Source: Thermoproteota archaeon (GTDB lineage: Archaea; Thermoproteota; EX4484-205; JAAOZO01). Taken from it: a stretch of 64,000 nucleotides of DNA. Location: contig JBGOYZ010000002.1 of NCBI GenBank assembly GCA_041479945.1, positions 7,472 to 71,471 of the forward strand. The letters are read 5' to 3'. Below are positions 1 to 64,000 of the stretch, one piece after another. Positions within the stretch are counted from its first letter, which is position 1, and each line of letters begins with the position of its first letter. A program made the translations under genes and the position numbers. Under the pieces are notes generated by a model. That model worked only from the letters and a program-made list of their open reading frames with translations. It made no database searches and had not been told where the DNA came from.

Positions 1-59
1 TCGTCAGCAGGGGATACGTGGCGAAAAAGCTCTTGATCTCATGGACTCCAGCCATATGC

Positions 60-758
60 TCAGGGCTCTTGGCGGTTCTGCTGTTTCCGCTCCGCGTTTG
101 ACGATTCGACAATAGTGTCCACGATGGGGAGGAGTTCTCTCAGGTCGTCGACGAAATAGTGGGCAATCTCCTCTAGTTTGCTCTTGTCCCTGCTTCTAGG
201 TTTGAACGCGACCCTGTACCCACAAGCTCGGAGCAACGCGATGTCAAACTGGGTGTCACCAACGCCTAGCACTTCGTCGAGTTCCAGCCCCTGCTCGGAG
301 GCCATCCTCTTGAGGGCCTCATCCTTCTTGAGAAGGTCAACCCTCGGAAGCACATCGCCGGTCAGCCTGCCTTGTTGATCAAACACCAGTCCGTTAGCAA
401 CGCAGCATTCTATGCCTAGGTCCTGACACACCATGTTGGCGAGCAAGTCAAGACCGCTACTAACCACGCCCATCTTGAGGCCCCTTTTCCTCAGGCCGCA
501 TGTGCACTCCCGAGCGCCCTTGCTGAACGTGAACCCTGATAGGATCTTCTCGAGAACTGATCGGCTGATCCCAGCGGGCCAAGCTGACATATCGCGTTTC
601 ATGAACTCAGCATAGTCTATCTCCCCTCTTTCGTACTTCTCCAAGCCGTCTTCTCCCTTCTGTTCGGTCCCGAAAAACTCGTGGACTCTTCCCCAACTGC
701 TCTTTCCTTCAATCAGGGTTCCATCGAGGTCGAAGACCACCATGCGCACTGGTTTCAT
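60..758 (-). CDS. HAD-superfamily hydrolase, phosphoserine phosphatase-like
   Basis: N-terminal motif MVVFDLDGTLI (the HAD DxDG[T/V] nucleophile motif) and C-terminal GDTQFD (motif IV). The track ORF extends to 875, but the ATG at 758 (MKPVRMVV...) avoids overlap with the divergent dcd-like gene. Confidence 0.7.
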   Translation of the reverse strand: MKPVRMVVFDLDGTLIEGKSSWGRVHEFFGTEQKGEDGLEKYERGEIDYAEFMKRDMSAWPAGISRSVLEKILSGFTFSKGARECTCGLRKRGLKMGVVSSGLDLLANMVCQDLGIECCVANGLVFDQQGRLTGDVLPRVDLLKKDEALKRMASEQGLELDEVLGVGDTQFDIALLRACGYRVAFKPRSRDKSKLEEIAHYFVDDLRELLPIVDTIVESSNAERKQQNRQEP

Positions 759-850
759 GAGAATAGCACCTCGTGCTCCATGAGCGTTCGCCGTCTCAAC
801 TCTCAGGCTCAATCCGAGATTGCTTATAAGCAACTCACAAAGGGCGAGGA

Positions 851-1369
851 ATGTTGGCCGTTGTTCCAGGTGCACAACTGATAAGGGACAAGGTCGTAAC
901 GGCTCTCAGAGACCTCCAAGCTCAGACACAACCGGCTGGCATCGACCTGACCGTGGATCGTATTGAATCCTTCACGACTCGACCTTCGTTCACGTTGGAT
1001 TTGCTGGAGGCCGCCAAGACCAAGGAAGTTCGCAGCAAGAACTCCGCCTACGTTCTGAGAACTGGTCCGTATAAGTTGACGTTCTCAGAGGAGATCAGGA
1101 TACCTGCCAACTGCTGTGGTCTCGTATTGCCTAGGTCATCCCTCCTCCGATCAGGTGTTGCGGTGCACACCGCGCTCTGGGATCCCGGATACGAGGGCAA
1201 AGGAAAAGTTCTGCTGTCTGTCCTAAACAGGAAAGGTGCAGTCATATCGATCGGCGCTCGCGTCGCCCAACTGGTGGTCCTTCGACTGTCCGGAGAGCCG
1301 CATAGGATCTACTCAGGACAGTATCAACGCGAGGGGATGGACTCTACACAGGAGGAATCATCGCGGTAA
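851..1369 (+). CDS. dcd: dCTP deaminase/dUTPase-family protein
   Basis: dUTPase-fold motifs GLVLPRSSLLRSG and DPGYEG. ATG at 851 is preceded by GGGCGAGGA. Length 172 aa. Confidence 0.65.
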   Translation: MLAVVPGAQLIRDKVVTALRDLQAQTQPAGIDLTVDRIESFTTRPSFTLDLLEAAKTKEVRSKNSAYVLRTGPYKLTFSEEIRIPANCCGLVLPRSSLLRSGVAVHTALWDPGYEGKGKVLLSVLNRKGAVISIGARVAQLVVLRLSGEPHRIYSGQYQREGMDSTQEESSR

Positions 1370-1898
1370 GCAGCTGGCCCGTCAGCACCTCGACCACCAT
1401 TCCGATAGCCAGCAGGGCCAGAGCCAATATCAGCGATGCGACCAAAGGTCCTACTTCATCGTTTATTCCTTTTCTGGAGAGTATCTTCTGCATGATCACT
1501 ATGTTCTCGGACAGCACCAGGGAATATGCCGAGAATTCAATCAGAGCGTGCGGCATTATCACCGTGAGTAAGAACAACGTTTGGGGGTTCTCTCCCGCTT
1601 GCTGGGCTATTGCGCTCAATGCAGCACCCGTGGTGAACGAGGCCATGAGGGCTGAGCCCAGCCCCAGGAGAGGAACGAGGAAGGTCACGGCGATCATCGC
1701 GTTGTTGAAAAAGATTACCATGTAGCCACCTGCCTGAACATCTTGGGCCAGTCCCTCCATCTCCTGCGCCAGTGTGGGATCAGGCGGTGACAACGTACCT
1801 GCCAATATGGAACCGACTATTACTGCGAATGATAGCAGGATCAGCGGCCTTCGTCCCTTCGCGAATATCTTGCTGAACGATGAGGTGATTGACTCCAT
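1344..1898 (-). CDS. SpoIIM-like/DUF95 integral membrane protein
   Basis: About 5 predicted TM helices with the overall topology of the stage II sporulation protein M (DUF95) family common in archaea. Confidence 0.55.
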   Translation of the reverse strand: MESITSSFSKIFAKGRRPLILLSFAVIVGSILAGTLSPPDPTLAQEMEGLAQDVQAGGYMVIFFNNAMIAVTFLVPLLGLGSALMASFTTGAALSAIAQQAGENPQTLFLLTVIMPHALIEFSAYSLVLSENIVIMQKILSRKGINDEVGPLVASLILALALLAIGMVVEVLTGQLLTAMIPPV

Positions 1899-3281
1899 CT
1901 ATTGTCCCTCGGTCAAACTGAATGCCAGCTTGGCCAAGGTCGATATATAGTTGTCCCTGTCCATCGATTCTCGCTCGGGATCCATGAGTGTCAGCCTGAC
2001 CTCTCCGAGCACCTGATACTTGTTCTCCTCAGCCTTTCTCAGCTTGGCCTCGATGGTCTTTGCCTTCCTACGGTCCGCCTTGGTGACACCTTTCCTCGTC
2101 CTCCTAATCAAGTCGGTCGATGCAATGCCAACTTCCAGCAAATCGGATATCTTCCGTGTCATCGGCATCAGTTCGGTCCTCAGTGGGCCCTTCAGTTGTC
2201 TCGCGATCTGGCTGATCGCTCTTCTCTGCAGGATCAGGTAATCAGACAGAGCTTTGGCAGAATTCTGATCCCTTGGATTGTGCTTCACAGACTCCAACAG
2301 TTGGCTGAGCCTCTCGGACTCCCTGAAGTCTAGGAACGAGCCCCTTGAATGCTCTGAGAGGCTCAGGAAAGGCTTCCACATCGCCTTCGGCATCAGTCCC
2401 TTTACGGCCCTCTCCCACGCCTTGTCTGGATCATATCTGACGGGGTCTTTGAAGTACTCTCTGTAAGTCAGTAATGCAAACTTCGATGCCTCGGCCTGAT
2501 TCATCGGGTTGGACACGAAACCAGAGAGGTATTCAAGCAGGTCAGGGGATCTCCTTCTGACGGGCCCGAGGAAGATCTTCAGCTGGTGGGCGTAGTCGTT
2601 CACCGGGTAGTTGTCCCAGAGGAACGGTTTCCTTCCTATGCCCGTGCCAAATGAATCTGCGTCCTCTGCCGTTATGGATGGTGTGCAGACGTATTTTCCA
2701 GTCCACATGATATAGACGCTTTGGGATAGCTTCTCCCCGAGAGCCCTGTGGTAATCAGTCGGCTGTACACCTATGTACTGCGTCGGGCAAAGGATCAATC
2801 TGGATCCATCCCCCACGATCTCCCTCAGCTTCTTCTCCAACTCGTTCCCCAAGTGAGCGTGGGCTTCTCCAAGACTGCTGAATGCCGCCTTATCCTCTTC
2901 ATGCTGCAGTTCATCAGGTATGTCATCTAGGAACAGGCCGAACCATTCGACGCCCAGTTTCGCGACCTCAGCAAACTTCGTGGACAGTTTCTGGAAATCT
3001 GAGTCGGATGAGTACCGCATCGAGAGCCCCGGGCTCACTGCAAAGCAGAAGTTCACGCCGCTACGTCTGGATGTCTTCACCAGCTGAGCTAACTTGGCGA
3101 ACAGGCTCTTGGAATATGGCTCTGCCCACTTCTCCCTGTGATATGGGTCATCCTTGGGTGCATATATGTAGACGTTGAATCCATTCTTGCCCAAGAACTT
3201 GATCATGTCCAATCTTGCGGCGTGAGACCAGGGTGGTCCGTAGAATCCCTCAACAACTCCCAGAGGTATCTGTTCGTTCAT
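1899..3281 (-). CDS. Glycoside hydrolase family 84 (O-GlcNAcase/beta-N-acetylglucosaminidase homolog)
   Basis: Strong colinear match to the GH84 catalytic domain: VVEGFYGPPW, YIYAPKDD, FAVSPGL and the catalytic FLDDIP (DD dyad), then WTG...PFLWDNYPVNDY. A C-terminal helical region follows, as in OGA. Confidence 0.85.
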   Translation of the reverse strand: MNEQIPLGVVEGFYGPPWSHAARLDMIKFLGKNGFNVYIYAPKDDPYHREKWAEPYSKSLFAKLAQLVKTSRRSGVNFCFAVSPGLSMRYSSDSDFQKLSTKFAEVAKLGVEWFGLFLDDIPDELQHEEDKAAFSSLGEAHAHLGNELEKKLREIVGDGSRLILCPTQYIGVQPTDYHRALGEKLSQSVYIMWTGKYVCTPSITAEDADSFGTGIGRKPFLWDNYPVNDYAHQLKIFLGPVRRRSPDLLEYLSGFVSNPMNQAEASKFALLTYREYFKDPVRYDPDKAWERAVKGLMPKAMWKPFLSLSEHSRGSFLDFRESERLSQLLESVKHNPRDQNSAKALSDYLILQRRAISQIARQLKGPLRTELMPMTRKISDLLEVGIASTDLIRRTRKGVTKADRRKAKTIEAKLRKAEENKYQVLGEVRLTLMDPERESMDRDNYISTLAKLAFSLTEGQ

Positions 3282-3337
3282 GTGGACTAACTGAGCCTCG
3301 TGAAGTTATAAGGCTGAATGGACTTGATTTTGGCGAA

Positions 3338-3841
3338 ATGTCTCCAAAGATCGGCATAATGGGAGACTCGCATGACAATCTCGGACTCATGAGAAAAGCA
3401 GTCGACAGGTTCAACCGCGACAAGGTCAGTCATGTGCTCCACACAGGAGACATAGTGAGCCCATTTGCCGCGAAGGAACTTGGCAGACTCAGCTGCCCCT
3501 TCACTGTAACCTTTGGCAATAACGACGGCGAAAGGCTGATGCTGAGGGATGTTGTGACTTCGTTAGGTGGAAAGCTCCTATGGCCACTGGCCACTCTGTC
3601 AATTGATGGCAAGAAGATTGCACTTGTTCACGGAGAAGATCGGGACTTGGTCAGTGCTCTGGCCAGAAGTCGAGACTTCTCACTCGTGGCATGTGGCCAT
3701 TGGCACGATCCCGCTGTTCAGAAGACAAGGAATGGCGACCTCGTCGTGAACCCCGGAGAAACTTGCGGCTACCTAACTGGAAGGGCAACGGTAGCGGTCG
3801 CGGATCTGGAAACTAAGGAAGCTAGCATCATAGACCTTTGA
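3338..3841 (+). CDS. Metallophosphoesterase (YfcE/MJ0936-like phosphodiesterase)
   Basis: Calcineurin-like motifs GDSHDN, HTGDIV, GNND, VHGH, GHWH. The true start is most likely the ATG at 3338 (MSPKIGIMGD); the track's upstream extension overlaps the GH84 gene. Confidence 0.75.
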   Translation: MSPKIGIMGDSHDNLGLMRKAVDRFNRDKVSHVLHTGDIVSPFAAKELGRLSCPFTVTFGNNDGERLMLRDVVTSLGGKLLWPLATLSIDGKKIALVHGEDRDLVSALARSRDFSLVACGHWHDPAVQKTRNGDLVVNPGETCGYLTGRATVAVADLETKEASIIDL

Positions 3842-4308
3842 GCACGACATCTTCTGAGGCTGGCACTTATTGTCTTGTGTTACGGGCCACTCGTGGCGTA
3901 CGGATTCGTGTCGGTTCATTTGGAACGTTCACTTTCGTTCCAGGCCTCTATCTCTATGTCGGGTCTGCTAGGGGCCCCGGCGGGTTGAGGGCAAGAATAG
4001 GGAGACATCTCAGGAGAGACAAGGTCAAGAGGTGGCACATCGACTACTTGACGGCCTCCAGTTCGTTCAGGCCGGTCGGAGTGTTCACAGGCATGTCCGC
4101 GAGACGAATGGAGGGGACGTTGGTGGTAGAGTTGATGCGGGCGGGTATTGACCAATGTGTTGCTGGGTTCGGAAGCACGGACGATCCAAGGGTCACATCG
4201 CACCTGCTAGCTGCCACCACTTCGCTTGAAGAATGTCGTCGGATCGTCCAACGGTCGTTCTCTCGCCTCTTCCCCTTCCGATCCGCGTTCTTGGCGCTCG
4301 GTCAGTGA
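3838..4308 (+). CDS. DUF123/GIY-YIG-like (Uri superfamily) nuclease-domain protein
   Basis: Pattern YCLVLR...GxYxYVGSA...RxxRHxxK...WHIDYL, typical of the archaeal DUF123 GIY-YIG family. Confidence 0.55.
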   Translation: MSTTSSEAGTYCLVLRATRGVRIRVGSFGTFTFVPGLYLYVGSARGPGGLRARIGRHLRRDKVKRWHIDYLTASSSFRPVGVFTGMSARRMEGTLVVELMRAGIDQCVAGFGSTDDPRVTSHLLAATTSLEECRRIVQRSFSRLFPFRSAFLALGQ

Positions 4309-4322
4309 TCTGGCTCTTTGGC

Positions 4323-5357
<1,035 letters not shown>

Positions 5358-5435
5358 TCAGCAGAGCCAGTTCAATGGGATAAATCTTTCACACGGTTCG
5401 GAAGAGGAGCGAGCAGTCTGGCAGGATCTTATGCC

Positions 5436-6704
5436 ATGAGTGTCAGACTTTTATCTCCGATTCTGCGGGGTCTTGTGGAGGAAAATGAATTGAGCTTCAG
5501 AACGCTTGATGACGTGGATGTCAAGGACAAGACCGTCATAGTGAGGGTCGACCTGAACTCCCCGCTGGACCCGAAGACCCTGAAGATAATCGACGATAGC
5601 AGGATCAGGCTTCATTCGGGGACGATAAACGAGATCGCTGACAAGGGTGGGAGGGTGGTTGTTCTTGCGCACCAAGGTAGGAAAGGCGACGAGGACTTCA
5701 CTGACCTGTCTCAGCACGCGGAGGCCATGAAGAAGTACATGAAGCATCCGCTGAGATTCGTTAAGGACGTGATAGGGCCCGAGGCGGTCGGTGCCATCCG
5801 ATCCCTGCAAGGCGGACGCGTCCTGCTCCTAGACAACGTTAGGTCCCTTGACGAGGAGACAAAGGAGTTGTCCCCTCAAGAACACGCAAAAGGCAAGCTC
5901 GTGTCTACTCTTTCTCCGCTGGCAAACCTCTTCGTCAACGACGCATTCGCGGCGGCCCACAGATCTCACGCTTCGATAGTCGGGTTCACGGTAACCCTGC
6001 CATCCGTAGCGGGCAGAGTCATGGAAAGGGAGCTCAACGCGCTGAAGAGAGTCTACGAGGAACCTGAGAAACCTTCCGTGTACGTTTTTGGAGGTGCGAA
6101 GCCAAAGGAGACTTTCGTGGTGATCGGTCATGTCCTAGACAAGGGAATAGCTGACAGGGTGCTCGTCGGCGGCATGGTCAGTACAGTCTTGGCATACGTT
6201 TCTGGACAAGATGTCGGGGAAAAGAACGTCCAAGAGATCAAGGGGAAGGGGTTCGAGAAGATGTTTCCAACCGCGAAAGCCATAATGGAGAAATACCCAG
6301 ACAAGATCGTGATCCCAGTTGACGTGGCCATAGATGTGAATGGCAAGAGAAAGGAAGTCAAGAAAGAGGATTTCCCGCCCTCCTCAGAGATAAGGGACAT
6401 CGGCTCCGAGACGATTCGACTCTTCTCAGAGTTTGCCAAGGATGCGAGATCACTTGTGATTAACGGGCCGCTTGGTCTCTTTGAGGATGAGAAGTTCGCT
6501 ACTGGAACGGTCGAGTTCATACGTTCGCTCTCGAAGTCCAAGGCATACTCGGTCATGGGAGGCGGACATTCGGTAGCTGCTCTGGAGCAATACGGCATCG
6601 CTGACTGCATAAGCTACATCAGCACTGGCGGTGGTGCCATGATCTCCTATCTCTCGGGAGAGCGCCTTCCTGGAGTGGAAGCCCTGAAGGCGGCGGCGAA
6701 ATAG
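5436..6704 (+). CDS. pgk: Phosphoglycerate kinase (archaeal type)
   Basis: VRVDLNSP near the N-terminus, AHRSHAS, and C-terminal GGGHS...ISTGGGA. Overall colinearity with archaeal PGKs. Length 422 aa. Confidence 0.9.
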   Translation: MSVRLLSPILRGLVEENELSFRTLDDVDVKDKTVIVRVDLNSPLDPKTLKIIDDSRIRLHSGTINEIADKGGRVVVLAHQGRKGDEDFTDLSQHAEAMKKYMKHPLRFVKDVIGPEAVGAIRSLQGGRVLLLDNVRSLDEETKELSPQEHAKGKLVSTLSPLANLFVNDAFAAAHRSHASIVGFTVTLPSVAGRVMERELNALKRVYEEPEKPSVYVFGGAKPKETFVVIGHVLDKGIADRVLVGGMVSTVLAYVSGQDVGEKNVQEIKGKGFEKMFPTAKAIMEKYPDKIVIPVDVAIDVNGKRKEVKKEDFPPSSEIRDIGSETIRLFSEFAKDARSLVINGPLGLFEDEKFATGTVEFIRSLSKSKAYSVMGGGHSVAALEQYGIADCISYISTGGGAMISYLSGERLPGVEALKAAAK

Positions 6705-6775
6705 ACGAATCCCACACCTGCGAGAGCAAACGGACCGAACCTTTTTCTACTGACCGGGAATAGGAGAGAAGTAGC

Positions 6776-7744
6776 TTGAGTTATGTGCTCGCACTCGACG
6801 GGGATGACACTAGGGCTATAGCGGTTGCCGTGTCGAACGATGGCAAGACTCTGGCCAAGTCAACTGCGGGCCCCTGCAGCCCATCAGTGATGAGCCTGAA
6901 CGAGGTCGCCAAGGCGGTCTACTTTGACCTGACCGATCTGATCCTATCCGCTAGGCTCTCCTTCTCCTCATACGGTTGGGCGTCCATCGCAATTGAGGGC
7001 CTGAAGGGTGCTGGGGACAAGGACGGACTCTTCTCGGACATATCTTCAGTGTTGGGTTCAACTTCCAAGTTGAGCGTTCATTCGGCCCAGGAAGCTGCGT
7101 ATGCCGCGGTGTTTCCACAAGGAGGTGGAATAGTTGTTTCGCTTGGAACCGGATCGAGCGCGTACGCCGTCAAGAACGGCGCGGAGGTCAGAGCTGGCGG
7201 CTGGGGACACACCGTAGACAATGAAGGAGGTGGCTACTGGCTCGGAGCAAAGGCGATCGGGGCAATCATGCAGTCGTACGATGGCAGAATGCCTGGGACT
7301 TCTCTCTCCCAGATGGTGCTGAAGTGGGTATCTGCCGAGCGCCCAGATAACCTGCCAGAGTGGTGCAAGAGCGCGTCCGCCAAAGACATAGCTTCGATTT
7401 CAACTCTGGTGCTGGGCGCAGCAAGATCGGGAGACAAGGTCGCTACAGGGATACTGAAAGAGGGTGCGCGAGAGCTGGCCAAGATGGTGTGGGCGGTATG
7501 GGAAAGGACCGACATCCGCGTTCCGGTGGAAGTGGCATTCACAGGTCAACTTGTAAAGGAAGGCCCCCAGATGATCCAACTTATCATGGACGAGCTGAAG
7601 AACTTGGGCCTTGAGGCCACAGCTAGAGTTGGGATCTACAGTTCGCTCTTGGGTGCTGAGTTGTTAGCCCTCAGGTCGAGTGGCGTATCCGTGAGCCAAG
7701 AAATGACTGAGGGGCTCAAGTCCTCGTTGGAATCCATATTATGA
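6776..7744 (+). CDS. BadF/BadG/BcrA/BcrD-type ASKHA ATPase (N-acetylglucosamine kinase-like)
   Basis: N-terminal LALDGDDT (actin-fold phosphate-1 motif) and glycine-rich LGTGSSAYA. TTG start at 6776 is preceded by AGGAGAGAAG. Confidence 0.6.
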   Translation: MSYVLALDGDDTRAIAVAVSNDGKTLAKSTAGPCSPSVMSLNEVAKAVYFDLTDLILSARLSFSSYGWASIAIEGLKGAGDKDGLFSDISSVLGSTSKLSVHSAQEAAYAAVFPQGGGIVVSLGTGSSAYAVKNGAEVRAGGWGHTVDNEGGGYWLGAKAIGAIMQSYDGRMPGTSLSQMVLKWVSAERPDNLPEWCKSASAKDIASISTLVLGAARSGDKVATGILKEGARELAKMVWAVWERTDIRVPVEVAFTGQLVKEGPQMIQLIMDELKNLGLEATARVGIYSSLLGAELLALRSSGVSVSQEMTEGLKSSLESIL

Positions 7745-7836
7745 TGGGCTTCCTTAGGACTCATCATATGGCTAGGGCGGTCGCAGTATTCTCACGCTTT
7801 TATCTCGGCGCATTTCCGGAGGGCGCGGCATAGAAC

Positions 7837-9225
7837 ATGACGAACAAGTTCGAACTGGGTATGTGGGCGTACATGGACTTCAGGGAACGCCCCCTTGGTG
7901 ACGAAGACATGAAGAGGTTCGTGGACTGGTCCGAGAAGGTCGGAGTGCAGAAAGTTCTGATGAATGTCAGGACAGATCTGTTCGCTGACTACCCAAACAG
8001 CAAGATGTTGCCTACGACCGCTAAGTTCAGGAACTGGAATGCCCTCGGCGAGGCGACGAAGCGGCTTCATGATCTCGGCAAGGAAGTTCACGCAATGATA
8101 GTAGTTGCGCCGTGGTTGCGGCTGGGGTGGACACCAAGGTCCCGGGGTCAGGTCGACTTCAGACCAAAGCCTGCACTGTTGGACAACCCGGATTGGCTGC
8201 CAACAGACAGGTACGGGATAAGGGAGGACAAAGCGCCGTTCTTCGGGTCGCAGTTGGATGTTGACATCGGAAAGCCAGAGGTTCGGCAGTTCATAGCGGA
8301 TCACGCAGAAGACATCCTGACCGCCAATCCGGAGCTAGACGGCATTCACTTGGACTTCATCAGGTTCAGGTACTGGAAATCATCCATCACAATGGACATC
8401 AGGAGTGGCGCTGACTTCGGCAGACTGATGGACAAAGGGGACATCTTCTACGTGACCAAAGAGGTGACTGGCCTCACGGGACAGGCTGCCATCAAGCTTG
8501 CGTATCATCTGAAGGATAATGACAGGACCAAGTACGCACCCTACGACGGCACAAAGGCTGTGTTGGAGAGGGAGTTCGCCTACTGTTTCTGCGACAGCTG
8601 CCTCGGGAGGTTCCAGGCGGAAACGGGCGTCGAGATCCCGAAAGCCCTGCACAGTACGAGGGAGAAAGCGGATTGGATACTGGGTACACAATCAGACAAG
8701 TGGTATTCATGGAGGGCCTCACAGGTCACCGACCAGGTCAAACTGGTCAAGAAGCGGATGAGGGATCTCTCTAGCAGGTACAAGCTATCCGCTGCAACCT
8801 TTGGTAGATTCCCACCTCATGGAATCGTGACCAACGATGTTCCTCCGAAGCACGACGACTATGATTCAGTGCTCAGGGATCTCGGACAGGACTGGATATC
8901 ATGGGCGAATGAAGGACTCCTCGACTTCGCAGAACCGATGCTGTACTGGACAAGCCCTAAGGATCTCGGAGCCATTACCGGGAACCTAATGAGCAGGATG
9001 AAGAACAGGAGTTTCCCCATATATCCCGGGGTGCTAGTTTCAAACGAGTACGTGGTCGAGGCAAACCAAGTGCCCGAATATGCGAAGAGCGCAATGCAGG
9101 CTGGAGGATCAGGAATCACTCTATTTCCGTACGCCGGCTGGTGCGCACCACACCGCAAGGCATGGGGACTGCCTGAGATCCGCGACTATGACGACGCCCT
9201 CATCGGCTTGAGAGGTCGGGAGTGA
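7837..9225 (+). CDS. Putative TIM-barrel glycoside hydrolase-like protein (GHL/DUF4015-like)
   Basis: DGIHLDFIRFRYW segment reminiscent of glycosyl-hydrolase-like families. Carries a Cys cluster CFCDSC. Family assignment is tentative. Confidence 0.35.
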   Translation: MTNKFELGMWAYMDFRERPLGDEDMKRFVDWSEKVGVQKVLMNVRTDLFADYPNSKMLPTTAKFRNWNALGEATKRLHDLGKEVHAMIVVAPWLRLGWTPRSRGQVDFRPKPALLDNPDWLPTDRYGIREDKAPFFGSQLDVDIGKPEVRQFIADHAEDILTANPELDGIHLDFIRFRYWKSSITMDIRSGADFGRLMDKGDIFYVTKEVTGLTGQAAIKLAYHLKDNDRTKYAPYDGTKAVLEREFAYCFCDSCLGRFQAETGVEIPKALHSTREKADWILGTQSDKWYSWRASQVTDQVKLVKKRMRDLSSRYKLSAATFGRFPPHGIVTNDVPPKHDDYDSVLRDLGQDWISWANEGLLDFAEPMLYWTSPKDLGAITGNLMSRMKNRSFPIYPGVLVSNEYVVEANQVPEYAKSAMQAGGSGITLFPYAGWCAPHRKAWGLPEIRDYDDALIGLRGRE

Positions 9226-9331
9226 GCAGAGATGGTTACTGTCCCACTACCACTCGAACTGATCGGAACACTCAAGCTAATATGGTGAGACGGGGGGACA
9301 GCAGCGAGGGATCAGGGGTGCAAAGGCAAAG

Positions 9332-10630
9332 TTGCTGACAAAGAGTGGAAAACTGATATACGCGATGGGCAGACTTGGCTCGTCGACTCTACTTTCTCTT
9401 GTCGACCTCGCGACATTTTGGCTCTATCTTGACTATTTCGGCCTCGGAGGCATGCTCACTGGCATCGCGTTTGCCATCGGGAAACTCGTGATCGCGTTCT
9501 TCGGCTGGTACTTCGGTTATCTGAGCGACATAACAGTGTCACGACGATGGGGAAGACGTAGGCCCTACATCTTGGCTGGATGCCTGCTGCTTGCTTTCTC
9601 CACGGTCATGCTGTTCGTCCCAGACTATTTCATCCCAATCGGTGATCAGTGGCCTCTTTTCCTATATGCCACGTTCTTTCTCAGCTTGGCGAACCTCAGC
9701 TACGGCCTACTGAGCACGCCCTACATGGCTTGGCTCGCAGAGATAGCCGACCCAGGTGAACGAGTGGAGGTGTCTGCATATCAGAACGTCTTCGGCATGG
9801 GGGCGCAGGTCGTGGGGACGCTCATCGGCTTCGCGCTACCGGCACTCAGGGCTGGCGGTGCATCTCAAGCCCTATTTCTATTGCTCGGCTTGGGAGTTGT
9901 CGAGATTGTCCTCTATGTTCCGGCTCTCATCAAGATAAGAGAGAAAGACAGGCCAATCCCGAAACCCAACGTTCGTCGGGAGATCTCGATAGTCTTGGCC
10001 AACAAGAACTATCGGAACTGGTTTGTCCTTCAAGGTTTGATGTCGATGCCAACGGCGATTCTTGCGAGTCTGATCATGACTTACCTGCAGAAGGTTCTCA
10101 ACGTCACAGGAACTCAGTTCATGATAGTAGGCGGCCTAATGCTCTTGGTCACTATGTTACTCTTCCCGGTCTGGGCGATGATCTCTAAACGAGTGGGGAA
10201 GAAGAAGCCTATCACAGCGTCCCTCTTGATCTTGGTGTTCTCGCTTCCGCTGACCTTGGTCTTTGGCCAGCCGTTCCTCAGCTCCATTCCCAGCATAATC
10301 CAAGGGGTCGTCTTCATATCGTTGTTCGGAATCGGCATTTCCGGTTGGTATCTTCTCCCGAATCCAGTGACCGCGGACATGGCCCAGGAAGACGAGATGT
10401 CTGGAGGGGAGGCCAGGGCTGGCAGCTACAACGGTCTGATCTCTATCCCTCTGAATGTGCTCCAAGCTCTAGCTCGTTTCATAGCTGGCTTCATCGCGGA
10501 TCTGCCACTTGTCGCAGGTCAGACCTACTCCATGGGGTTGCTCGTGTGGGGTCCAGTGTCCTCCGTCCTACTGATCCCGTGTCTGTATGTCTTGGTGAAA
10601 TACGTGCAGACGGATCCGCTGAAGAAGTAG
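9332..10630 (+). CDS. MFS transporter (GPH/sugar-cation symporter-like)
   Basis: 12 predicted TM helices and an MFS signature GRRRPYIL after TM2. The start may instead be the ATG at 9365. Confidence 0.75.
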   Translation: MLTKSGKLIYAMGRLGSSTLLSLVDLATFWLYLDYFGLGGMLTGIAFAIGKLVIAFFGWYFGYLSDITVSRRWGRRRPYILAGCLLLAFSTVMLFVPDYFIPIGDQWPLFLYATFFLSLANLSYGLLSTPYMAWLAEIADPGERVEVSAYQNVFGMGAQVVGTLIGFALPALRAGGASQALFLLLGLGVVEIVLYVPALIKIREKDRPIPKPNVRREISIVLANKNYRNWFVLQGLMSMPTAILASLIMTYLQKVLNVTGTQFMIVGGLMLLVTMLLFPVWAMISKRVGKKKPITASLLILVFSLPLTLVFGQPFLSSIPSIIQGVVFISLFGIGISGWYLLPNPVTADMAQEDEMSGGEARAGSYNGLISIPLNVLQALARFIAGFIADLPLVAGQTYSMGLLVWGPVSSVLLIPCLYVLVKYVQTDPLKK

Positions 10631-10768
10631 TCAGAGCACACACTCCGGGAGCTACTGGGAGAAGAAGACGATCTTCCGTCGGGCACCCGACCGGTCCGAT
10701 GCAGTCGTGGATAGCGTTAAGTACCCGGAAATCGCCTGCAGAACGAATCAGGTAGAGGTAATCAGCAG

Positions 10769-11188
10769 TTGTCGTTGTCTTCCCGCAGAAGCGTTCCATC
10801 CAAGCAGTCCGCATGGCACCCCGTTGTTTTCCCCGATAAGTGCGATGGGTGCCAGAGCTTGGAAACGCCCAAATGCATCGCGTTCTGTCAGCACGAAGTA
10901 TACGCGATTCTTGACGACAAGGCAATCGTCTTCAACCCACAGAACTGTGTGCAAGGTTGCACGGCATGTCGCCCGGTTTGTCCGCATGGCGCAATAGAGT
11001 TCCCTCTGGATCCGGGGTTTGCAAGAGCCAAGGACAAGGCTTGGACCGAGGGCCTGAAGCAGCTCACCTGCAGGCAGTGTGGCAGAGTGTTCTGGTCAGA
11101 AAGCCAACGAGATACCTGCTATGACTGCTCCGGGAAGGTTTATGCTGACGGTCGCCTGCACGATCGGAAAGGCTCTCCGCGCCCATAG
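10769..11188 (+). CDS. Cys-rich ferredoxin-like protein with C-terminal zinc ribbon
   Basis: CDGCQS...C and CVQGCTACRPVCP clusters, then CRQCG...CYDCSG. TTG start is preceded by GAGGT. Confidence 0.4.
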   Translation: MSLSSRRSVPSKQSAWHPVVFPDKCDGCQSLETPKCIAFCQHEVYAILDDKAIVFNPQNCVQGCTACRPVCPHGAIEFPLDPGFARAKDKAWTEGLKQLTCRQCGRVFWSESQRDTCYDCSGKVYADGRLHDRKGSPRP

Positions 11189-11242
11189 CTACGCTCCCTC
11201 AGATTCCCTCGATTCACGATTGTGCCATTATCATTCGTTCGT

Positions 11243-12289
11243 TCAGCAATCTGACTCCCGCCCCCTTTCTCCTGATCGCGTGGCCAATTCCTTGGCGGCC
11301 TCAATGAAAGCGATCACTTTCGCCGGGTTGTCTCCGTCACACATCACTCTCTCTATGTACATGTGGACGTGCGTTGCACCATCTTTCGATGCTCTCATAA
11401 TCCAATCTCTGACCTCAGCCATCGACATGTGCAGAAGCTCGAATGAGGGAAGCCTCCAGGTGAAGGCGATGTCAGTCTCCTCCCTGATCGTTCTAGGGCT
11501 CAGCTTTCGGGAGACCGATGGGTCATAGTGGCTCACCCTCGCCATCTTGAGATACTTCAGGTGCTCAGGACTGAGGTTCTCGCAGTGCAGAGTCCTTCTG
11601 CCAGAGGTCAACCCCGCGTAGTATTGGTTCCAGCACGGGATGACGAATTGCTCCCACATTTTCGGATGAATGAGACTGGAGAAATCGTCGGCCAGACCCG
11701 TGGAGCCCGAACTGATCTCCGGTTCTGAGTTTATTCTCCTCTGCAGGCGAACGAAGCTCGTGATACTGTCAGTGAGCAGATCTAGGAACACCTTCGCCTT
11801 CTCCGGCTCTCTGTAGAGATCGACGCAGAAATCCTTTCCACGGAGGAGAACTGCTGATGTGATCGGTCCTTCCCAGCTGAAGCCGGCAAACTTCACGTTG
11901 TCCTGTGGGAACTCCTGCTTTAGATGTTCATAGATCCTGAGGTAGTGTCTGAAGAGGTCGTTGTCCTCAAAGCTCCTGGCCTTTCTTAGGGCCTCTATTG
12001 CGTCATCTAAGGTTTTGTAGGCCGCCCTCACGTATGGCTCGGAGTCATGGAGAAAGACTACCTCTCCCCCTAGGCAAGACACATGACCGTACGAAAGGGG
12101 TGGACAGGACACGTCGGGAAGAGTGACTTCCTCACCGAAGAGCTCACGAACCTTCCTTCTGCCCGCCTTTATGGCATACACACAAGACCGAGGATTGAGG
12201 TAGTACTGGTCCAAGTCTACACCTGACAGATATGGCAGGGTCGCATCAGCCACTCCAACGAACCAACCGAGATCTTCGGTTCGGTTCAT
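11243..12289 (-). CDS. Uroporphyrinogen decarboxylase (URO-D)-family protein (MtaA-like fold)
   Basis: Length and conserved blocks of the URO-D/methylcobamide methyltransferase superfamily. It is the last gene of the minus-strand operon. Confidence 0.65.
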   Translation of the reverse strand: MNRTEDLGWFVGVADATLPYLSGVDLDQYYLNPRSCVYAIKAGRRKVRELFGEEVTLPDVSCPPLSYGHVSCLGGEVVFLHDSEPYVRAAYKTLDDAIEALRKARSFEDNDLFRHYLRIYEHLKQEFPQDNVKFAGFSWEGPITSAVLLRGKDFCVDLYREPEKAKVFLDLLTDSITSFVRLQRRINSEPEISSGSTGLADDFSSLIHPKMWEQFVIPCWNQYYAGLTSGRRTLHCENLSPEHLKYLKMARVSHYDPSVSRKLSPRTIREETDIAFTWRLPSFELLHMSMAEVRDWIMRASKDGATHVHMYIERVMCDGDNPAKVIAFIEAAKELATRSGERGRESDC

Positions 12290-12681
12290 TACTCGGATCC
12301 CTTGTCCCGGAGCGCCTCTATGCTTCGCGTCGCAACGAGGTCGACACCTAGGCCCAAGACGTTATGCATGACTATGTCGCCTATTCTGACGGGTGCTGCT
12401 ACTGTCAGCTCTGCAAGCTCCCTTGAGCAGTCCATGATTCTGTCTTTGGGGATTGGTTTCGTGGATCTCACCGGGCACACTGGCGCCACACCGCCTTCGA
12501 TGCCAACTATTGAGAAGAAATCCCTCATTGGGGCTTCGACCTCTCCGAACACGTACTCCTCCCCTCTGGAGCATGCCAAGCCCTCGGCCTTCACTGCCTT
12601 CCCGCCTTCTATGGTCACCTTGGCCTCGCATCCCACGGGACAGACAATGCACGTGATGATCCGTTCAATCTTCTCAGTCAA
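12289..12681 (-). CDS. DUF1667 domain protein (small subunit of GlpA-type G3P dehydrogenase complexes)
   Basis: CPVGC...C motif. Sits downstream of glpA and the NAD(FAD) oxidoreductase, the conserved three-gene arrangement. Confidence 0.7.
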   Translation of the reverse strand: MTEKIERIITCIVCPVGCEAKVTIEGGKAVKAEGLACSRGEEYVFGEVEAPMRDFFSIVGIEGGVAPVCPVRSTKPIPKDRIMDCSRELAELTVAAPVRIGDIVMHNVLGLGVDLVATRSIEALRDKGSE

Positions 12682-13930
12682 CGCGCCCGATCTCCTCCAA
12701 GCTGATTGTCAGTTCGGCTTTCCCCCTGAGTTCCTCGACCCTCTTTTCGGTGAAGTCCACTGTCACTGTTTCTGCGGGTCGCGCTGCCCTCACTGGAACT
12801 GCAATGTTGCCGGCCCGGATCATGGCATTGCGCACGGGGTTCCTCACCCGCAGGTACACGGTCACGGGTTCATCTCCGCTGATGATTTGAGGCACGACGT
12901 ACCTCACACCTGGTCCTGGTCGCAGCCTGATTCTATTCTTCAATGGCTCCAGTTCATCAAGGGCGAATCTTGCAGCGCTCCATCCAGCTGTCATTCCGGT
13001 TTCGGTGACATGGTCGACCAGATCATGAACATGGACCACGTTTCCGCATGCGAAGATGCCCCTGACTGAGGTTTCCATGCGTTGGTCGACGACCGGTCCT
13101 CCCGTCGTTGGGTCGAGAATGATGCCCGCTTCCTCCGACAATTCGTTCTCCGGAATCAGCCCGACCGACAGGATCAACGTATCGCACGGAATTGTCCTCT
13201 CCGTCCCGCTTATCGGGCTCCCCTTCTCATCCACATTCGCCACAGAGACTCCGCTCACCCTTTCGGCTCCATGCACAGCAGTAACCGTGCGGTTCAACAG
13301 TAGCGGTATGCCGAAGTCCTCCAAACACTGGATGACGTTTCTCGGTAGCCCCCCGGCGTAGGGCAACACCTCGATCGCGGCCTCGACCTTGGCCCCTTCG
13401 ACGGCAAAGCGTCTTGCCATGATCAGGCCGACATCACCTGAGCCGAGGATGACCACTCTCCTGCCAGGCATGAATCCCTCAACATCCATGAGCCTCTGCG
13501 CTGTTCCGGCAGTGAAGATACCAGCAGGTCGCTCGCCGGGTATGCCCAGTGCGCCTCTGGTCCGTTCCCGGCATCCCATCGCCAGGACCACGGACTTCGC
13601 CCTTATCCTGAACAGTCCGTCTAGGCTGTTCGCGGCAACAATTTCCCTTTCAGGTTTCAGCCTGAGAGCCATTGTGTCCAACTTGAATTCAACGCCCAGA
13701 GCTCTTGCCCTATCCACGAACCGGGAGATGTACTCGGGCCCCGTCAGATTCTCTTTGAAATGGTGCAACCCGAACCCCGTGTGTATGCACTGCGGCAAGA
13801 TGCCACCCAGTTCGCTGTTACGATCAAGCACTAGGACTCTTTTCGCCCCAGTCTCCTTCGCTCGGATGGCCGCGGCTAGGCCCGCAGCTCCGCCTCCAAC
13901 TACCACGACATCCTCAGTCATCTCGGCCAT
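12674..13930 (-). CDS. NAD(P)/FAD-dependent pyridine-nucleotide-disulfide-type oxidoreductase
   Basis: VVVVGGGAAGLAAA dinucleotide-binding motif at the N-terminus and a second Rossmann motif VVILGSGDVG. Confidence 0.75.
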   Translation of the reverse strand: MAEMTEDVVVVGGGAAGLAAAIRAKETGAKRVLVLDRNSELGGILPQCIHTGFGLHHFKENLTGPEYISRFVDRARALGVEFKLDTMALRLKPEREIVAANSLDGLFRIRAKSVVLAMGCRERTRGALGIPGERPAGIFTAGTAQRLMDVEGFMPGRRVVILGSGDVGLIMARRFAVEGAKVEAAIEVLPYAGGLPRNVIQCLEDFGIPLLLNRTVTAVHGAERVSGVSVANVDEKGSPISGTERTIPCDTLILSVGLIPENELSEEAGIILDPTTGGPVVDQRMETSVRGIFACGNVVHVHDLVDHVTETGMTAGWSAARFALDELEPLKNRIRLRPGPGVRYVVPQIISGDEPVTVYLRVRNPVRNAMIRAGNIAVPVRAARPAETVTVDFTEKRVEELRGKAELTISLEEIGRVD

Positions 13931-15398
13931 TCGAGTCGCCTCCGCTCAACAGTTCCTTTGCCCTGCCGAGCAATACCCTGGATCCCCTGCCTCTCTTTGT
14001 GATGCTCTGGGCTGGTATCGCCAGCTCCTCCGACATCAACTTCAGCACATGAGGGCCACAGAATCCGCCTTGGCATCTGCCCATTCCGGCTCTGGTCCGG
14101 AACTTCACTCCGTCCAAAGTAGTAGCTCCTCGCCTGATAGCTTCTAGGATCTCGCCCTTCGTAACGTGCTCGCAACGGCACACAACATATCCGTAGTTCG
14201 GATCCTGCTTGATCAGACTCTGGGCGGACATCAGGTCCGGTCTCCTCATCGGCTTGTCGATGGGTTTTCTCCTGGGGTCGAATGCCGATTTCCGCCTCAA
14301 CTCGGCACCGGATTCCGTGAGAAGGTCTACCACCTTCAGGGCCACAGATGGTGCCGCAGTGAGACCCGGAGATCTCATCCCTGCTGCATTGATGAACCCC
14401 CTGATTGTCTGACTGCTTCCCACGATGAAGTCCTTTGTGTCGGGTTCGGGTCGCAGACCACAGAAGTTGGTGATTATCATGTTCTTCTTGTCCGCCATCG
14501 AGGGGATCAGCTTGCAGGCGCCAGCCCACACTTCAGCAAGTCCACTGTGAGTTGTGGCCATGTCTCGCTTGTCATCGATGTCTTGTGCGTTGGGTCCGAC
14601 GAGCGTGTTGCCCTCGACGGTCGGAGTGACGACGATGCCCTTGCTGATCGGAGAGGGGGCCGGAAAGATCACATGTCGGGCGAGATCTCCCGCCTTCTTG
14701 TCAAGGATGTAGTACTCTCCCTTCCGAGGGTGAATCGTGAACTGGTTCGGTCCGACCATGGCTGAGATTCTGTCTGCCCAGAGTCCTGCCGCGTTGATCA
14801 CGAACTGGGCTTCTATCTCCCCTCTGGTCGTCTGAATTCCTCTGACTCGGTCCTGTTTCACGGTGATGCCGATGACTTCTGTCTCAAAGCAAGTCCTCAC
14901 TCCGTTTCGAACTGCGTTCTCCATCATCGCTATTGCGAGTTCATAGGGGCTGGTGATAGCGGCCGTAGGAGCCAACAGTGCAGCGACAGCCCCCGTGTTC
15001 AGGTGGGGCTCCATCCTGCGCAGTTCACCATTGTCAACCACGATCTCTAGGTCGGGTACGCCGTTCGTGTCTCCTCTGCGCTTCAGTTCCTTGAGCACTT
15101 CGACCTCCTCATCTTTCAGAGCTACTACGAGGGATCCAACTTCCTCAAATGGTGCCGCCACTTCTCGAGCGATATTATGCCAAAGTGCGTTGCCCCGTGA
15201 ACAGTGCTCGGCTCTGACGGTTCCAGGTGGATCGTCGAAGCCGGGGTGGATCACACCAGTATTGGCTTTGGTGGGGGATCCGAATGCGACATCTGTCTCC
15301 TTCTCCACGACCACAACGTCAGTCTCGTATTTCGAGAGCTCCCTAGCTATTGTAGATCCCACGATCCCTGCGCCAACAATCACAACGCCAGCTTTCAT
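13914..15398 (-). CDS. glpA: FAD-dependent glycerol-3-phosphate dehydrogenase with C-terminal BFD-like [2Fe-2S] domain
   Basis: VVIVGAGIVGSTIAREL FAD-binding motif. C-terminal CRCEHVTKGE...RAGMGRCQGGFC (BFD-like Cys cluster). Confidence 0.85.
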   Translation of the reverse strand: MKAGVVIVGAGIVGSTIARELSKYETDVVVVEKETDVAFGSPTKANTGVIHPGFDDPPGTVRAEHCSRGNALWHNIAREVAAPFEEVGSLVVALKDEEVEVLKELKRRGDTNGVPDLEIVVDNGELRRMEPHLNTGAVAALLAPTAAITSPYELAIAMMENAVRNGVRTCFETEVIGITVKQDRVRGIQTTRGEIEAQFVINAAGLWADRISAMVGPNQFTIHPRKGEYYILDKKAGDLARHVIFPAPSPISKGIVVTPTVEGNTLVGPNAQDIDDKRDMATTHSGLAEVWAGACKLIPSMADKKNMIITNFCGLRPEPDTKDFIVGSSQTIRGFINAAGMRSPGLTAAPSVALKVVDLLTESGAELRRKSAFDPRRKPIDKPMRRPDLMSAQSLIKQDPNYGYVVCRCEHVTKGEILEAIRRGATTLDGVKFRTRAGMGRCQGGFCGPHVLKLMSEELAIPAQSITKRGRGSRVLLGRAKELLSGGDSNGRDD

Positions 15399-15407
15399 GT
15401 ATCGCCA

Positions 15408-16967
15408 TCACTCATGAGTGTTCAAGTCCGCCAGATCTTTGTAGACTCCAGCCTCGCTCAGAGCCTCGTGGATCTTCATGTTGACTCCAAACATCTTGTC
15501 GTAGGTCCTCTTGTTCTCCAGATTCGGCTCGTATCGTTCGGCGACCTGCACCATTCTGTCGGCAGCGTCTGGAACGTTGTTGAAAACGCCAACCCCGACA
15601 CCTGCCAAGATAGCACAGCCCAACGACGTGGACTCCTCTATCCTGCACGTGAGGACCGGCAACCCAAAGACATCAGCCTGTATCTGGTTGAAGTCCGGGT
15701 TTCTAGTCATCCCACCCGTGACTCTGATCTCCTCCATCGGAGTTCCGAGGCTCTTCATCACCTCTATGTTCTTCCTGATCTCCATGGCAATTCCCTCCAT
15801 GATCGCCCTCACAAGGTCGCTCTTCTTGTGGCCAAGAGCCAGCCCGAAAACTACGCCCCTCGCATATGGATCCCAGTATGGAGCACCGGCACCCACAAAG
15901 TGGGGGATAACCAAGACGCCGTTACTGCCGGGCGGAGCTTCCGACGCTTCCTTGTTGAGGATGGTATACGGATCAACTCCCGCAGACTCCGCAGCCGCCT
16001 TCTCCGACTGGCCAAACTGGTCTCTGAACCAACGGTATATCGTGCCGGTGGAGAACATGCTGGCCTCCTGTACCCACTTACCCGGAACACTGTGGCAACT
16101 ACACAGCACTCTTCTCTTGGGGTCAAAGGTTGGTTTCTCTAAGAAAGAGAGTATGAACGTTCCAGTTCCGGTCGTGGCCTTTGTCCTGCCCGGTCTGACC
16201 ACGCCAACACCCACAGCGCTGCACTGCTGATCTCCGCCGCCGCACACGACCGGTGTCGCCTTCGCAAAGCCAGTCTCCCGAGCGGCCTCTGCGGTGACCT
16301 CACCAATTAGCTTCCCGGAAGGAAGAGGTTCAGGCAGCTTCTCTCTGTTGATCTTCAAACTCTTCAGCATGTCATCTGACCAGTCGAACTTGACTATGTC
16401 GAACAACAGGGTCCTCGAAGCGTTGTCCCAGCTGGTAATGAAAGAGCCCGTCAGTTTTGCGATGAGATAGTCATGAACCAGCAGGAACTTGTGAGTCCTC
16501 TTGTAGACCTCAGGGTGGTTCTCCATGGTCCAGAGGATCTTAGGCGCTGAGAAGTACGGGTCGACTGTCAGACCTGTGATGCGGTATATGCTACCCTCGT
16601 CGATCATCTCCTTGATCCGCTGGCATTGTGGAACAGTTCTCCTGTCTTGCCAGACGAGTGCACGATAGACCGGCCGCACCTCATCATCAACTGGCACGAT
16701 GGTTTCCCGCTGATTCGTCACGCTGATCCCTGCTATCTTCTCCGGGGTCACACCTTGGTTGGCTGCCTCGTTCAGGGCGGATCGCGACGTCCTGCATACC
16801 CGATCCCACCAGTCCGCAGCCTCTTGCTCGACCCAAGCGGGTTCGGGAAAGTAGCTGGGGAACTCCAGGTACTTCCAAGCGACGATGTTCCCGATCGTAT
16901 CGAAGATCAGGGTTCTCACTCCTGTAGTACCTGCATCAATGGCTGCGAGGAAGGTGGAGTCGTCCAT
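15408..16967 (-). CDS. glpK: Glycerol kinase (FGGY family)
   Basis: AIDAGTTGVR N-terminal phosphate motif, GWVEQEA and other FGGY blocks. ATG at 16967 (MDDSTF...) is preferred over the track's upstream extension. Confidence 0.9.
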   Translation of the reverse strand: MDDSTFLAAIDAGTTGVRTLIFDTIGNIVAWKYLEFPSYFPEPAWVEQEAADWWDRVCRTSRSALNEAANQGVTPEKIAGISVTNQRETIVPVDDEVRPVYRALVWQDRRTVPQCQRIKEMIDEGSIYRITGLTVDPYFSAPKILWTMENHPEVYKRTHKFLLVHDYLIAKLTGSFITSWDNASRTLLFDIVKFDWSDDMLKSLKINREKLPEPLPSGKLIGEVTAEAARETGFAKATPVVCGGGDQQCSAVGVGVVRPGRTKATTGTGTFILSFLEKPTFDPKRRVLCSCHSVPGKWVQEASMFSTGTIYRWFRDQFGQSEKAAAESAGVDPYTILNKEASEAPPGSNGVLVIPHFVGAGAPYWDPYARGVVFGLALGHKKSDLVRAIMEGIAMEIRKNIEVMKSLGTPMEEIRVTGGMTRNPDFNQIQADVFGLPVLTCRIEESTSLGCAILAGVGVGVFNNVPDAADRMVQVAERYEPNLENKRTYDKMFGVNMKIHEALSEAGVYKDLADLNTHE

Positions 16968-17044
16968 GCTTCTCTGATCCTTCGGTTGATAATAAAGTAT
17001 TGAAGGCGCCTGAGTAAAGGCGCGAGCGAATGAAGGCAGCACTC

Positions 17045-17263
17045 TCAGATCTCGATGCCTCTCCGTTCCATCTCTTCAGAGAGCTTCCTCGGAATCGGTC
17101 GGCATGAGCAGTTCTTCTGATGTTCCAGATGCCACTCTATTCTTTGTTCGACCGTTGGATTCCTCGGCATCCTGTTCTTCCGATGCCACTCTTCGTTTAT
17201 CGTCACACGGCTGATTGAGTTCTGCGGATATATCAGCCTTGCTGATTCATCCTCGGGGTCCAC
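17045..17263 (-). CDS. Small conserved HxxxH/CxC putative metal-binding protein
   Basis: 72 aa with EQRIEWHLEHQKNCSCRPIP motif. Located between the GH20 gene and glpK on the same strand. Confidence 0.4.
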   Translation of the reverse strand: MDPEDESARLIYPQNSISRVTINEEWHRKNRMPRNPTVEQRIEWHLEHQKNCSCRPIPRKLSEEMERRGIEI

Positions 17264-17276
17264 CAGCTTGTCTGGC

Positions 17277-18944
17277 TTACCTGACTTTGGAGTCGACTCT
17301 GCCGGCGGCTCCCCAGAACCTTTCTAGTATCCTCTCAAGCCCCTCCGGTTTTCTCTCACTCAGCCAGAGTCGTGCATATGAGTTCGCCAGAGAGATGAGG
17401 TCTGACGGGACGATCTCTCCACTGATCCTCCTCATTCCAGCATGAAGACACTTCCTGATGAACTCCAGATCCTCCGGCAGGTTGACGCAACAGAGTTCAT
17501 CGAGAACCTCTCTCCATGACTCGGCGAGGGATTTCCTCTCGGCCTCGCTCATCCTGTAGTATTGGAAGTCTGCGAACAGTACGTGCTTGATCTGCTCCGA
17601 GACCTCAGGTTTGCCGAAGAGCTTTCTGGCCTTGAGGACCTCCTTTGACTCGCCTGAGAGCATGATCCATTTGTCCTCCCATCCGCGGTTGCCCTCGCTT
17701 GCCTCGGCGCATGCAACGAGAAGTGGTTCAAGGAAGGAGAAGAGACATTCCTCGCCGTCGTCTCCCCACGCCGTGACCATATAGCCTGGCAGTTTCTCTT
17801 CCTTCGCGGCCTCGATGAAGTTGGCGATGTTCACCGTTGCCATCTCGAAGTTGGGATAGTATCTGTGCCAGTTAGCGAATCCTGGGCAGACAACTTGCTG
17901 GCTCTTCCTTTTCCCGAACAAGTTGATCTTGTCCCTGAAGTCCTTGACATCCCTCATGGCGTAGTCCCAGTTGGCGATCACAGCACCTTCCCATATGTCG
18001 CTCTTGGCCACCTCCGCCCATTTTGATCTCTCCCTTTCTCCACCTAGGTACATGCCGGTCAGCATGTCCCCCCACAGGAGCGGGATCTTGCCGCTCTGCT
18101 TCACCATGTCTACCATCTTCTTATGGTGGGTCATGTAGAGGTCTGTTCCCTTGAATTCCCATGTCTTGTCCAAGCTCTTCCCTCTGCCCATCGCCCAAGT
18201 CTCATCCCCACCGATGTGAATGTGTCTCGACGGGAATCTCAGCAGAACCTCCTGCAGCAAGTCATATGAGAACTTGGCCGCCTCTTCGTCGCTGACATCC
18301 AGACAACCTTCCTCTGGCCTGTACCACTCGCTGTACTTCCGGTATTCCGGAAGCGAAAGAATGTGCTCCATGTGTCCAGCCAACTCAAGTGAGGGGAACA
18401 CTTCTATGCCCAGTTTCTTGCCGTATTCGACGACCTCGCTCAGTTCCTCGTCGCTCAGCCTTCCCCTGTGCTTTCCGATATCAGGGTCCTTCTTCCAAGG
18501 GAATAGATCCTCGAAGTATATCGCGAAGTGGTTGTACCTCAGTACGAACAGCCACCTGAGTATTCTCTTGAATGTCTCGACAGTGGGAACTCCGCCCCTT
18601 GCGATGTCCAGATGGTACCCCCTGAAGGAGAAAGTCGGACCTCCATCGATCTTGATCTCAGGAAGGTAGCCCTCTCGCTCTCTAGCTAGCTGCAGAATGG
18701 TGGCGTAGTTGTAGTACTCATCCCCCCAGATCCTTACCTCGCCCGACGTGACTTCTATGCCTGCTCCCGGGCGCGATACTTTCGATATCTTCCACTTCCC
18801 TTTTGGAACGTGAAACTCCTTGGCGATGAATTCATGGAAGTTGGCGAAACCGTCGAACTCAAACCATTTGTCCGCATCCTTCATGGCTGTGTTGAGACTC
18901 CTAGCCTCGCACATAAAAGTGTGTTGTGACCATCTGGAGATCAA
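17277..18944 (-). CDS. Glycoside hydrolase family 20 beta-N-acetylhexosaminidase
   Basis: GH20 catalytic H-x-G-G-D-E motif (HIHIGGDE) and TIM-barrel colinearity (GYHLDIARG...). The start may be internal (MKDADKW at about 18884). Confidence 0.8.
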   Translation of the reverse strand: MISRWSQHTFMCEARSLNTAMKDADKWFEFDGFANFHEFIAKEFHVPKGKWKISKVSRPGAGIEVTSGEVRIWGDEYYNYATILQLAREREGYLPEIKIDGGPTFSFRGYHLDIARGGVPTVETFKRILRWLFVLRYNHFAIYFEDLFPWKKDPDIGKHRGRLSDEELSEVVEYGKKLGIEVFPSLELAGHMEHILSLPEYRKYSEWYRPEEGCLDVSDEEAAKFSYDLLQEVLLRFPSRHIHIGGDETWAMGRGKSLDKTWEFKGTDLYMTHHKKMVDMVKQSGKIPLLWGDMLTGMYLGGERERSKWAEVAKSDIWEGAVIANWDYAMRDVKDFRDKINLFGKRKSQQVVCPGFANWHRYYPNFEMATVNIANFIEAAKEEKLPGYMVTAWGDDGEECLFSFLEPLLVACAEASEGNRGWEDKWIMLSGESKEVLKARKLFGKPEVSEQIKHVLFADFQYYRMSEAERKSLAESWREVLDELCCVNLPEDLEFIRKCLHAGMRRISGEIVPSDLISLANSYARLWLSERKPEGLERILERFWGAAGRVDSKVR

Positions 18945-19092
18945 TTGCCCTTAGGTGCGGTCGCATGGTCCTTATGCCGTTCTTGTTTTGAGTGTTCTGG
19001 CTACAGCCTCCACGAGGGTGTTCACCTTTCGGTGGACATGGCCCGTGCATGCCACAGCATGGGAAAACCAGTCACAAGCTACAGTGCATCGC

Positions 19093-19968
19093 CTAGAACC
19101 GTACTACCTTGTTCTCTATGTGCCCAAGATCCGATATCTCCACCCTCACGGAGTCGCCTGGGTTAAGGTAGCTCGGGGTAGGTTTCATGTAAAGCCCGAC
19201 TCCGCCGGGTGTGCCGGTCATAATCAGGTCTCCAGCCTCGAACGTTATGTTCTGACTGAGCAACTCGACGACTTCGGCCACTCCAAACACCATGTCTCCG
19301 GTCGTCCCGTGTTGTCTTCTCTCTCCATTGACATGTGTGTCGATTGTCAAGCCCGAGATATCGTCTATCTCGTCAACAGTCGTAAGCCACGGCCCAGTCG
19401 GGGCGAAGGTGTCTAGGGTCTTCCCCCTCGTCCACTGTCCATCGTCCATCTGTATGTCTCTCGCAGAGACATCGTTACCTATCATGCAGCCAGCAATGAA
19501 GTTCATCACCTCCTCCTTGTCTATCCTCTTTCCCCTCTTGCCCATGACCACGACGAGTTCGCCCTCATAGTCCAGTTCCCTGGTGATGCTGGGATAGATG
19601 ATGGGATCATAAGGGCCGGTGAGAGCGTTCCTTCCTTTCATGAAGATAATCGGGTTCTTCGGCAGCTCCTTCCCCGCCTCTCGCGCGTGATCCCTGTAGT
19701 TCAAGCCTAGGCAGACGATCTTCGTGGGCCTAGCTATTGGATGAAGGAGTCTGATCTCATTCAGCGGAATCGCTTGGTCGCTGTGTTCATGGAGGTTGCA
19801 TCGCTTGAGAGACTGCATCGCCCGTTCATCTGCGATGAGATCATCAATGTCGTCTGGCACCGCGTCCTCAGACAGCAACACGCTTGCTGGCACAATTCTA
19901 TCGTCGGCCACTAGGCCATAACTCTCAAATCCCTCGCGTATGAACCTAGCGATCTTCATCTCTACCAA
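19093..19968 (-). CDS. Fumarylacetoacetate hydrolase (FAH) family protein
   Basis: FAH-domain blocks (GLNYRDHAREAG, EGELVVVMG, GTPGGVG). Confidence 0.8.
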   Translation of the reverse strand: MVEMKIARFIREGFESYGLVADDRIVPASVLLSEDAVPDDIDDLIADERAMQSLKRCNLHEHSDQAIPLNEIRLLHPIARPTKIVCLGLNYRDHAREAGKELPKNPIIFMKGRNALTGPYDPIIYPSITRELDYEGELVVVMGKRGKRIDKEEVMNFIAGCMIGNDVSARDIQMDDGQWTRGKTLDTFAPTGPWLTTVDEIDDISGLTIDTHVNGERRQHGTTGDMVFGVAEVVELLSQNITFEAGDLIMTGTPGGVGLYMKPTPSYLNPGDSVRVEISDLGHIENKVVRF

Positions 19969-20054
19969 ACAGAGACGAAGCTGCGTATAAGGTTTGAAGA
20001 CTTGTCACGTGCTGTGTTCAACTCATAAATAACAAGCTGTGGTCCAATGATGTC

Positions 20055-21167
20055 TTGATACGGTCTGCAGGTTACAGCAAGAGCAGGGCAAAAGAGGTCC
20101 TCATTGAGAACAAGCTTGATGCATACGTAGTCGGGTCTCCAGAGAACGTCTTCTACGTCAGCGGGTTTCCGATCAGACACTCCTCGGCGAACCCCGCCCC
20201 GTACGTACTGGAGAACCAGTACCCGGCCTTCTGTGTCATTGATCGCGAGGGAGAGGTCACGTTGGTCGCGTGGATGGCTGCCCTTAGAGACAGGGAGTTC
20301 GACGTGAAGGAAACGGTGCCAACGATTGATGCTGGGGGCGCGATCGAGGAGCTGCTCTCGGCTGTGAGCGCCGCCTCAGGCTCCAATGCAGCAGTGGGGG
20401 TCGATAGGAGGTTCCCGGCCTTTGCCTACAGCTCTTTGATACAAGAGCCAAAGGTGGGGAGGGTGGTCGTCGATGAGAACCCAATACTGAAGCTGAGGCT
20501 CAAGAAATCGGCAGAGGAGAAGAGCAGGATCCTGAAGGGCACGGATATCACGGAGCGCGCCATCGAGTCAACTGCGAAGATTATCAAGGAGGGAGCTTCT
20601 GACTTGGACATTATACTGGCCTCGAAGCGTGTCATGATGGAGCTTGGAGCGGATGCCTGTGACCATGCTACCATACCGATCGGTGACAGCAACCCGGAGA
20701 TCCCCGATGGCAGGGTGATCAAGAGGGGCGATATCGTCGGCCTTGATTTGGGTGCGATCTTCTCAGGCTACTCATCCGACACTCACAGGAAGTTCGCATT
20801 AGGCGACTTGAATCGAGCGTCGGTCGAGATGCAGACGAAGCTGATTGAGCTGGTGACGAAATGCGGACATAGGCTCAGGCCAGGGCAGAAGTTCTCTGAC
20901 ATCTACGACTACGCAGCCAGCCTGTATGAGGAGGCGGGCATCTCGTTTGTGTTTCCAAATGTGGGGCACAGCATCGGCATCCAGACGGAAGAGGCGAACC
21001 TGTCCTATGATTCTCCATTTGAAATTCAGGATGACATGGTGATCAACGTGGAACTGTACGGCGCATCCGAAGGGGCTGGATTCATGGGGCTAGAAGATAC
21101 CTTCTTGGTCGAATCCGGCGCATCAAAGAGAGTGACGAAGCTCCCTCAGGAGATCACTGTGGTTTAG
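20055..21167 (+). CDS. M24-family metallopeptidase (Xaa-Pro dipeptidase/creatinase-like)
   Basis: Creatinase-type N-terminal domain followed by a pita-bread catalytic domain with metal ligands (DLGA...H..G...E...E pattern). TTG start. Confidence 0.7.
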   Translation: MIRSAGYSKSRAKEVLIENKLDAYVVGSPENVFYVSGFPIRHSSANPAPYVLENQYPAFCVIDREGEVTLVAWMAALRDREFDVKETVPTIDAGGAIEELLSAVSAASGSNAAVGVDRRFPAFAYSSLIQEPKVGRVVVDENPILKLRLKKSAEEKSRILKGTDITERAIESTAKIIKEGASDLDIILASKRVMMELGADACDHATIPIGDSNPEIPDGRVIKRGDIVGLDLGAIFSGYSSDTHRKFALGDLNRASVEMQTKLIELVTKCGHRLRPGQKFSDIYDYAASLYEEAGISFVFPNVGHSIGIQTEEANLSYDSPFEIQDDMVINVELYGASEGAGFMGLEDTFLVESGASKRVTKLPQEITVV

Positions 21168-22461
21168 GTTGCTGGATCTTCTCCTTCACCCTCAAGACCA
21201 GTGCTATGCTGACCACGAAACAGAGAGCTGCGAACAGGAACACGGGCCTGTACCCCTTACCAGACCCTGGGATGTCTCGAGTCAGCTGCAGTATCAGGCC
21301 CGCTATCCCAGAGGAGACCGCCTGCGACCCTCCCATTGCCAAGTTCGAGAGCCCCATCGCTGCTCCGCCCATACCTGGAGGAGACAGATCGCTTGACATG
21401 GCTAGGCTGGTCGTCATGAACACTCCCATGCACGCGCCGAGCAAGGAACCGGCGGCTATCAGGCCAAGGACAGAGGAGACAGAGGCCATCACGACCATTG
21501 CGACTGCGCCCAAGATGCACGATAGTACGGTCAGTCCCTTCCTGCCAACCCGGTCAGAGAAAAGACCCGCGGGTATTCCGGACAGCATGGCCACAATGAG
21601 GACAGCAGCTCCCAGTGCAGCGACAAGGAACTCTGGGTTCTGTGCGCCGAGAACATCTGAGACGTAGTAGAGCGAGAAGAAGTTGAGGACATTTGTGCCA
21701 AGAAGCGCGAAGAACCTTGACGATGTCAGCACCAAAAGGTCCTTCGGTAGCCTTCTCAACGATTCCACGATTCCCTCGCCTCTCGGGTTCTGATCCTTTA
21801 GCGCGACGGGCTGCTCCTTGATGGCGAACACCGTCAAGACCATCGCTCCCAGAATCACAGCCGACGCAGATAGTATGGCGAGGTCTGTGTTTCCTGTCCC
21901 TACAAGATATCCCACACCAACAAACCCCAGTAGACTGCCAATGAACTGGAATAGACTGATGACTCCAGAAGCTAGGCCAGTTTTCTCAGCCGGGACCAGG
22001 TCTGGAAGCAGGCCGAAGTATGCTCCGGTCGCGATGTTCTCCGAGATCTGTAGCAGGACGAATCCTATGAAAAGAAACGTGAAGTCTTGAGCGTACCTCA
22101 CCAACATCAGGGAGGCGGCCGCCATGACAGCCCCGATGATTATGAACGGCCTCCTACGGCCCATCTTGAACGTGGCCCTGTCGCTGATCGTTCCAGAAAT
22201 GATGCCCATCGTCGTACCTATCATCACTCCCACGAATGCAGTTGTGCCCATGACGAGCGCAAGCTGATCCGCAGGGACCAACTCCTTCGCCCCCTTTGGG
22301 TAGATTATCGAATTGAACCCGTTCCAGAGGAAGGAATCGGCTAGCATGTAGATGCTCAAGGCGATGAGAAAGGTCTTGGTGATGTTCGCACCCTGACTTG
22401 AGGCGTTCGCCCGCTTCACATCACAGAAATCCTTCTGAAACTTATAAGAGTTCAACCACAT
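21154..22461 (-). CDS. MFS transporter
   Basis: About 12 TM helices and an MFS motif GRRRPFIIIGA. Confidence 0.75.
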   Translation of the reverse strand: MWLNSYKFQKDFCDVKRANASSQGANITKTFLIALSIYMLADSFLWNGFNSIIYPKGAKELVPADQLALVMGTTAFVGVMIGTTMGIISGTISDRATFKMGRRRPFIIIGAVMAAASLMLVRYAQDFTFLFIGFVLLQISENIATGAYFGLLPDLVPAEKTGLASGVISLFQFIGSLLGFVGVGYLVGTGNTDLAILSASAVILGAMVLTVFAIKEQPVALKDQNPRGEGIVESLRRLPKDLLVLTSSRFFALLGTNVLNFFSLYYVSDVLGAQNPEFLVAALGAAVLIVAMLSGIPAGLFSDRVGRKGLTVLSCILGAVAMVVMASVSSVLGLIAAGSLLGACMGVFMTTSLAMSSDLSPPGMGGAAMGLSNLAMGGSQAVSSGIAGLILQLTRDIPGSGKGYRPVFLFAALCFVVSIALVLRVKEKIQQPKPQ

Positions 22462-22472
22462 GTGGTGAACGA

Positions 22473-23537
22473 ATGCCGGAAAGAAAGCTCAATGTCGGCT
22501 TCATCGGTGCTGGTATGATCTCAAGGGTTCACGCGCTGGGTTACTTGAGGAACGACAGGGCTAGGATAGTCGCAGTCTGCGACATCGACAAACAGCTGGC
22601 AGCTCAGAGGGCGGGGCAGTGGGGTGCGAAGAAGACATACGCAGACTACCGCGAGCTGCTGAAGGACCCAGAAGTGGAGGCCGTTGAGATTCTGCTCCCG
22701 CATCACCTTCACGCGAGTGTGGCCATCGAGGCTGCTGAGGCGGGAAAACACATCTCGATGCAGAAACCCATCGCGATGACCCTGAATGAAGCGGACCAAG
22801 TCATCTCAGCCGTCAGGAAGAGTGGCGTCAAGTTCAACATAGCGGAGATCTATTCGTTCTACCCACCGATCCTGAAGGCCTCCGAGCTGATCGCGAACGA
22901 GGAGGTCGGCTCGCCCAGCATGATCAGAATCCAGAGCCTGAACGGAATCGGCGCAGTTGAAGAATGGCAGGAGCCTACCGAGGGCAAGGATGCTTGGAGA
23001 CTGGACAAGGGGCTGAGCGGAGGGCTGATCTTTGATGACATACCCCATCACTACTTCGCCACTCAGAGACTGCTACCTGGGAAGATCGAAGCCGTCTTCT
23101 CGTTGATGTCCTACGTTGATTCTCCCATCGAATACCCCGCTGTCGTGGTCTGGAAGTACGCCGACAGGGACACGTACTGCGTCCTCACGTACCCTTTCTT
23201 CACGATGCTGAAAATGAAGACAAAGTACTACTCCCTCAACGAATCGTACGAGGTGGTCGGTGATGAGGGCCTGCTTAGGATGAGCCACATATCGGGTGAG
23301 CTCTCGCCAGAACCACCTCTCACCTTAAGGAAAAGGGATGAGACGATTCAGTTCTTGGATATCGTCGATGACTGGTCCGAAGGCTTCGTCAATGAGGTCG
23401 CTCACTTTGTGGAATGCGTGCTCGACGACAAGGAGCCATACATAGGTTTGGACAGGGCTAGGGAGCAGCTTGCCTTCACGCTCTCTGCCTACAGGTCAGC
23501 TTCTGAAGGTAGAAAGGTCTCGCCGACCGAAATGTGA
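22473..23537 (+). CDS. Gfo/Idh/MocA-family NAD(P)-dependent oxidoreductase
   Basis: N-terminal Rossmann GFIGAGMISRVH and EKP motif. ATG at 22473 (MPERKLNV...). Confidence 0.8.
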   Translation: MPERKLNVGFIGAGMISRVHALGYLRNDRARIVAVCDIDKQLAAQRAGQWGAKKTYADYRELLKDPEVEAVEILLPHHLHASVAIEAAEAGKHISMQKPIAMTLNEADQVISAVRKSGVKFNIAEIYSFYPPILKASELIANEEVGSPSMIRIQSLNGIGAVEEWQEPTEGKDAWRLDKGLSGGLIFDDIPHHYFATQRLLPGKIEAVFSLMSYVDSPIEYPAVVVWKYADRDTYCVLTYPFFTMLKMKTKYYSLNESYEVVGDEGLLRMSHISGELSPEPPLTLRKRDETIQFLDIVDDWSEGFVNEVAHFVECVLDDKEPYIGLDRAREQLAFTLSAYRSASEGRKVSPTEM

Positions 23538-23611
23538 GACCAGACAGTTAGGAGTCTCCGAGTCTGTGCGTTGGCTACATGCAGCTCTCAATCTCATCCT
23601 CGCTCAAGTGT

Positions 23612-24379
23612 CTACTTGTCGTCGCTGATGACGAACCCCCGCTTTGCCAGCTGTCTTCTCTGGGTCGCCTGTGAGTCATGCCACAGACCAAGCTTGCGCG
23701 AGATGTGTTCCGTCCAGCTGTAGTCCTTGAACGTGTAGGTCTCCTTGCACTTTCTCTGGAGTGGGATAATCAGCTTCGCCTTCCTGTAGTAGTCCTGTGC
23801 GAGATAGCCCTCGTCCATCACCTTCATCGCCCTCGCAATGGTTGCATCGTTGAGCTTCGGGTATTCGTCCTCGAAGAGCACGAAGTCTAGCGGGTAACGC
23901 GGCCTTGTCAGTGGTTCCTCGGCCGGATAGCCCATCGCCAGTTGTACTATGGGATAGACGTGCTTCGGCAGCTTGTACTGCTTCGCGACTCCAGAAGGAT
24001 TTGCGAGCACACCTCCTAGGAAGCAGGTGCCAAGCCCGAGGCTACGTGCCGCGACGACCATGTTCTGGGCCATGTAGGATGCGTCCTCAATCCCGAACAT
24101 CAACATCGTCAGGTCGTTCGTGACCCTCTTCCAGCCGCGCTTGGCCATGATCCGCTCGAACTTGTGAAAGTCAACACATATTGTGAAAAGAAGGGGTGCT
24201 TTGAACGGGTTCTTCCCGCGCTTGCGAGACAACAGCACGCTGTAGATCTGGTAGGCGAACGGTGCCTGTTGCCCGGCACGTACTACGGTCTCGACAACTT
24301 CATCACTCGGTGTCCTATCCGCATAACTACGGATGGACCTGTGCTCAAGCATAGTTTTGATGACGGGATTCTCGATCAT
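23612..24379 (-). CDS. Nitroreductase-family protein
   Basis: HRSIRSY motif and nitroreductase-fold blocks. Start likely MIENPV. Confidence 0.65.
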   Translation of the reverse strand: MIENPVIKTMLEHRSIRSYADRTPSDEVVETVVRAGQQAPFAYQIYSVLLSRKRGKNPFKAPLLFTICVDFHKFERIMAKRGWKRVTNDLTMLMFGIEDASYMAQNMVVAARSLGLGTCFLGGVLANPSGVAKQYKLPKHVYPIVQLAMGYPAEEPLTRPRYPLDFVLFEDEYPKLNDATIARAMKVMDEGYLAQDYYRKAKLIIPLQRKCKETYTFKDYSWTEHISRKLGLWHDSQATQRRQLAKRGFVISDDK

Positions 24380-24459
24380 GTTATCACCAGATGCTGTCGA
24401 CAGCAGAACACACATAAATCATTTCCGTCGGCGCGCGGTATCCCCCCGTACGTCGATAG

Positions 24460-25284
24460 TCACCCAGTGGAGATCACTTTCTCTACCTGTTGAGGGGTAG
24501 CGATTTCCCTTCCCTTCTCTTCCACAATCTTGACTGCCCGCCTTACAAGTGCGGTGTTGTCAGTCGCGACTGAACCGTCAATATCGAACGGGCAGTCTTC
24601 CGTCCCCACTCTGATGTTGTTGTCGATGGAGATCGCCTCGGACATGAAATCCCAAGTGTTCCTGCCCATTGCGCTGACACTGCAGATTGAGCCGGAAGGC
24701 ACGGACCCTGTCCTGTACCACAATTCGTCCAGAGTGATGGGCGTCCAGTTGCCGCCGGGCCATCCGAAGAAGAGAGTCAACCAGTATGGCTTGTCGAGCA
24801 CTCCCTTCTGTATCAAGTAGTTCAGGGTCCAGATAGAACCGTGATGCCAGACCTCGAACTCTGGCCTGACACCGAACTTTCTGCACTTGTCAGCATAGGA
24901 GAGCAGTTCCTCCCGCGTGTGAATAGCATACACATCTTGGTTGACAAAGGCCTCGTCGTGTTGCCCCAGCATGACTGAAATCATGTCCGGCCTAGACTCG
25001 AAGGCGTCAGATCTCTGTTCAATCGGGTAGCTGGACATCCCTGCTTGGATGAGTATGTCTGTCGTCTTTCTTATCTCACTAACCAACTTTTTCCACTCCC
25101 CGGGCTTTGCATGGACGTGAGCGATCGCCGCACCCGCCTCTCTGCACCGTGCCGCTGTCTCCGCAGTCTCTTCAATCGTCGTCGGTGCATTCTTGGCCTC
25201 AGGGAACATCCAGCTGCGCGCCAACGTGACTGTAATGGCCACCTTGCTCCCGAGCAGGCTGCTACTTGGCAACCCAGCCACCAT
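24460..25284 (-). CDS. Beta-keto acid cleavage enzyme (BKACE/DUF849; 3-keto-5-aminohexanoate cleavage enzyme-like)
   Basis: TIM-barrel BKACE blocks: ITVTLAR..P.T.EE.AE.A..C.EAGAAIAHVH and later GxEDC. Confidence 0.7.
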   Translation of the reverse strand: MVAGLPSSSLLGSKVAITVTLARSWMFPEAKNAPTTIEETAETAARCREAGAAIAHVHAKPGEWKKLVSEIRKTTDILIQAGMSSYPIEQRSDAFESRPDMISVMLGQHDEAFVNQDVYAIHTREELLSYADKCRKFGVRPEFEVWHHGSIWTLNYLIQKGVLDKPYWLTLFFGWPGGNWTPITLDELWYRTGSVPSGSICSVSAMGRNTWDFMSEAISIDNNIRVGTEDCPFDIDGSVATDNTALVRRAVKIVEEKGREIATPQQVEKVISTG

Positions 25285-26044
25285 CGACTAGGACGTCCGC
25301 TCCGGTCATGTATGACGCGCTATCTGAGCAAAGGAACGCTATGATCGGGGCTATCTCGTCCGGACTGGAGATGCGTTTCACGACGCTTTCACTCGCAAAC
25401 TCCTGCCTCACTTCATCCAGCGGGACGCCTCTTGCCTTTGACTGCTTGTCCATGTCAGATCTCAGCATCGGAGTGTCCACCGCGCCGGGACTCACGCTGT
25501 TCACCCTGATGTTGTGCGAGGCCAACTCCACTGCCATTGCACGAGTCATGCTTAGGACTGCCCCCTTGGTTCCAGCGTAGGCTGCATGCTTGGGCTGGCC
25601 TATGTGGGCAGACACTGAAGCCACGTTTACTATGACGCCTCCGCCCTGCTTCTTCATGATAGGAATGACCTCTTTGGAGCAGAAGAAGGCTCCCTTGTAG
25701 TTGACGTTCACTACCCTGTCGAAGTCATTCTCCTCGGTGCTTTCGATGTCGGATATGAGCACGACGCCCGCGTTGTTGACAAGCGCGTCAATCCTTCCGA
25801 ACCTCCCCACGACCTTCGAGATCATGTTCGAGACATCAGACACTTTCGAGACGTCTGCCTTCACGAACATCGCATCCTTGCCCTTCTTCTTGATCTCGGC
25901 CGTCGTTGCGTTTCCGAGCTCCTCGTTGACATCAGCTATCGCCAGGGTTGCCCCCTTGTCTGCCATAAGAAGTGCGGTAGCCCTTCCGATGCCGACGGCT
26001 CCACCCGTTATCACGACGACCTTGCCGGAGAGTTCGCTGCTCAT
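25262..26044 (-). CDS. SDR-family oxidoreductase
   Basis: TGGAVGIGRA cofactor motif, NNAG, catalytic YxxxK (YAGTK). Confidence 0.85.
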   Translation of the reverse strand: MSSELSGKVVVITGGAVGIGRATALLMADKGATLAIADVNEELGNATTAEIKKKGKDAMFVKADVSKVSDVSNMISKVVGRFGRIDALVNNAGVVLISDIESTEENDFDRVVNVNYKGAFFCSKEVIPIMKKQGGGVIVNVASVSAHIGQPKHAAYAGTKGAVLSMTRAMAVELASHNIRVNSVSPGAVDTPMLRSDMDKQSKARGVPLDEVRQEFASESVVKRISSPDEIAPIIAFLCSDSASYMTGADVLVDGGWVAK

Positions 26045-26142
26045 TCCCGGTAAGTGGATGGCTCATTCAATAAAAGAGTTTGCAGCCCGAGCGGCCGCGG
26101 GTTCGTTAAAGTCTTTTATGAACTCGTCCTTTCGCTATAACT

Positions 26143-27639
26143 GTGAAGGAGTACGTTCTCGTCATTGAGCTGACGACCCGCGCTGTTCATTCCCATCTTG
26201 TGTCTCAATCGGGCGAGGTGGTACACACAACCAACTATCCGCTTGAGACGAGAGTGCCGAACCAAGATAGGCAGTACATTACAGAACTGGATCCTAGGAG
26301 ACTGTGGCTATCTATCTGCAGTTCGGTTGCCGACTGCGTCAAGCGCGCGAAGGGCGGCAATATTGTTGCCGTCACGACCACCTCGCAGAGACTGACGACC
26401 GCAGTGATCGACAAGGAAGGAGAGACTTCCGCTATGTGCCCAAACACTGATGCCAGGGGAGCCGAGATGGATGACGTGATCACTGGGTCGCTGGGCGCCG
26501 CCGCCTATGAAACGACTGGGCTCCACCCGCCATTCCTCTTCAGCGTGGACAGAATCAGGTGGTTCAAGTCGAACGAGCCGAATGTCTTCGAGAGCATGAA
26601 GTATGTGACGACTATTGACGGATGGATCTACTTCAAGCTCACAGGTGAGCCAGCCGAAGAACCGTCGCAAGCTGCGGGCACGATGCTGTTCGACATCAAG
26701 AGAAGGGAGTGGTGGGAAGAGACGGTCAGGATTGCGGGGGTTGACATGGACAAGTTGCCCAAGGTGGTGAGCTTCGGTGGACTAGTTGGGTACCCAACGG
26801 AAGAATTCCACAATCTGACCGGGATACCTTCCCGCACGCCTGTCATAATGGGTGCCGGCGATACGCAATGCTCGGGAGTGGGTTCCTCCGTCACATCGCC
26901 CGGCCAGGCCTTCGTCTCACTTGGTTCCACAGCTCCATTGCAGATGGTGATGCCAGAGCCGCGCGTTGATAGGGAGAAGAGGATGTGGACGAGCTGCTAC
27001 CCGATAGACAACCAATGGGTGCTGGAGAGCAACTCCGGCATGTGTGGAGCCATTTTCGATTGGTTGGCTCTATCTGTTCTGCAGGTCTCAAGAGCCAGTG
27101 GGGTTGATTACGGTCGTTTCGATGAATTGGCAAAGTCGGCTCCACGGGGCTCTCTTGATGTCAACGCGTTCCTAGGCCCGTCCATCATGGATGCAAAGGC
27201 CTTCACCCAAGTGTCTCCTGCCACAATAGTGATGCCCTCACTGTTGATCGGAAAGCGGCCCGGAGCACCTGAGATCGCCAGAGCCTGCTACGAAGACATA
27301 GCGTATGCCTGCAGAGGTAATCTGGACCAGATGAAAGAGGTCTGGCCTACAACCGAACTGAGCTTGAGGGCAGGCGGCGGCCTCTCCAAGAGCGGTGTAC
27401 TCATGCAGGTGCTGGCTGATGTGCTTGCCACGCCTGTGATCACCCCAGTCGAAAGCCGCGCAAGCGCAGTGGGCGCTTCCATTGCAGCTTGGTCTCACTT
27501 GCGATCGAAGAGGCCGAAGGACATCATCGGCGAAATGGTAAGCACCAAGACAACAGCTCCGACGAAGGATTCCGAGCCCTATCAGTCAGACTACAGGAGA
27601 TGGAGGCTTATATATGACAAGGTTCGCGAGCTGATGTAA
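26143..27639 (+). CDS. FGGY-family carbohydrate kinase (ketose/pentulose kinase-like)
   Basis: N- and C-terminal FGGY domains (GAGDTQCSGVGS glycine loop). Immediately followed (3-bp gap) by a class II aldolase. Confidence 0.8.
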   Translation: MKEYVLVIELTTRAVHSHLVSQSGEVVHTTNYPLETRVPNQDRQYITELDPRRLWLSICSSVADCVKRAKGGNIVAVTTTSQRLTTAVIDKEGETSAMCPNTDARGAEMDDVITGSLGAAAYETTGLHPPFLFSVDRIRWFKSNEPNVFESMKYVTTIDGWIYFKLTGEPAEEPSQAAGTMLFDIKRREWWEETVRIAGVDMDKLPKVVSFGGLVGYPTEEFHNLTGIPSRTPVIMGAGDTQCSGVGSSVTSPGQAFVSLGSTAPLQMVMPEPRVDREKRMWTSCYPIDNQWVLESNSGMCGAIFDWLALSVLQVSRASGVDYGRFDELAKSAPRGSLDVNAFLGPSIMDAKAFTQVSPATIVMPSLLIGKRPGAPEIARACYEDIAYACRGNLDQMKEVWPTTELSLRAGGGLSKSGVLMQVLADVLATPVITPVESRASAVGASIAAWSHLRSKRPKDIIGEMVSTKTTAPTKDSEPYQSDYRRWRLIYDKVRELM

Positions 27640-27641
27640 TC

Positions 27642-28286
27642 ATGGCTTCACTCGGTCCGTTGAAGGAAAGCGTCGCGAAGATGATGAGGAAGCTCTATGA
27701 CATCGGATACGTGCTGGACAAGGAAGGGAATGTGAGCGTCAGAACTGACTTTGCGGACCGGTATGTCATTTCCCCGAGTCAGGTACCCCGCTACCTAATC
27801 AAGGCGAGCGACATCTTGGTGATGAACGGCAACGGCGACGTGATTCAGGGCAAGAGAAATCCCTCGGTGGAGACAGGGATGCATCTGCTGATATACTCCA
27901 AGAGGCCCGATGTCCATTCCGTGATCCATTTCCACTCACTGCACGCCACAGCACTGGCCTCACTTCACGAGACCATACCTCCCTTCCTCGAAGAGCTGGG
28001 CCCATTCCTGGGGGAGAGCATCCCAACGGTTGGATACGCCATGTCGGGTACTGAAGAACTAGCTGCCAATGTGGCAGCCGGCCTGACGGACAGGAACGCG
28101 GTATTGCTCGCCAATCACGGCGCGTTGGTCTGTGGCAAGGATCTACAGGACGCGTTTGACAAGGCGTTGTTGCTCGAGAAAGCTGCGACCATCTACACAT
28201 TGGCGAGGAGCATGGGCACACCCAAGATGCTACCTGAGTCCACGATCGAGATCGGTCGCGAGCTGTTCAAGACGAATCTGATGTAG
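27642..28286 (+). CDS. Class II aldolase/adducin-family protein (fuculose-/ribulose-phosphate aldolase or epimerase-like)
   Basis: Zn-ligand histidines in IHFHSLH...ANHG pattern. Length 214 aa. Confidence 0.8.
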   Translation: MASLGPLKESVAKMMRKLYDIGYVLDKEGNVSVRTDFADRYVISPSQVPRYLIKASDILVMNGNGDVIQGKRNPSVETGMHLLIYSKRPDVHSVIHFHSLHATALASLHETIPPFLEELGPFLGESIPTVGYAMSGTEELAANVAAGLTDRNAVLLANHGALVCGKDLQDAFDKALLLEKAATIYTLARSMGTPKMLPESTIEIGRELFKTNLM

Positions 28287-28290
28287 ACGG

Positions 28291-28626
28291 TCACATCAAC
28301 CTTTGTAGCTTTAGGAGGTCGGGCATCGCACCCTTGACCTTGAGCTTTCCTGACATGTAGGCCTGGGTGCCGCTTATCGTCTTGTTCCTTATCCCCAAGA
28401 AGGTGGCGCTGTCCATCTCAACGGCTATGTTAGGCTTCTCCACGGTCCCTTCCTTCAGCGTAGCGCTCGCGTCTTCAGTGATGCTCAGGACATAGGTGAC
28501 ATTGAGGTCAGGGAATTTGAACTGCATATCCCTCTTGAAACCCTTGAATTTCTCCTTCATGTCTGTTTCATCGAACTTCTTCCTGATCCCGTCAAGAGAT
28601 TCGAATACCTGCTCCTTGGTAGGCAT
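28291..28626 (-). CDS. SCP2 sterol-carrier-like domain protein
   Basis: 111 aa with C-terminal GKLKVKGAMPDLLKLQ typical of the SCP-2 fold. Confidence 0.6.
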   Translation of the reverse strand: MPTKEQVFESLDGIRKKFDETDMKEKFKGFKRDMQFKFPDLNVTYVLSITEDASATLKEGTVEKPNIAVEMDSATFLGIRNKTISGTQAYMSGKLKVKGAMPDLLKLQRLM

Positions 28627-28648
28627 GAGTTCAACGGGTCGATTTTCT

Positions 28649-28656
28649 ATTTAAAT
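28649..28656 (+). promoter_or_regulatory. Archaeal TATA box TTTAAATA upstream of the aldehyde dehydrogenase gene
   Basis: Canonical archaeal TATA 33 bp upstream of the ATG at 28689, consistent with a leaderless or short-leader mRNA. Confidence 0.5.
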
Positions 28657-28688
28657 ATGAAGCATGAAGATGTGTTTCTTTGTCAGTC

Positions 28689-30170
28689 ATGGAACTTGTG
28701 AAGTCGTTCATAAGTGGTCAGTGGAAGATCCCGCGCGGTAGGAAGATCCCGAAGGTAAATCCAGCCACAGAAGAAGTCATTCACAAGGTTCCGATAGTCA
28801 CGACATCCGATCTGAGATCGGCATTAGCGTCATCGAGGAAAGCCTTCGGACAGTGGAGCAAGACTCCTGTGGACCAAAGGGCTGAGGTCTTGAGGAAGAT
28901 CAGCCAGTTGATTCCCGACAAGATGGATGACATATCTAGAGTCATTACCTTGGAAAACGGCAAGCCGATCGTCGAATCCAACATGGAAATGCTGGGCGCT
29001 CAGATGTACGCTGACTACTACGCAGCTGAGGCTCAACAGCTGCTTCAGGACGAAGTGAGAGTGGTCGATTTCCCCCAGACCGGTAACTACGAGTTCAGGA
29101 CGACCTTCGAACCGCTCGGTGTAGTGGCTGTCATCGCGCCTTGGAATTGGCCCTTCCTGATCTCCATGCAGACCATTCTTCCGGCCATTCTAGCAGGCGA
29201 CTCGGTCGTGTACAAGCCGTCCTCCCTGACCGCAATGGTCGGACAGAAGATAACGGAATTGCTTCTGGAGGCGGGTCTCCCGGACGGCGTGTTGAATCTG
29301 GTTCAAGGTGACGGGAAAGTCGGGGATCTGCTTGTTCGGTCGGGCGTAGAGGCAGTTGTGTTCACTGGGGGCAACGAGGTCGGAAGTCAAGTGGCACTCA
29401 ATTGCGCAAAGGGATTGAAGAGAGCGGTCCTGGAACTAGGCGGGAGCGATCCCTTCATAGTACTCGATGATGCTCAGATGGACGAGGCAGTGAACGGTGC
29501 GATATACGGGAGATTCTTCGGTGCTGGTCAGATCTGTGTCTCCGCAAAGAGGATTCTGGTACACAAGAATGTATTCGACGAGTTCGTCAACCGATTCACC
29601 GAAAAGACATCCGCCCTCAAGGTAGGCAACGGCATGGATCCCTCCACGGACATCGGCCCCCTGATCAGCAGAAACCAAAGAGACTACGTGACGAAAATCG
29701 TCAGACAGGCTGTCTCTGCAGACGCGAAGGTGAAATGTGGAGGATCTGCACCCGGTGACCTGAAGAAGGGCTTCTTCTACAGCCCGACCGTGCTCACGAA
29801 CGTGAAACCGTCAATGAAGCTAGTCACCGAGGAGATGTTCGGACCGGTGGCACCCGTGATGTCGTTTGAAGATGAGGAGCAGGCCATCGCTATGGCTAAC
29901 GCGACTCGATATGGCTTGGGTGCCTCCGTTTGGACGGCGGATCAGGACAAGGCTCTTCGTCTGTCACGTGACATAAAGTCCGGGATGGTCTGGATAAACG
30001 ACGTTGCGGTCACGTTTCCGCACGCTCCTTGGGGAGGAGTCAAGGAAAGTGGATTGGGTCGGCACTCTTCCAGATACGGTCTTTTGGAAATGGTGAACAT
30101 AAGGCAAATATGCATCAACAAGCTCAGGGAACCGACTAGGATGTGGTGGCTTCCATACGGCAAGAGTTGA
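28689..30170 (+). CDS. NAD(P)-dependent aldehyde dehydrogenase
   Basis: ALDH signatures: VLELGGSDP (glutamate active site) and FGAGQICVSAKR (cysteine active site). ATG at 28689 lies 33 bp downstream of TTTAAATA. Confidence 0.9.
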   Translation: MELVKSFISGQWKIPRGRKIPKVNPATEEVIHKVPIVTTSDLRSALASSRKAFGQWSKTPVDQRAEVLRKISQLIPDKMDDISRVITLENGKPIVESNMEMLGAQMYADYYAAEAQQLLQDEVRVVDFPQTGNYEFRTTFEPLGVVAVIAPWNWPFLISMQTILPAILAGDSVVYKPSSLTAMVGQKITELLLEAGLPDGVLNLVQGDGKVGDLLVRSGVEAVVFTGGNEVGSQVALNCAKGLKRAVLELGGSDPFIVLDDAQMDEAVNGAIYGRFFGAGQICVSAKRILVHKNVFDEFVNRFTEKTSALKVGNGMDPSTDIGPLISRNQRDYVTKIVRQAVSADAKVKCGGSAPGDLKKGFFYSPTVLTNVKPSMKLVTEEMFGPVAPVMSFEDEEQAIAMANATRYGLGASVWTADQDKALRLSRDIKSGMVWINDVAVTFPHAPWGGVKESGLGRHSSRYGLLEMVNIRQICINKLREPTRMWWLPYGKS

Positions 30171-30176
30171 AGCACC

Positions 30177-31220
30177 ATGACGCAAAGCCCCCGTATGTCG
30201 AAGAAGCCGAAGTGCTTGGTCACCGCTCACCTGACGAAGGAGGCCCTTGGCAGGCTCAGCACGCGGGTCGACGTTATCTGTGAGGACTGGAGGACAACTG
30301 GTCAAATATACTTCGGAGATGAGCTCAGCGAGAAGCTGAACAAGGAGGGCACGGAGTTCCTGATCGTGGAGGCCGACCAAGTAACCGGAGAGAACATAAG
30401 GCAGACGAACCTCAAGTTCATCGGTGCATGCAGGGGAAATCCGTACGCTGTCGACGTGGCAACCGCGACAGAGAAAGGAATACCTGTGGTTAACGCTCCG
30501 GGCAGGAACTCACAGGCAGTAGCTGAGCTCACCGTTGGGTTGATGATCGCACTGCTCAGGAAGGTAGTCGTGTCGCAGCGTGTGCTGTCCAAAGGTATAA
30601 CCTACGATACCTCGTTTGACTTCCAGCGGATGTACAACTCGCTTGAGGGCAGGGAGATATCAGGCAAGACAGTGGGGATAGTTGGACTTGGAGACATAGG
30701 CGCCCGCGTCGCGAAGATATTGCTGTCCTTTGGGGTACAGATCATAGTGTATGACCCATATGTACCTGACGACAGGATAGCATCCGTACCAGCGAGGAGA
30801 GTCACACTGGAGGAGCTGATGAGGAAGTCCGACATAGTCTCCATACATGTGAAGCTGACTGAAGAGACATCTCATATCATCGGTGAGAAGGAGATCGGGC
30901 TGATGAAGTCGTCGGCAGTCTTGGTGAACACTGCTTCTCCGGGCACCTTGGATGACTCTGCTCTGTTGAAGGCGTTGAGCGAAGGGAAAATCGCAGGTGC
31001 CGCGCTTGATACCCAGGAGAACGAGCCAGTGGACTCGTCCAACCCGTTCCTGAAGCTCGACAACGCAGTGGTGGTGCCGCACATCGGCGGGAACACGGTG
31101 GAGACGGTGGAGAGACAGTCCGAGATGATCGTCGACGACCTGTTCAGGTTCCTAGACGGTGAGAAGCCGGTCCACTTGATGAACCCGGAATTGTACTCCC
31201 CGAGCAAGTTGGTGCCGTGA
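30177..31220 (+). CDS. D-isomer-specific 2-hydroxyacid dehydrogenase (phosphoglycerate dehydrogenase-like)
   Basis: GIVGLGDIGARVA NAD-binding motif. Catalytic R/E/H framework blocks. Confidence 0.85.
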   Translation: MTQSPRMSKKPKCLVTAHLTKEALGRLSTRVDVICEDWRTTGQIYFGDELSEKLNKEGTEFLIVEADQVTGENIRQTNLKFIGACRGNPYAVDVATATEKGIPVVNAPGRNSQAVAELTVGLMIALLRKVVVSQRVLSKGITYDTSFDFQRMYNSLEGREISGKTVGIVGLGDIGARVAKILLSFGVQIIVYDPYVPDDRIASVPARRVTLEELMRKSDIVSIHVKLTEETSHIIGEKEIGLMKSSAVLVNTASPGTLDDSALLKALSEGKIAGAALDTQENEPVDSSNPFLKLDNAVVVPHIGGNTVETVERQSEMIVDDLFRFLDGEKPVHLMNPELYSPSKLVP

Positions 31221-31223
31221 CAA

Positions 31224-31952
31224 GTGATGGAGGTACTCTACGAGCGACTCACGCCGGACAAGCTGTCCGAGCGGATCAAGGAGTCACCTGTGGCCTATCT
31301 TCCCCTCGGAACACTTGAGTGGCATGGTCCACACATGCCGCTGGGTGCTGACATGATCCAACCGAGAGAGTTCTTCATCGAGTTGGCCCGGAGGGTTGGC
31401 GGCGTTGTCCTGCCCCCTCTGTTCATGGGTCCGGATGAGGTAATCAGGAAGGACGGCAGGGAGTTTTATGGGATGGACAACAACGACTTGGTGCTCGGGA
31501 GGCCGATCCAGCTGGCGGGGAGCGCCTACTGGATAGACGAGCATCTGTTCGCCGACTACCTCGATGCGATAGTCGCGCAGTTGCGTCGCGTTGGGTTCAA
31601 GATCGTCGTCGGACACGGCCACGGACCGTCAACTACGTCTTTTCTGGTTCACGCCGAGGAGTTGGAGAAGAAGCACGGCGTCAGGCTATTCACGATGTGG
31701 GGACTCTTCGACGAGCGTGAGAAAGGGTTCATGATCGATCATGGGGCTAGCAACGAGACATCGGTCCTGCTTGCCGAGAAACCGGAACTGGTCAAGATGG
31801 AGAATCTTCCGAAGGATCCGAAAGAGTGGCCACTTGGGACAGCCGGTGACGACCCAAGACGGTTCGCTTCCTTTGAAGCTGGCAGAAGCATCATCGCAGC
31901 GAATCTAGAGACCATGGAGGAAATCATCAAAGGAGCACTTCGAAGTCTCTAG
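31224..31952 (+). CDS. Creatininase-family amidohydrolase
   Basis: LPLGTLEWHGPHMPLGAD metal-binding N-terminal motif of the creatininase (PF02633) family. Confidence 0.75.
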   Translation: MMEVLYERLTPDKLSERIKESPVAYLPLGTLEWHGPHMPLGADMIQPREFFIELARRVGGVVLPPLFMGPDEVIRKDGREFYGMDNNDLVLGRPIQLAGSAYWIDEHLFADYLDAIVAQLRRVGFKIVVGHGHGPSTTSFLVHAEELEKKHGVRLFTMWGLFDEREKGFMIDHGASNETSVLLAEKPELVKMENLPKDPKEWPLGTAGDDPRRFASFEAGRSIIAANLETMEEIIKGALRSL

Positions 31953-32050
31953 ATGTGGGCTGTCTTCTTCAGGAACCGAGGTACCTTGGCACCAAGATCG
32001 CTTTTGACGCGTTGCACCAAGGCATACAGCGCGCTCTTCAATTGCATGGC

Positions 32051-33523
32051 CTATTCTGCCACAATCCAAGGGTTCTCTTTTCCTACGATTCTCCTGTAGA
32101 GCCTTTTCACGTGTCGCAGCATATGTGCCAGAAATCTCTCCTCCTCACGATACGTTCTCTGTAGGATGGAATCTCTCGAGAGAAACACATCCCTGAGTTC
32201 ATCCATTTCCTTTTTCGGGGAATACCAGATGTACATCGGGATGCCAACGGCGATCAGGACAAGCCCTGTCGTGATCTGGACGAGGGAGCATTGCGTGATC
32301 AGATAGAGCGAAGAGATAGTTCCCAACAAAGCGATAAGCGAACCACCTCTTAAGCTGGATTCTGGATTCTTGTTGTTCCTTCGGAGCGGGAAAATCGAGA
32401 GGCTGGTTGCCACGTAAGTCATAGCCAGAAAGAAGACAGAGGTCGCAATCAGCGTGCTCAAGTCCGCCACCATCGAGGCCACAAGAGCCGTGACGGCCTG
32501 GATAACGATTCCCAAGTAAGGAGTCTTGTATCTCGGGTGAACCTCCGCGAAGATTCTGGGAAACAGGCCATCAACGGCCAGCGCATATCCTAATCTCGAT
32601 GTCCCTATCATCCCCGATTCGTCCGCGCCTGCTACAGAGATCAGAGCCCCTATCCCTACGATGCTTCCACCGATCAGCGAAAGAGCAGGGCTCGCACTCA
32701 GTAGATCTCCAGTCGCTGAAGCCAAAGGAGTCGTGTCCGCAGCAAGTTGGGACCACGGTCGCACTCCGAAGAGAACCACATTGACCACTAGATAGAAGGC
32801 GGTCACGATGAGCATCCCGATTACGATGGCCTTTGGCAGAGTCTTGCGTGGGTGTTCAATCTCCCCGGCTGGTATGCTGGAGATCTCGAAGCCAGCATAG
32901 GCCCAGAATATCAGGATGAGGGCCGCCCCCGCGTTCGTGAAGCCGTATGGTGCAAATGGCGTCAGGTTGGACGCGACTGCCAACGGATTAGAGAGTATGT
33001 ACAAAAGGCCGATTCCGGAGAAGAGAACTAGCGGGGCGAGTTTGATGAAGGTCAGCGCGTCGTTCAATCTGCCCGCCGCCTTGACGCCTACGACGTTCGT
33101 GACTATTAGGAATGCTACATACAGCACCTTGACAATCGTTTGCTGTGTCCAGTCGAGGTTGGGCAAGAAGAACATCAGGTACCGAACAAATGCTATCGGA
33201 AAAACGGCCAGCGATGTCCATTCGGCAAGCCAAAGTGACCAGCCCACGAGAAATCCCGCAAACGGCCCCCATGCTTTCCTAGCGTAAGCGTAAGGCCCAC
33301 CGGTTCTAGGGAGCAGAGTTGCGCATAGGGCAAAACACAGTGCGATCACTATGCTTATGATGCCAGCCATGACCCATATCAAGAGTGACGACGGGCCAAG
33401 GTAGGCGGCTCCGAACGATGAGACCACGTAGATGTCTGCACCTATTGTGGCCCCCACCACTAGATTCGTGGTATCGAAAAGAGTGAGCTGCGACCGGAGT
33501 CTGACCTTAGGAGCCTCTCCCAA
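32051..33523 (-). CDS. APC-superfamily amino acid permease
   Basis: 12 TM helices and N-terminal APC consensus (GATIGADIYVV). Confidence 0.8.
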   Translation of the reverse strand: MGEAPKVRLRSQLTLFDTTNLVVGATIGADIYVVSSFGAAYLGPSSLLIWVMAGIISIVIALCFALCATLLPRTGGPYAYARKAWGPFAGFLVGWSLWLAEWTSLAVFPIAFVRYLMFFLPNLDWTQQTIVKVLYVAFLIVTNVVGVKAAGRLNDALTFIKLAPLVLFSGIGLLYILSNPLAVASNLTPFAPYGFTNAGAALILIFWAYAGFEISSIPAGEIEHPRKTLPKAIVIGMLIVTAFYLVVNVVLFGVRPWSQLAADTTPLASATGDLLSASPALSLIGGSIVGIGALISVAGADESGMIGTSRLGYALAVDGLFPRIFAEVHPRYKTPYLGIVIQAVTALVASMVADLSTLIATSVFFLAMTYVATSLSIFPLRRNNKNPESSLRGGSLIALLGTISSLYLITQCSLVQITTGLVLIAVGIPMYIWYSPKKEMDELRDVFLSRDSILQRTYREEERFLAHMLRHVKRLYRRIVGKENPWIVAE

Positions 33524-33686
33524 CCTTGCGGCATCTTGATACGGAGCCGAAATATGCTTTCACGAACTGTCCACCTTGCTTGTCCTCACTCATAGCGCCC
33601 GGTAAGTCTGAGTCAGAACCACGGTCCTCATGAAACGGACAGCATAGCACCTTCGCTTGACCCCTTCTGCGTTTCTGTCGTGGGAA

Positions 33687-34532
33687 CTAGGCTTGCTTGC
33701 TCTTGAAGAACAGCAACACTACGTAAGCCAAGCTGGACAACAAGCCGATCGTCCCTGATGAGGGAAGGTTGATCACCGCTGAGATCAACAACCCAGCCAA
33801 ACCGAACGCCAATGCGATGACGAAGGAAGCAAGCAGCATTCTGTCCAGTCTCTTCGTCAGAAGGGCCGCGATGGCCGCAGGAGGCATTATGGCTGCGTGA
33901 ACTAGAAGCGCTCCCATTGTTCTGGCGACCACGGCCCCTGAAGCAGCTATCAGTGAGAAGAGAAAGTATGTGTAGAATCTCACGTTGAGACCCAGCTGGG
34001 CTGCCCCCTCCGGGTCAAACACGATGTACGTGAACTCTTTCCTGAACAGAAGGATCGAGAACAGAGTCGCGATGGAGATGAAGGCCAGCAAGGCGATGTC
34101 GTTCCAGGTGAGGAGCAGGAGGTCACTCACGAGGAAGCCGTCGATGCGGGCCGCCATCTCGCTCGAACCTAGCCCCTTTATGAAGGCGTAGATTGCCACT
34201 GACAGGGCCAGGATAGATCCCAACACGACGCCAGCTCTCTCTGTCTCCGCTCCCTCGCCTGCTCGAGCGATCAGGAGCGTTGTCAACAAATTGAAGGCGA
34301 GAGCGAATATCAGAGGGTCTATTCCGATGTTCAAAACGCTCCCGAGGAAGATCCCGATAGCGGCTCCCGCCAATGCCGCATGCGACACTTCGGCTGGCAT
34401 GTACCCCAAGCCCTTGAAATTCGAGAAGATCACAGGCAGAGTCGCCAAGCCCGAGAAGACTATGCCGAGGATGGCTCTGATCATGAACGGTTCCATCAAG
34501 ATGTCGAGCAAGCTAACCATGGTGGGTGTCAC
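33687..34532 (-). CDS. Metal (Zn/Mn) ABC transporter permease (ABC-3 family)
   Basis: About 8 TM helices with ZnuB/TroC-like organisation. Lies in an operon with an ATPase and an SBP. Confidence 0.8.
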   Translation of the reverse strand: MTPTMVSLLDILMEPFMIRAILGIVFSGLATLPVIFSNFKGLGYMPAEVSHAALAGAAIGIFLGSVLNIGIDPLIFALAFNLLTTLLIARAGEGAETERAGVVLGSILALSVAIYAFIKGLGSSEMAARIDGFLVSDLLLLTWNDIALLAFISIATLFSILLFRKEFTYIVFDPEGAAQLGLNVRFYTYFLFSLIAASGAVVARTMGALLVHAAIMPPAAIAALLTKRLDRMLLASFVIALAFGLAGLLISAVINLPSSGTIGLLSSLAYVVLLFFKSKQA

Positions 34533-35319
34533 CTGTCATTGTGTAGCACACTCCGGCGAAATTGAGAACCCTAGAACCGGGTCCGTACGCCTCTTCCAGA
34601 GCCTCTTGGGTCAGTGCCTCAAGCGGAGGTCCGTACGAGATCAGCCTATTCTTCAGCAGTAGAAGGACATCGATGTGCTCCGACAGGATGTTGAAGTCGT
34701 GAACCACCATCAGAATGCTTATTCCCTTCTCTGCGTTCAGCTCTTCGAGCAATCCTATTATGCTCTTCTGACCTCTCGCATCGACTCCGATGAAAGGTTC
34801 GTCGAGGAATAGAACCTTGGGATTCGAGGCAAGCGCCCTGGCTATCATCACTCTCTGCCGCTGCCCGCCGCTGAGTTCGTTGAGGAGCTTCCCTTCCAGG
34901 TCGCCTGAACCGACCATCTTGAGAACACTGCTGGTCTGCCTCAGGTCGTCTGCAGTCGTGATTCTGGGCAGGCCCTTCCTTATCTGGATCCCCATCTCAA
35001 CGACATCCCTAACCTCAAGGGGAACCTCCGTTGAGACTCTCTCCTTCTGAGGCACATAGCCGACAATGCTCCTCACCTTCTCCTGATCGACCAGAGGGTC
35101 ATAGCCCAGTATCCGCACAGATCCCTTGAGCGGCCTCAGCATTCCCAGCATGGCCTTCAGCAGCGTGGTCTTTCCGGATCCATTCGGTCCTAGTATCACG
35201 GCGAAGGAAGGATGTCTGATCTCAAACGTCACGTCGGTGAGAGCGACGTTTCCATCATAGGCCACCGTGAGCGATTCCGCTCTTATGGAGTTAGTATTGA
35301 GAGCTTCACCAGCAGACAT
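34513..35319 (-). CDS. Metal ABC transporter ATP-binding protein
   Basis: Walker A GPNGSGKTT, signature LSGGQRQR, Walker B LFLDEP. Confidence 0.85.
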   Translation of the reverse strand: MSAGEALNTNSIRAESLTVAYDGNVALTDVTFEIRHPSFAVILGPNGSGKTTLLKAMLGMLRPLKGSVRILGYDPLVDQEKVRSIVGYVPQKERVSTEVPLEVRDVVEMGIQIRKGLPRITTADDLRQTSSVLKMVGSGDLEGKLLNELSGGQRQRVMIARALASNPKVLFLDEPFIGVDARGQKSIIGLLEELNAEKGISILMVVHDFNILSEHIDVLLLLKNRLISYGPPLEALTQEALEEAYGPGSRVLNFAGVCYTMTGDTHHG

Positions 35320-36415
35320 CAGTCAAGAAGCTGCACAGTTCCCTATCATATATCCGTTTTGCGGGTGTGACCGCAGGTCGGTTCAGAAGGCCAGCGCCCC
35401 TTTTTGTGAGGAAATAGTACTCCAGAGTCGCTATGCCTAGGAGCAACGCAATGATGGCGAGCAACGGCAGATCCAGCGAGCTCAAGCCGGACGAGGCGGA
35501 GTTCGTCGGCAGCATGAATCCAGTCTCCAACGCTCCCCCATTGTACATCAGCAGTGAGTCAAAGGAAGGGCTCGGGATGGCGGTCAGTACGACTATCGGG
35601 ATTCCCGCTTCTGAGGATATCGCCTTTGCCGATTCGAATATGCTCATGAGTTGTGTCAGGTCTGAAGTGACGATGAGTGTGTACTTTCCAGTCTTTAGGT
35701 TGGTGACGATGGACTGCATGCGCGACGCAGAGAGTGTGATCTCCTCGCTGGATCCGACGAGGGACTCCCCGACCTCAAGAGAGAAAGGTGCGACCAGATA
35801 CTGCTCCTCTGGAAATATTATGAGCACTTTGCGATTGTACTGCTTGAGATCATCTGAGATCACAGATATTCTCGTCGTCAGACCCCCCATCCTAGTGACT
35901 ATGTCTTGATAGTTCTGTTCCAGTGCCTGCGCGAATTCTGGCCTGAGCGCTGCCAACCTGTCCTTCACAGCTCTGGCTATGGCCAGGTAATTCTCGGGCA
36001 AATACCAAAAACCATGCAGATTGACGCCTGTTTCATTGGGGAGCGTCAGCCATCTGATCTTATCCGGGAAGTCATGAACCAGGTCAATGGTGACATTCTT
36101 CTCAGACATCCCCTTAGAGAGGGCTACCTGCTGGGCAAGGTCGAGCTCCCAACTCAAGTGTCCCGAGATGACAATGATGTCGGCTTGGCTGGCCTCGGCA
36201 ACCAAGGCAGGCGAAAGAGAGTATTCATGCGGCTCTACATTGGGCGGCAACAATTCAACCAGCTCGATCACGTTGCGCCCAACGTCCTCGACCGGAGCCG
36301 CGATCATACCATACGACACAGCAACTCGGATCTTTGCCGCTTCGGCATTGGGTGTTGGCAACATCGCTGCTGTCAGAAGGACCAGAAGAAATGGTATCGC
36401 TTTCACAGGCTCCAT
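35306..36415 (-). CDS. Metal ABC transporter substrate-binding protein (ZnuA/TroA-like)
   Basis: N-terminal signal peptide and cluster A-I SBP architecture. Co-operonic with the ABC-3 permease and ATPase. Confidence 0.7.
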   Translation of the reverse strand: MEPVKAIPFLLVLLTAAMLPTPNAEAAKIRVAVSYGMIAAPVEDVGRNVIELVELLPPNVEPHEYSLSPALVAEASQADIIVISGHLSWELDLAQQVALSKGMSEKNVTIDLVHDFPDKIRWLTLPNETGVNLHGFWYLPENYLAIARAVKDRLAALRPEFAQALEQNYQDIVTRMGGLTTRISVISDDLKQYNRKVLIIFPEEQYLVAPFSLEVGESLVGSSEEITLSASRMQSIVTNLKTGKYTLIVTSDLTQLMSIFESAKAISSEAGIPIVVLTAIPSPSFDSLLMYNGGALETGFMLPTNSASSGLSSLDLPLLAIIALLLGIATLEYYFLTKRGAGLLNRPAVTPAKRIYDRELCSFLTDVCW

Positions 36416-36610
36416 ACTTTACTCAGCTCTTGGGAATGTGCGCGACTCTTTCTGTCATTGCATGACACTTAAGTCTTGTTTCTTTGATCTCTGGTTGTCC
36501 CCGTCGTTGAGGTGCGTCAACACCTAAGTCGCCCACTCGCGAACACGATGCCTTCAACATACGTCGGGCAGGAAATGAGTGCACGATACTGGTCACGTCA
36601 GGTGGCAACC

Positions 36611-36618
36611 TTAAATAA
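36611..36618 (+). promoter_or_regulatory. TATA box TTAAATAA upstream of the surface-protein gene
   Basis: 27 bp upstream of the ATG at 36639. Confidence 0.45.
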
Positions 36619-36638
36619 GATTGTCAGGATGCCTCAAC

Positions 36639-38843
36639 ATGCCGCGTAAGCTACTCGCACTGGTAATAGCGTTGGCACTCGTACTGCAATGCTCGGCCGC
36701 TGTGGTTGCCGAGGACGTGACACCGGTCTTCGTAGATCATCTGGATGGTTCGTCCACGGGCAATGACAATGCGAGGGTGGCCTTCGTATCAGGTCATCAG
36801 GGACTTGCTGCCCAATTCACGTCCGACGACAGCTACATCAGGTACAGTGGCTCAATCCTGTCTTCGGATCAGGGAGCGATAGAGTTCTACTGGAAGCCAC
36901 CTGCGGACATATATGGCCTCTACTCCTACAGACATCAAGGTTGGACCAACTACTCCAAGAACGCTCCCCCAAGCAACGGTTTCCTGCTGGATAACGTTGG
37001 CTGGAAGCCGGCGTCCAAAGGATCATTCTGTGTGTTGCTTCAACCAGTTGTGTCGCTCACGGCAGAATCAACTGGCTCGACCTTGGTTATGAATATGTGG
37101 AATGGCAGCACGTGGTACCGCGCCAGCGCCACTCGCAGCAGTTGCCCCACGATCATCAGCGCCGAGGTAAGCGGCTCGAAGGCAACGCTCTCCTGGAATT
37201 CAACCTACCCCATATGGCTGTGGGATCCGAACACTTGGTATATGATAACAGTGACTTGGGGGCCGAACGGGAATATCCTCTACGTCAACGGACGGGAATG
37301 GGCGAGGAGTGGGCATACCGGCCAGATATGCACTTCCGGGAGTTTCTCCTTGGGGCAGGATCCGACGAATCAGACGCACGCCAACGCCTATTGGCCCTAT
37401 GGGCCGCACAGTATGTTGGGAACCTACGACGAGCTGAAGGTGTACGACAGACAAATAGTCCCCTCTGCCGCGGACCCTGACGTGTCAAGTCCGTCCGGCT
37501 ACACAGTATCCTACGGGACAAGTTCAAAGAGCTACACGAACTCGGTCGATTTCGGCGACGTGACCAGCTGCGAGTTGTCGTTGCAGGCAGGTACCTACTA
37601 CTTGGTGATCACTCCTAGGACGACCACAGGCTTCGTTGGCCTGAAGTCTGGGGAAGTCACTGTAACTATCGCGAGCCATCCCGCAGTGTCGCTCGTGGCT
37701 GACCTTGAACTTCCAGAGAGCATCTGGGTCAAGGGCCCTTATGTGTACATCTTGGAGAATGCCGGAAGAGATTCGGTCTATCGTGGAAAGATCTGCCTTG
37801 ACAGATATGATGTCATAGCAGGCGAGAATATCGTGGTGGTGAACAACTCCCGAAATTCTAGGACGGTCGCCGTCGCGAGCGATGGCAAGATCTACTTAGC
37901 GGCATACGTTGGGTACATACCGGGGGAGAACGGATCTGTGAGCGTCGTAGATCCCGAGACCAACACGGAAACGCCTCTCCTCGACATTGAGATCGCGGCG
38001 ACAGACATATTCATCGATTCCAATGGCGACATCCTCGTCATAGGCTCAAGCTACGAGGCCGACGCCAAGAGCATCTACTTGCTACCAGCGGGCGACTACA
38101 CGCATCCGCGCGTCCTGAAAGAGGGCTTGGGAGTAGCCTGGTGCGTATCCAAGATGGGGAACTACGTCTACTTCTCAGACCAAGTAGCGATCAAGAGGTT
38201 CGATATCAGCGGCGGGGCGACTGAGACATTCCTCAACAAGCCAGTGATGTCAATCACGTTCAGCTCAGAGTACCTCTACTATGCCGACTACTTCCAAGGG
38301 ACCATCGGACGGGTCGGACTGACAACTCGTACTGACGAGACGATTCTGTCTGGGCTGAACCATGTTATGTGTGTCCGATATGACGATTCCTCTGGCTGGC
38401 TCTATTTCATAGAGGGCGGGACGAATGCGAACCACTACAAAGACGGTGCCCTGAAGGTGCTGCAGCTGGTCTCCGCACACAAGGTCGAAGTGACGAGTCA
38501 ATACGGGATCACATCCGGCCAAGGCTACTACCAGAGCGGAAAGACAGCCACAGTGACCGTGTCGCCGACAACTATCCAAAAAGATATCTTCTCCAACTGC
38601 ATTTTCGAGGGCTGGAAGGCGGGAGGGATCACTGTCTCCTCTTCAGCCACATACTCGTTCACAGTTGCTCAGTCGGTGTCGCTGACCGCGAGTTGGAAGA
38701 CGGAACTCAACCTCGTGATTGTCGGTGGCTTGGCAGCAGGTATCCTGGTGGTCGTGGTAGTGGTGGCGGTCTTGGTTCTCCGAAGACCAAAAGCTGCTAT
38801 CACGACGGCACCTCCCTCGCCACCCACAATGCCGCCGACATGA
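36639..38843 (+). CDS. Large cell-surface protein: signal peptide, LamG-like (concanavalin-type) domain, Ig/FN3-like region, beta-propeller-like repeats, C-terminal TM anchor with Pro/Thr-rich tail
   Basis: Signal peptide MPRKLLALVIALALVLQCSAA. Laminin_G_3-like ending GTYDELKVYDRQIVP. C-terminal hydrophobic LVIVGGLAAGILVVVVVVAVLVL followed by RRPK...PPSPPTMPPT. Promoter box TTAAATAA lies 27 bp upstream of the ATG. Confidence 0.6.
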   Translation: MPRKLLALVIALALVLQCSAAVVAEDVTPVFVDHLDGSSTGNDNARVAFVSGHQGLAAQFTSDDSYIRYSGSILSSDQGAIEFYWKPPADIYGLYSYRHQGWTNYSKNAPPSNGFLLDNVGWKPASKGSFCVLLQPVVSLTAESTGSTLVMNMWNGSTWYRASATRSSCPTIISAEVSGSKATLSWNSTYPIWLWDPNTWYMITVTWGPNGNILYVNGREWARSGHTGQICTSGSFSLGQDPTNQTHANAYWPYGPHSMLGTYDELKVYDRQIVPSAADPDVSSPSGYTVSYGTSSKSYTNSVDFGDVTSCELSLQAGTYYLVITPRTTTGFVGLKSGEVTVTIASHPAVSLVADLELPESIWVKGPYVYILENAGRDSVYRGKICLDRYDVIAGENIVVVNNSRNSRTVAVASDGKIYLAAYVGYIPGENGSVSVVDPETNTETPLLDIEIAATDIFIDSNGDILVIGSSYEADAKSIYLLPAGDYTHPRVLKEGLGVAWCVSKMGNYVYFSDQVAIKRFDISGGATETFLNKPVMSITFSSEYLYYADYFQGTIGRVGLTTRTDETILSGLNHVMCVRYDDSSGWLYFIEGGTNANHYKDGALKVLQLVSAHKVEVTSQYGITSGQGYYQSGKTATVTVSPTTIQKDIFSNCIFEGWKAGGITVSSSATYSFTVAQSVSLTASWKTELNLVIVGGLAAGILVVVVVVAVLVLRRPKAAITTAPPSPPTMPPT

Positions 38844-38954
38844 CGTGAAATCCGGAATCTGACTGCTGATCTGCCGTTTTCTGGACAACGCATATATACC
38901 ACCCGCTTGCTGCGCCCGCAATTGGAGTCTGTGAGCAACAAATTATTCGGAAGG

Positions 38955-38986
38955 CTTAAATAACGGTTCCGATATCGTTTCCGATA
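38955..38986 (+). promoter_or_regulatory. TATA box TTAAATAA followed by direct repeat TTCCGATAT x2 (putative operator) upstream of the ABC-2 transporter operon
   Basis: TTAAATAA at 38955..38962. TTCCGATAT at 38966..38974 and 38978..38986. The first copy contains the perfect palindrome CGATATCG. Confidence 0.4.
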
Positions 38987-39053
38987 TAGAACTAGGCAAA
39001 GGTGTTGCAGTTGAGTGACAAGAAGGGGATCATAGTCAAGGGGCGAAGCGCAG

Positions 39054-40058
39054 ATGCCATCGATCATTGAGACAAAGGACTTGACGAAAGTCTTCGGTGG
39101 AAAGGTCAGAGCCGTAGACGGTGTTTCTTTTGAAGTTGAAAAGGGCGAAGTGTTTGGCCTGCTTGGGCCGAATGGTGCTGGGAAATCCACCCTCATACGG
39201 ATGCTCTGCACCTTGACGCGACCAACCAGCGGTACCGCAACGGTTGCAGGTTTCGATGTTGTTCAGGAGGCAAATGAGGTCAGAAAGCACATTGGGCTCG
39301 TCGCAGAAAAGATGATCTTGTATAACCACCTGACGGCCTTCGAAAACCTGATGCTTTTTGGAAAGCTCCATGATATCCCGAAGGAGATACTCGGCAAGAG
39401 AATCGATGAGCTTCTGGAGCTGGTTCAAATGACAAAGTGGAGAAATAGTAGGGTGGGAAACTTCTCAAGCGGCATGAAGCAAAGAGTCAACGTAGTCCGT
39501 GGGCTGCTCCACATGCCTGAGGTGCTCTTTTTGGACGAACCCACTCTAGGGCTTGATCCTCAGTCAAGTCTGGAAATCAGGCAATTGACCAAGAGGCTCA
39601 ACGAAGAGCAAGGCATTACGGTGATCCTTACGACGCACTACATGGAGGAAGCGGACGCTCTCTCAGATAAGATAGCCCTGATTGATCACGGGAAGATTGC
39701 GGCCCTTGACACACCTGCCGAACTGAAAAGGAGAGTCTCTGGGTCGGATACAGTCGTCTTGGAACTGAAGGTGCCTAATCTGACTCCCGAGCTCATATCG
39801 GGAATCAGGTCTCTGGCATGTGTCAACGAAGTATTGACTGAAGACACGACGGAGCTGAGGATCTACGCGAAGGGCAAAGAAGCCATTGACGATGTCATAG
39901 ACGAAGTGCGTTCTAGGAAGGGCGAGATAGCTTACATCAAGAACATCGAGCCAACCCTAGATGATGCCTATCTTCAGATAACCGGACGGAGGGCGGAGAT
40001 GAACGTGGTGCGCGAGGGTGCTAGCGCGAGGCCTAGATTTCGTCACGGAGGATTCTGA
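39054..40058 (+). CDS. ABC transporter ATP-binding protein (ABC-2/DrrA-like)
   Basis: Walker A GPNGAGKST, signature FSSGMKQR, Walker B LFLDEPTLGLD. Confidence 0.85.
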   Translation: MPSIIETKDLTKVFGGKVRAVDGVSFEVEKGEVFGLLGPNGAGKSTLIRMLCTLTRPTSGTATVAGFDVVQEANEVRKHIGLVAEKMILYNHLTAFENLMLFGKLHDIPKEILGKRIDELLELVQMTKWRNSRVGNFSSGMKQRVNVVRGLLHMPEVLFLDEPTLGLDPQSSLEIRQLTKRLNEEQGITVILTTHYMEEADALSDKIALIDHGKIAALDTPAELKRRVSGSDTVVLELKVPNLTPELISGIRSLACVNEVLTEDTTELRIYAKGKEAIDDVIDEVRSRKGEIAYIKNIEPTLDDAYLQITGRRAEMNVVREGASARPRFRHGGF

Positions 40059-40080
40059 GGTGTGAGGAGGTGACAGGACA

Positions 40081-41265
40081 ATGGGACTAACGCAAGAACT
40101 CTCGCATGCTCTGTGGATAACTTGGAAGGACCTGATGGAGTTGTGGCGCAGTAGGATGAGACTAGCCATGATGATCCTCATGCCGTTAATCATGATGACC
40201 ATAATGAGCTTCATATTCCCATCCTCCCAGAACGTGCTGAACAACATACCGGTCGCAGTCGTAGACAACGATTCGGGCCCTCAAGGCGCAATCTTACTGA
40301 ACACTCTGTCAACCTTGAATGCTGAGAAAGGGTTGATGACGTTCAAAGCAGCATCCAGTCTTCAGGAAGCCAAGGACATGATTCTAAGGGGCGAAGCATT
40401 GGGAGCGATAATCATTCCGGAGAACTTCTCAGATGCATTGACCACGCACCTCTATACTGCCAACATCACCATACTGACCGACAACTCAAACCCGCAGATT
40501 TCGCAAGCGCTCTCTCAGGTTCTAACTCAGGTCATCAACGGAATGAGCCTGATGCAGGCGACACTGAACGTCTACGCATACGCGAGGCAGGTGCACGTCA
40601 ATCCCACCGCGATCGTGGTCCCATATTCCGCTGAGATCGAGGGCGTCGTCAGTGGGGGAGGGAGCTACATCGAATTCATAATCCCGGGCCTGCTCATAAT
40701 GAATGTGATAACCTCCCTGATGACCGGCCTGCCCCGCGCAATAGCATACGAGAAAGATACCGGGACGCTGGCGGGTTTCTTGGCGGCGCCCATAAGCAGA
40801 GTCTCCATCATCGGCGGAAAGGCCCTGAGTCACATGATCCGAGGGCTGATTCAGGCGACCGTGTCCCTAGCGCTGGCCATCATCCTGTTCGGGGTCACGA
40901 TTCAGGGGAACCTCGTGTTGGTCCTGCTTACGCTCTTCTTGGGTGTGTACAGCTTCGTCGGGTTGGGCATCGCGCTGACCTCGGTAGCCGAGGATGAAGA
41001 AACCGCCGCCATGATCATGATGACCTTGACATTCCCAATGATATTCCTGAGCGGGGTATTCTTTCCCATACAGATGATGCCGGACTTCATGCAGGCCATC
41101 TCTCGCTGGCTTCCCTTCACGTACGCTGTCGACGCCATGAGAAGGATAATGATCTTCGGAGTCGGGTTGACGGACGTAGCCACAGACATGGCGATCCTCG
41201 TTGCTTTCGGCACGGTCATGTTGATAGTAGCCATTCCAGCGTTCGAGAAAGCTATGACAAGATGA
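40081..41265 (+). CDS. ABC-2-type transporter permease
   Basis: N-terminal TM helix, large extracytoplasmic loop, then 5 TM helices (ABC-2 fold). Follows the ATPase. Confidence 0.75.
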   Translation: MGLTQELSHALWITWKDLMELWRSRMRLAMMILMPLIMMTIMSFIFPSSQNVLNNIPVAVVDNDSGPQGAILLNTLSTLNAEKGLMTFKAASSLQEAKDMILRGEALGAIIIPENFSDALTTHLYTANITILTDNSNPQISQALSQVLTQVINGMSLMQATLNVYAYARQVHVNPTAIVVPYSAEIEGVVSGGGSYIEFIIPGLLIMNVITSLMTGLPRAIAYEKDTGTLAGFLAAPISRVSIIGGKALSHMIRGLIQATVSLALAIILFGVTIQGNLVLVLLTLFLGVYSFVGLGIALTSVAEDEETAAMIMMTLTFPMIFLSGVFFPIQMMPDFMQAISRWLPFTYAVDAMRRIMIFGVGLTDVATDMAILVAFGTVMLIVAIPAFEKAMTR

Positions 41266-41439
41266 CAGGAGAGTCGTTTACGCATACAATGATGGGCCCC
41301 CGTTCTGTCTCAGTCATGCTCTTCCTATCGTGACTTCCCCGACCTGTATTTCGTCACCCGGCTGGCCGCGCACGAGCGTGAACTGCTTCTTCCTATTGTC
41401 TCTTCTGCCCTGTGAAGTAGTAGACTACGCCCAGTTAGC

Positions 41440-41796
41440 CTAATGGGTTGTGCACGTGCTAGACTGCTGCAGATACGGGGTCACGCGCTCGTTCAGGAGT
41501 CTGATCAACTCTGGATCGTTCCTGTGATACTCATCAGGTATGTTCAAGACGACGATCTTTGCACGTGCCCCTGGCTCCAAATGCTCAAGACGGTCAGCGT
41601 GTTTCTGTTCCATTACGAAGATCTTGTCAGCCCAATCTATGAGTTGCTTGGTCACTCTCCTTCTGGCAAGCAGTGAGGTTCCTGCCGACATCACCTCGAG
41701 ATCCGCCCTCGTCTTGAACATCCCTTCTGCCGTGGGGCTCCTGTCGATGTTGCCAGAACACACAAAGAGCACCTTCGTCTTCGTCATACCTGCCAT
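41440..41796 (-). CDS. Low-molecular-weight protein-tyrosine phosphatase
   Basis: P-loop VLFVCSGNIDRS (CX5R). It carries only this single cysteine (the P-loop Cys); the extra redox cysteines of ArsC are absent, so it is a PTPase rather than an arsenate reductase. Confidence 0.75.
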   Translation of the reverse strand: MAGMTKTKVLFVCSGNIDRSPTAEGMFKTRADLEVMSAGTSLLARRRVTKQLIDWADKIFVMEQKHADRLEHLEPGARAKIVVLNIPDEYHRNDPELIRLLNERVTPYLQQSSTCTTH

Positions 41797-42076
41797 CGAG
41801 CAGTCGAAAGCCGGGCTATATTCCTTCGTTTCCACGCCTGCCCTCCTGGCGCGGGCAATCTCCCATTATTGGGCAAGAGGACTTGAAGGTCCTGATCCGG
41901 CGTCTGTGTGGCAACTACTTGCTTGATGCGGCTCAGCAAGACTCCAAAGCGAAGATTGCACGGTGGTCTAGCCGCGTACACACCAGAGATTAACGTTCAT
42001 AAGCGGTAGCTCTCCTACTCAAGGTCAATGCTTCATTGCGAAACGCTTGAAGGACATGGAGGTGCCTCGGCGTAGA

Positions 42077-43744
42077 ATGAGAATAGCGATGGCTCAAGTA
42101 AACGCGACTGTAGGGGATCTTGAGGGGAACATCAAGAAGATCGAGGACTTCATTGCTATGGCCAAGAAGAAGAACGTGGACTTGGTGGCATTTCCTGAAC
42201 TCGTAGTCACGGGATATCCTCCTCAGGATCTAATACTTGACAGAGAATTCGTGCGCAGGAGCAAGGGACTGCTGGACTCCTTGATTGACCAGAACAGCGA
42301 TATGGCTGCGATAGTCGGTTTCGTAGACCTCCAAGGTGAACGGCTTCACAATTCCGCCTCTGTCTTCATCGGGAACAAGAGAGTCGGTGTGGCCAACAAG
42401 GTTCTGTTGCCCACATACGATGTCTTCGACGAAGACAGGTACTTTGAGCCCGCAAGAGACGAGGACATCAAACCAATGCATGTGAACATCGGTGGGCAGA
42501 GCTTCAATCTGGGTGTGGAGATATGCGAGGATCTGTGGGATGACGAATACAAGGTGAAAGTCACGGAGACGCTCGCAAGGAGGGGTGCAGACATCATAGT
42601 CAATATCTCGGCATCGCCCTTCTACGCAGGAAAGCGGTCAGAGCGGATAGCACAGCTGAGCAAGAAATCAAACGCGAACGGAGTCCCCATCTTCTACGTC
42701 AACTTGGTTGGCGGTCAGGATGAACTCGTGTTTGATGGGCAGAGCCTGGCGACGGACAGATCAGGAAACCTCATCGCCGTAGGCAAGCAGTTCGAAGAGG
42801 ACTTGGTGGTCGTCGAGGTCGACTCAAAAGAGAGAACTGCAAAGCGAATCGAGCCACCTGCCTACAGCAGAGAGAAGGAAATCCTCGGTGCTCTGGTTCT
42901 AGGCGTGCGAGACTACTACAGGAAAACCGGCTTCAGAAGAGCCGTCGTCGGACTCAGCGGAGGGATAGACTCATCATTGAGTGCATGCATAGCTGTTGAA
43001 GCTCTCGGAAACGAGAACGTGATAGGCGTGTCGATGCCATCCATGTTCTCAAGCGATCACAGCAAGGCTGATGCAGAGGAGTTAGCTCACAACCTCGGGA
43101 TCTACTTTCTCAGATTCGGAATCCAACCGATACTGGATTCTTATCGAGAAAACCTGCGCAGGCCGTTGGAGGAAGTGCGGCAACAATTCGCTGCAAGCAT
43201 GGAGCAAGACGCCCCTGTTGCTGACGAGAACATCCAACCAAGAGTGCGAGGCAACTGCTTGATGGACGTTTCCAACCGGCTGAGAGAACTGGGGATAATG
43301 GTGCTGAACACAGGCAACAAGACTGAACTCGCCTTGGGTTATTGCACGCTGTACGGGGACATGGCCGGCGGGATAGGTGCGCTTGGTGACGTGAACAAGT
43401 TGGATGTCTACAGGATCGCGCAGTGCTTCAACGAGATGAAGGGTAAACAGGTCATTCCGGCAAACGTGTTCACAAAGAAGCCATCACCTGAGCTCAGGAA
43501 ACAGCAGGTGGACCCCTTTGACTTCAACATTGTCAGCCCGTTGGTAGATGAGATAATAGAGCATCGCCGGAGCAAGCAGGATCTGATTAGTGCCGGCTAC
43601 CCGGAAGATGTCGTCGAAGACACGTTCAACCGGATCAGGAGAGCGGAGTTCAAGAGACGGCAGGCGGCCCCGTGCATCAAGATAACACCGAGGTCCTTCG
43701 GCATCGGATGGAAGATGCCCATAGTCAATGGATACACGGCGTGA
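42077..43744 (+). CDS. nadE: Glutamine-dependent NAD+ synthetase (N-terminal nitrilase/CN-hydrolase domain fused to NAD synthetase domain)
   Basis: CN-hydrolase catalytic triad context (FPEL...; ICEDLW cysteine) followed by the PP-loop GLSGGIDSS. Confidence 0.85.
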   Translation: MRIAMAQVNATVGDLEGNIKKIEDFIAMAKKKNVDLVAFPELVVTGYPPQDLILDREFVRRSKGLLDSLIDQNSDMAAIVGFVDLQGERLHNSASVFIGNKRVGVANKVLLPTYDVFDEDRYFEPARDEDIKPMHVNIGGQSFNLGVEICEDLWDDEYKVKVTETLARRGADIIVNISASPFYAGKRSERIAQLSKKSNANGVPIFYVNLVGGQDELVFDGQSLATDRSGNLIAVGKQFEEDLVVVEVDSKERTAKRIEPPAYSREKEILGALVLGVRDYYRKTGFRRAVVGLSGGIDSSLSACIAVEALGNENVIGVSMPSMFSSDHSKADAEELAHNLGIYFLRFGIQPILDSYRENLRRPLEEVRQQFAASMEQDAPVADENIQPRVRGNCLMDVSNRLRELGIMVLNTGNKTELALGYCTLYGDMAGGIGALGDVNKLDVYRIAQCFNEMKGKQVIPANVFTKKPSPELRKQQVDPFDFNIVSPLVDEIIEHRRSKQDLISAGYPEDVVEDTFNRIRRAEFKRRQAAPCIKITPRSFGIGWKMPIVNGYTA

Positions 43745-43928
43745 GGGCCAAGCACTAGGGGTGACGTTGAGAGGGATGGCGAGAAGGCAGGACAAGGAGG
43801 GCAGAATCAGAAGAGAGATCGAGAGGAAGAAGAAAGCAAGACTGAGATCTACGGGTCCCTATAGAAAGGCGTCCTTGATCCACAGGAGACACGTGCGGTA
43901 GGTTCGAGTCAGTGGCTTCGCAGGGCGT

Positions 43929-44810
43929 TCATAAGAGCTTCCTCAGGAAGCTCACATCTTGCTTGACTACTCCTATCCTCTGATCGCGCGGGAACTTGCC
44001 AAGCGACTCGTCCTCAAGGGCAAGGTCCTTGTCATATTCGGCCGCTCTGAGAACTCTGACTATCCTGCCGATGTCGACATCGCCCTCGTATATTGTCGCC
44101 GCGGAGTCTGGCCAACCCTCGCCAGGTTCGCGCTTGCTGTTCCTCCTTTCTTCCGGAAAGGATAGGTTCTTGACATGCACGTGCTTCACGCGTCGAGCGA
44201 ATTCCTGGATGATGCTGTACCCCGTCTCCCAGGGGTGGCCGTACCAGAAGAGGTTGCCCGTATCGAGGGTCAGTCCCATCCTCTTTGAATCAAGGCCGTC
44301 AAACACGGACTTGAGGAACTCTCGCCTGTTGCCCATCAGGCCGTGATTCTCCATCGCCAGAGAAACGCCCGTCTGTTCCGTTCTGTCCAGTATGTCCTGG
44401 CAACACCGGATCGTCGTCTTCACGTATTCGCCTTCCGGGACGCCCTCTTCAATTCTCATCGGAGGGTTAATCCTCACCGTATCACAATCTATGTCCGGTG
44501 CGACATTGCAGGCGTCGACCACCCATCTCACCTCAGCCTCCAGATCAGGTCGGGCGAAGTCGTTCTCCACGAGTATGGCACATACAGTCAGACCCTCGTC
44601 TTTCAGTCTCTTGGACAATTCGTGCCTTTTCTGCGGCGAGGACATATCAAAGCCGAGCGAGACCTCCTGGCCCATGTCACTATACTTGGCTCCTTTGAGT
44701 TCCCTATCCAAGTAGAGTTCGAAACTATCCAACCCCAGATCCTTCAGCCCAGAGAAGACGCTCTCGTATCCGATCCACTTCACGGTGAAGTCCCTGATTG
44801 CGACTCGCAA
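43929..44810 (-). CDS. Sugar phosphate isomerase/epimerase (xylose isomerase-like TIM barrel)
   Basis: TIM-barrel blocks (LAMENHG..., LTLDTGN, HVHVKN). The track ORF carries an Arg-rich 100-aa N-terminal extension that is probably untranslated. An in-frame TTG at 44810 (L-RVAIRDFTVKWIGY) is the most plausible start. Confidence 0.55.
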   Translation of the reverse strand: MRVAIRDFTVKWIGYESVFSGLKDLGLDSFELYLDRELKGAKYSDMGQEVSLGFDMSSPQKRHELSKRLKDEGLTVCAILVENDFARPDLEAEVRWVVDACNVAPDIDCDTVRINPPMRIEEGVPEGEYVKTTIRCCQDILDRTEQTGVSLAMENHGLMGNRREFLKSVFDGLDSKRMGLTLDTGNLFWYGHPWETGYSIIQEFARRVKHVHVKNLSFPEERRNSKREPGEGWPDSAATIYEGDVDIGRIVRVLRAAEYDKDLALEDESLGKFPRDQRIGVVKQDVSFLRKLL

Positions 44811-44956
44811 TTCCGTTGCCCAGAAGACTGGTGCGGCCGATATTAGTCTCTTTGACTGAGGGACTGGAATGGCAGGCCTTCTGTAAACGCGGTGTATTGA
44901 ATCGGAGTCGCCTTCTAGGAGGTCATGTCTCAAGAGATGCGAGCTCACATCGCGCG

Positions 44957-45307
44957 CTATGGTGGGGGAGGAGGCGGATCGGGCGGTGGTGGAGCCGGCG
45001 GCGGATTCTGTCCATCCACTGTGATGGCTCCGATGTCGCTTGCCGCAAGTTTGAAGCCTCCCATTTCTCTCACGTCGTATTCTTTTTCTCTGAGGAACTG
45101 TGCTATCTTGTACATCCACTTCTCCGAATCATCCCTGCTGTTGGCCATGTGCACTTTGGTGTCGTTCACATAGACCCAGTGCTCTCTGGTCCAGACATCA
45201 TATCCTATCCTTATCTCGACTGGTGTCTTCTTCTGTGCTGCGTTTAGGATCTTTCTCTCCCACTCTTCCTCGGCCCTCTGCTTCATCCTGTCCCAAATGC
45301 CAGCCAT
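44957..45307 (-). CDS. Small alpha/beta hypothetical protein ending in a C-terminal oligoproline tail (NPPPAPPPPDPPPPPP-stop)
   Basis: ATG start with a TATA-like AATATAAG about 25-30 bp upstream on the coding strand. No recognisable family. Confidence 0.5.
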   Translation of the reverse strand: MAGIWDRMKQRAEEEWERKILNAAQKKTPVEIRIGYDVWTREHWVYVNDTKVHMANSRDDSEKWMYKIAQFLREKEYDVREMGGFKLAASDIGAITVDGQNPPPAPPPPDPPPPPP

Positions 45308-45432
45308 TATCGCCGACTAGCCGGCAACTGAATATAAGCCTTGGAACGAGAATCTGCCGGACGCGTCACGCGGTACTTGGGTCAGAGTTGAGGCTTTGTC
45401 AGGGCTGCACCAGATGGCTTTGATGGATCTGT

Positions 45433-46320
45433 TCAGAGGGCCTTGAACTTTCTGCCCTGCAACACAACTCGATGCACGATTCTCTCATCCTGAGTAGGTT
45501 CGTCAGGTTTGGACTCCGCAATGACCTCTACGTAAGGCTCTAGGGGTCCGCCAACGATCTTCTTGAAGAGGGTTTCTTGGATCTGGAAAATCCCAGCGCT
45601 GTTTGACATTTTGATGTATATCCCGATCGGGCAACTTGTGCCCTTGGTTATGTTCACTTCTTCAATGCTGAGGGCCGAAACCGTGTGTATGTTCACGTTT
45701 CCGCTGTCGAACGCCATTCTCCCTCGGCCCTTCGTCATGTCCGTCCCGTCGCTTATCCCAACGAGAGCTGCCTCTATGGTTAGATCCTGCACATCATATT
45801 CGTGTGAGTAGATGCAGTTGAGAATGTGGCCGCGGATCTCGTACATGATCTCAGGGTCTTCGTATATCTCGGGCAGAAGGCGATCCAACAGAGGTATCGC
45901 CAGATACACACCATGCAGGTTGTGATCGACTCTATGTACTTGATTTCCTATGTCGTGCAGCAGCCCTCCTGCCAAGACCACGAGGTAGTCATCATCTATG
46001 TCTCCTGCTTTCTCTTTCACCAAGTCGCCGACGACGCCGCTTTGATCAAGCAACTTCAGCATTCTCAGCGCATTCGTCGCAACTATCTTCATGTGAATCT
46101 CGCCGTGGTCGTTGAAATGGAGCTTAGCGACGGCGATGTAGTTGGACATGTCCCAATCCGCATTCACTTCAGCGTCCTGTTGCATGAGTTTCCAGAGTTT
46201 CAGAGCCTTTGGTTTGTCCTCCAGGATCTTCGTTATGGTTTCCTCCGCTTCCCGCTTCATCTTGTCGTAGCTCTCGGGGAGTTCGAGTTCGAAGCCCTTA
46301 CCAGTGGCTATCTTCACCAT
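45433..46320 (-). CDS. HD-domain phosphohydrolase
   Basis: HD motif LAGGLLHDIGN plus downstream His/Asp ligands. Confidence 0.65.
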   Translation of the reverse strand: MVKIATGKGFELELPESYDKMKREAEETITKILEDKPKALKLWKLMQQDAEVNADWDMSNYIAVAKLHFNDHGEIHMKIVATNALRMLKLLDQSGVVGDLVKEKAGDIDDDYLVVLAGGLLHDIGNQVHRVDHNLHGVYLAIPLLDRLLPEIYEDPEIMYEIRGHILNCIYSHEYDVQDLTIEAALVGISDGTDMTKGRGRMAFDSGNVNIHTVSALSIEEVNITKGTSCPIGIYIKMSNSAGIFQIQETLFKKIVGGPLEPYVEVIAESKPDEPTQDERIVHRVVLQGRKFKAL

Positions 46321-46524
46321 GTTGACCGATCAATTCGACTGGCCGTTGCCTTAAATGGCTTCTTGGCGCGCAGGCCTATTCCGATTTGCCATTGCCGACG
46401 CTCGTCCAAGAGGCTGGGCAGAACGGGAATCGCAATATCCATTCCACCGGCCGCAAAGGACGTCAATGCAGGTGCTGGGTCTGTGTTTTGGAAAGCGGCG
46501 CCTTATATAGACAAAGGATGTATC

Positions 46525-48573
46525 GTGCGTCTGAAGGAGGACACTCTATTGCCGATCTATGAGGATGCAAGTTACGGTGGCGAGACTGTCAAGGTTGGCA
46601 ACTCCAAGATGCGTGTCGAGATCCACAAACGTTTGACAGGTTGGGGTTGGGCTGAGATCTTCAACGCGACTGGCCAGCTGATTGCCGTGCTGGACCATTT
46701 CGGAGAGGTCAAGTTCCCCGGTCTGGCTATTCCGCTGCGCATGGAAGCTCAGAAGTATGAGTTGGAGAAGGGTGAGTTTGGTCAGCGTCTCACCTTCCCT
46801 GTGACGTTGACGAGTTTGAGCGACATGGCTGGAACCTCAAGTTTCAAGAGTTGGTTCAAGCTACCCTTCACTCAGCCGGCCATCGAGGGAAAAGTGACAG
46901 TCACGTTAGATCCTGACTCCCCGGTCCTGAGGATGACCTACGAGTTCAAGCTTCTGGCCATACTCGAAATGAGCTATCTTCGGGGACCATGGCTCGAAGT
47001 TGGTGCTAACAGTTTCGGCGCAGCGAAGGACGATGGGATCTTTCCGGGCCTTGAATGGCTTGTCGGAAATGAGTGGTCTAGCGGCACCGACTGGTTCCAG
47101 CATCCATGGGCCCTACGTGTTGTTCCTCATCCGTTCAAAGTGGCAGCAGGACTCATGGCTTTGAGCCATGATGGAACTGGCATCGGCTTAGCTTGGGACC
47201 CGTTGGCAAACTTCGCGCCAGACCGGCCCTATCCTCAGCCGGTATTCGCTTCGCCGAACTTCATCGACCGGAAGAACGACCACATCATGGGCTTGATGCT
47301 TCCAAGCGTTGCTTGGGGTGCAGAAGAGAACGTCTTGGAAGCCGACCCGCCATTGGAGCTACGCACAAATAGCACCATCAAGCTTGAAGCAGAAGTGTTT
47401 CTGGTCGAAGGCGACAGCTTGGACGTGATGATAGACTGGGCCAAGCGGCATGGTTTGCCTGAACCGCCGAAGCCACGCTATCCACTTTCCGAAGCTTTGG
47501 ACCGCATAGCCCGTGCCTACAACAGCAACCTCTGGTATGAAGGCAAGGGCTGGGGCATGAACCGCGAGGGAAATGGCGCGGCGAGTCCGGCGGAACCCCT
47601 GTTTATGGAACGCTACATCAAAGATGGCCACGACCGCGAGAGTGCCAAGGGCTTGGCTGAAAAGCTGGAATGGGTTCGAGGACAGCCCACATATGAGACC
47701 TATGAAGTCTGGGGTGGCTCTAGACGATTCAAGATCTGGAGCCCGGAGAAACGGCTCGAATACGGCCGCCAACTCCTGTCCTATCAGAGGGAAGATGGCT
47801 CCTTCCCATTCGAACCAGACGGCAGACATAGTTTCCCGGACCACTCCGCTCTTTCTGACGGAACGTTGAAGCCTTTGGGGAAGAAAGGCGATACTGCTCT
47901 AGATCTGTGTGTTCAGCCTGCGATCGATCTGTTGATATTGGCCGACATGACTGGTGAGAAGTCGTTCCGTGAGGCTGCCAAGAAAGCTTTGGACTACTGC
48001 TTGTCTATGAAGCGTCCTGAAGGCGGCGACTGGTGGGAGACCCCTCTGCACAGCCCGAACCTGCTGGCTGCTGGTCATGCAGCCATCGCCTATTATCTCG
48101 GCTACAAGGCTTTCAAGGATCCACGCTACCTGAAGAAGGCGATTCGCTGGATCCGTTCGCTGCTTCCCTTCACCCACCTGTGGGAACCATATCGATTGCC
48201 CCAGATGTACAACACGAAACCATGCTTCTGCGCGACTGATTGGTGGCTCTCAGACTGGGTGGCCAGACAAGTTCAGTGGGAGGTTCTGCAAACCTTCGCC
48301 CAGTCTGCTGAACTGGGCATAGACTGGGGAGAGATCGATCCAGAGATTGACTGGCACCGTTACCAGCGAGGTATCACCATCGCCGTCCTGAGATGGATGA
48401 TCGACCACGAGAACACAGTCAACACTGCTCTTTCACTGGATCGGGTCAAGAGCGGAGATTGGGACGCTCTCTTCCATGACGCCCACCACACCACAACCGG
48501 CACCTATGGTGGGGGCCCAATCATGCCAGACGTCATTGCGGTCAACATATTCAACGTGTTGGACAGGGAATGA
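46525..48573 (+). CDS. Large hypothetical protein: N-terminal beta-rich region plus C-terminal (alpha/alpha)-toroid repeat domain (possible glycoside hydrolase/lyase-like)
   Basis: C-terminal repeats of the type LLSYQREDGSF... and GGDWWETPL... resemble terpenoid-cyclase/prenyltransferase-type alpha-alpha toroid repeats. The track ORF start (45826) overlaps the HD gene. A GTG at 46525 preceded by AAAGGA, or the ATG at 46609, are plausible starts. Confidence 0.45.
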   Translation: MRLKEDTLLPIYEDASYGGETVKVGNSKMRVEIHKRLTGWGWAEIFNATGQLIAVLDHFGEVKFPGLAIPLRMEAQKYELEKGEFGQRLTFPVTLTSLSDMAGTSSFKSWFKLPFTQPAIEGKVTVTLDPDSPVLRMTYEFKLLAILEMSYLRGPWLEVGANSFGAAKDDGIFPGLEWLVGNEWSSGTDWFQHPWALRVVPHPFKVAAGLMALSHDGTGIGLAWDPLANFAPDRPYPQPVFASPNFIDRKNDHIMGLMLPSVAWGAEENVLEADPPLELRTNSTIKLEAEVFLVEGDSLDVMIDWAKRHGLPEPPKPRYPLSEALDRIARAYNSNLWYEGKGWGMNREGNGAASPAEPLFMERYIKDGHDRESAKGLAEKLEWVRGQPTYETYEVWGGSRRFKIWSPEKRLEYGRQLLSYQREDGSFPFEPDGRHSFPDHSALSDGTLKPLGKKGDTALDLCVQPAIDLLILADMTGEKSFREAAKKALDYCLSMKRPEGGDWWETPLHSPNLLAAGHAAIAYYLGYKAFKDPRYLKKAIRWIRSLLPFTHLWEPYRLPQMYNTKPCFCATDWWLSDWVARQVQWEVLQTFAQSAELGIDWGEIDPEIDWHRYQRGITIAVLRWMIDHENTVNTALSLDRVKSGDWDALFHDAHHTTTGTYGGGPIMPDVIAVNIFNVLDRE

Positions 48574-48601
48574 CGAAAGTTGTCATCCTGTGAGCGGAAG
48601 T

Positions 48602-50617
48602 TCATTCCACATACTCCAGCTCACCCTGTAGACGGATGTCTCTTGATGAGCTGCCCACGAGAATACCGAACTCGCCTGCCTCGGTGGTCCAGTGACCCGT
48701 CTTCTCATCCCAGAAGGAAAGGTCTTCCTCCGTGAGTGTGAATGTCACAGTCTCCGTCCGTCCGGGGTCTAGGTGCACCTTCTCGAAACCCTTCAGTTCC
48801 TTCAGGGGGCGTTCCACGCTCGAGGTAGAGTCATGCACGTAGAGCTGGACGACCTCTGCACCAGCACGGTCTCCCGCGTTGGTCACATCACCTATTACCT
48901 CCATGCCGCTGATCCTCAGGTTCGCGTAGGCAAACTTGGTGTACGATAGCCCGTGTCCAAACGGGAACAATGGTTCTATGCCTCTCGTGTCGAAATGGCG
49001 ATAGCCAACGAAGACCCCCTCATCGTAGTGGACCTCCTCTGCCCCGGGGAAGGTTCTCTCCGAAGCATGCGCGGGAGAATCCGAGAGCCTTCTCGGAAAC
49101 GTCAGAGGTAGCTTCCCAGAGGGGTTCACGTCGCCGAACAGCACTGCCGCGATTGCACGGCCCGCCTCCTGCCCCGCGTACCAAGCCTCCACCACGGTCG
49201 GCACCCTCTCAAGCCAGCCGTCCATCGTCACTGGGCTACCGTTGATCAAGACCACGACTGTCCTCGGATTCGCTTCCACGGTGCCGTTGATCAGCGCAAC
49301 CTGATCGGGCGGTAGCTCAAGGCTCTTCTTGTCCTCGCCTTCAGTGTCAATCCCTTTGAGCAGACCTTGGGACAGTCCTGCGAAGATGATTGTCACGTCG
49401 GCCTCGGCAGGGTTCCTCACGATTTCGATCTTCTCGCCGCATCGTTCCCTCAGACCATTGAGTGGTGTGACTTCATAGGGCGGCCTGACCATGGAGCTGC
49501 CGCCCTTCAAGCCCATCTTCTTGTCCGCGTTCGGCCCCAGCACTGCGATCCTCTTGACCTCGTCGGTTTTCAATGGCAGTGTGTCACGTTCGTTCTTGAG
49601 CAGGACGATGCCCTCTTCCGCGATCCTCCGGGTCAACGCCTGATGCTCAGGTGTGTTCCGGCTCCCAGCTGGCAGCGTCTTCTCGTCGTCGAAAAGACCT
49701 ACGAGGAACATCACTCTCAACAGGGCGGTCAGGTTTCTATCGAGCGCGTCCTCGCTGAACTTGCCCGCTTCGAATGCTGCCCGCAGTGCCTTCTCACTGT
49801 ACCTGCTGCCTCCGCCCGGCATTTCCAGGCTGAGCCCCGCGTTCACACAGCCTTCAGTGCTAGTCGTTGGGTTTGCCGCGTACCAGTCCGAAACAACGAA
49901 CCCCCTGAAACCCCACTCTTCCCTCAGCCTTTCTGTCAGCAGGTCATGGCTCTCGCAGCAGTAGGTCCCATTGACCTTGTTGTAAGCCCCCATCACCGAC
50001 CATGCATCCGCCTCCCTTATGACCGCCTCGAAGGCCTGCAGGTAGATCTCCCGCAATGCACGCTCACTGACCTGCGAGCTGACCTTCGTGCGATTCGTCT
50101 CTTGGTTGTTGCATGCGAAGTGCTTCACACATGCAGCCACGCGTTGGCTTTGGATCCCCTGCACGACAGCAACCGCCATCTTGCGGTTCAGGTATGGGTC
50201 CTCCGTCTGGTACTCGAATGTCCGCCCGCCTAGCGGAGTTCGATCGATGTTGACCGCGGGGGCGAGAACCATTTGATACCCGATCGAGCGCTCCTCCTGG
50301 GCCAGAGCTGCTCCGAACTGTTTCGAGAGGTCAGGATTCCACGTGGCTGTTCGGCAGATGCTTGCGGGGAAGTACGTGCCCTTCTTGAACACGGATAGAA
50401 TCGCGCCGAGCCCATTGGGACCATCGCTCATCCTAAACCCCTTGATGCCCAGTCGTTCTACAGGTTTCGTCGACCAAAGGTTCTTGCCGGCGCATAGTGA
50501 GAACTTCTCCTCCAAGGTCAATCGTTTCAGCAGGTCAGCTACCCTCTCCTCGATGCCCAACCTCTGGTTCATGAAGGGAAGCCTTGCTAGGTCATCGCGG
50601 GACATTTCCTCGTTCAC
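48602..50617 (-). CDS. Glycoside hydrolase family 3 beta-glucosidase (BglX-type) with C-terminal FnIII-like domain
   Basis: GH3 N-terminal domain KHFACNNQE and catalytic SDW nucleophile region (GFVVSDW). Length 671 aa. Confidence 0.85.
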   Translation of the reverse strand: MNEEMSRDDLARLPFMNQRLGIEERVADLLKRLTLEEKFSLCAGKNLWSTKPVERLGIKGFRMSDGPNGLGAILSVFKKGTYFPASICRTATWNPDLSKQFGAALAQEERSIGYQMVLAPAVNIDRTPLGGRTFEYQTEDPYLNRKMAVAVVQGIQSQRVAACVKHFACNNQETNRTKVSSQVSERALREIYLQAFEAVIREADAWSVMGAYNKVNGTYCCESHDLLTERLREEWGFRGFVVSDWYAANPTTSTEGCVNAGLSLEMPGGGSRYSEKALRAAFEAGKFSEDALDRNLTALLRVMFLVGLFDDEKTLPAGSRNTPEHQALTRRIAEEGIVLLKNERDTLPLKTDEVKRIAVLGPNADKKMGLKGGSSMVRPPYEVTPLNGLRERCGEKIEIVRNPAEADVTIIFAGLSQGLLKGIDTEGEDKKSLELPPDQVALINGTVEANPRTVVVLINGSPVTMDGWLERVPTVVEAWYAGQEAGRAIAAVLFGDVNPSGKLPLTFPRRLSDSPAHASERTFPGAEEVHYDEGVFVGYRHFDTRGIEPLFPFGHGLSYTKFAYANLRISGMEVIGDVTNAGDRAGAEVVQLYVHDSTSSVERPLKELKGFEKVHLDPGRTETVTFTLTEEDLSFWDEKTGHWTTEAGEFGILVGSSSRDIRLQGELEYVE

Positions 50618-50654
50618 GTAGGTCGCTCTACTATCTTAAGGCCTTGGGTGAGTA

Positions 50655-50975
50655 CTACTTGTGTTGACCTTTCCCCACAAGGTCGAGGATTATGGGTATG
50701 CTCAGTTCAGCGGACGAAACCCCCACGGAGAAAGCTAGCAACGCAGCTGCTTCCACTTCTTCCTTCGTTGCTCCGGCCTCGAATGCCTGGCTGACGAAAT
50801 GACGCAGCGCGCCTGCTTCTCGTATGGTCGAGCATATCCCAACATGGATCAGTGCCGCTGTCTTCTTGTCGAGAGCGTTGTTTTTGTTCGCGTGTTTCAT
50901 CATTTCTTGGTAAGCTCTCACAACTTCGGGTTCTTCGTTCTTGAACGCTTCCCAGGGACTGACTCCTTCTTTCAT
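50655..50975 (-). CDS. Carboxymuconolactone decarboxylase (AhpD-like) family protein
   Basis: CMD-family core with conserved HxGxC region (ALIHVGICSTI). Confidence 0.7.
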   Translation of the reverse strand: MKEGVSPWEAFKNEEPEVVRAYQEMMKHANKNNALDKKTAALIHVGICSTIREAGALRHFVSQAFEAGATKEEVEAAALLAFSVGVSSAELSIPIILDLVGKGQHK

Positions 50976-51055
50976 TGTCTTCTCACCGACCCGTTTGCGC
51001 ACTGGACTTATTAGAGTGACGTTTGGTTCCCACGGGAGCTCGCGTGCGTCGCGCG

Positions 51056-51829
51056 TTAGGCGGACAGCCTGTCTTTCACTTTGCCGCCCATCTTCTTGAG
51101 CGCCTCATAGATTGTTACTACGACTCCTAGGATCGCAAACACGATGATGAGGTTAAGGACCTCATGCAGACTCGCTATCACAAAGGCCTGCAGAAGGATC
51201 AATATCCCCCATACGACACCTAGCACGACGACTCCCCCCAGCAGCCTCGTAACGCTCGTGAAGTCTCTCCTGATCTCCGAGATTAGCTTGTCGGGTTCAT
51301 CAGCATATGACAGAAGAGCGACAGAGACTATCGCGAGCGCGGGCACAAGGCCATAGGCCAAAAACTGGCCGGGCAATGCCAAGAACTGCTGATCGACCTC
51401 TGTCGGAGCACCTCTGCTGCTGACGGAGTAGATCCCTGGAGACAGATCCACGTAGGCATTATCGGACTTCGTCTCAACGGTGACACCAGGCGACCTCAGC
51501 TCGAACCGATGCGTCCAGACTGCTCCTGAGCTGTCTGATATCTCGACATCAGTGAATACCACGTTGATCCCCATCACTGCGAACTTGTACGAAACCTCGA
51601 TCACGAGCCGAGGCTCGAAGAGGAAAGATGAGGTCACCGTGAAGGTCTTGGTTTCGTCTTCAAGGGAGTAGTGGGCAGGGTACCGTTCCCACAGTACGAT
51701 TCCGAAAAGGACCGCATCTACAAGCAGGAGAACAACGCCAACCGTGGTGAACGCTCGCGTAGTGCCTGAGGCCGGCGGAGGCGGCAGTGTCTCGCGGCTA
51801 ATCCCCAACGGACAGAAGGGATGCTGCAA
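51056..51829 (-). CDS. Hypothetical membrane protein
   Basis: N-terminal TM helix, beta-rich extracytoplasmic region, 3 C-terminal TM helices. N-terminus contains PPPPASG. The start is uncertain because a TATA-like box sits too close to the annotated start. Confidence 0.4.
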   Translation of the reverse strand: MQHPFCPLGISRETLPPPPASGTTRAFTTVGVVLLLVDAVLFGIVLWERYPAHYSLEDETKTFTVTSSFLFEPRLVIEVSYKFAVMGINVVFTDVEISDSSGAVWTHRFELRSPGVTVETKSDNAYVDLSPGIYSVSSRGAPTEVDQQFLALPGQFLAYGLVPALAIVSVALLSYADEPDKLISEIRRDFTSVTRLLGGVVVLGVVWGILILLQAFVIASLHEVLNLIIVFAILGVVVTIYEALKKMGGKVKDRLSA

Positions 51830-51909
51830 ATTCTACTTATAAGACTTGGCCTAGGACTTCTTACTTCAGCTGAGATTGTGCGTACTGCAGGGGTAGAACA
51901 AAGTGCGTG

Positions 51910-51944
51910 CAATCTGATAAGACCGAGAGTGGAGTATCAGATTG
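51910..51944. repeat. 10-bp inverted repeat CAATCTGATA-N15-TATCAGATTG
   Basis: Perfect inverted repeat between the BNR-protein gene 3' end and the promoter region of the membrane-protein gene. Confidence 0.4.
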
Positions 51945-52005
51945 TGTCTTCAGCCCAAACGCGTGTCACAATCGTGGCACTTTATCGCGCGCGGTTCTCC
52001 CTTGC

Positions 52006-52932
52006 TCATATGGAGACATCGTTCAACGTGACGCCTAGTATAGAGTTCGCTTGGGGATATGCATCTCGAGCGGGCTGGATGCAGTAGCTGAAAGCGATGA
52101 ATGCTCTGTCTCCGAAGGGCATCACCGCCGTATAACCCCCTCCCCCATTTGGAAGGTCAGGGGCCAAGTCGAACGGACCTGTCCAAGCTTCCCCATCGTC
52201 AGCCGAGAGGTAGAACCCCGTGCGCAACCTCACCGGCATCAGTCTGCCGACTGCGACTAGGGCGCCCCCAACGTATGCGAGGACTGGGTGACGGAGGCGG
52301 ATGTTTGCCGGTTTTGACTCTGACCAGGTGAACCCATTGTCCTTGCTGGCCTTCTGGTAGTTCTCCATCGCTCTGTCCAAGTGGCATTGACAGAGGAGGC
52401 TGCCGTCTGGCCGGAAAACTACCGTGGGGTAACACGGATCCTCGTGAAACTCGGATGGCTGGAACACCAGGGATCTCCTCCGCCAGCTTGAGGCGTTGTC
52501 CTCACTCACGTACAGGATGATGCCATCCAGACTGTAGGCGATCATGTACAGAAGTCCGTCCCGCAGGAGAATGTGGGAAGAGGAGCCAAAATGTCCTCTT
52601 GGTCTGATAGGATCCACGTATCCCATGTACTCGTAGCCTTTTCCGTTGTCGGAGCTTATGCAGTATGTGCTGTTCAGCAGGCTTTCAGGATGTGGTAGCT
52701 TCTCATCCGGGCTTGCTCGTTGAATCACAAGGATGATCTTGCCGTCCGCCGTCAGACCAAATGCAGGGTTGCGGGATCCGACTCGCTTGTCGCGTTCATC
52801 GTAGGCGATGCTGTCCTGCCGCCAACTCCTCCCCTGATCACGACTCCGCATCTGATTTATGAAAGAATCCCGTCCCGGGTCGTCTAGGCTGTCTTGGTAC
52901 GCGACCAGCCAGTCCCCGTTGGGAGCTGCCAC
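52006..52932 (-). CDS. BNR/Asp-box repeat protein (sialidase-like beta-propeller)
   Basis: Five Asp-box repeats S-x-D-x-G-x-(T/S)-W: SRDQGRSW, SSDNGKGY, SEDNASSW, SKDNGFTW, SADDGEAW. GTG start. Confidence 0.65.
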   Translation of the reverse strand: MAAPNGDWLVAYQDSLDDPGRDSFINQMRSRDQGRSWRQDSIAYDERDKRVGSRNPAFGLTADGKIILVIQRASPDEKLPHPESLLNSTYCISSDNGKGYEYMGYVDPIRPRGHFGSSSHILLRDGLLYMIAYSLDGIILYVSEDNASSWRRRSLVFQPSEFHEDPCYPTVVFRPDGSLLCQCHLDRAMENYQKASKDNGFTWSESKPANIRLRHPVLAYVGGALVAVGRLMPVRLRTGFYLSADDGEAWTGPFDLAPDLPNGGGGYTAVMPFGDRAFIAFSYCIQPARDAYPQANSILGVTLNDVSI

Positions 52933-53283
52933 AGCTGCCGGACCATGCAGGAATCGTTCAGGCTTGTTATCTATGATAACTCTGGGGCCGAGATTGAACG
53001 AAACCAGTCCTTCTCCACCGAAGATGATATGTCGGGATCCGTATTAAAGAGCGCGCTGAGATCAGGAGCCAGTTCGCCCGACCCGCTGGCCTCTCCCAAG
53101 AAGCAACTGGTGACTGGTGCCCAACAATACTGCGACATTTCCAGCACAGACATAGGCATCGAGGCACTAGCCTTCCTTGCCACTGCTCGTGTCTTGTCTG
53201 TCGCGCTTGGCTTACTGAACCCCTCCCTCCTTCCTGCTGATGTCCTATTGGAGCTACGCCAGTCCAGGCTATCCAGACAAGTC

Positions 53284-53291
53284 TTAAATAT
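53284..53291 (+). promoter_or_regulatory. TATA box TTAAATAT upstream of the DUF5678/retropepsin pair
   Basis: 30 bp upstream of the ATG at 53322. Confidence 0.45.
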
Positions 53292-53321
53292 GGTAAAGCT
53301 CTCCACTCCTTTGAACGCCAA

Positions 53322-53567
53322 ATGAAAGAAACACAACTCTTGGAGCGGTTGGAGAGGGCCCAGAAAGACAGCCAGTGGGTCAGCGAGAGCTATGATGAGC
53401 TTCAGGAGAAGTACGAAGGCAAGGTCTTCGCCGTTAAGGATCAGGGAGTTGTTGAGGCGGCTGAGACCGTGGACGATCTCATGAGCAAGTTACAGGCAAG
53501 AGGAGAGGATCCATCGCTCTTCCTCATCGAAGCCATCCCGCCCAAGGGCATCTCATTCATTCTCTAG
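53322..53567 (+). CDS. DUF5678-like small protein (partner of retropepsin-like protease)
   Basis: 81 aa with pattern W...ELQEKYEGKVFAVKDQGVV...VDDLMSKLQ...P.LFLIE typical of DUF5678. TTAAATAT box 30 bp upstream. Confidence 0.55.
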   Translation: MKETQLLERLERAQKDSQWVSESYDELQEKYEGKVFAVKDQGVVEAAETVDDLMSKLQARGEDPSLFLIEAIPPKGISFIL

Positions 53568-53576
53568 GCGGGTCAG

Positions 53577-54026
53577 ATGACCCACATACCTTGCACTGTC
53601 AGAAGATTCGCAGATGGGTATTTGCCCTTTGTGACATTCAGCATTCTTCAGCCTCCCCTCTATGTCACAATTGACGCGCTTGTGGACACAGGGAGCCCGT
53701 TCACAGTGCTCTCGCCCAAGGATGCACTGAGCACTAGGTTGCCCCTCTCAAGGATGAGGAGCGGCCCGACCATTGGCTTGGCTGGTTGCACATTTTTCCG
53801 TCACAACATCGGAACGGTAGCATTGTATTTCAGGAAGGAGGATGGCAGACTGCTCAGCGTGGAGGTGCCATCCATGAATGTGTTGGTGCCTACGAAGATG
53901 GACAGCAAGACATTGGAACAGGTAGAGGCCATACCGAGCCTTGTTGGGACCGACCTTTTGAAGGACAAAGGGTGGAGCTTGTACTTCAACCCGGGCGCGA
54001 ACCGAGCCTACCTAGAAATCCCTTGA
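53577..54026 (+). CDS. Retropepsin-like aspartic protease
   Basis: Active-site ALVDTGSPFTV (D-T-G) and the downstream hydrophobic-G-T-D-LL (LVGTDLL), analogous to retroviral GRD/N. 9 bp downstream of the DUF5678 gene. Confidence 0.65.
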   Translation: MTHIPCTVRRFADGYLPFVTFSILQPPLYVTIDALVDTGSPFTVLSPKDALSTRLPLSRMRSGPTIGLAGCTFFRHNIGTVALYFRKEDGRLLSVEVPSMNVLVPTKMDSKTLEQVEAIPSLVGTDLLKDKGWSLYFNPGANRAYLEIP

Positions 54027-54136
54027 CCGGCCGTTGAGGCCGAGCTAGCAAGACTCTGAATGAGCCGAAGACTTGACAGAACCCGCCGCCACAAGACTTA
54101 AGAGCTGAATCGAGTTCGTCCATCTAGGAAGAGAGA

Positions 54137-54229
54137 ATGCCAGCAAGCAAGGGAAAGAAGAAGTCAAAGGCAAACGAGCCCTGTGAATGTGGAAGCGGAA
54201 AGAAGACCAAGGACTGTTGCGGTAAGTAG
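54137..54229 (+). CDS. 30-aa SEC-C-motif zinc-binding mini-protein (MPASKGKKKSKANEPCECGSGKKTKDCCGK)
   Basis: Not in the ORF track (<60 aa). ATG preceded by GGAAGAGAGA. Cys spacing C-x-C-x8-C-C matches the SecA C-terminal/YchJ SEC-C metal-binding motif. TAG stop at 54227. Confidence 0.45.
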   Translation: MPASKGKKKSKANEPCECGSGKKTKDCCGK

Positions 54230-54402
54230 AAATAGGGCCTCCTGCAACATTACGAGCGGTCCTTGAGCCTCCGTACTTGTGGTAGTGCACTACGGCACGG
54301 CGCCAAAGATGGGTTTCACACAAGCACTTAGGGAGCCTTAGTTTCTCGTCGGTCATCTCTGAAGTGCGACCGATGGTAGATCTCTACAGTCCTTGCCCCG
54401 CG

Positions 54403-54993
54403 CTATGGCGGGGGAGGGAGACCCGGTGGAGGCGGTGGGGGGAAGCCCTGCTCGAATGTGGACCCAGTGCTCACTGGCCTGATTGGGCGGGACCTGCCAA
54501 AACCAACCAGTTTCTCTCCCAAAACACTCCTAAGCACGTTCATGTCCTGAGGGTCTGCGTCGAAGTTGAAGGAATAGTCGCCCTGCGGTGTCACTAGATC
54601 GAGAACGTAATAGTCCACTCCTATGCTTGAGTCCTCGTCAGGCTCCTCCTGCTTGTGCTCCACCGCGGCTACAGATACGCTCGATATTTCCACGGCTAGG
54701 TTTCCCGGAGTCTCGACGATGATCTGATCTGGAGTCATGCCCCAGTACTTGTTTGTGTATTCGATGATATCACCTGCAGTCAAGACTTTTCCGGCGAGCA
54801 GTCCTCCGAACAATCCTTTCTTTCCTTGCTGTGCTCTGATTTTTGACTGAACTTTGATTTCTTCCATCATCTGAGCTGTCAACTGGGCCACGATCAATCG
54901 CCGGTCGGTTGCGATTAGCGTGTACTGATGCGACCTGGCATAGCCAGCTGATTTCGAAAGGTGCGGAACTATCCCCGCTATCCTCTCTTCCAT
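54403..54993 (-). CDS. PH-domain-like hypothetical protein ending in C-terminal oligoproline tail (GFPPPPPPGLPPPP-stop)
   Basis: N-terminal YTLIATDRRLIV...KKGLFGG resembles bacterial PH/GRAM-like domains. ATG with a TATA-like CATAATAG about 30 bp upstream. Confidence 0.5.
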   Translation of the reverse strand: MEERIAGIVPHLSKSAGYARSHQYTLIATDRRLIVAQLTAQMMEEIKVQSKIRAQQGKKGLFGGLLAGKVLTAGDIIEYTNKYWGMTPDQIIVETPGNLAVEISSVSVAAVEHKQEEPDEDSSIGVDYYVLDLVTPQGDYSFNFDADPQDMNVLRSVLGEKLVGFGRSRPIRPVSTGSTFEQGFPPPPPPGLPPPP

Positions 54994-55139
54994 GAAGGCG
55001 GCTTGTTAGTGCAGTGCTATTATGCCTTCACACTGACGCGTTCCCTAGGTGGATCCAGAATCCGAGAGAACCCTCACTACGATGACTCTGTGGTCATTCC
55101 TTTGGGCATATATATCCCAGTCGGACTACGGTACAATCG

Positions 55140-56183
55140 GTGGAGATCGGATTGGGGGAAAAGCTACGAGTTGGATTGGTTGGAGTTGCGCATCCGCATG
55201 TCTGGGAGATCCTCACATCACTCAGGGAGGGCAACCTCGGGACTCTTTGTGCTGCATCACTGGACGAGCCAACGCGGGATTCTGATAGGGAAAGGTTGGA
55301 GAGAGAACACAACCTTACCAAGACATACAGTGACTATCGTGAGATGTTGGATAAGGAGGACATCGATGTGGTCTTCAACTACACTGACCACATCCTCCGC
55401 GCTCCAGTGACTGAGTTGGCCACATCGAAAGGTCTGCACGTCATGGTGGAGAAGCCAATGGCTTACGGCCTGAAAGATGCAGAGGGAATGCTTGAAGCTG
55501 CTGAGAAGTACAAAGTCAAGCTCATGGTAAACTGGCCCACCGTGTGGTCCGCGGCCTACAGGAAGACCCGTGAGTTGATTGAGAACGGGGTTATTGGTCG
55601 GATCTTCCACATAAGGACACGGGTGGGCCACAACTCATGCGAGAGGGAGAACTACGCGGGCTCTTGCTTTCAGTGGATGGGACAGAACGAAGCAGCGGGA
55701 GCATACTTGGACTTCTGCTGCTACGGTGTTGCGCTAGCAGTGTCGTTGATGGGAATGCCGAAACGCGTGTTCGGGACCGCTGGCAACTTCGTCAAGGATT
55801 TCATTCCGAGCTATGACAATGGGATAGTGGTCATGATGTACGACAGAGGCACGGCGACGATAGAAGGTACTTGGAGTCAGATAGGAAGAATTCCCGTGGA
55901 TCCTGTGATCTACGGCACCAAAGGATCGATCTTACTCGGGTCGCAAAAGGCTACGGTTTTCACCAAGGAAAAGCAGGACGGGGAAGATATAGAGGTAGGA
56001 CCTTTGCCTCAAGGCGGGAGGAACGCCGCAGAGTATTTCTTGACTAGGATCAGAGAGGACAAACCCATAGAATGGATGTGTGACCCGAAGTTCTCAAGGG
56101 ACGTCCAAGAAGTCCTTGAGGCGGGCTTGATCTCACACAGGAACGGAGAAGTGACCTCGGTTCCCTTGGGTAAGGAACGATGA
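55140..56183 (+). CDS. Gfo/Idh/MocA-family oxidoreductase
   Basis: Rossmann N-terminus LRVGLVGVAHPH, EKP motif (MVEKPMA), C-terminal alpha/beta domain. Confidence 0.8.
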   Translation: MEIGLGEKLRVGLVGVAHPHVWEILTSLREGNLGTLCAASLDEPTRDSDRERLEREHNLTKTYSDYREMLDKEDIDVVFNYTDHILRAPVTELATSKGLHVMVEKPMAYGLKDAEGMLEAAEKYKVKLMVNWPTVWSAAYRKTRELIENGVIGRIFHIRTRVGHNSCERENYAGSCFQWMGQNEAAGAYLDFCCYGVALAVSLMGMPKRVFGTAGNFVKDFIPSYDNGIVVMMYDRGTATIEGTWSQIGRIPVDPVIYGTKGSILLGSQKATVFTKEKQDGEDIEVGPLPQGGRNAAEYFLTRIREDKPIEWMCDPKFSRDVQEVLEAGLISHRNGEVTSVPLGKER

Positions 56184-56360
56184 AGAGCAGTAGTACTGGC
56201 GACTGACTGATGGTTTCAGCACGACCCAAGCAGGGACAAGTAATGGCTGAGATCAGTGGGTTGGTGAAGGAACTCGGGCGCGAACCGCTATCGGAATGTC
56301 CTTGGATCTCTGAGATTCTGACAGAATGTAGATGTCAGCCAGCAACCATGCTGCAGCTTT

Positions 56361-57191
56361 TCATCTCGGGGTCTCTCCAAGTCGGTAGTGGAAAATGCCA
56401 TTTGCTTTGGCAAACGGCGGGAGAAACCGTGTCCATCGAGTAATGGCTATGCGCGGCTCAGGGTGGTCGAGGAAGAACCACTCGTCCAGCAGACGGATAC
56501 CGTCGCCCCAACTCTCGAGATCTTTGCCGTGTTTCAGTCCCCAGTGATAACGGGCTCTGATCCTAGTTGTGGCCATCCTGCGGTTGTTCGCCCAGACTAC
56601 GCTCGGCACCACTGCGTCAAAGACCAATTCCGCGCCCGGGAAGTGCTCCCGCAACGTCAGCACCAGTGACTTGGCCTGTGCCTCTTCAAAGTACATCAGA
56701 ACTCCCTCGGCCAGGAAGAGGAAAGGGCGTTGGCGATGGACGCTCACAGTCTTCAGCCACGTGCTGTCGAACACCGAACAACTCAGTAGATGGTAGCGAG
56801 CCCCTTCGCCGCCGATGAGCTTCTTGCGCAGTTCAACTGCTTCCGGCAGATCGAGGTCATACCACTCCACCTTGCCATTGTCCACCCGCTCAAAGCGCGT
56901 GTCAAGGCCGCATCCAATATGGACAACTACAGCCTCCGGATGGCGATTCAGAAAATCCCGCGTGTGGCGGTCGAATTCTCGCGTACGCAGGGCAGCAGAT
57001 GCTTGGTCGGTCTCATCAAAAAACTTGAGTTGGGAGAAGTCATAGTCTATCCGTTGGACCAACGCGACGGCTCTGTCGTCTTTGAAAATGGCATCGGGTC
57101 GCTGCGATTCAATGGCTCGGACGTAGAGTGGGAAGAGCAACGTTTCAGCCACGTCGCTCAGCCTTTGAAGAGTGATCTTGGCCACGCTCAT
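56361..57191 (-). CDS. Class I SAM-dependent methyltransferase, leucine carboxyl methyltransferase (LCM/TcmP-like) family
   Basis: LCM-family SAM motif VVVHIGCGLDTRFERV and acidic motif YDLDLPE. Confidence 0.65.
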   Translation of the reverse strand: MSVAKITLQRLSDVAETLLFPLYVRAIESQRPDAIFKDDRAVALVQRIDYDFSQLKFFDETDQASAALRTREFDRHTRDFLNRHPEAVVVHIGCGLDTRFERVDNGKVEWYDLDLPEAVELRKKLIGGEGARYHLLSCSVFDSTWLKTVSVHRQRPFLFLAEGVLMYFEEAQAKSLVLTLREHFPGAELVFDAVVPSVVWANNRRMATTRIRARYHWGLKHGKDLESWGDGIRLLDEWFFLDHPEPRIAITRWTRFLPPFAKANGIFHYRLGETPR

Positions 57192-57295
57192 GTTCCCTAA
57201 GGTTCACGGCGGAACTTGCTTAAATCAATAACGATTCCCTTAGACAGGGAACGATGGGGAACGACCCTGCGGTGGAGCATGTGTGACCGGGCTCT

Positions 57296-58357
57296 TCAGA
57301 AGTCCCACTCGACTTCCACTTCTTTCTCGAGTTCGGCTGACCGGCCCACTGCCTCCAGAATCGCCTGATCCTTGAGACCCTCGATCGCAGGACAGAACAG
57401 TGGCTTTCCCTTTCTCACAGATTCCACGAACTTGAAGATCCTCTGCTCGTATATGTCAGGCTGCTTGATCTCGTCGTGGGGCTTTATGACCACCCTCTTC
57501 TGCAGGACATCCTTGTAGAACTCAAGTGGCGTGAGTTGGGCTCCACCTCTCGTTCCAAGCAACACTATTCCGAAAACGTCTGCAGGGGAGAAGGATGCCC
57601 AGTTCGTTTCGAGGAGCATGGTCATGCCGTTTCTGAACTTGATGAAACCGAAAGCGCTGTCCTCGACATTGAAGTTCTGCGCCTTCCAGTGCCCGCCCCA
57701 TCCTTCTTTCCTAGCCATCGTTGGATCCGTGCAGATCTTGTCGTATGTCACCGCGTATGCGGTCTTGGGTGCAGGGAATCCCAGGACGTACATTACCATG
57801 TCAACCGCATAGCACCCTATGTCCAGGAGCGGGCCGCCTCCGGAAAACTTCCTGTCGATGAACGTCGGCCTGACTGGCACTCCCCATTTCCTCAGGGCGA
57901 GAGCGCGCGAATAGTACACTTCTCCCAGTTCTCCCGCTTGCACGAGATCCTTGATTGAGTTCAGGTCTATCCTGAATCTCGTCTGATATCCAACAATCAG
58001 TATCCTCTTGTACTTCTTCGATGCTTCATACATCTGTCTTGCTCCCGACAGGCTTCCTGCCATCGGCTTCTCGGTCAACACGTGGACCCCGGCCTTCAAC
58101 GCGGCTATGGTCGGATCCTTGTGGACGACGTTCGGCGTACACACACTGACGGCATCCAAGCTCTCCTTCTCAAGCATCTCATTGTAGTCCTTGTAGAAGT
58201 GAGGGATCTTGAATTCCTTTGAAACCGCCTTGGCAGCCTTGAGGTCAATGTCAGCGCAGGCAGCGAGTTCGACACCCTCGAGCTTCTTGTAGTTGGGCAG
58301 GTGCGCTACCTTGGCGATGTTCCCAGTTCCGATTATGCCGACCCTGAGCTTCCTCAT
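57296..58357 (-). CDS. Gfo/Idh/MocA-family oxidoreductase
   Basis: LRVGIIGTGNIAKVAH Rossmann motif, EKP (LTEKPMA). ATG at 58357 (MRKLRV...). Confidence 0.8.
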   Translation of the reverse strand: MRKLRVGIIGTGNIAKVAHLPNYKKLEGVELAACADIDLKAAKAVSKEFKIPHFYKDYNEMLEKESLDAVSVCTPNVVHKDPTIAALKAGVHVLTEKPMAGSLSGARQMYEASKKYKRILIVGYQTRFRIDLNSIKDLVQAGELGEVYYSRALALRKWGVPVRPTFIDRKFSGGGPLLDIGCYAVDMVMYVLGFPAPKTAYAVTYDKICTDPTMARKEGWGGHWKAQNFNVEDSAFGFIKFRNGMTMLLETNWASFSPADVFGIVLLGTRGGAQLTPLEFYKDVLQKRVVIKPHDEIKQPDIYEQRIFKFVESVRKGKPLFCPAIEGLKDQAILEAVGRSAELEKEVEVEWDF

Positions 58358-58535
58358 AACCCCTGTGACAAGGACTTGACTTAAATCGCTTTTCCGGAAG
58401 CGGTTGACCTCCACATCACATGCAGAAAGAGAGACTAATACATAGGAAGCTATGAGCTGAAACCATCATGAAGAGACTCCTGAGCTTGCCTCACGCAAGA
58501 CATGCTTCAACGGGTCAGTCCATGCTCCTGCCGGG

Positions 58536-59594
58536 CTAGCTCCATCCGTGCTCATAGCCCGTCTCATACATCGCAACGATGTTCTCCGGAGGAGTTATCG
58601 ATTGGATGTTGTGACAGGGTGCGAGGATGTATCCTCCGCCCTCGCCAAGAATCCTGATGTTGTCAATCACCTCTCGCCGGACGTCATCTACCGTGCCAAA
58701 TGGAAGCGTATGTTGGTTGTCAACTCCCCCATGGAAGATCAGTTTATTGCCGAAGTCCCTTTTCAGCCCTTCCCTCTCCATTCCTTTGCATCGCCACTGG
58801 ATCGGATTCAAGAGATCGATTCCCGCTTCAATCAAGTCGGGTATGATTCTCCTTATCGCTCCATCAGAATGATGAAAGACGAAAGCTCCGACGCCATGGA
58901 CCAAGTTGATCATCCTCTTCATCCCGGGGATGAGGAATCTTCTGATGTGTTCTGGCGAATACATCAAGTCCTCCTGTCCCCCGAGATCTTCTGCCACATA
59001 GGTGATCATCACCTTTTTCGGAATCTGCTCGTAGATCCTCTTTGTGTTCTCATAGGAAAGATCGAACAGCGCGCCCATGCAATACTCAACTATGTCCGGG
59101 TTGATGATTAGGTCCTTGAATGCCTGTTCTTGGCCCCTCAAGTACTTGTAAGTGAGGAATGGCTCCGAGCCTCCTCCTCTGATCGGATACATTTCCTTAC
59201 CTCTGATTTGTTCCGGGATTGATGAGTGGTCATACCAATCAATGTCCGGCCATCTGTAGTTCCTCTCTATCTCTCCCACGGATTCATATCGTGCTAGTGG
59301 GTGAAAGACACACTCGTCATAGACTCCAGCGGAGTAATGAACTCTCTCGAACCTGCATCCAAAGACGTCTGCTCCTTCAGGAACTTGGGGGCCAATGTAT
59401 GTAGAGTGAACTGTCACCGGAGGATCGATGTGAAGCTTCTCGTACACCCCTTCCAGTGTCCCAACTCCCAAGTAGTTCATCAGATTCCGGCTCGTCTCAT
59501 CGGTTGCCCAGTAGTCCATCGGTATTCTGTCGGGCTTCTTTCTTCTCAGGACAGCCAGCCATCTCTCGCTGGGAAGCATCGTCTCCTTTTCCAT
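58536..59594 (-). CDS. Uroporphyrinogen decarboxylase (URO-D)-family protein
   Basis: URO-D/MtaA-like blocks (PDRIPMDYWAT..., C-terminal LAPCHNI). Second copy of this family in the window. Confidence 0.7.
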   Translation of the reverse strand: MEKETMLPSERWLAVLRRKKPDRIPMDYWATDETSRNLMNYLGVGTLEGVYEKLHIDPPVTVHSTYIGPQVPEGADVFGCRFERVHYSAGVYDECVFHPLARYESVGEIERNYRWPDIDWYDHSSIPEQIRGKEMYPIRGGGSEPFLTYKYLRGQEQAFKDLIINPDIVEYCMGALFDLSYENTKRIYEQIPKKVMITYVAEDLGGQEDLMYSPEHIRRFLIPGMKRMINLVHGVGAFVFHHSDGAIRRIIPDLIEAGIDLLNPIQWRCKGMEREGLKRDFGNKLIFHGGVDNQHTLPFGTVDDVRREVIDNIRILGEGGGYILAPCHNIQSITPPENIVAMYETGYEHGWS

Positions 59595-59733
59595 GCCGTC
59601 CTCTGACCTCTCACACTGTTGAAGTTAAGGTTTCAAACTTCCATTCCTTGACACTGCAGTTTGTGGGATCCACTGCGTGCTAGATGGCGCATCACTCGTT
59701 CGAACACGGCTTCTACGGGAGTTCTCTCGCGCG

Positions 59734-60288
59734 TCAAACGTTGCGGTTGGATACCATGAGAAGCCAAGCAGATGTCATGAGGCAGGAAAGGGTCTCTTGT
59801 ATTGCCACACCGTGCCAGGGCCACCCTATGGACCAGATCACCGGAATGGCTATGCCGAAAGCCAGACTGATCGCCCCGATCTTCGGGGAACTCAAAGCCC
59901 GCGAATAGTAGCTGTACATCAGCATGCTAGCAGCCATCAAGGAGAACAGTATCACGGATACCACGAAGTGTATCGACCCTGTGTTTTCGGAAAAGAAGCC
60001 AACTAGGGCAAGATCTACTCCTGCCGCCGCTGTCGGTATCGACCAACTCAGGTACTTCAGGGAACGATATCGAACCGAGATGAGAATGGCAAAGCATGCT
60101 ACCAGTCCTCCCGAGAGAATCAGGCCGAAGTTGAAGATCCATGCGGTTGAGGCATGAAGGGCTGAGTTCCCCAGATCGCTCAGTGCGTTGTTGCTGAGGT
60201 CGAACCAAGGAGAAAGGATGATGGATGCACCTATGAATGGATATGCTGCGACGGCACTCAACCCTCCAATGATCTTCTGAGGTTCCAT
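59734..60288 (-). CDS. Hypothetical polytopic membrane protein (DUF998-like)
   Basis: 6 predicted TM helices. No soluble domain. Confidence 0.4.
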   Translation of the reverse strand: MEPQKIIGGLSAVAAYPFIGASIILSPWFDLSNNALSDLGNSALHASTAWIFNFGLILSGGLVACFAILISVRYRSLKYLSWSIPTAAAGVDLALVGFFSENTGSIHFVVSVILFSLMAASMLMYSYYSRALSSPKIGAISLAFGIAIPVIWSIGWPWHGVAIQETLSCLMTSAWLLMVSNRNV

Positions 60289-60493
60289 CGGATCGCAATC
60301 TATCTGAGGGGATTTAATCTTTGGCCAGAATCCGCGAGTCCTCGTGCCGGTGCATGCAACCCAAACGATCGCTCTGAAGTCTTATAGGCCGCAACGGATG
60401 AGTCTCCTGGACTACTCTCGAGGCAGGAAGATGATCTCAGATCCGGACCGTATTGTCTTGCGGGCCCTCGCTGGGCGTGTGGTGGCCAAGGGG

Positions 60494-60543
60494 GTAAACC
60501 CCTAGAGATGTACATATGAGAGTAAACTCCTAGAGGTTTACAT
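60494..60543. repeat. Tandem near-palindromic motif GTAAAC-N8-GTTTAC (two 22-nt units, 28-nt period) in a 665-bp non-coding region
   Basis: Unit 1 GTAAACCCCTAGAGATGTACAT (60494..60515); unit 2 GTAAACTCCTAGAGGTTTACAT (60522..60543); 19/22 identical. Unit 2 has perfect 6-bp inverted arms and a central CTAG. Confidence 0.5.
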
Positions 60544-60961
60544 TGTCCAGAAAAGCTGGGGATGTCTACGCGGTCACGGTCGACACTAGGGGATCAAGGG
60601 CCAGATTGAGGCGTACTAGATCCAGCGGGAGGAGTCTACAAGATCTGGCTGGACCTTCGGTCTTTGACCAACTTGTCCCGGAATCGTCGCGATGATAAGA
60701 CTTAGAGCACTCTTAGGCGTCGTGTGGGTTCATCCCTCAGCTTTCCCCACGTGCAGATGAATCCAAATCCACAGCTCTGGCCGCATCGGAGACTGGCGGT
60801 ATTAGATGAGCTGGATTCCTCTCAGAGGATCGGCTGTTTCGGTGGGCTTGTCCCATTACCTTAGGGCGATACGTGCACGGGACCATTTCAGGCTGCCAAT
60901 GGAGGTTTCAAGAACAGTGAGGGTGGCAAGGCTTAAGTAGATTGCGAAGTCAGTGCGTTTG

Positions 60962-61462
60962 ATGCACCCTTCTGAACGTGGAAGGGGTGGGAAATCCGAT
61001 TACGACGTACAGATAGAATCAGCAGGGGAGATGTGTGCGGAAATGGAAAGCCTTGCGGCAAGGATCAAGACGGCGAAAGATCTGATCGAAGGTCCCAACG
61101 TATCTCCTAGTGAGAAATCCGATCTGGAGCGAGCCAGGGCTGAGCTGGTAGCTCTGTTAGACTTCAAGACCAAGGTGCTGAGGTCGAGCTTGGACAGACT
61201 GGGGGAAGAACGTGGCCGGTCTGAGAGAATGATGTCTTTTCTCGAGAGGGAACTGGGAAGAGAACGTGCCATGCTTGCGATAGAAAAAGAGTCCAACGAG
61301 GATAAGGAAAAGGAATTTGAGGCCCAGCTTAGGATAAGCAGACTGGGTAAGGAACTGGTCCTTCAACAGAGCAGGGCGAAGGCTATTGGCGAAGCACTTG
61401 ATTTGCTGAAACCCGTGTTCGAAAAGGCGGCCATCACGACGGAGCTGGCCCCTGCGAAGTGA
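60962..61462 (+). CDS. Hypothetical coiled-coil protein
   Basis: Heptad-rich, charged (E/R/K/L) sequence. ATG at 60962 lies about 25 bp downstream of CTTAAGTA. Confidence 0.4.
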   Translation: MHPSERGRGGKSDYDVQIESAGEMCAEMESLAARIKTAKDLIEGPNVSPSEKSDLERARAELVALLDFKTKVLRSSLDRLGEERGRSERMMSFLERELGRERAMLAIEKESNEDKEKEFEAQLRISRLGKELVLQQSRAKAIGEALDLLKPVFEKAAITTELAPAK

Positions 61463-61726
61463 ACGCCGGGAGGCAATGTCCTCAGGCCAGCGTTTCCCCT
61501 AATAGGGATTTGAGTGCAAGACCTATCCCAGATGACGACCAAGATCCGCGGGACATCGCTTGCGACAAGGACATGCCAACGCTGAGATCCAAGTGGAGGT
61601 GGCTGTACTCCACAGTCGTAGATTGCGAATGGGAAAGAATGCCACCTCGTGTACGACCCACTCCCGAAGTCATCAAGGCTTATATGCGGACCTCCGACAT
61701 CAGCATGGCAACAGCTTCGAGCATCG

Positions 61727-63730
61727 ATGAAATGCCCCGTGGTCTTCACAGTCATTGCCTTGCTTCTGGTCACGGTTTCGCTCCCTTGGTTGATCGGCGT
61801 CAGGGGGTCTGATGAACAGGCTCAGGTCATGAGCCACAAATCGTTCATAGAACATGGGACTTTCGAGATCGACGGACACTACGAGGGAGATTTCCTGCAC
61901 GTGATTGGGGTGATCCAGGTTACGGGCGCGGGAAACATCGAAGATGTCAGAGTAGACTTGACATTCTACGATGCAGTGGGCGATCGCATAACAGCTGGCC
62001 CGGTCGAGTCACTGTTGGGAACATACCGGGAAGTGGACGGTGTGAAGACGCCCTACAACCTGCTCGGGCCGGGCGACAAGCTTCCCTTCCATGTCGTTCT
62101 TCTAGATGAGGTCGCGAGCGCCAAGGTTGACGCCTATGACATCTCCTTGAAGTACGCAACTACGGAGGAGCAACCATACAGGAACTTGGTCATCCTCAAT
62201 CACAGGTTGAGATCGTTCTACGGATCCAAGTCCGTGATAGGTGAGCTGACAAACGCGGGACAGGAGAACATTCACTGCGTGTCCGTCCATGTGGCCTTCT
62301 ACGATGCCAGTGGGGAGATCATGGGGGCTGAATACTACCCGATTCCGCTCAGCGTCATGGTCCCGGGAGACAAGCTGGTCTTTGCCACGTACTCAGCCAT
62401 GATAGACGAGGATGTCAGCTATGAGCTGACACCTGTTTGCATCGAGGCAGACTATGCGCCCTACAGGGAGTTCAGGATACTCTCCCACTCGTCTCGCTTG
62501 GATCAATACGGCGATTTCATTGTTGAGGGAGAGGTAGCAAACACGGGGAGCAAGGAGGCCACGAATGTCAACGTCGCAGTTGACTTCTACGACAGGTTCG
62601 GAATACCGCTTGGCGCGAACGACGCTGAGATACCGAGCATCCAGAGTGGCGGCAGTAGCCCCTTCAGCGTTCGACTCTGGGACATGGACTTGGCAAGCGA
62701 GGTCGCGAACTATACCTTCCACGTGAGTTCCGGTCCATACACGACAGGTGCTCCACCCTTACATGAGGAGGAACCTGTGAGGTCGCCCTCGTCCCTGCCG
62801 GTGGCATCGGTGGCCGTGGCTATCGGTGCTGGAGTCTCCGCTGGGTTGACTGCTACCGCAGGAGCGACGGGATTGGGACAACAGTTCAACGCGGCCGTGT
62901 CCAGACTGGATCTTCCCAACTCGATCAAGGACTTCCTCAAGTTCTACACGGAGGAGACCTTCAAACACGTGACCGGGAAGGAGGCGAAGGTCAAGAGGCG
63001 CAAAAGATACATGTCGATCAGTAGGCTTCTCTCTCTCGTGATTTCGGCCACTGCATTAGTGGTCGTGCTCTCATATGCCGAACTGAACGGCTTGTCGGGG
63101 TTTCTGAACGTATCCGAACTCATGTCAGTCATGCCCAGCGTGCTAATCACGGTAGTCCTGTTCCTCGTCATCAAGGAGGCAGTCGCTCTGATCATTGGGA
63201 ACATGCTCAATGTCCTTTGCGAGCTCAAGGTGTGGCTCCACGGGCTATTCGCCCTCCTCATCTCAGGGCTAGGGTTTCTCCTGCCGTTTGGCTCCCCTTG
63301 GAGGACCGATTACGAAGGCGATTTGGACGTGAAAGGTGCCGGACTCATCGGGACTCTGAAAATCCTCTGTGACCTGGCGCTCATGATCCCGTTCTACGGC
63401 TTCACATTGCTGGGGTATGAACTCATCGGGGACGCAGGTATGCTCTTGACAACGATGTCAGCCTACTACTCGTCCTTCCCCCTGAGGCCACTCGAAGGGA
63501 AAGCTGTTTTCGAATACAACAAGGCGCTCTGGGCCTCCCTCTTCGCAGGATCACTTGCTCTCTTCGTCTCGTGCTCTGCCAAGCTGTTGCCAAGCATGGC
63601 ATATCTGTTGGGAGGGTCTCTCGCGATGGCCCTGTTCATCGGTATACTGATCTTAGAGATGAAGAGAGCCAGGGGGCGATCCGCGATGGAAGGGACTGTG
63701 GAAATTCCTCCACCCCCTCCTCCGTTGTGA
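61727..63730 (+). CDS. Large membrane protein: signal-anchor, three tandem about 100-aa beta-domain repeats with (V/L)xFYDxxG motif, polytopic C-terminal domain, C-terminal oligoproline tail (IPPPPPPL-stop)
   Basis: ATG at 61727 (MKCPVVFTVIALLLVTVSLPWLIG) gives a signal/anchor; the track's upstream GTG extension is less likely. Repeats contain VDLTFYDAVGDRITAG, VHVAFYDASGEIMGAE and VAVDFYDRFGIPLGAN. At least 6 TM helices after residue about 400. Confidence 0.55.
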   Translation: MKCPVVFTVIALLLVTVSLPWLIGVRGSDEQAQVMSHKSFIEHGTFEIDGHYEGDFLHVIGVIQVTGAGNIEDVRVDLTFYDAVGDRITAGPVESLLGTYREVDGVKTPYNLLGPGDKLPFHVVLLDEVASAKVDAYDISLKYATTEEQPYRNLVILNHRLRSFYGSKSVIGELTNAGQENIHCVSVHVAFYDASGEIMGAEYYPIPLSVMVPGDKLVFATYSAMIDEDVSYELTPVCIEADYAPYREFRILSHSSRLDQYGDFIVEGEVANTGSKEATNVNVAVDFYDRFGIPLGANDAEIPSIQSGGSSPFSVRLWDMDLASEVANYTFHVSSGPYTTGAPPLHEEEPVRSPSSLPVASVAVAIGAGVSAGLTATAGATGLGQQFNAAVSRLDLPNSIKDFLKFYTEETFKHVTGKEAKVKRRKRYMSISRLLSLVISATALVVVLSYAELNGLSGFLNVSELMSVMPSVLITVVLFLVIKEAVALIIGNMLNVLCELKVWLHGLFALLISGLGFLLPFGSPWRTDYEGDLDVKGAGLIGTLKILCDLALMIPFYGFTLLGYELIGDAGMLLTTMSAYYSSFPLRPLEGKAVFEYNKALWASLFAGSLALFVSCSAKLLPSMAYLLGGSLAMALFIGILILEMKRARGRSAMEGTVEIPPPPPPL

Positions 63731-64000
63731 CCATAGTGTATGCCTTCGTCCCACGGAGCACCACCATGTCTAAGTTAGATTTCAGAAGTCGATGAATCCC
63801 AGCGCACAGCACCGACTCTGTGATATCGAAGCCCCTTGCTGTAACTCGTGGTCGAATCATGACCAATTCTGCGCGATTCGGCAGCAATCGGTGCCAAAGA
63901 GAGGAGAATCAGGAGAAAATAGGACGGAACGATCTCGGTAAGGGGACGTGTGATGTGTGCGAAAATCTTTACACCCGAAGAACTTGAAAAGCCTGAAATA

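Follow-up and report, generated by a model that had tools for sequence, protein, structure and literature searches.

GH84 enzymes are best known as the O-GlcNAc erasers of eukaryotes, and a candidate GH84 gene on an archaeal contig raises the question of what such an enzyme does in that host. We analyzed the gene within the 64-kb stretch of DNA on which it lies (hereafter the window; Table 1), together with homologous loci. The open reading frame is on the minus strand, starts with ATG and encodes 460 amino acids. Pfam profile PF07555 (NAGidase) matched residues 8-299, corresponding to profile positions 2-285 of 295, at 343.3 bits (E 1.5e-102; gathering cutoff 25), which is far beyond chance, and the best sequence match in the PDB was TtOGA from Thermobaculum terrenum (5diy, E 1.2e-74). 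Each of the four motifs on which a first-pass annotation had based its GH84 assignment is present: VVEGFYGPPW at residues 9-18, YAPKDD at 40-45, FLDDIP at 117-122 (nucleotides 2916-2933) and WDNYPVNDY at 222-230. The NCBIfam equivalog NF041654 ('GlcNAcase', NagJ-like, 732 amino acids) scored 261.9 bits against a curated cutoff of 1000, with the match confined to positions 147-542 of the 732 in the profile; the window protein has neither the N-terminal nor the C-terminal modules found in that subfamily. Judged by its sequence, the gene encodes a GH84 beta-N-acetylglucosaminidase, as originally observed, and it is a credible, fairly ordinary addition to the known family.

Table 1 Features of the GH84 locus and of other genes in the window
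Feature	Coordinates	Strand	Basis
SpoIIM-family (PF01944) multi-pass membrane protein	1344..1898	-	Pfam 31 bits; hydrophobicity
GH84 beta-N-acetylglucosaminidase gene, TtOGA-type minimal architecture	1899..3281	-	ORF, PF07555, PDB 5diy match, AF2, Foldseek
C-terminal helical-bundle (stalk) domain, ~residues 285-460	1902..2429	-	model helices 285-458; aligned with 5DIY bundle
Catalytic (beta/alpha)8 barrel, ~residues 7-282	2436..3263	-	Pfam 8-299; alternating strand/helix in model
Codons of catalytic pair Asp119-Asp120	2922..2927	-	FLDDIP translation; alignment to TtOGA D119/D120 and CpNagJ DD
Palindromic TTATAA, candidate archaeal TATA box (inference)	3306..3311	.	sequence
BadF/BadG-family kinase, MurNAc/GlcNAc-kinase-like; candidate consumer of released GlcNAc	6776..7744	+	PF01869
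GHL10-like TIM-barrel protein, no signal peptide	7837..9225	+	PF02638 37.5 bits
GPH/MFS_2 glycoside:cation symporter; candidate importer of oligosaccharide substrate	9332..10630	+	PF13347 117 bits
GH20 beta-N-acetylhexosaminidase, GcnA/GH20C-like; second candidate cytoplasmic GlcNAcase	17277..18944	-	PF00728 71 bits
GH3 enzyme, BglX/xylosidase/arabinopyranosidase type	48602..50617		
BNR_2 sialidase-like propeller, weak match	52006..52932		53 bits; PDB E 0.0011

The catalytic dyad is intact, as had been claimed. Asp119-Asp120 matches D119/D120 of TtOGA column for column (5DIY is the D120N mutant and reads 'dn' here), is also aligned with the 'dd' of CpNagJ (2XPK), and is invariant among 215 homologs. 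At least 212 of these 215 sequences share G12, K43, D119, D120, Y169, W193, W222, N224 and D229; of these residues, the ones outside the pair (G12, K43, Y169, W193, W222, N224 and D229) are identical in the window protein, TtOGA and CpNagJ; N258 is invariant in a 42-sequence alignment. In this family the first aspartate polarizes the 2-acetamido group, with the second as the general acid/base, and catalytic residues described elsewhere are D298, the catalytic acid of CpOGA, and D174/D175 of hOGA (PMC4683255). Since the active site is completely conserved, hydrolysis by the window enzyme would be expected to be retaining and substrate-assisted. Asp119 would polarize the substrate's own 2-acetamido group, which would attack C1 to form an oxazoline/oxazolinium intermediate, with Asp120 as the general acid/base and with the sugar held by Lys43, Tyr169, Trp222, Asn224, Asp229 and Asn258.

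The AlphaFold (AF2) model of the protein (pLDDT 93.7) superposes on 5DIY over its full length (TM 0.87/0.86, 457 columns), and with this predicted model as the query all of the top 50 Foldseek matches were GH84 structures (TM 0.81-0.87). The protein is thus predicted to consist of a TIM barrel followed by a helical bundle, a domain described for TtOGA (PMC4683255). No signal peptide or transmembrane segment was found, in agreement with the first-pass annotation: hydropathy over 19 residues peaks at 0.88, there is an in-frame stop 8 codons 5' of the ATG, and the catalytic domain begins at residue 8. These features point to a cytoplasmic enzyme.

Among the known systems, TtOGA, a bacterial cytosolic O-GlcNAc hydrolase, is the most similar, being likewise ~460 amino acids long with a GH84 barrel and a helical bundle, and without a signal peptide or N-terminal or carbohydrate-binding domains. 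The catalytic aspartates even share their numbering, and D229 of the window protein corresponds to the substrate-binding D228 of TtOGA. The two differ in host, with only ~39% identity over the catalytic domain, and Tyr230-Ala231 of the window protein takes the place of Gly229-Gly230 in TtOGA, the second of which is the glycine that contacts the peptide. CpNagJ (CpOGA) from Clostridium perfringens and BtGH84 from Bacteroides thetaiotaomicron (E 1e-61 to 1e-58, TM ~0.83) have the catalytic domain in common with it and match it in every active-site residue, but their crystallized forms are longer (594-737 amino acids) and carry an extra N-terminal domain. Both are secreted or periplasmic enzymes that act on host glycans. 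Human OGA (MGEA5) also combines a GH84 domain bearing the DD dyad with a stalk/helical bundle and is nucleocytoplasmic (PMC4683255). At 916 amino acids it is much larger, and its pseudo-HAT domain and long disordered insert have no counterpart in the window protein.

In order to determine what the enzyme may be used for, we considered the surrounding genes. Those named in the first-pass annotation (GH20, BadF/BadG, GHL10 with MFS_2, GH3 and BNR_2) are all found at the coordinates and with the families given, but its description of a GlcNAc-processing neighborhood holds only in part. The kinase, the GHL10-like barrel and the GPH transporter (6776..10630) form a core, 3.5-7 kb from the GH84 gene, that is conserved near it in orthologous loci. 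The GH20, GH3 and BNR genes, on the other hand, lie 15-50 kb away amid unrelated genes, and the BNR match is weak. The GH3 enzyme was rejected as a NagZ, scoring 350-550 bits with NCBIfam arabinopyranosidase, beta-glucosidase and xylosidase models and 43 bits with that for NagZ. The GH20 protein (best PDB match 2epk, E 2.9e-21) has no N-terminal hydrophobic segment, and any link between it and GH84 would be putative. Pfam scans of the ORFs detected no NagA, NagB or MurQ in the 64-kb window, and tblastn searches of it with MurQ, NagA-like and SIS queries returned zero matches. Scans of the window for tRNA and Rfam families were also empty.

The best PDB match of the kinase was a MurNAc/GlcNAc kinase (8zo3, E 3.8e-25), followed by the hexokinase of S. 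tokodaii, and its score of 87 bits with NagK_SO3507 is under the cutoff of 370, so that its specificity is only a candidate one. It is conserved near GH84 in loci L087, L089 and L091. Of the marks of an amino-sugar catabolic module, an amino-sugar kinase near a glycosidase is present and conserved, whereas MurQ and/or NagA with NagB are absent from the window and may be encoded elsewhere in the genome. PGK, GAPDH, DUF123 and phosphodiesterase genes separate the kinase from GH84, and the two are not in one operon. The GHL10-like family is confined to Thermoproteota, with 14 clusters in the whole database, and the AF2 model of the window member (pLDDT 84) best matched Cwp19 (E 5.5e-16) and then the C-terminal domain of PgaB. 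This resemblance to Cwp19 and to a GlcNAc-binding PgaB domain counts toward a catabolic role. The symporter scored 80 bits with TIGR00792 (gph), below the cutoff; it is kept in orthologous loci of at least 71% identity and is missing from L087 and L089.

Gene context in the lineage and in bacterial operons suggests that the role of GH84 is catabolic. Next to its kinase, where the window has the GHL10-like gene, the 51% relative (L089) carries a bona fide MurQ (TIGR00274, 374 bits against a cutoff of 302); among orthologous loci, MurQ was seen only there. Kinase-SIS/MurQ-GH84 operons recur independently in Clostridia and Neobacillus. For example, bacterial locus L016 has the order kinase-MurQ-GH84, L015 and L011 have kinase-SIS-GH84 with 4-nt overlaps, and L020 has murQ-murR-PTS-GH84. 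The MurQ slot and the recurrence of these operons both favor catabolism. Furthermore, two loci encoding GH84 proteins of the same minimal architecture are rich in sugar-utilization genes, one with GH2 and GH94 (L092) and the other with an ABC importer, GH42, a ROK kinase, SIS and a NagA-like amidohydrolase (L093). GH84 enzymes devoted to glycan breakdown have been documented (PMC10245121).

Our best explanation, taken as a whole, is that the protein is probably an active, soluble, cytoplasmic exo-beta-N-acetylglucosaminidase that frees GlcNAc from imported GlcNAc-capped oligosaccharides, possibly including muropeptide sugars. Import, for which the nearby GPH symporter is a candidate, would bring in GlcNAc-capped di- or oligosaccharides, among them perhaps chitobiose, N-glycan cores or the GlcNAc-MurNAc of bacterial cell-wall debris. 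GH84 would cut off the terminal beta-GlcNAc in the cytoplasm, and the MurK/NagK-like BadF/G kinase would phosphorylate the freed amino sugar so that it can enter central metabolism; the Cwp19/PgaB-like barrel beside the kinase may work on the same glycans. This would be a NagZ-like role rather than a signaling one. In the NagZ-MurK/NagK-MurQ-NagA recycling pathway, NagZ is a cytoplasmic exo-beta-GlcNAcase that feeds a BadF/G-type amino-sugar kinase and the MurQ etherase, and the association proposed for GH84 is seen in L089, L016, L015, L011 and L020. The analogy is functional only, since NagZ belongs to another GH family (GH3) and fold lineage. We know of no demonstration that a GH84 enzyme acts on GlcNAc-MurNAc. 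The scavenging of glycans and GlcNAc that the first-pass annotation preferred thus gains support from the conserved core and from the MurQ/SIS contexts of relatives. Against it, the window lacks NagA, NagB and MurQ, and the conserved proximity of GH84 and kinase could be plain lineage synteny. The kinase could also simply be a glycolytic hexokinase, because it resembles the broad-specificity hexokinase of Sulfolobus and has PGK and GAPDH as neighbors.

The closest solved relative is itself a further point against catabolism. TtOGA, which deglycosylates O-GlcNAc-hTab1, is in vitro a true O-GlcNAcase of proteins, and a cytosolic OGT occurs alongside it (PMC4683255). The window enzyme could likewise be the eraser in an archaeal O-GlcNAc cycle whose GT41 OGT is encoded elsewhere, as in T. 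terrenum and metazoa. TtOGA is its best match in both sequence and structure, and it has the OGA-like traits of a helical bundle after the catalytic domain and of no signal peptide, transmembrane segment or carbohydrate-binding module. A segment of 12 residues that follows the DD motif (within DELQHEEDKAAFSSLGEAHAHL) is also common to both proteins and missing from the alignment of CpNagJ. However, human OGA is more distant (~170 bits) than the bacterial enzymes (203-255 bits). A Pfam scan found no GT41 or TPR protein in any ORF of at least 180 amino acids in the window, and there was none among the called genes past its left end (L081-L088); ORFs 45826-48573 and 61649-63730, which have no Pfam match, are not recognizable OGTs. 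The absence of a GT41 OGT from the window makes such cycling unlikely. The base rate is low as well, because a CAZy screen in 2015 yielded a single prokaryote with both cytosolic partners (PMC4683255). The genes around the enzyme in its own clade, like those of independent bacterial operons, suit catabolism rather than signaling, which sets it apart from TtOGA. We consider an eraser function unlikely, and the fuller proposal, that true O-GlcNAc cycling takes place within cells of the lineage, with this TtOGA-type enzyme removing marks set by a transferase (GT41 or other) encoded outside the window, is a little less likely again. If true, it would mean that reversible protein O-GlcNAcylation exists in Archaea.

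A different function is suggested by the SpoIIM-like gene, which the catabolic reading leaves unexplained. Its ATG directly follows the GH84 stop (CAA TAG ATG), so the two genes are probably co-transcribed, with no further gene in the operon, and they stay together in every ortholog of 51-100% identity. SpoIIM of B. subtilis scaffolds cell-wall hydrolases, and a similar protein could place GH84 at the cytoplasmic face of the membrane, where it would trim GlcNAc from dolichol-linked or S-layer/N-glycan intermediates and so recycle the cell's own glycoconjugates. This also appears unlikely. The contact that it presupposes between GH84 and the SpoIIM-like protein is putative, and no glycosyltransferase or oligosaccharyltransferase genes are nearby. 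A profile built from four SpoIIM-like orthologs and searched against GH84 loci found the pairing in the window lineage only; it is absent from a 45% archaeal relative (L090) and from 80 other GH84 loci, and SpoIIM was therefore rejected as a family-wide partner.

The gene could instead be a recent bacterial transfer, or a binning or assembly contaminant, with no integrated role. GH84 is an overwhelmingly bacterial family, and the nearest named relatives beyond the window clade are bacterial (Armatimonadota, Sumerlaeaceae and Firmicutes, 38-49% identity). The host itself is archaeal, as claimed: all named PGK relatives are from Thermoproteota, Bathyarchaeia, Brockarchaeota or Nitrososphaerota, and a 90%-cluster mate of GAPDH is labeled Thermoproteota archaeon. 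It is an uncultured sediment archaeon of a Thermoproteota lineage near Bathyarchaeia. The identical GH84 protein is found on 12 contigs from independent assemblies, with like flanks in the six examined; orthologs of 93-51% identity share the archaeal synteny (kept, for example, at 71%, 65% and 51%) on contigs of up to 1.47 Mb, and the regional G+C of 0.53-0.54 equals the window average. The candidate TATA-like box of archaeal type is upstream of both divergent genes, at 24 nt from the GH84 ATG and 29 nt from that of the phosphodiesterase, and it is retained upstream of the orthologs in L087, L091, L089 and L090. A sigma-70 promoter scan of the window did no better than chance and has no bearing on an archaeon. 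In a neighbor-joining bootstrap tree (209 sequences, 294 columns, 200 replicates), the protein falls in a 14-member archaeal clade (bootstrap 0.93), one member of which sits in another archaeal context, beside IF5A and Lsm genes. Conserved synteny largely refutes the recent-transfer or contaminant reading, which we regard as very improbable, and GH84 is a stable chromosomal resident of the archaeon. Any transfer into the lineage would have been ancient, and no donor can be named because all deeper nodes of the tree have support below 0.06.

GH84 had been called uncommon in archaea, which is a relative matter: at least four GTDB Thermoproteota species have GH84 proteins of a different, multidomain architecture. 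That CAZy lists these families as 'ranging from archaea to man' has been reported before (PMC4424335), and the literature searched held no characterized archaeal GH84 and nothing specific on GH84 or O-GlcNAcase from archaea or Bathyarchaeia. The proteins from Thermoprotei/Thermofilaceae MAGs (L001, L002, L006 and L017) are 43-47% identical to the window protein in the catalytic domain, but they are 808-833 amino acids long, with N-terminal GH20b and C-terminal F5/8-type-C (CBM32-like) modules, and fall outside the well-supported window clade. In tblastn searches these four loci shared no neighbors with the window. Archaea thus have at least two GH84 architectures, and the sequences define a well-supported archaeal clade of the minimal, predicted cytoplasmic TtOGA type.

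Independent operons link cytoplasmic GH84s of this predicted type to amino-sugar kinases and to MurQ or SIS enzymes. A less radical novelty than O-GlcNAc cycling would be that GH84 is, by analogy, the equivalent of NagZ in a pathway by which archaea consume the sugars of bacterial peptidoglycan. In practical terms the gain is modest: the gene probably offers a new source from which to obtain a minimal, stable OGA-like enzyme. Should the catabolic reading prove true, it would give a concrete enzyme to the idea that archaea in sediments feed on GlcNAc-containing detritus, perhaps bacterial walls, and would caution against taking every cytosolic prokaryotic GH84 for a component of O-GlcNAc signaling.

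The 460-aa window protein carries an intact glycoside hydrolase family 84 (GH84) active site. Pfam PF07555 (GH84 NAGidase) matches residues 8-299 (343 bits, E 1.5e-102), and the four motif blocks read by the first-pass annotation are all found, at residues 9-18, 40-45, 117-122 and 222-230. The top PDB sequence match was 5DIY, the D120N mutant of the Thermobaculum terrenum O-GlcNAc hydrolase TtOGA (E 1.2e-74), followed by C. perfringens NagJ (CpNagJ), B. thetaiotaomicron GH84 (BtGH84) and human OGA. D119-D120, the proposed dyad, falls on the catalytic positions, aligning to "dn" in 5DIY and "dd" in CpNagJ. In TtOGA, D120 is the catalytic acid, D119 stabilises the 2-acetamido/oxazolinium group, and D228 is an O4/O6 ligand (PMC4683255). 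Nine residues (G12, K43, D119, D120, Y169, W193, W222, N224 and D229) are the same in the window protein, TtOGA and CpNagJ, each being kept in at least 212 of 215 GH84 homologs in a profile alignment, and N258 is invariant in a 42-sequence alignment. Because the active site is completely conserved, the predicted chemistry is substrate-assisted retaining hydrolysis.

An AlphaFold2 model built with 42 homologs as input was confident (pLDDT 93.7, pTM 0.92); in it a (beta/alpha)8 barrel (about residues 7-282) precedes a helical bundle (285-458). All top Foldseek matches were GH84 structures; 457 columns aligned to 5DIY (TM 0.87/0.86), and therefore both domains match. This minimal two-domain architecture is that of TtOGA, whereas NagJ and BtGH84 are multidomain, secreted enzymes. 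No signal peptide, transmembrane segment or N-terminal extension was found in the protein: the barrel begins at residue 8, there is an in-frame stop 8 codons ahead of the ATG, and over 19 residues hydropathy peaks at only 0.88. It is thus predicted to be soluble and cytoplasmic and is of the minimal TtOGA type, consistent with its failing the NCBIfam NagJ-like equivalog cutoff (262 vs 1000 bits).

The identical protein was found on 12 contigs, among them NCBI assemblies GCA_964405495.1 and GCA_041500725.1 and sequences from JGI, ENA and Logan, with the same flanking genes at all six places shown. The adjacent GAPDH has a 90%-cluster mate labelled "Thermoproteota archaeon", and the adjacent PGK has only archaea among its named relatives (Thermoproteota at 62%; Bathyarchaeia, Brockarchaeota and Nitrososphaerota at 51-57%). 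The order kinase-PGK / GAPDH-(DUF123)-phosphodiesterase / GH84-SpoIIM / dCTP deaminase is kept in orthologs at 71%, 65% and 51% identity, the 65% ortholog sitting on a 1.47-Mb contig, and regional G+C equals the window average. A lone palindromic TTATAA, placed 24 nt before the GH84 ATG and 29 nt from the ATG of a divergent YfcE-type phosphodiesterase, may be a bidirectional archaeal TATA box shared by two leaderless mRNAs; GH84 orthologs likewise retain TATA-like boxes in their upstream regions. Together these features identify the gene as an archaeal chromosomal resident of long standing, and the conserved synteny essentially refutes contamination or recent horizontal transfer. The GAPDH is of bacterial type (type I) and lies divergently beside an archaeal-type PGK, an arrangement kept across the lineage.

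Archaeal GH84s are uncommon, as had been noted, and unstudied, yet not unprecedented. CAZy lists GT41 and GH84 as "ranging from archaea to man" (PMC4424335), and our literature search turned up no study in which an archaeal GH84 had been characterised. Among the best 80 GH84 loci in the GTDB species set, four belong to Thermoproteota MAGs (Thermoprotei, Thermoproteales, Thermofilaceae); these encode proteins of 808-833 aa with GH20b, GH84 and F5/8-type-C modules, differing from the window protein in both architecture and neighbours. In three of them GH20b begins at residues 2-6, so that they apparently have no signal peptide despite their lectin-like modules. Neighbour-joining with bootstrapping over 209 sequences and 294 columns placed the window protein in a 14-member clade of 434-507-aa proteins (support 0.93), with archaeal surroundings for every member whose context was examined; deeper nodes lacked support.

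Coordinates of features in the window and in GH84-bearing loci of other genomes (L-numbers)
Sequence	Feature	Coordinates	Strand	Remark
Window	SpoIIM-family (PF01944) multi-pass membrane protein	1344-1898	-	begins one base past GH84 TAG stop
Window	GH84 gene	1899..3281	-	ORF of 460 codons
Window	TTATAA box	3306-3311		within 3282-3340
Window	phosphodiesterase ATG	3341
Window	GAPDH	4323-5345	-
Window	PGK	5436-6704	+
Window	GHL10-like TIM barrel	7837-9225	+
Window	URO-D-fold paralogs	11243-12289; 58536-59594	-; -
Window	glycerol-utilisation-like cluster	12674-17042	-
Window	long ORF	45826-48573	+	915 aa
Window	GH3	48602..50617
Window	long ORF	61649-63730	+	693 aa
L089	MurQ	937-1854	-	adjoins kinase
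L089	BadF/G kinase	1876-2847	-	adjoins MurQ
L016	kinase-MurQ-GH84	7246-11284		Acutalibacteraceae
L015	kinase-SIS-GH84	155-3527		Clostridia
L011	kinase-SIS-GH84	7910-11290		Clostridia
L020	murQ-murR-PTS-GH84	4731-11731		Neobacillus niacini
L001; L002; L017	GH84, 808-833 aa	9575-12076; 9599-12091; 9608-12034		GH20b + F5/8-type-C (CBM32-like); Thermoprotei/Thermofilaceae MAGs

The first-pass annotation had assigned the neighbouring families correctly and described a GlcNAc-processing neighbourhood, which holds only in part. Near GH84, orthologous loci conserve a BadF/G kinase and a GHL10-like TIM barrel, joined in closer orthologs by a GPH symporter. The best solved relative of the kinase is a MurNAc/GlcNAc kinase (E 3.8e-25), with Sulfolobus hexokinase next. 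The GHL10-like family is tiny (14 clusters among 5.8 billion proteins), and its NCBI-named members are all Thermoproteota. The modelled GHL10-like protein (pLDDT 84) most closely resembles C. difficile Cwp19 and PgaB, in the latter the C-terminal domain that binds GlcNAc; it has a beta-sheet inserted at residues 180-247, a conserved CxCxxC motif (C250, C252, C255) and no signal peptide, though JGI calls relatives "lipoprotein YddW". The wider claim is overstated: the GH20 (GcnA-like), GH3 and BNR genes lie 15-50 kb away amid glycerol, aldehyde, amino-acid and ABC-transport genes, the BNR match is weak, and neither NagA nor NagB was found in the window. The GH3 was rejected as NagZ, being of the BglX/xylosidase/arabinopyranosidase type.

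Elsewhere in the window, a glycerol-utilisation-like cluster encodes an FGGY kinase, a DAO/BFD [2Fe-2S] FAD oxidoreductase and a Pyr_redox_2 protein (GlpK/GlpA/GlpB-like). One of two URO-D-fold paralogs weakly matches methylcobalamin:CoM methyltransferase (NCBIfam), and a URO-D-fold copy is also conserved near GH84 in L087, L090 and L091. Two long ORFs have no Pfam match; the 915-aa ORF is only putative because a weak HD-domain ORF overlaps it from the opposite strand, and the 693-aa ORF encodes a hydrophobic stretch around residue 498.

The contig L089 is archaeal, shares the window's synteny and has a GH84 of 51% identity; in it, the slot next to the kinase encodes the MurNAc-6-phosphate etherase MurQ (TIGR00274, 374 bits vs a cutoff of 302). 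Kinase, MurQ and GH84 also occur together in L016, and Clostridial L015 and L011 carry kinase-SIS(PRK02947)-GH84 genes that overlap by 4 nt, all three being compact operons; L033, L050 and L071 are arranged similarly, and L020 holds a murQ-murR-PTS-GH84 cluster. This bacterial association recurs independently and links GH84 to MurNAc/GlcNAc catabolism. Two minimal-architecture relatives likewise lie in sugar-utilisation loci, one (L093) with an ABC importer, GH42, ROK kinase, SIS protein and NagA-like amidohydrolase, the other (L092) with GH2 and a GH94 phosphorylase. Some GH84 enzymes are documented as devoted to breaking down glycans (PMC10245121).

The MurQ of L089 and the bacterial recurrence shift the balance to catabolism. 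Since the closest solved enzyme, whose architecture the window protein shares, is a genuine O-GlcNAcase and has an OGT partner in the cytosol (PMC4683255), GH84 could act in an archaeal O-GlcNAc cycle; however, no GT41 (the OGT family) was found within the 64-kb window or flanking sequence, prokaryotes with cytosolic GH84 and GT41 are rare, and the gene context is catabolic, which together make such a cycle unlikely. The only hint of a part in turning over the cell's own glycoconjugates is the SpoIIM-like membrane protein, which abuts GH84 translationally (CAA TAG ATG). Every ortholog at 51-100% identity retains that pair, but the partner was not found in 80 other GH84 loci, and the pairing is a feature of one lineage.

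The window GH84 is therefore an intact cytoplasmic TtOGA-type member of a known family, borne by an uncultured Thermoproteota archaeon, uncharacterised and with a predictable mechanism. The conserved kinase, barrel and transporter and the recurrent kinase-MurQ/SIS-GH84 association bear out the scavenging originally proposed and sharpen it to amino-sugar, possibly peptidoglycan-derived, catabolism. Judging from gene context, its role is most likely the cytoplasmic removal of terminal beta-GlcNAc from GlcNAc-capped oligosaccharides, which would be imported, with the released sugar passing to the amino-sugar kinase; candidate substrates include muropeptide disaccharides. MurQ beside the BadF/G kinase in L089 hints that archaea of this type break down a sugar peculiar to the cell walls of bacteria.

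Follow-up and report, generated by a model that had tools for sequence, protein, structure and literature searches.

Introduction

Eukaryotic polyproline ligands, among them formin FH1, the FPPPP strings of ActA and zyxin and the PPPGHR of the CD2 tail, are read by profilin, EVH1, SH3, WW and GYF domains. The PGF-CTERM and PEF-CTERM sequences of archaeosortase substrates are cleaved signals with three parts, namely a signature motif, a transmembrane (TM) helix and a short basic end. Polyproline is also costly to translate (EF-P, a/eIF5A). In bacteria, a GYF domain (GYF_2, PF14237) has micromolar affinity for a proline-rich sequence, as the GYF domain of Myxococcus GltJ has for that of AglZ, and cytosolic zinc ribbon (ZnR) domains of membrane proteins act as switch modules for protein docking (PMC11135422). 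Proline-rich stretches often flank the domains of bacterial GYF proteins, and no archaeal GYF domains had been found as of 2007 (PMC2034487). Among archaea, Heimdallarchaeial profilin binds polyproline (PMC8410842), and in the Cdv/ESCRT system of TACK archaea the MIT domain of CdvC/Vps4 binds a proline-based MIM2 motif (phi-P-x-phi-P) that CdvB or CdvA carries close to its C-terminus, the published MIM2 regular expression requiring a charged x (PMC8970359). On the side of translation, eIF5A is reported to relieve stalling at PPP and at PP-stop and also to promote termination (e.g. PMC5499558, PMC13602936).

Results

Three open reading frames of the window, by which we mean the whole 64-kb stretch of DNA analysed, terminate in oligoproline, with coordinates and endings as given in the preliminary description (Table 1). 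The eight PPPP runs found in all six frames include five that lie inside these three tails. In the 59 likely proteins (19,682 residues, 5.0% proline) we counted six proline runs of at least four residues where 0.12 were expected, an excess of approximately 50-fold, and five of the six again belong to the three C-terminal tails. Runs of Gly, Val and Leu in the same 59 proteins were near expectation, so that the excess is one of proline only. We defined a PPPP-ending protein as one with the run at position 0 or -1; under the assumption of independent residues, 0.0007 such proteins are expected per 58, and the probability of observing three or more is ~6e-11. Likewise, 3 of 58 window proteins ended in PPPP versus 0 of 308 genes of reference archaeal and bacterial loci (Fisher p = 0.004). 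C-terminal proline runs are therefore far above chance, as the preliminary description had suspected. Oligoproline tails were found in none of ~95 other genes of the lineage and in none of 172 genes of reference archaea. The tails are a trait of a few proteins within one lineage and are not proteome-wide.

Table 1. Tail-bearing genes of the window, their tail-coding parts and further proline-rich features.
Feature	Position	Strand	Description
116-aa protein gene	44957..45307	-	Soluble alpha/beta; many invariant Trp and Tyr; C-terminus NPPPAPPPPDPPPPPP, stop TAG
116-aa gene, tail-coding part	44957..45004	-	PPPAPPPPDPPPPPP and TAG; CCG, CCA, CCC and CCT codons mixed
196-aa protein gene	54403..54993	-	Soluble PH-like (split PH, helical insert), then disordered linker, then tail GFPPPPPPGLPPPP, stop TAG
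196-aa gene, tail-coding part	54403..54441	-	PPPPPPGLPPPP and TAG
667-aa membrane protein gene	61727..63730	+	N-terminal signal/anchor, extracellular FxLYD-domain repeats, multi-TM C-terminal region
667-aa gene, tail-coding part	63707..63730	+	PPPPPP-L and TGA
740-aa surface protein gene	36621..38843		Cytoplasmic proline-rich tail RRPKAAITTAPPSPPTMPPT after single C-terminal TM helix
740-aa protein, tail-coding part	38781..38843	+	Related feature outside the coordinates of the three carriers
In-frame PPPP near N-terminus of membrane protein (gene 51056..51829)	51773..51784	-	ETLPPPPASGTTRAF, precedes first TM helix

The three carriers have no second domain in common. The 196-aa protein has the two traits by which we define a PH-like fold, a seven-stranded beta-sandwich with C-terminal helix cap and a structure significantly similar to those of solved PH, GRAM, GLUE or PTB domains, and structural comparison thus upheld its earlier label. 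What had been called an FYD repeat in the 667-aa protein is the FxLYD domain, matched by the NCBIfam model FxLYD_dom (NF038353) in two stretches with 66.8 bits against a curated cut-off of 23. The 116-aa protein gave neither a known family nor a fold match. Domain scans detected no Snf7 or CdvA domain in any tail carrier. The carriers are lineage-restricted proteins with very few homologs.

We located the tails of the membrane proteins by hydropathy scan. In the 667-aa protein, the last TM helix is followed by the basic KRARGRS and then by the proline tail KRARGRSAMEGTVEIPPPPPPL, the very end of which reads EIPPPPPPL. Placed beyond both the final TM helix and this basic stretch, the tail is cytoplasmic. 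The 740-aa surface protein, with an ectodomain of LamG, DUF5050 and InlB-B-repeat domains, continues from its TM helix into RRPK...PPSPPTMPPT. By reading of the sequence alone, the 116-aa and 196-aa proteins contain neither a hydrophobic segment nor a signal peptide. The proline-rich sequence thus lies in a part of the protein exposed to the cytosol, as it does in the ligand proteins of GYF docking systems. A separate observation concerns the sole further in-frame PPPP of the window, which lies in another membrane protein and is possibly a related feature.

Loss of the tails in orthologs had been named beforehand as a result that would speak against a shared C-terminal element. The tails were kept among strains and in orthologs of all three families, at 52-98% identity. 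Orthologs of the 116-aa protein end in PPPPPPPDLPPPP (L037) and PPPPPPADLPPPP (L031), with differing third codon positions, and across strains this tail is invariant but for one allele with one proline fewer. The 196-aa tail is kept down to 71% identity (P0001-5, P0007, P0032) and is missing from relatives at 45-56% identity; 11 strain-level sequences have an identical tail beside a variable linker, and 5 of 10 aligned proline codons differ synonymously from those of the L162 ortholog. Strain alleles of the 667-aa protein end in P5L, P6L, P7L or PPLPPPPPL, with a terminal PL in all, and in relatives with 51-53% identity the tail is VPPPPLPPPPDQFT, PPLPPPPPPPPAPMTSPH or SLPPPPPPPA. Since the proline codons vary synonymously between orthologs, the conservation is at the level of the protein, where the tails appear to be kept by selection. 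The residue before the run varies: GFPPPPPP in the window corresponds to GPPPPPPP, GFSPPPPP or GYPPPPPP in orthologs, and the F is not conserved. We found no conserved gene neighbour of the tail-bearing genes.

The C-terminal position itself behaves like a module, in that a zinc ribbon or nothing replaces the tail in relatives of two families. In the membrane family, the position after the TM region holds oligoproline in the window protein, P0016, P0017, P0021, P0024 and P0025, a CxxC..CxxC zinc ribbon in P0020 and P0026, and nothing in other relatives. The C-terminus of the PH-like family holds oligoproline in close relatives, a zinc ribbon in P0008, P0027 and P0149, or neither. A zinc ribbon in place of the tail indicates a role at the protein level. 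In the relative L165, a cytoplasmic zinc ribbon behind a TM helix forms the C-terminus of each of three neighbouring membrane proteins with unrelated ectodomains, and two of these three tails are near-identical; in this group, small cytoplasmic tail modules thus spread between neighbouring proteins that are not related to each other. Among 150 representatives of the wider PH-like family, an N-terminal zinc ribbon is present in 55, an N-terminal GYF_2 domain in at least 6 and a linker run of P4-P11 in 14. The GYF_2 domains had a Pfam match in 5 of 5 tested; three of these matches exceeded the gathering score, which that of P0102 narrowly missed. GYF_2 thus occurs on distant family members; none was present in the window proteins scanned or in the Pfam lists of the ~95 other lineage genes.

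The preliminary description had also pointed to near-identical DNA at two of the stops. The match exists, with 19 of the 22 quoted nucleotides around the 116-aa and 196-aa stops identical, TAG-CGCG included, but the CCN codons largely force it. The CGCG does not recur in orthologs: the bases after the stop are CGCGCG in the window versus CTGGTG and CGTGTG in the 116-aa family, and CGCGGG versus AATGGG in the 196-aa family. Upstream of the proline codons the two tails share no flanking similarity. TAG makes up 34% of window stops, and its readthrough adds no conserved extension. A shared module, as opposed to a coincidence of codon bias, therefore holds for the protein, in which tails are conserved and linkers vary, and the argument for a transferable module from the DNA falls with the unconserved CGCG, the 5 of 10 differing third positions and the lack of flanking similarity.

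We compared the tails with four described systems. One is the bacterial ZnR-linker-GYF arrangement, which likewise involves small cytosolic modules on membrane or surface proteins and on adaptors. Both would share a proline-rich docking element with a zinc ribbon as alternative or adjacent module, and the family of the 196-aa PH-like protein is commonly fused to Zn_Ribbon_1 or GYF_2 with P-rich linkers. In contrast, the archaeal tails are near-homopolymeric and sit at the extreme C-terminus, and the tail-bearing proteins themselves have no GYF_2 or ZnR. The MIM2-MIT pair (PMC8970359) shows that, in TACK archaea, a domain in the cytoplasm can read a proline-based peptide at a C-terminus. A loose phi-P-x-phi-P is found in PPDLP (L037), PPGLP (window 196-aa protein) and PPDPP (window 116-aa protein), a pattern that nearly any proline run fits. 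MIM2 motifs are not homopolymeric, however, and are carried by ESCRT-III or CdvA proteins, whereas the carriers here are PH-like, an unassigned alpha/beta protein and an FxLYD membrane protein.

Eukaryotic ligands resemble the tails in their runs of at least five prolines, in their placement on cytoplasmic tails of surface receptors, and in FPPPP-like or PPG-hydrophobic-like strings within GFPPPPPPGLPPPP. The host, however, is a non-Asgard archaeon whose nearest named relatives are Bathyarchaeia, and reader domains were not detected in the sampled DNA. A class I EVH1 ligand has a conserved aromatic residue directly before PPPP and flanking acidic residues; here the position is taken by P, S or Y in orthologs, and acidic flanks are absent. 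Finally, archaeosortase substrates also have C-terminal, lineage-variable elements on surface proteins. Here the proline run either follows both the TM helix and the basic residues, and so faces the cytoplasm, or belongs to a soluble protein that has no TM helix, and the tails are consequently not archaeosortase-type sorting signals, in agreement with the preliminary description.

Discussion

The analysis shows that the tails exist, depart strongly from randomness and lie in the cytoplasm, and that unrelated families have gained them and conserve them as protein sequence. By analogy with the systems above, we tentatively propose, with slightly less than even confidence, that they constitute a lineage-specific proline-rich cytoplasmic docking motif. 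Their exchange with zinc ribbons suggests that the two are alternative handles of the same kind. In AF2 models, the 196-aa tail is predicted not to dock onto its own domain. GYF, SH3, WW, profilin, EVH1 and MIT domains were found neither in the window proteins scanned nor in the Pfam lists of the ~95 other lineage genes. Both results count against a docking handle, as do the report of 2007 that archaea had no known GYF domains, the lack of a conserved gene neighbour, and the variable length of the tails and their absence from more distant homologs, two features to be expected also of neutral low-complexity extensions.

Such extensions would have arisen by slippage or stop-codon shifts, would have no specific partner, and would persist through harmlessness or a generic benefit, for example as a stiff spacer or as a C-terminus resistant to carboxypeptidase and degradation. 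We consider this unlikely, though it retains an appreciable share of the probability. It would account for the run-length polymorphism among strains of the membrane protein (P5 to P8), the 116-aa allele shorter by one proline, the tailless distant homologs, the lineage-restricted carriers with their very few homologs, and the lack of a reader in the proteins and gene lists surveyed. If the tails were merely tolerated, however, one would not expect three families to retain them at 52-98% identity through synonymous codon turnover, nor an invariant 196-aa tail beside a changing linker or a terminal Leu in every membrane-protein allele. Furthermore, the excess is specific to proline and to the terminus, and a strand-symmetric G/C-tract process would have added poly-Gly, of which there was no matching excess. 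Given the cost of its translation, polyproline should not be presumed neutral.

The cost of translation could itself be the function, if polyproline before a stop made elongation and termination strongly aIF5A-dependent and thereby tuned output to aIF5A/hypusine status or prolyl-tRNA supply. With P4-P6 placed 0-1 codons before the stop, all three window tails would qualify as stalling motifs for a/eIF5A or EF-P (at least three Pro codons; Pro-Pro-stop), and PPP and PP-stop are established stalling contexts relieved by EF-P/eIF5A. Yet in P0021 and P0024 the run sits 4-7 residues ahead of the stop, and in other homologs it lies in internal linkers, which argues against an essential role of the stop context. 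No downstream gene is conserved to which expression might be coupled, and the replacement of the tail by a folded zinc ribbon in relatives points to the protein level. We regard such tags as distinctly improbable, noting that a translation cost and a ligand role are not mutually exclusive. That the tails are by-products of a DNA or RNA element, whether a recombination-spread cassette or a C-rich or (antisense) G-rich signal, for instance a terminator, a G-quadruplex or anti-SD pairing, is very improbable and largely refuted by the ortholog comparison: the 19/22 identity and the clustering of three genes within 19 kb speak for it, but orthologs keep the prolines while changing third positions and post-stop bases, similarity does not reach upstream of the proline codons, the third tail has TGA in a different context, poly-Gly genes on the opposite strand are not in excess, and TAG is common here and yields no conserved extension on readthrough.

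Under the docking proposal, the tail would form a polyproline-II segment, 4-8 prolines long and often bipartite, e.g. P6-x-L-P4, that lies at the C-terminus or a few residues short of it and would act as a binding ligand. Candidate readers would be a GYF_2-like domain, the MIT domain of a CdvC/Vps4-type ATPase, an SH3-like domain or a zinc-ribbon protein. In this archaeal lineage, one cytoplasmic partner with a recognition site for proline-rich peptides may thus recruit, through the tail, a few otherwise unrelated proteins: the PH-like adaptor, the small soluble protein, the FxLYD surface/membrane protein and, probably, a further surface protein.

Results

Three open reading frames of the window end in an oligoproline run, with the boundaries and C-terminal sequences listed in the table, as the preliminary description had claimed, and it was also correct that the three carriers have no domain in common. 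Their genes lie within 19 kb of one another in this genome. The 667-aa protein combines FxLYD-domain repeats (66.8 bits with the NCBIfam model) with an anchor at the N-terminus and a multi-TM region. Its tail comes after both the final TM helix and a basic stretch, KRARGRS, and the positive-inside rule therefore places it in the cytoplasm. Two further proteins of the window have proline-rich features, and these are listed together with neighbouring genes.

Carriers of oligoproline tails, other proline-rich proteins and selected genes of the window
Feature	Coordinates	Strand	Remarks
Type I (bacterial/eukaryotic-like) GAPDH gene and phosphoglycerate kinase gene	4323-6704		divergently paired
740-aa surface protein	36621..38843		C-terminal TM helix, then RRPKAAITTAPPSPPTMPPT
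116-aa protein gene	44957..45307	-	C-terminal end NPPPAPPPPDPPPPPP; stop TAG
295-aa protein, weak HD-domain match	45433-46320	-	adjoins the 116-aa gene
696-aa protein	46483-48573	+	between HD-like gene and GH3 beta-glucosidase; no Pfam/NCBIfam match
Membrane protein	51056..51829		...ETLPPPPASG immediately ahead of first TM helix
DUF5678 protein (81 aa) and 149-aa protein, gene pair	53322-54026	+	just downstream of the PH-like gene
196-aa PH-like protein gene	54403..54993	-	C-terminal end GFPPPPPPGLPPPP; stop TAG
Predicted coiled-coil protein (166-187 aa)	60953-61462	+	directly upstream of the FxLYD gene; no family match
667-aa membrane protein gene	61727..63730	+	C-terminal end EIPPPPPPL; stop TGA

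In the 59 likely proteins of the window (19,682 residues, 5.0% Pro), we observed 6 runs of at least four prolines where 0.12 were expected, while Gly, Val and Leu runs occurred at their expected frequency. The six-frame translation of the 64 kb contained 8 PPPP runs in total, 5 of them inside the three tails. Together these counts make the excess specific to proline and to protein ends. Under an independent-residue model, the probability of at least three such endings among 58 proteins was ~6e-11, and the observed 3 of 58 compares with 0 of 308 genes in reference archaeal and bacterial loci (Fisher p = 0.004). The proposed enrichment of terminal oligoproline over chance therefore holds within the window; the tails are real and non-random. 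Strand-symmetric expansion of a G/C tract was ruled out as their origin, as there was no excess of poly-Gly.

The DNA around two of the stops had been described as nearly identical, which raised the idea of a transferable module. The two 22-nt strings quoted for the 116-aa and 196-aa genes do match at 19 of 22 positions, but the bulk of this identity is forced by the CCN codons, and the bases after the stop differ among orthologs (CGCGCG, CTGGTG and CGTGTG in the 116-aa family; CGCGGG versus AATGGG in the 196-aa family). A transferable cassette at the DNA level, or a TAG-CGCG signal, was rejected because of this lack of conservation; a shared C-terminal module is supported at the protein level, where orthologs and strains keep the tails, and unsupported at the DNA level. 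TAG is the stop codon in 20 of 58 cases in the window. Read-through of TAG, or extension by pyrrolysine, was rejected: it would lengthen one product by 3 residues, and the stretch gained by the other is unconserved. A truncated zinc-ribbon remnant past the stop of the 196-aa gene was likewise rejected, CxxC motifs being absent from the downstream read-through translation.

In the 196-aa family, full-length relatives all carried the tail down to an identity of 71%, in the forms P6GLP4, P7GP5, SP5GLP5 and P7. Relatives at 45-56% identity lacked it, and either ended right past the globular domain or carried a zinc ribbon instead. The 116-aa family kept its tail in three full-length homolog clusters. 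In a fourth homolog, at locus L031, the gene call is shifted in frame and gives a 139-aa product whose C-terminus is unrelated (L031:10001-10420), and the tail-coding sequence, AVPPPPPPADLPPPP*, was intact in a different frame at 10270-10311, which points to a frameshift due to assembly error or a pseudogene, a programmed shift being less likely. Relatives of the membrane protein at 51-93% identity had the tail (P0016, P0017, P0021, P0024, P0025); it was absent in four others, and in two a CxxC..CxxC zinc ribbon took its place.

At the strain level, the 196-aa tail was identical in 11 sequences next to a variable linker, the 116-aa tail had one allele differing by a single Pro, and the membrane-protein tail ranged from P5 to P8, including PPLPPPPP, always ending in PL. 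All four synonymous Pro codons were mixed in the tails, and 5 of 10 aligned Pro codons differed between the window and its ortholog at L162. We therefore read the conservation as acting at the amino-acid level, with length variation of the slippage type on top.

In two unrelated families, one and the same C-terminal position thus holds oligoproline, a zinc ribbon or nothing; the tails occur independently in unrelated families and alternate with zinc ribbons. The locus with the zinc-ribbon variant of the membrane protein, L165, encodes three adjacent membrane proteins of 284, 616 and 708 aa (L165:622-6599) whose ectodomains are unrelated, and each of the three has, at its C-terminal end, a TM helix and then a cytoplasmic CxxC..CxxC zinc ribbon. 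The TM-plus-tail segments of the 284- and 708-aa proteins are 56% identical over 78 residues and nearly identical over the last ~30 (...IVRPA.KYCIECGEVIPEVAMYCPRCAS[KR]QE), which suggests recent copying of the tail module between these two genes. Small cytoplasmic tail modules have evidently spread among unrelated adjacent surface proteins in this group, and the window presents the same picture as L165 with oligoproline replacing the zinc ribbon.

An exhaustive profile search with the PH-like core returned 392 relatives. Among the best 150 of these 392, 55 had an N-terminal Zn_Ribbon_1/DZR, 2 had a C-terminal zinc ribbon and at least 6 had an N-terminal GYF_2 domain. All five of the latter that were tested matched Pfam GYF_2 (E from 4e-18 to 2e-5); one of them, P0102, scored 24.8 bits, just under the 25.8-bit gathering score. 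Runs of P4-P11 occurred in 16 of the same 150, in 14 of them in linkers past the zinc ribbon or GYF_2, and a C-terminal oligoproline tail in just a single one, which is closely related to the window protein. P0179, a near-identical cluster member of the 196-aa protein, bears the JGI/IMG label 'septum formation topological specificity factor MinE'. We found no Pfam/NCBIfam support for this label, so it is probably a spurious automatic annotation, triggered perhaps by an amphipathic helical insert.

Contigs of two MAGs, GCA_041500725.1 and GCA_964405495.1, matched the window, as did several metagenome assemblies. Among species representatives, its phosphoglycerate kinase was closest to Candidatus Bathyarchaeia MAGs (51-54% identity), and the family of the 667-aa protein had no relatives among species-representative genomes. 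Because of this kinase match and because the species or lineage apparently lies outside the representative collection, we treated the source as an uncultured archaeon, with Bathyarchaeia as its closest named relatives. The gene content of the window is that of carbohydrate catabolism, and the type I GAPDH may be a horizontally acquired glycolytic gene in an apparently archaeal genome.

No oligoproline tail was found in ~25 further genes of the organism and its close strains outside the window (L168, L170), nor in ~65-70 unrelated genes beside orthologs of more distant relatives (L031, L035, L037, L162, L164, L165). This lineage sample comprised ~95 extra genes in total, taken from +/-10 kb around individual proteins. 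Since 172 genes of reference Bathyarchaeia and other archaeal loci also had none, the tails are a rare trait of few proteins of one lineage. A metagenome scan for the bipartite pattern P4-x-L/F-P4-stop gave at least 120 matches; among the matches listed none came from this lineage, and nearly all were short frames outside genes, in repetitive or GC-rich DNA.

The tail-bearing genes lie in variable surroundings. In a close strain, ~5.5 kb of additional genes (L170:3513-9038) lie between a DUF998 gene and the coiled-coil gene that precedes the membrane-protein gene, encoding proteins of 368, 444 (acetyltransferase), 649, 105 and 80 aa, with a ParE toxin, its DUF2683 partner and a DpnI-like endonuclease downstream. 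The coiled-coil gene keeps its position in all strain-level contigs (L001, L028, L170). Also kept in all strain contigs is the gene pair by the PH-like gene, whose 149-aa product contains an LVDTGS motif, a retropepsin-like aspartic protease signature. The 295-aa HD-like protein recurs at L162:6833-7720, adjoining the 196-aa tail gene there; this recurrence may mean that tail-bearing genes have it as a conserved neighbour, or may reflect mere local rearrangement. At L168:14790-14990, a 66-aa protein is rich in Pro and Ala in its N-terminal half (TTAPPAVTPSGAPPVVP) and extremely basic in its C-terminal half (KKPAKKKRAKRKAAKRAKKKVRSR), which makes it look like a small histone-tail or nucleic-acid-binding protein.

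Discussion

The best-supported reading, which we hold tentatively and at slightly less than even confidence, is that the tails are a lineage-specific short linear motif acting at the protein level. As a terminal polyproline-II handle in the cytoplasm, the motif would dock a few unrelated proteins onto a common proline-recognising partner, a role parallel to that of the zinc-ribbon tails in relatives. Variation in tail length, loss of the tail in distant homologs and the absence of a reader from the sampled proteins would also fit a low-complexity extension that is tolerated and whose role is generic at best, an explanation we consider rather doubtful. Translation of polyproline runs is costly, and prokaryotic proteins rarely contain them, yet terminal P5-P8 tails are conserved on unrelated cytoplasm-facing termini, which suggests a selected function. 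The preliminary description had offered both ribosome stalling and a ligand role. An aIF5A-dependent translational tag is plausible in that the tails adjoin the stop codon, but some homologs have the run displaced from the stop, relatives replace the tail with a folded domain, and coupled downstream genes are absent; we regard such a tag as quite unlikely, favour the ligand role over it, and infer a ligand function for the tails by analogy. A DNA or RNA element is highly improbable, having been largely refuted by the ortholog comparison.

Signalling through proline-rich motifs is well known in eukaryotes; to our knowledge, MIM2-MIT is the only case in archaea. TACK archaea have a proline-based motif, MIM2 (phi-P-x-phi-P), which lies close to the C-terminus of CdvB/CdvA and binds the MIT domain of CdvC (PMC8970359). 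The PPDLP, PPGLP and PPDPP of the tails fit its loose core, although the tail carriers are neither ESCRT-III nor CdvA proteins. Profilin of Heimdallarchaeia is described as binding polyproline (PMC8410842), whereas the source organism here lies outside the Asgard archaea. The cytosolic ZnR-linker-GYF region of the Myxococcus membrane protein GltJ is a docking switch, in which MglB is bound by the ZnR, and the GYF domain recognises a proline-rich sequence in AglZ at micromolar affinity; an adjacent ZnR occurs in ~44% of bacterial GYF proteins (PMC11135422). Balaji and Aravind pointed out that flanking proline-rich stretches, ZnRs and TM segments are frequent in bacterial GYF proteins; they did not find GYF in archaea (PMC2034487). 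Because the tails lie on the cytoplasmic side of a TM helix or on soluble proteins, they are distinct from PGF-CTERM-type sorting signals, a distinction already drawn in the preliminary description. By comparison with these systems, the tails could well be proline-rich docking motifs on cytoplasmic tails, though we stop short of calling this probable; they would be unusual in being near-homopolymeric, strictly terminal and from a non-Asgard archaeon. A bolder reading, which we think unlikely, is a eukaryote-style network of short linear motifs in this Bathyarchaeia-related archaeon, in which near-homopolymeric C-terminal polyproline handles on surface receptors and a PH-like adaptor would meet a putative cytoplasmic proline-recognition reader (an archaeal GYF-like, MIT or SH3-like module, or a zinc-ribbon protein), with oligoproline and zinc-ribbon tails as interchangeable plug-in handles under rapid module swapping.

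If the tails are docking handles, then proline-rich-motif signalling, recently shown for bacterial GYF domains (PMC11135422), would extend to an uncultured archaeal lineage, and the tails would be a concrete 12-residue peptide bait for the partner. If they are neutral, they provide a useful calibration for motif-hunting in metagenome-derived proteomes. The parallel oligoproline, zinc-ribbon and no-tail states in two unrelated families amount to a natural experiment, one that reveals the gain and swapping of small cytoplasmic adaptor modules on prokaryotic surface proteins.

Follow-up and report, generated by a model that had tools for sequence, protein, structure and literature searches.

The window analysed here, the whole 64,000-nucleotide stretch of archaeal DNA, carries a two-gene cassette in which a gene for a DUF5678 protein is followed on the same strand by a gene for a retropepsin-like aspartic protease. 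The gene pair was confirmed as real and strictly conserved, far beyond chance, because DUF5678 scores above its Pfam threshold, the protease motifs are conserved and both genes are under purifying selection (median dN/dS ~0.2). DUF5678 may well keep the protease in check.

The DUF5678 gene (53322-53567, + strand, 81 aa) and the protease gene (53577-54026, + strand, 149 aa) both start with ATG and are separated by a TAG stop codon and 9 nt. Both ORFs and the 9-bp gap lie exactly where an earlier sequence-only reading had placed them. The TATA box claimed in that reading corresponds to the TATA-like element TTAAATAT at 53284-53291 (+ strand), read off the sequence at -38 to -31 from the DUF5678 ATG, and most related loci have an AT-rich TATA-like motif 30-50 nt before the DUF5678 start. 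This element is a putative single archaeal promoter for both genes, which would leave a very short 5' leader. Two small same-strand genes, a short junction and one upstream TATA-like element give the pair the bicistronic layout of type II toxin-antitoxin systems.

The downstream protein exhibits the sequence motifs of clan AA aspartic proteases. The catalytic motif D37-T38-G39-S40 (53685-53696, + strand, with D37 at 53685-53687) lies within the ALVDTGSPFTV stretch noted earlier, which spans residues 33-43. Among 112 homologues, D37 was conserved in 111, T38 in 107, G39 in 110 and S40 in 105, so the D-T-G aspartate that had been proposed as catalytic is conserved across the alignment. The second retropepsin signature, G124-T-D126-L-L (53946-53960, + strand), overlaps the VGTDLL stretch at residues 123-128; the window protein reads PSLVGTDLL against a family consensus of PSIIGxDFL, and G124, D126 and L128 were retained in 111, 103 and 102 of the 112 sequences, respectively. 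A predicted beta-hairpin at residues 65-77 (53769-53807, + strand; DSSP strands 65-68 and 71-77) is the presumed flap, with a glycine at its tip (A69-G70) that is kept in 97/112 sequences (G70).

The AF2 model of the protease (pLDDT 91.8) has a single-lobe fold, which Foldseek matched to the APRc, RSV and FIV proteases. All of the top 33 Foldseek matches in the PDB had the aspartic-protease fold. Retropepsins came first, led by APRc (5c9b/5c9f) and RSV protease (2rsp), followed lower down by pepsin-family enzymes and two plant pepsin-fold seed globulins; almost all of these matches were proteases. The family profile retrieved only retropepsins from the PDB, APRc at 8e-5 and then FIV, RSV and Ddi1, and the HMMER alignment set the DTGS motif of the window protein on the DTGA of APRc. 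The window protein itself scored below the Pfam gathering thresholds of Asp_protease_2 (18.8 < 24.3 bits) and gag-asp_proteas (16.7 < 28.2 bits) and matched none of the NCBIfam models, including TIGR02281 and TIGR03698 for prokaryotic clan AA families. At E <= 0.01, matches to Asp_protease_2 and gag-asp_proteas were obtained for 44/67 and 43/67 family members, and NCBIfam matches among the members comprised TIGR02281 (9/67) and TIGR03698 (3/67). With its own Pfam matches sub-threshold, the window protein owes its place in the retropepsin clan, also suggested in the sequence-only reading, to the profile of its family, the predicted fold and the motifs; the Pfam and NCBIfam matches of other members agree with this placement. 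Since the window protein fails the curated HMM thresholds while members match at E <= 0.01, sequence comparison assigns the protease to a distinct family within clan AA (474 clusters at 50% identity) and not to an existing curated family. Given its length of 149 aa and single DTG, the enzyme would be expected to act as a homodimer with one catalytic Asp per chain.

The upstream protein was identified as DUF5678, as had been proposed, by a match to Pfam PF18929 (E = 9.9e-10, 38.5 bits against a cut-off of 23.2) that covers profile positions 1-48 of 49. The same annotation was found on 54 of the 63 related proteins. Its AF2 model (pLDDT 88.9) consists of two N-terminal helices (residues 2-31), a core of beta-hairpin, helix and strand (residues 35-71) and a C-terminal tail. 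In a Foldseek search of BFVD the model matched Pandoravirus models named DUF5678 (TM 0.66-0.68, prob 1.0). The whole 81-aa protein is under purifying selection (dN/dS ~0.21). No recognisable DNA-binding fold (RHH, HTH, AbrB or Phd/YefM) was detected by Pfam, by Foldseek against the PDB or by a profile search of PDB sequences, where the best Foldseek match had E = 1.9 and the profile search gave nothing credible. On this evidence DUF5678 does not qualify as a canonical, autoregulating antitoxin of type II. Resemblances of DUF5678 to the T4 Dmd antitoxin (E = 0.12) and to designed TIM-barrel repeats were rejected as noise. The source annotation "4-aminobutyrate aminotransferase-like enzyme" was judged a misannotation, the similarity to class-III aminotransferases being weak and local (NCBIfam E = 0.006, 15 bits against a cut-off of 467).

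The most conserved segment of DUF5678 is its C-terminal tail, I72-L81 (IPPKGISFIL-COOH; 53535-53564, + strand), with the consensus ...IPPKxVSFIL-COOH always at the exact C-terminus. I72, P73 and I80 were each present in 58/58 sequences, L81 in 57/58 and F79 in 52/58. More divergent partners retain a hydrophobic C-terminal tripeptide (...IIL, ...VFF, ...YIL, ...RIL or ...FLF). In the AF2 model the tail is disordered, with a pLDDT of 74 for residues 71-80 and 47 for residue 81. The tail is a candidate protease-binding motif.

The pairing of the two genes is obligate. All 13 of the 13 independent protease-anchored clusters have a same-strand DUF5678 gene immediately upstream, even where the protease is only ~25% identical to that of the window; in DUF5678-anchored loci, the protease lay directly downstream wherever there was enough sequence. 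The pair is present in several distant archaeal lineages. The earlier description of the pairing as widespread in archaea holds as far as the range of lineages is concerned, and its occurrence is better called patchy but phylogenetically broad. Across archaeal genomes the pairing was conserved and the adjoining genes varied by locus: 133 flanking ORFs represented 128 different Pfam families, and no third conserved gene emerged. PIN/VapB pairs, integrases, DDE transposases and an Mrr nuclease lie beside some copies, the PIN neighbours (4/133) being not clearly over background, and at some loci a second pair occurs in tandem or close by. No cas genes or CRISPR were found among the neighbours in the flanking-ORF survey. 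The gene after one distant copy encodes a family-B DNA polymerase. The upstream ORF at 52894-53325, which overlaps the DUF5678 start (ATGA) and is predicted by some gene callers, was rejected as a third gene; it occurs in the same species only. The proposed local cluster with a SEC-C (zinc-finger) mini-ORF and an oligoproline-tailed protein did not extend further either, as these co-occur with the pair only in same-species contigs and other loci have unrelated neighbours. The pair is a self-contained cassette.

In GC content the module does not differ from the flanking DNA, and in this species it occupies a single fixed site, so that nothing here points to recent mobility. No copies of the pair were found in 2.9 million viral contigs (IMG/VR), in INPHARED phages (DUF5678 query only) or in PLSDB plasmids, and carriage by mobile elements was rejected on this absence. 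Searches with PADLOC defence models and PHROGs gave only noise-level matches, on which assignment to a known defence or phage family was likewise rejected. Our literature search returned no paper on DUF5678 or the gene pair, and the toxin-antitoxin and "dark matter" papers of Makarova do not mention them. The sequence-only reading had stated that the pair has been speculated to be toxin/antitoxin-like, a statement for which no published source was found.

The junction of the two genes has the features of translational coupling. In the window, the TAG stop codon and the 9-nt spacer GCGGGTCAG (53565-53576, + strand) include a purine-rich Shine-Dalgarno-like motif, and purine-rich motifs of the TAGAGGGTGA or TAAGGGAA type span the DUF5678 stop codon. 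The intergenic gap measures 9-12 nt in 29/36 clusters. Start codons differed sharply between the two genes, with ATG in 31/33 DUF5678 genes versus 4/36 protease genes (Fisher's test, p = 6e-13); the remaining protease genes (32/36 clusters) start with TTG (26) or GTG (6). The two ORFs share a frame in 11/36 clusters, about the third that chance alone would give, and each of the three stop codons occurs; the in-frame arrangement of TAG plus three codons is seen in the window and at two related loci (L001 and L007). Among the 150 best family representatives, the longest of 204 aa, there were no fused DUF5678-protease proteins. Stop-codon read-through to a fusion protein was rejected on the chance-level frame, the use of all three stops and the lack of fused homologues.

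In approximately 7 of the 36 DUF-anchored clusters, the protease is frameshifted, truncated or interrupted while DUF5678 is intact; at one locus (L067) both genes are degraded. In a near-identical strain from the window's own strain cluster (L026/P0004), a 2-nt deletion at 53788-53789, inside the codons of the presumed flap hairpin, inactivates the protease and leaves DUF5678 intact. Another locus (L046) has a dead protease, yet its intact relatives are ~97% identical. The reverse case, a degraded DUF5678 beside an intact protease, was never seen in the loci examined. This asymmetry is not significant (Fisher's test, unadjusted p = 0.067) and is confounded by the way the loci were found. When gene length is allowed for, all 13 protease-anchored clusters would be free of degraded partners by chance with a probability of ~0.19. 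The loss of the protease alone is thus suggestive only.

We propose, as a tentative reading with slightly more chance of failing than of standing, that DUF5678 acts in this cassette as an antitoxin would, or a prosegment in trans, by binding to a homodimeric protease and restraining it. One promoter would drive transcription of both genes. The downstream product would be a soluble, catalytically competent retropepsin-like protease that homodimerises to build its active site. DUF5678 would be made first and in excess, because its strong ATG faces a 9-12-nt coupled junction and a usually weak TTG or GTG start on the protease. Binding would occur through the invariant, disordered, hydrophobic C-terminal tail, which may lie in the substrate cleft, mimicking a substrate or product, or insert into the terminal-strand dimer interface. 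The enzyme would stay inactive until DUF5678 is removed or titrated, and free protease would be harmful. Indirect hints of such harm are limited to the decay of the protease alone and its weak start codons. The pair would then behave like a toxin-antitoxin system, or like a protease with its cognate inhibitor. A bolder version is improbable: the pair would form a new class of toxin-antitoxin or abortive-defence-like module, with a cytoplasmic retropepsin effector inhibited by a product-mimicking DUF5678 tail, and would be a free-standing prokaryotic counterpart of the retroviral p6*-protease arrangement, regulated in trans and not in cis.

Other relationships between the two proteins have to be weighed against restraint of the protease by DUF5678. 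The strict co-occurrence and co-translation of the pair would also suit an enzyme and its dedicated substrate, in which cleavage of DUF5678, for example by loss of its N-terminal helices or a cut close to the tail, frees an active small protein or peptide in a maturation system. The hydrophobic tail resembles the P-side of a retropepsin substrate and its disorder would make it accessible; however, it lies at the extreme C-terminus with no P' side to cut off. Purifying selection acts over the whole 81 aa rather than on a core peptide, the flanking-ORF survey linked no transporter or modification genes to the pair, and intact DUF5678 persists beside dead proteases, recent events included, which would be unexpected if the unprocessed product were useless. 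We regard such a maturation system as unlikely. A positive role for DUF5678, as a substrate-delivering adaptor or a dimerisation chaperone in housekeeping regulated proteolysis, is a still fainter prospect. Obligate, coupled pairing would be expected of a cofactor, the N-terminal helices could mediate further interactions, and in this species the module sits at one fixed site with a composition that matches the genome. A housekeeping function, however, fits poorly with a patchy distribution and with neighbourhoods that are not conserved across distant archaeal lineages. Frequent pseudogenisation of the protease indicates a dispensable enzyme and leaves an adaptor that persists without it unexplained, and that only the enzyme has weak start codons is easier to reconcile with restraint than with activation.

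The sub-threshold Pfam score of the window protein might be taken to mean that the "protease" is a non-catalytic, peptide-binding module of retropepsin fold, and that the complex of the pair has a structural or regulatory role and involves no proteolysis. This is very improbable: across 112 sequences hardly any change is seen in the catalytic Asp, its fireman's-grip Thr and Gly, the Gly at the flap tip or the GxD motif, which is the pattern of an active enzyme. Descent from a viral or retroelement polyprotein (gag-pro-like), with the two parts fused by stop-codon read-through, is largely refuted. It could draw on the in-frame ORFs of the window, L001 and L007, on DUF5678 proteins in pandoraviruses and a siphovirus, and on the family-B DNA polymerase after one distant copy, but the frame is at chance level with all three stop codons in use, and no fusions occur among the 150 representatives. 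The pair is moreover absent from the 2.9 million viral contigs, the phages and the plasmids, and no RT, integrase or capsid gene was linked to it in the flanking-ORF survey.

Few enzymes in virology have been studied as thoroughly as the retropepsins, while their prokaryotic relatives are barely characterised, and we know of no archaeal retropepsin with a known role. What emerges here is a separate family of archaeal retropepsin-like proteases, small and soluble, that escapes the existing curated HMMs, and the constant pairing gives DUF5678 its first functional context. If inhibition by the tail and harm by the free protease are true, an aspartic protease would join the toxin or defence effectors, DUF5678 would be a natural protein scaffold for inhibiting retropepsins, and the pair would bear on the origin of retroviral protease regulation by upstream peptides. 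If they are false, the pair keeps its value as a clean system in which to study regulated proteolysis in uncultured archaea.

Among known retropepsins, APRc of Rickettsia conorii is membrane-anchored and acts at the cell envelope. It gave both the best structural match (PDB 5C9B/5C9D/5C9F; Foldseek E = 1.3e-4, prob 1.0) and the best profile match (E = 8e-5) to the window protease. The two enzymes share the single-lobe retropepsin fold and the DTG motif at a sequence identity of only 15-19%. Unlike APRc, the window protease has no hydrophobic N-terminal segment, and no DUF5678 partner has been described for APRc. In Sulfolobales, Saci_1895 is a small stand-alone retropepsin-domain protein tied to type III CRISPR-Cas, with an unknown role (PMC3973734). 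It is ~100 aa long and cas-associated, with no reported DUF5678 partner, whereas the window protease has 149 aa and is paired.

Type II toxin-antitoxin systems such as VapBC share with the pair a small upstream gene, a slightly larger downstream enzyme and a short or overlapping coupled junction. The C-terminal region of the upstream protein is disordered in both, the genomic context is variable and sometimes near other toxin-antitoxin pairs and mobile-element genes, and the downstream gene decays where the upstream one persists. In contrast to these systems, DUF5678 has no detectable DNA-binding domain and the pair has no toxin-antitoxin or defence HMM match. To our knowledge, an aspartic protease would be unprecedented as a toxin class.

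Dedicated protease inhibitors offer another comparison. Staphostatin-staphopain and Spi-SpeB are operon-encoded cognate pairs, and IA3-proteinase A is a yeast pair; such inhibitors are small, dedicated and co-expressed, fill the active-site cleft of one protease and protect the cytoplasm of the producer. Spi resembles the propeptide of SpeB itself, and IA3, small and disordered, inhibits an aspartic protease. The folds of these systems are unrelated to those of the DUF5678 pair, and the bacterial cases also belong to different catalytic classes. Their proteases are secreted or vacuolar, whereas the window's two proteins appear cytoplasmic and inhibition of one by the other is putative.

The HIV-1 p6*-protease arrangement likewise has a small polypeptide encoded just upstream of a retropepsin, and the proteases are alike in fold and motifs, as are those of RSV and FIV. 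The C-terminus of HIV-1 p6*, ...GTVSFNF, resembles the ...KGVSFIL of DUF5678, a likeness to be taken as a lead only. In the retroviral case a frameshift fusion is freed by autoprocessing; the window instead has two ORFs, each with its own start and stop, and its pair occurs in an archaeal host without Gag, RT or IN. DUF5678 is a folded 80-aa domain, whereas p6* is a disordered linker. In vitro, HIV-1 p6* blocks the activity of the protease, and the last four residues of p6* contribute to delaying activation of the enzyme (review PMC8794111). HIV-1 p6* is a precedent for inhibition of a retropepsin by a polypeptide encoded just upstream of it.

The pair is an obligate, autonomous two-gene cassette, comprising a clan AA protease and an obligate small partner. 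Both genes lie on the forward strand, the 81-aa ORF at 53322-53567 and the 149-aa ORF at 53577-54026, each with an ATG start; on re-reading, the coordinates, lengths and 9-bp spacing proposed in the sequence-only reading were all exact. That reading had named the products a DUF5678 protein and a retropepsin-like protease, and it was correct on both. In Pfam, the 81-aa protein scored 38.5 bits for DUF5678, above the curated cut-off of 23.2 (E 9.9e-10). The 149-aa protein scored below the thresholds of Asp_protease_2 (18.8 vs. 24.3 bits) and gag-asp_proteas (16.7 vs. 28.2 bits) and matched no NCBIfam model. Since no curated threshold was passed, its identity was tested by family profile, conservation and fold, and these, with the motifs, place it among the retropepsin-like proteases although its own Pfam scores are sub-threshold.

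A word-seeded search recovered only nine relatives of the protease, while an exhaustive profile search yielded 474 clusters when grouped at 50% identity, almost all with proteins of 140-160 aa. The active-site motif ALVDTGSPFTV occupies residues 33-43 and VGTDLL residues 123-128. Across 112 full-length sequences, D37 was retained in 111, T38 in 107, G39 in 110 and S40 in 105; in the second signature, G124 was retained in 111 and D126 in 103. The aspartate of the D-T-G motif is therefore conserved in homologues, as the earlier assignment required. A 67-member family profile searched against all PDB sequences returned almost only aspartic proteases, and all significant matches were retropepsins, with APRc of Rickettsia first (8e-5), then the FIV and RSV proteases and Ddi1; the DTG motifs fall into alignment. 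At E ≤ 0.01, 44 of the 67 members matched Asp_protease_2 and 43 gag-asp_proteas; TIGR02281 was matched by nine. The AF2 model built from eight sequences (pLDDT 91.8, pTM 0.84) gave 33 best Foldseek PDB matches, all of the aspartic-protease fold, with APRc first and the RSV, FIV and EIAV proteases next. Residues 65-77 are predicted to form a beta-hairpin tipped by a conserved Gly, which would correspond to the expected retropepsin flap. All the catalytic signatures of a retropepsin are thus present. With one DTG in 149 residues, the protein is predicted to work as a homodimer. The protease is a new, uncurated family within clan AA.

Protease-anchored loci were drawn from the contigs of relatives, from GTDB species scanned at one genome each and from four distant family members. 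A DUF5678-type ORF lay directly upstream on the same strand in 13 of 13 independent clusters. Every named genome is an archaeal MAG, assigned to Hecatellales, Iainarchaeum or Hadarchaeota or labelled Halobacteria or Methanobacteriota; the distribution is phylogenetically broad but patchy, which qualifies the earlier word 'widespread'. Four looked-up contigs and 44 metagenome loci made up the DUF5678-anchored set. Wherever enough sequence was available, the protease followed directly downstream; the sole exception was L060, where the sequence stops 135 bp past the small gene. At 97% nucleotide identity, the loci collapsed into 45 clusters. A second, divergent pair was found in tandem after a truncated copy at the related locus L049 (864-2123; also L048) and on the opposite strand 1.1 kb from the first pair at L031 (1641-2228, minus strand), indicating that the modules can cluster.

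The first ORF ends in TAG, and nine bases lead from there to the second (GCGGGTCAG). A TATA-like element, TTAAATAT, lies at 53284-53291 (+), 31-38 nt 5' of the DUF5678 ATG, and the 9-nt spacer is too short for a second promoter; it is thus plausible that both genes share one transcript whose leader is very short. Most related loci likewise have AT-rich elements 30-50 nt 5' of DUF5678. In 29 of 36 clusters the stop-to-start gap measures 9-12 nt. A purine-rich motif spans the DUF5678 stop codon (TAGGCGGGTCAG in the window, TAGAGGGTGA and TAAGGGAAC elsewhere). The protease starts with TTG in 26 of the 36 clusters, GTG in six and ATG in four, whereas ATG opens 31 of 33 DUF5678 genes (Fisher's test for ATG use, p = 6e-13). 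The stop-to-stop ORF of the protease opens directly after the DUF5678 stop, leaving no usable upstream ATG. As read from sequence, this junction, with its weak start for the enzyme, implies coupled translation in which the partner would be in excess over the protease. Read-through fusion was ruled out: the ORFs share a frame in the window, but do so in only 11 of 36 clusters, as expected by chance, and all three stop codons are used by DUF5678.

The surroundings of the pair are highly variable. A survey of two ORFs on each side in 44 clusters assigned 133 flanking ORFs to 128 different Pfam families, most commonly PIN (4), AAA_22 (3), DDE_Tnp_IS240 (2), rve (2) and nSTAND3 (2), and revealed no conserved third gene. 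Mrr, VapB/PIN, UPF0175/DUF3368, a phage-type integrase and DDE transposases adjoined the pair at single loci. At L068 (1934-3711), a distant copy, the next gene encodes a family-B DNA polymerase; the contig is 3.7 kb long and may be a mobile element. At L079 (6545-7819), an actin-family gene 2 kb from the pair gives a hint of an Asgard or TACK host. The window itself matches MAG GCA_041500725.1 (contig JBGQMS010000023.1). Its copy of the pair has the GC content of its surroundings and lies at one and the same site in every contig of the species. The 64-kb window contains no tRNA genes and no Rfam families at gathering score.

The SEC-C mini-ORF and the proline-tailed protein said to cluster around the pair do adjoin it, but only in the window's species. 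The 30-aa mini-ORF MPASKGKKKSKANEPCECGSGKKTKDCCGK (54137-54229, +) reached the Pfam SEC-C motif exactly at threshold (20.4 bits) and matched the YchJ/SWIM-SEC-C C-terminal metal-binding motif in NCBIfam (E 2e-5); it has no gene call in any same-species contig and no link to the pair at other loci. The 196-aa protein ending in FPPPPPPGLPPPP (54403-54993, minus strand) has no Pfam or NCBIfam match and is kept beside the pair in the same species only. A 143-aa ORF (52894-53325, +), whose stop overlaps the DUF5678 start (ATGA) and which includes the putative TATA box, appears in some contigs as a 126-aa JGI gene call. The ORF lacks any Pfam match, its relatives are confined to the same species, and it is probably spurious.

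Purifying selection acts on both genes (median dN/dS about 0.2), yet the protease gene is often dead beside an intact DUF5678. In L026, a JGI contig of 300 kb that otherwise barely differs from the window, a 2-nt deletion (GC; L026 4467-4477, window 53788-53789) yields a frameshifted 152-aa product (P0004), while DUF5678 differs by one base. Compared with L029 and L043, whose sequences are about 97% identical and whose protease genes are intact, L046 has 1-nt and 2-nt deletions in the protease. Other lesions include a frameshift (L023), loss of the first 27 residues (L020/L050), an internal deletion of residues 45-106 (L057) and truncation after residue 62 (L048/L049/L054). At L032 (541-1399), an 809-bp insertion with a 163-aa ORF separates the genes, flanked on both sides by a 50-nt direct repeat of the DUF5678 3' end and junction, and the protease has an additional nonsense codon after residue 77. 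Both genes are degraded at L067. Among the loci examined, an intact protease never occurred without an intact partner, as expected of a toxin-antitoxin-like relationship. Numbers are small and the two anchored sets were ascertained differently, so that the asymmetry (one-sided Fisher's test, p = 0.067; gene-length-scaled chance of no degraded partner in 13 protease-anchored clusters, about 0.19) is suggestive only. The lesions do show a protease that is dispensable and prone to decay.

The AF2 model of DUF5678 (pLDDT 88.9) comprises two N-terminal helices (2-31), a hairpin-helix-strand core (35-71) and an unstructured tail (I72-L81). Neither Foldseek against PDB (best E = 1.9) nor a profile search of PDB sequences found a match, and neither revealed an RHH, HTH, AbrB or Phd-type DNA-binding fold. 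Foldseek against BFVD matched DUF5678-named pandoravirus proteins and an unnamed siphovirus protein (A0A2U7UD66, A0A2U7UG46, S4VV29, A0A8S5LJB2; TM 0.66-0.76), confirming the fold assignment and placing the domain in viruses too. JGI labels some 81-aa DUF5678 proteins as '4-aminobutyrate aminotransferase-like enzyme' and one as a quinol methylase (P0010, P0206, P0212). These names are misannotations (NCBIfam class-III aminotransferase, 15 bits vs. a 467 cut-off), probably caused by weak local similarity to class-III aminotransferases. The literature found on DUF5678 amounted to one incidental mention in a plant proteomics paper, and no paper on the pair was found; the nearest item concerned a cas-associated retropepsin-domain protein in Sulfolobales.

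The most conserved DUF5678 segment is the disordered tail, …LLIEAIPPKxVSFIL, which always abuts the stop codon. I72, P73 and I80 are invariant in 58 sequences and L81 is present in 57 of 58. A hydrophobic C-terminal tripeptide is kept even in the partners of divergent proteases (…KIPIIL, …GEVVFF, …KGVAYIL, …KVARIL, …RRVNFLF, …KYEFLF). Invariant yet unstructured, the tail bears the signature of a docking motif and is a candidate for one. We propose that the partner would bind the protease through this tail and restrain it. Two geometries are plausible. The tail could lie in the substrate cleft as a product-like ligand with its free C-terminal carboxylate at the aspartates, retropepsins preferring hydrophobic P1-P4 residues, or it could enter the four-stranded N/C-terminal sheet through which retropepsins dimerise.

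Four rivals were weighed against restraint. The weightiest is that the partner is a dedicated substrate, and the next that it is an adaptor or activator; the loci with an intact partner beside a dead protease speak against both. Third comes a non-catalytic fold, against which the near-invariant D37 speaks. Least weight falls on a viral polyprotein remnant: the occurrence of the domain in viruses favours it, but no copies of the pair were found in viral contigs, plasmids or, with DUF5678 as the query, phages. Restraint by the partner, whose mechanism is drawn from sequence and monomer models, is a sharply testable hypothesis.

The nearest precedent for an upstream polypeptide restraining a retropepsin is HIV-1 p6*. 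Its C-terminus, …VSFNF, resembles the DUF5678 end …VSFIL, which we regard as a lead and not as evidence. Encoded immediately upstream of the protease, p6* blocks its activity in vitro, and the last four residues of p6* contribute to delayed protease activation (PMC8794111). One defining feature of type II toxin-antitoxin systems, a DNA-binding antitoxin, is absent here, and the pair is therefore not classed among them. By analogy, the cassette would functionally resemble a type II pair or an operon-encoded protease with its inhibitor, such as staphostatin-staphopain and Spi-SpeB.
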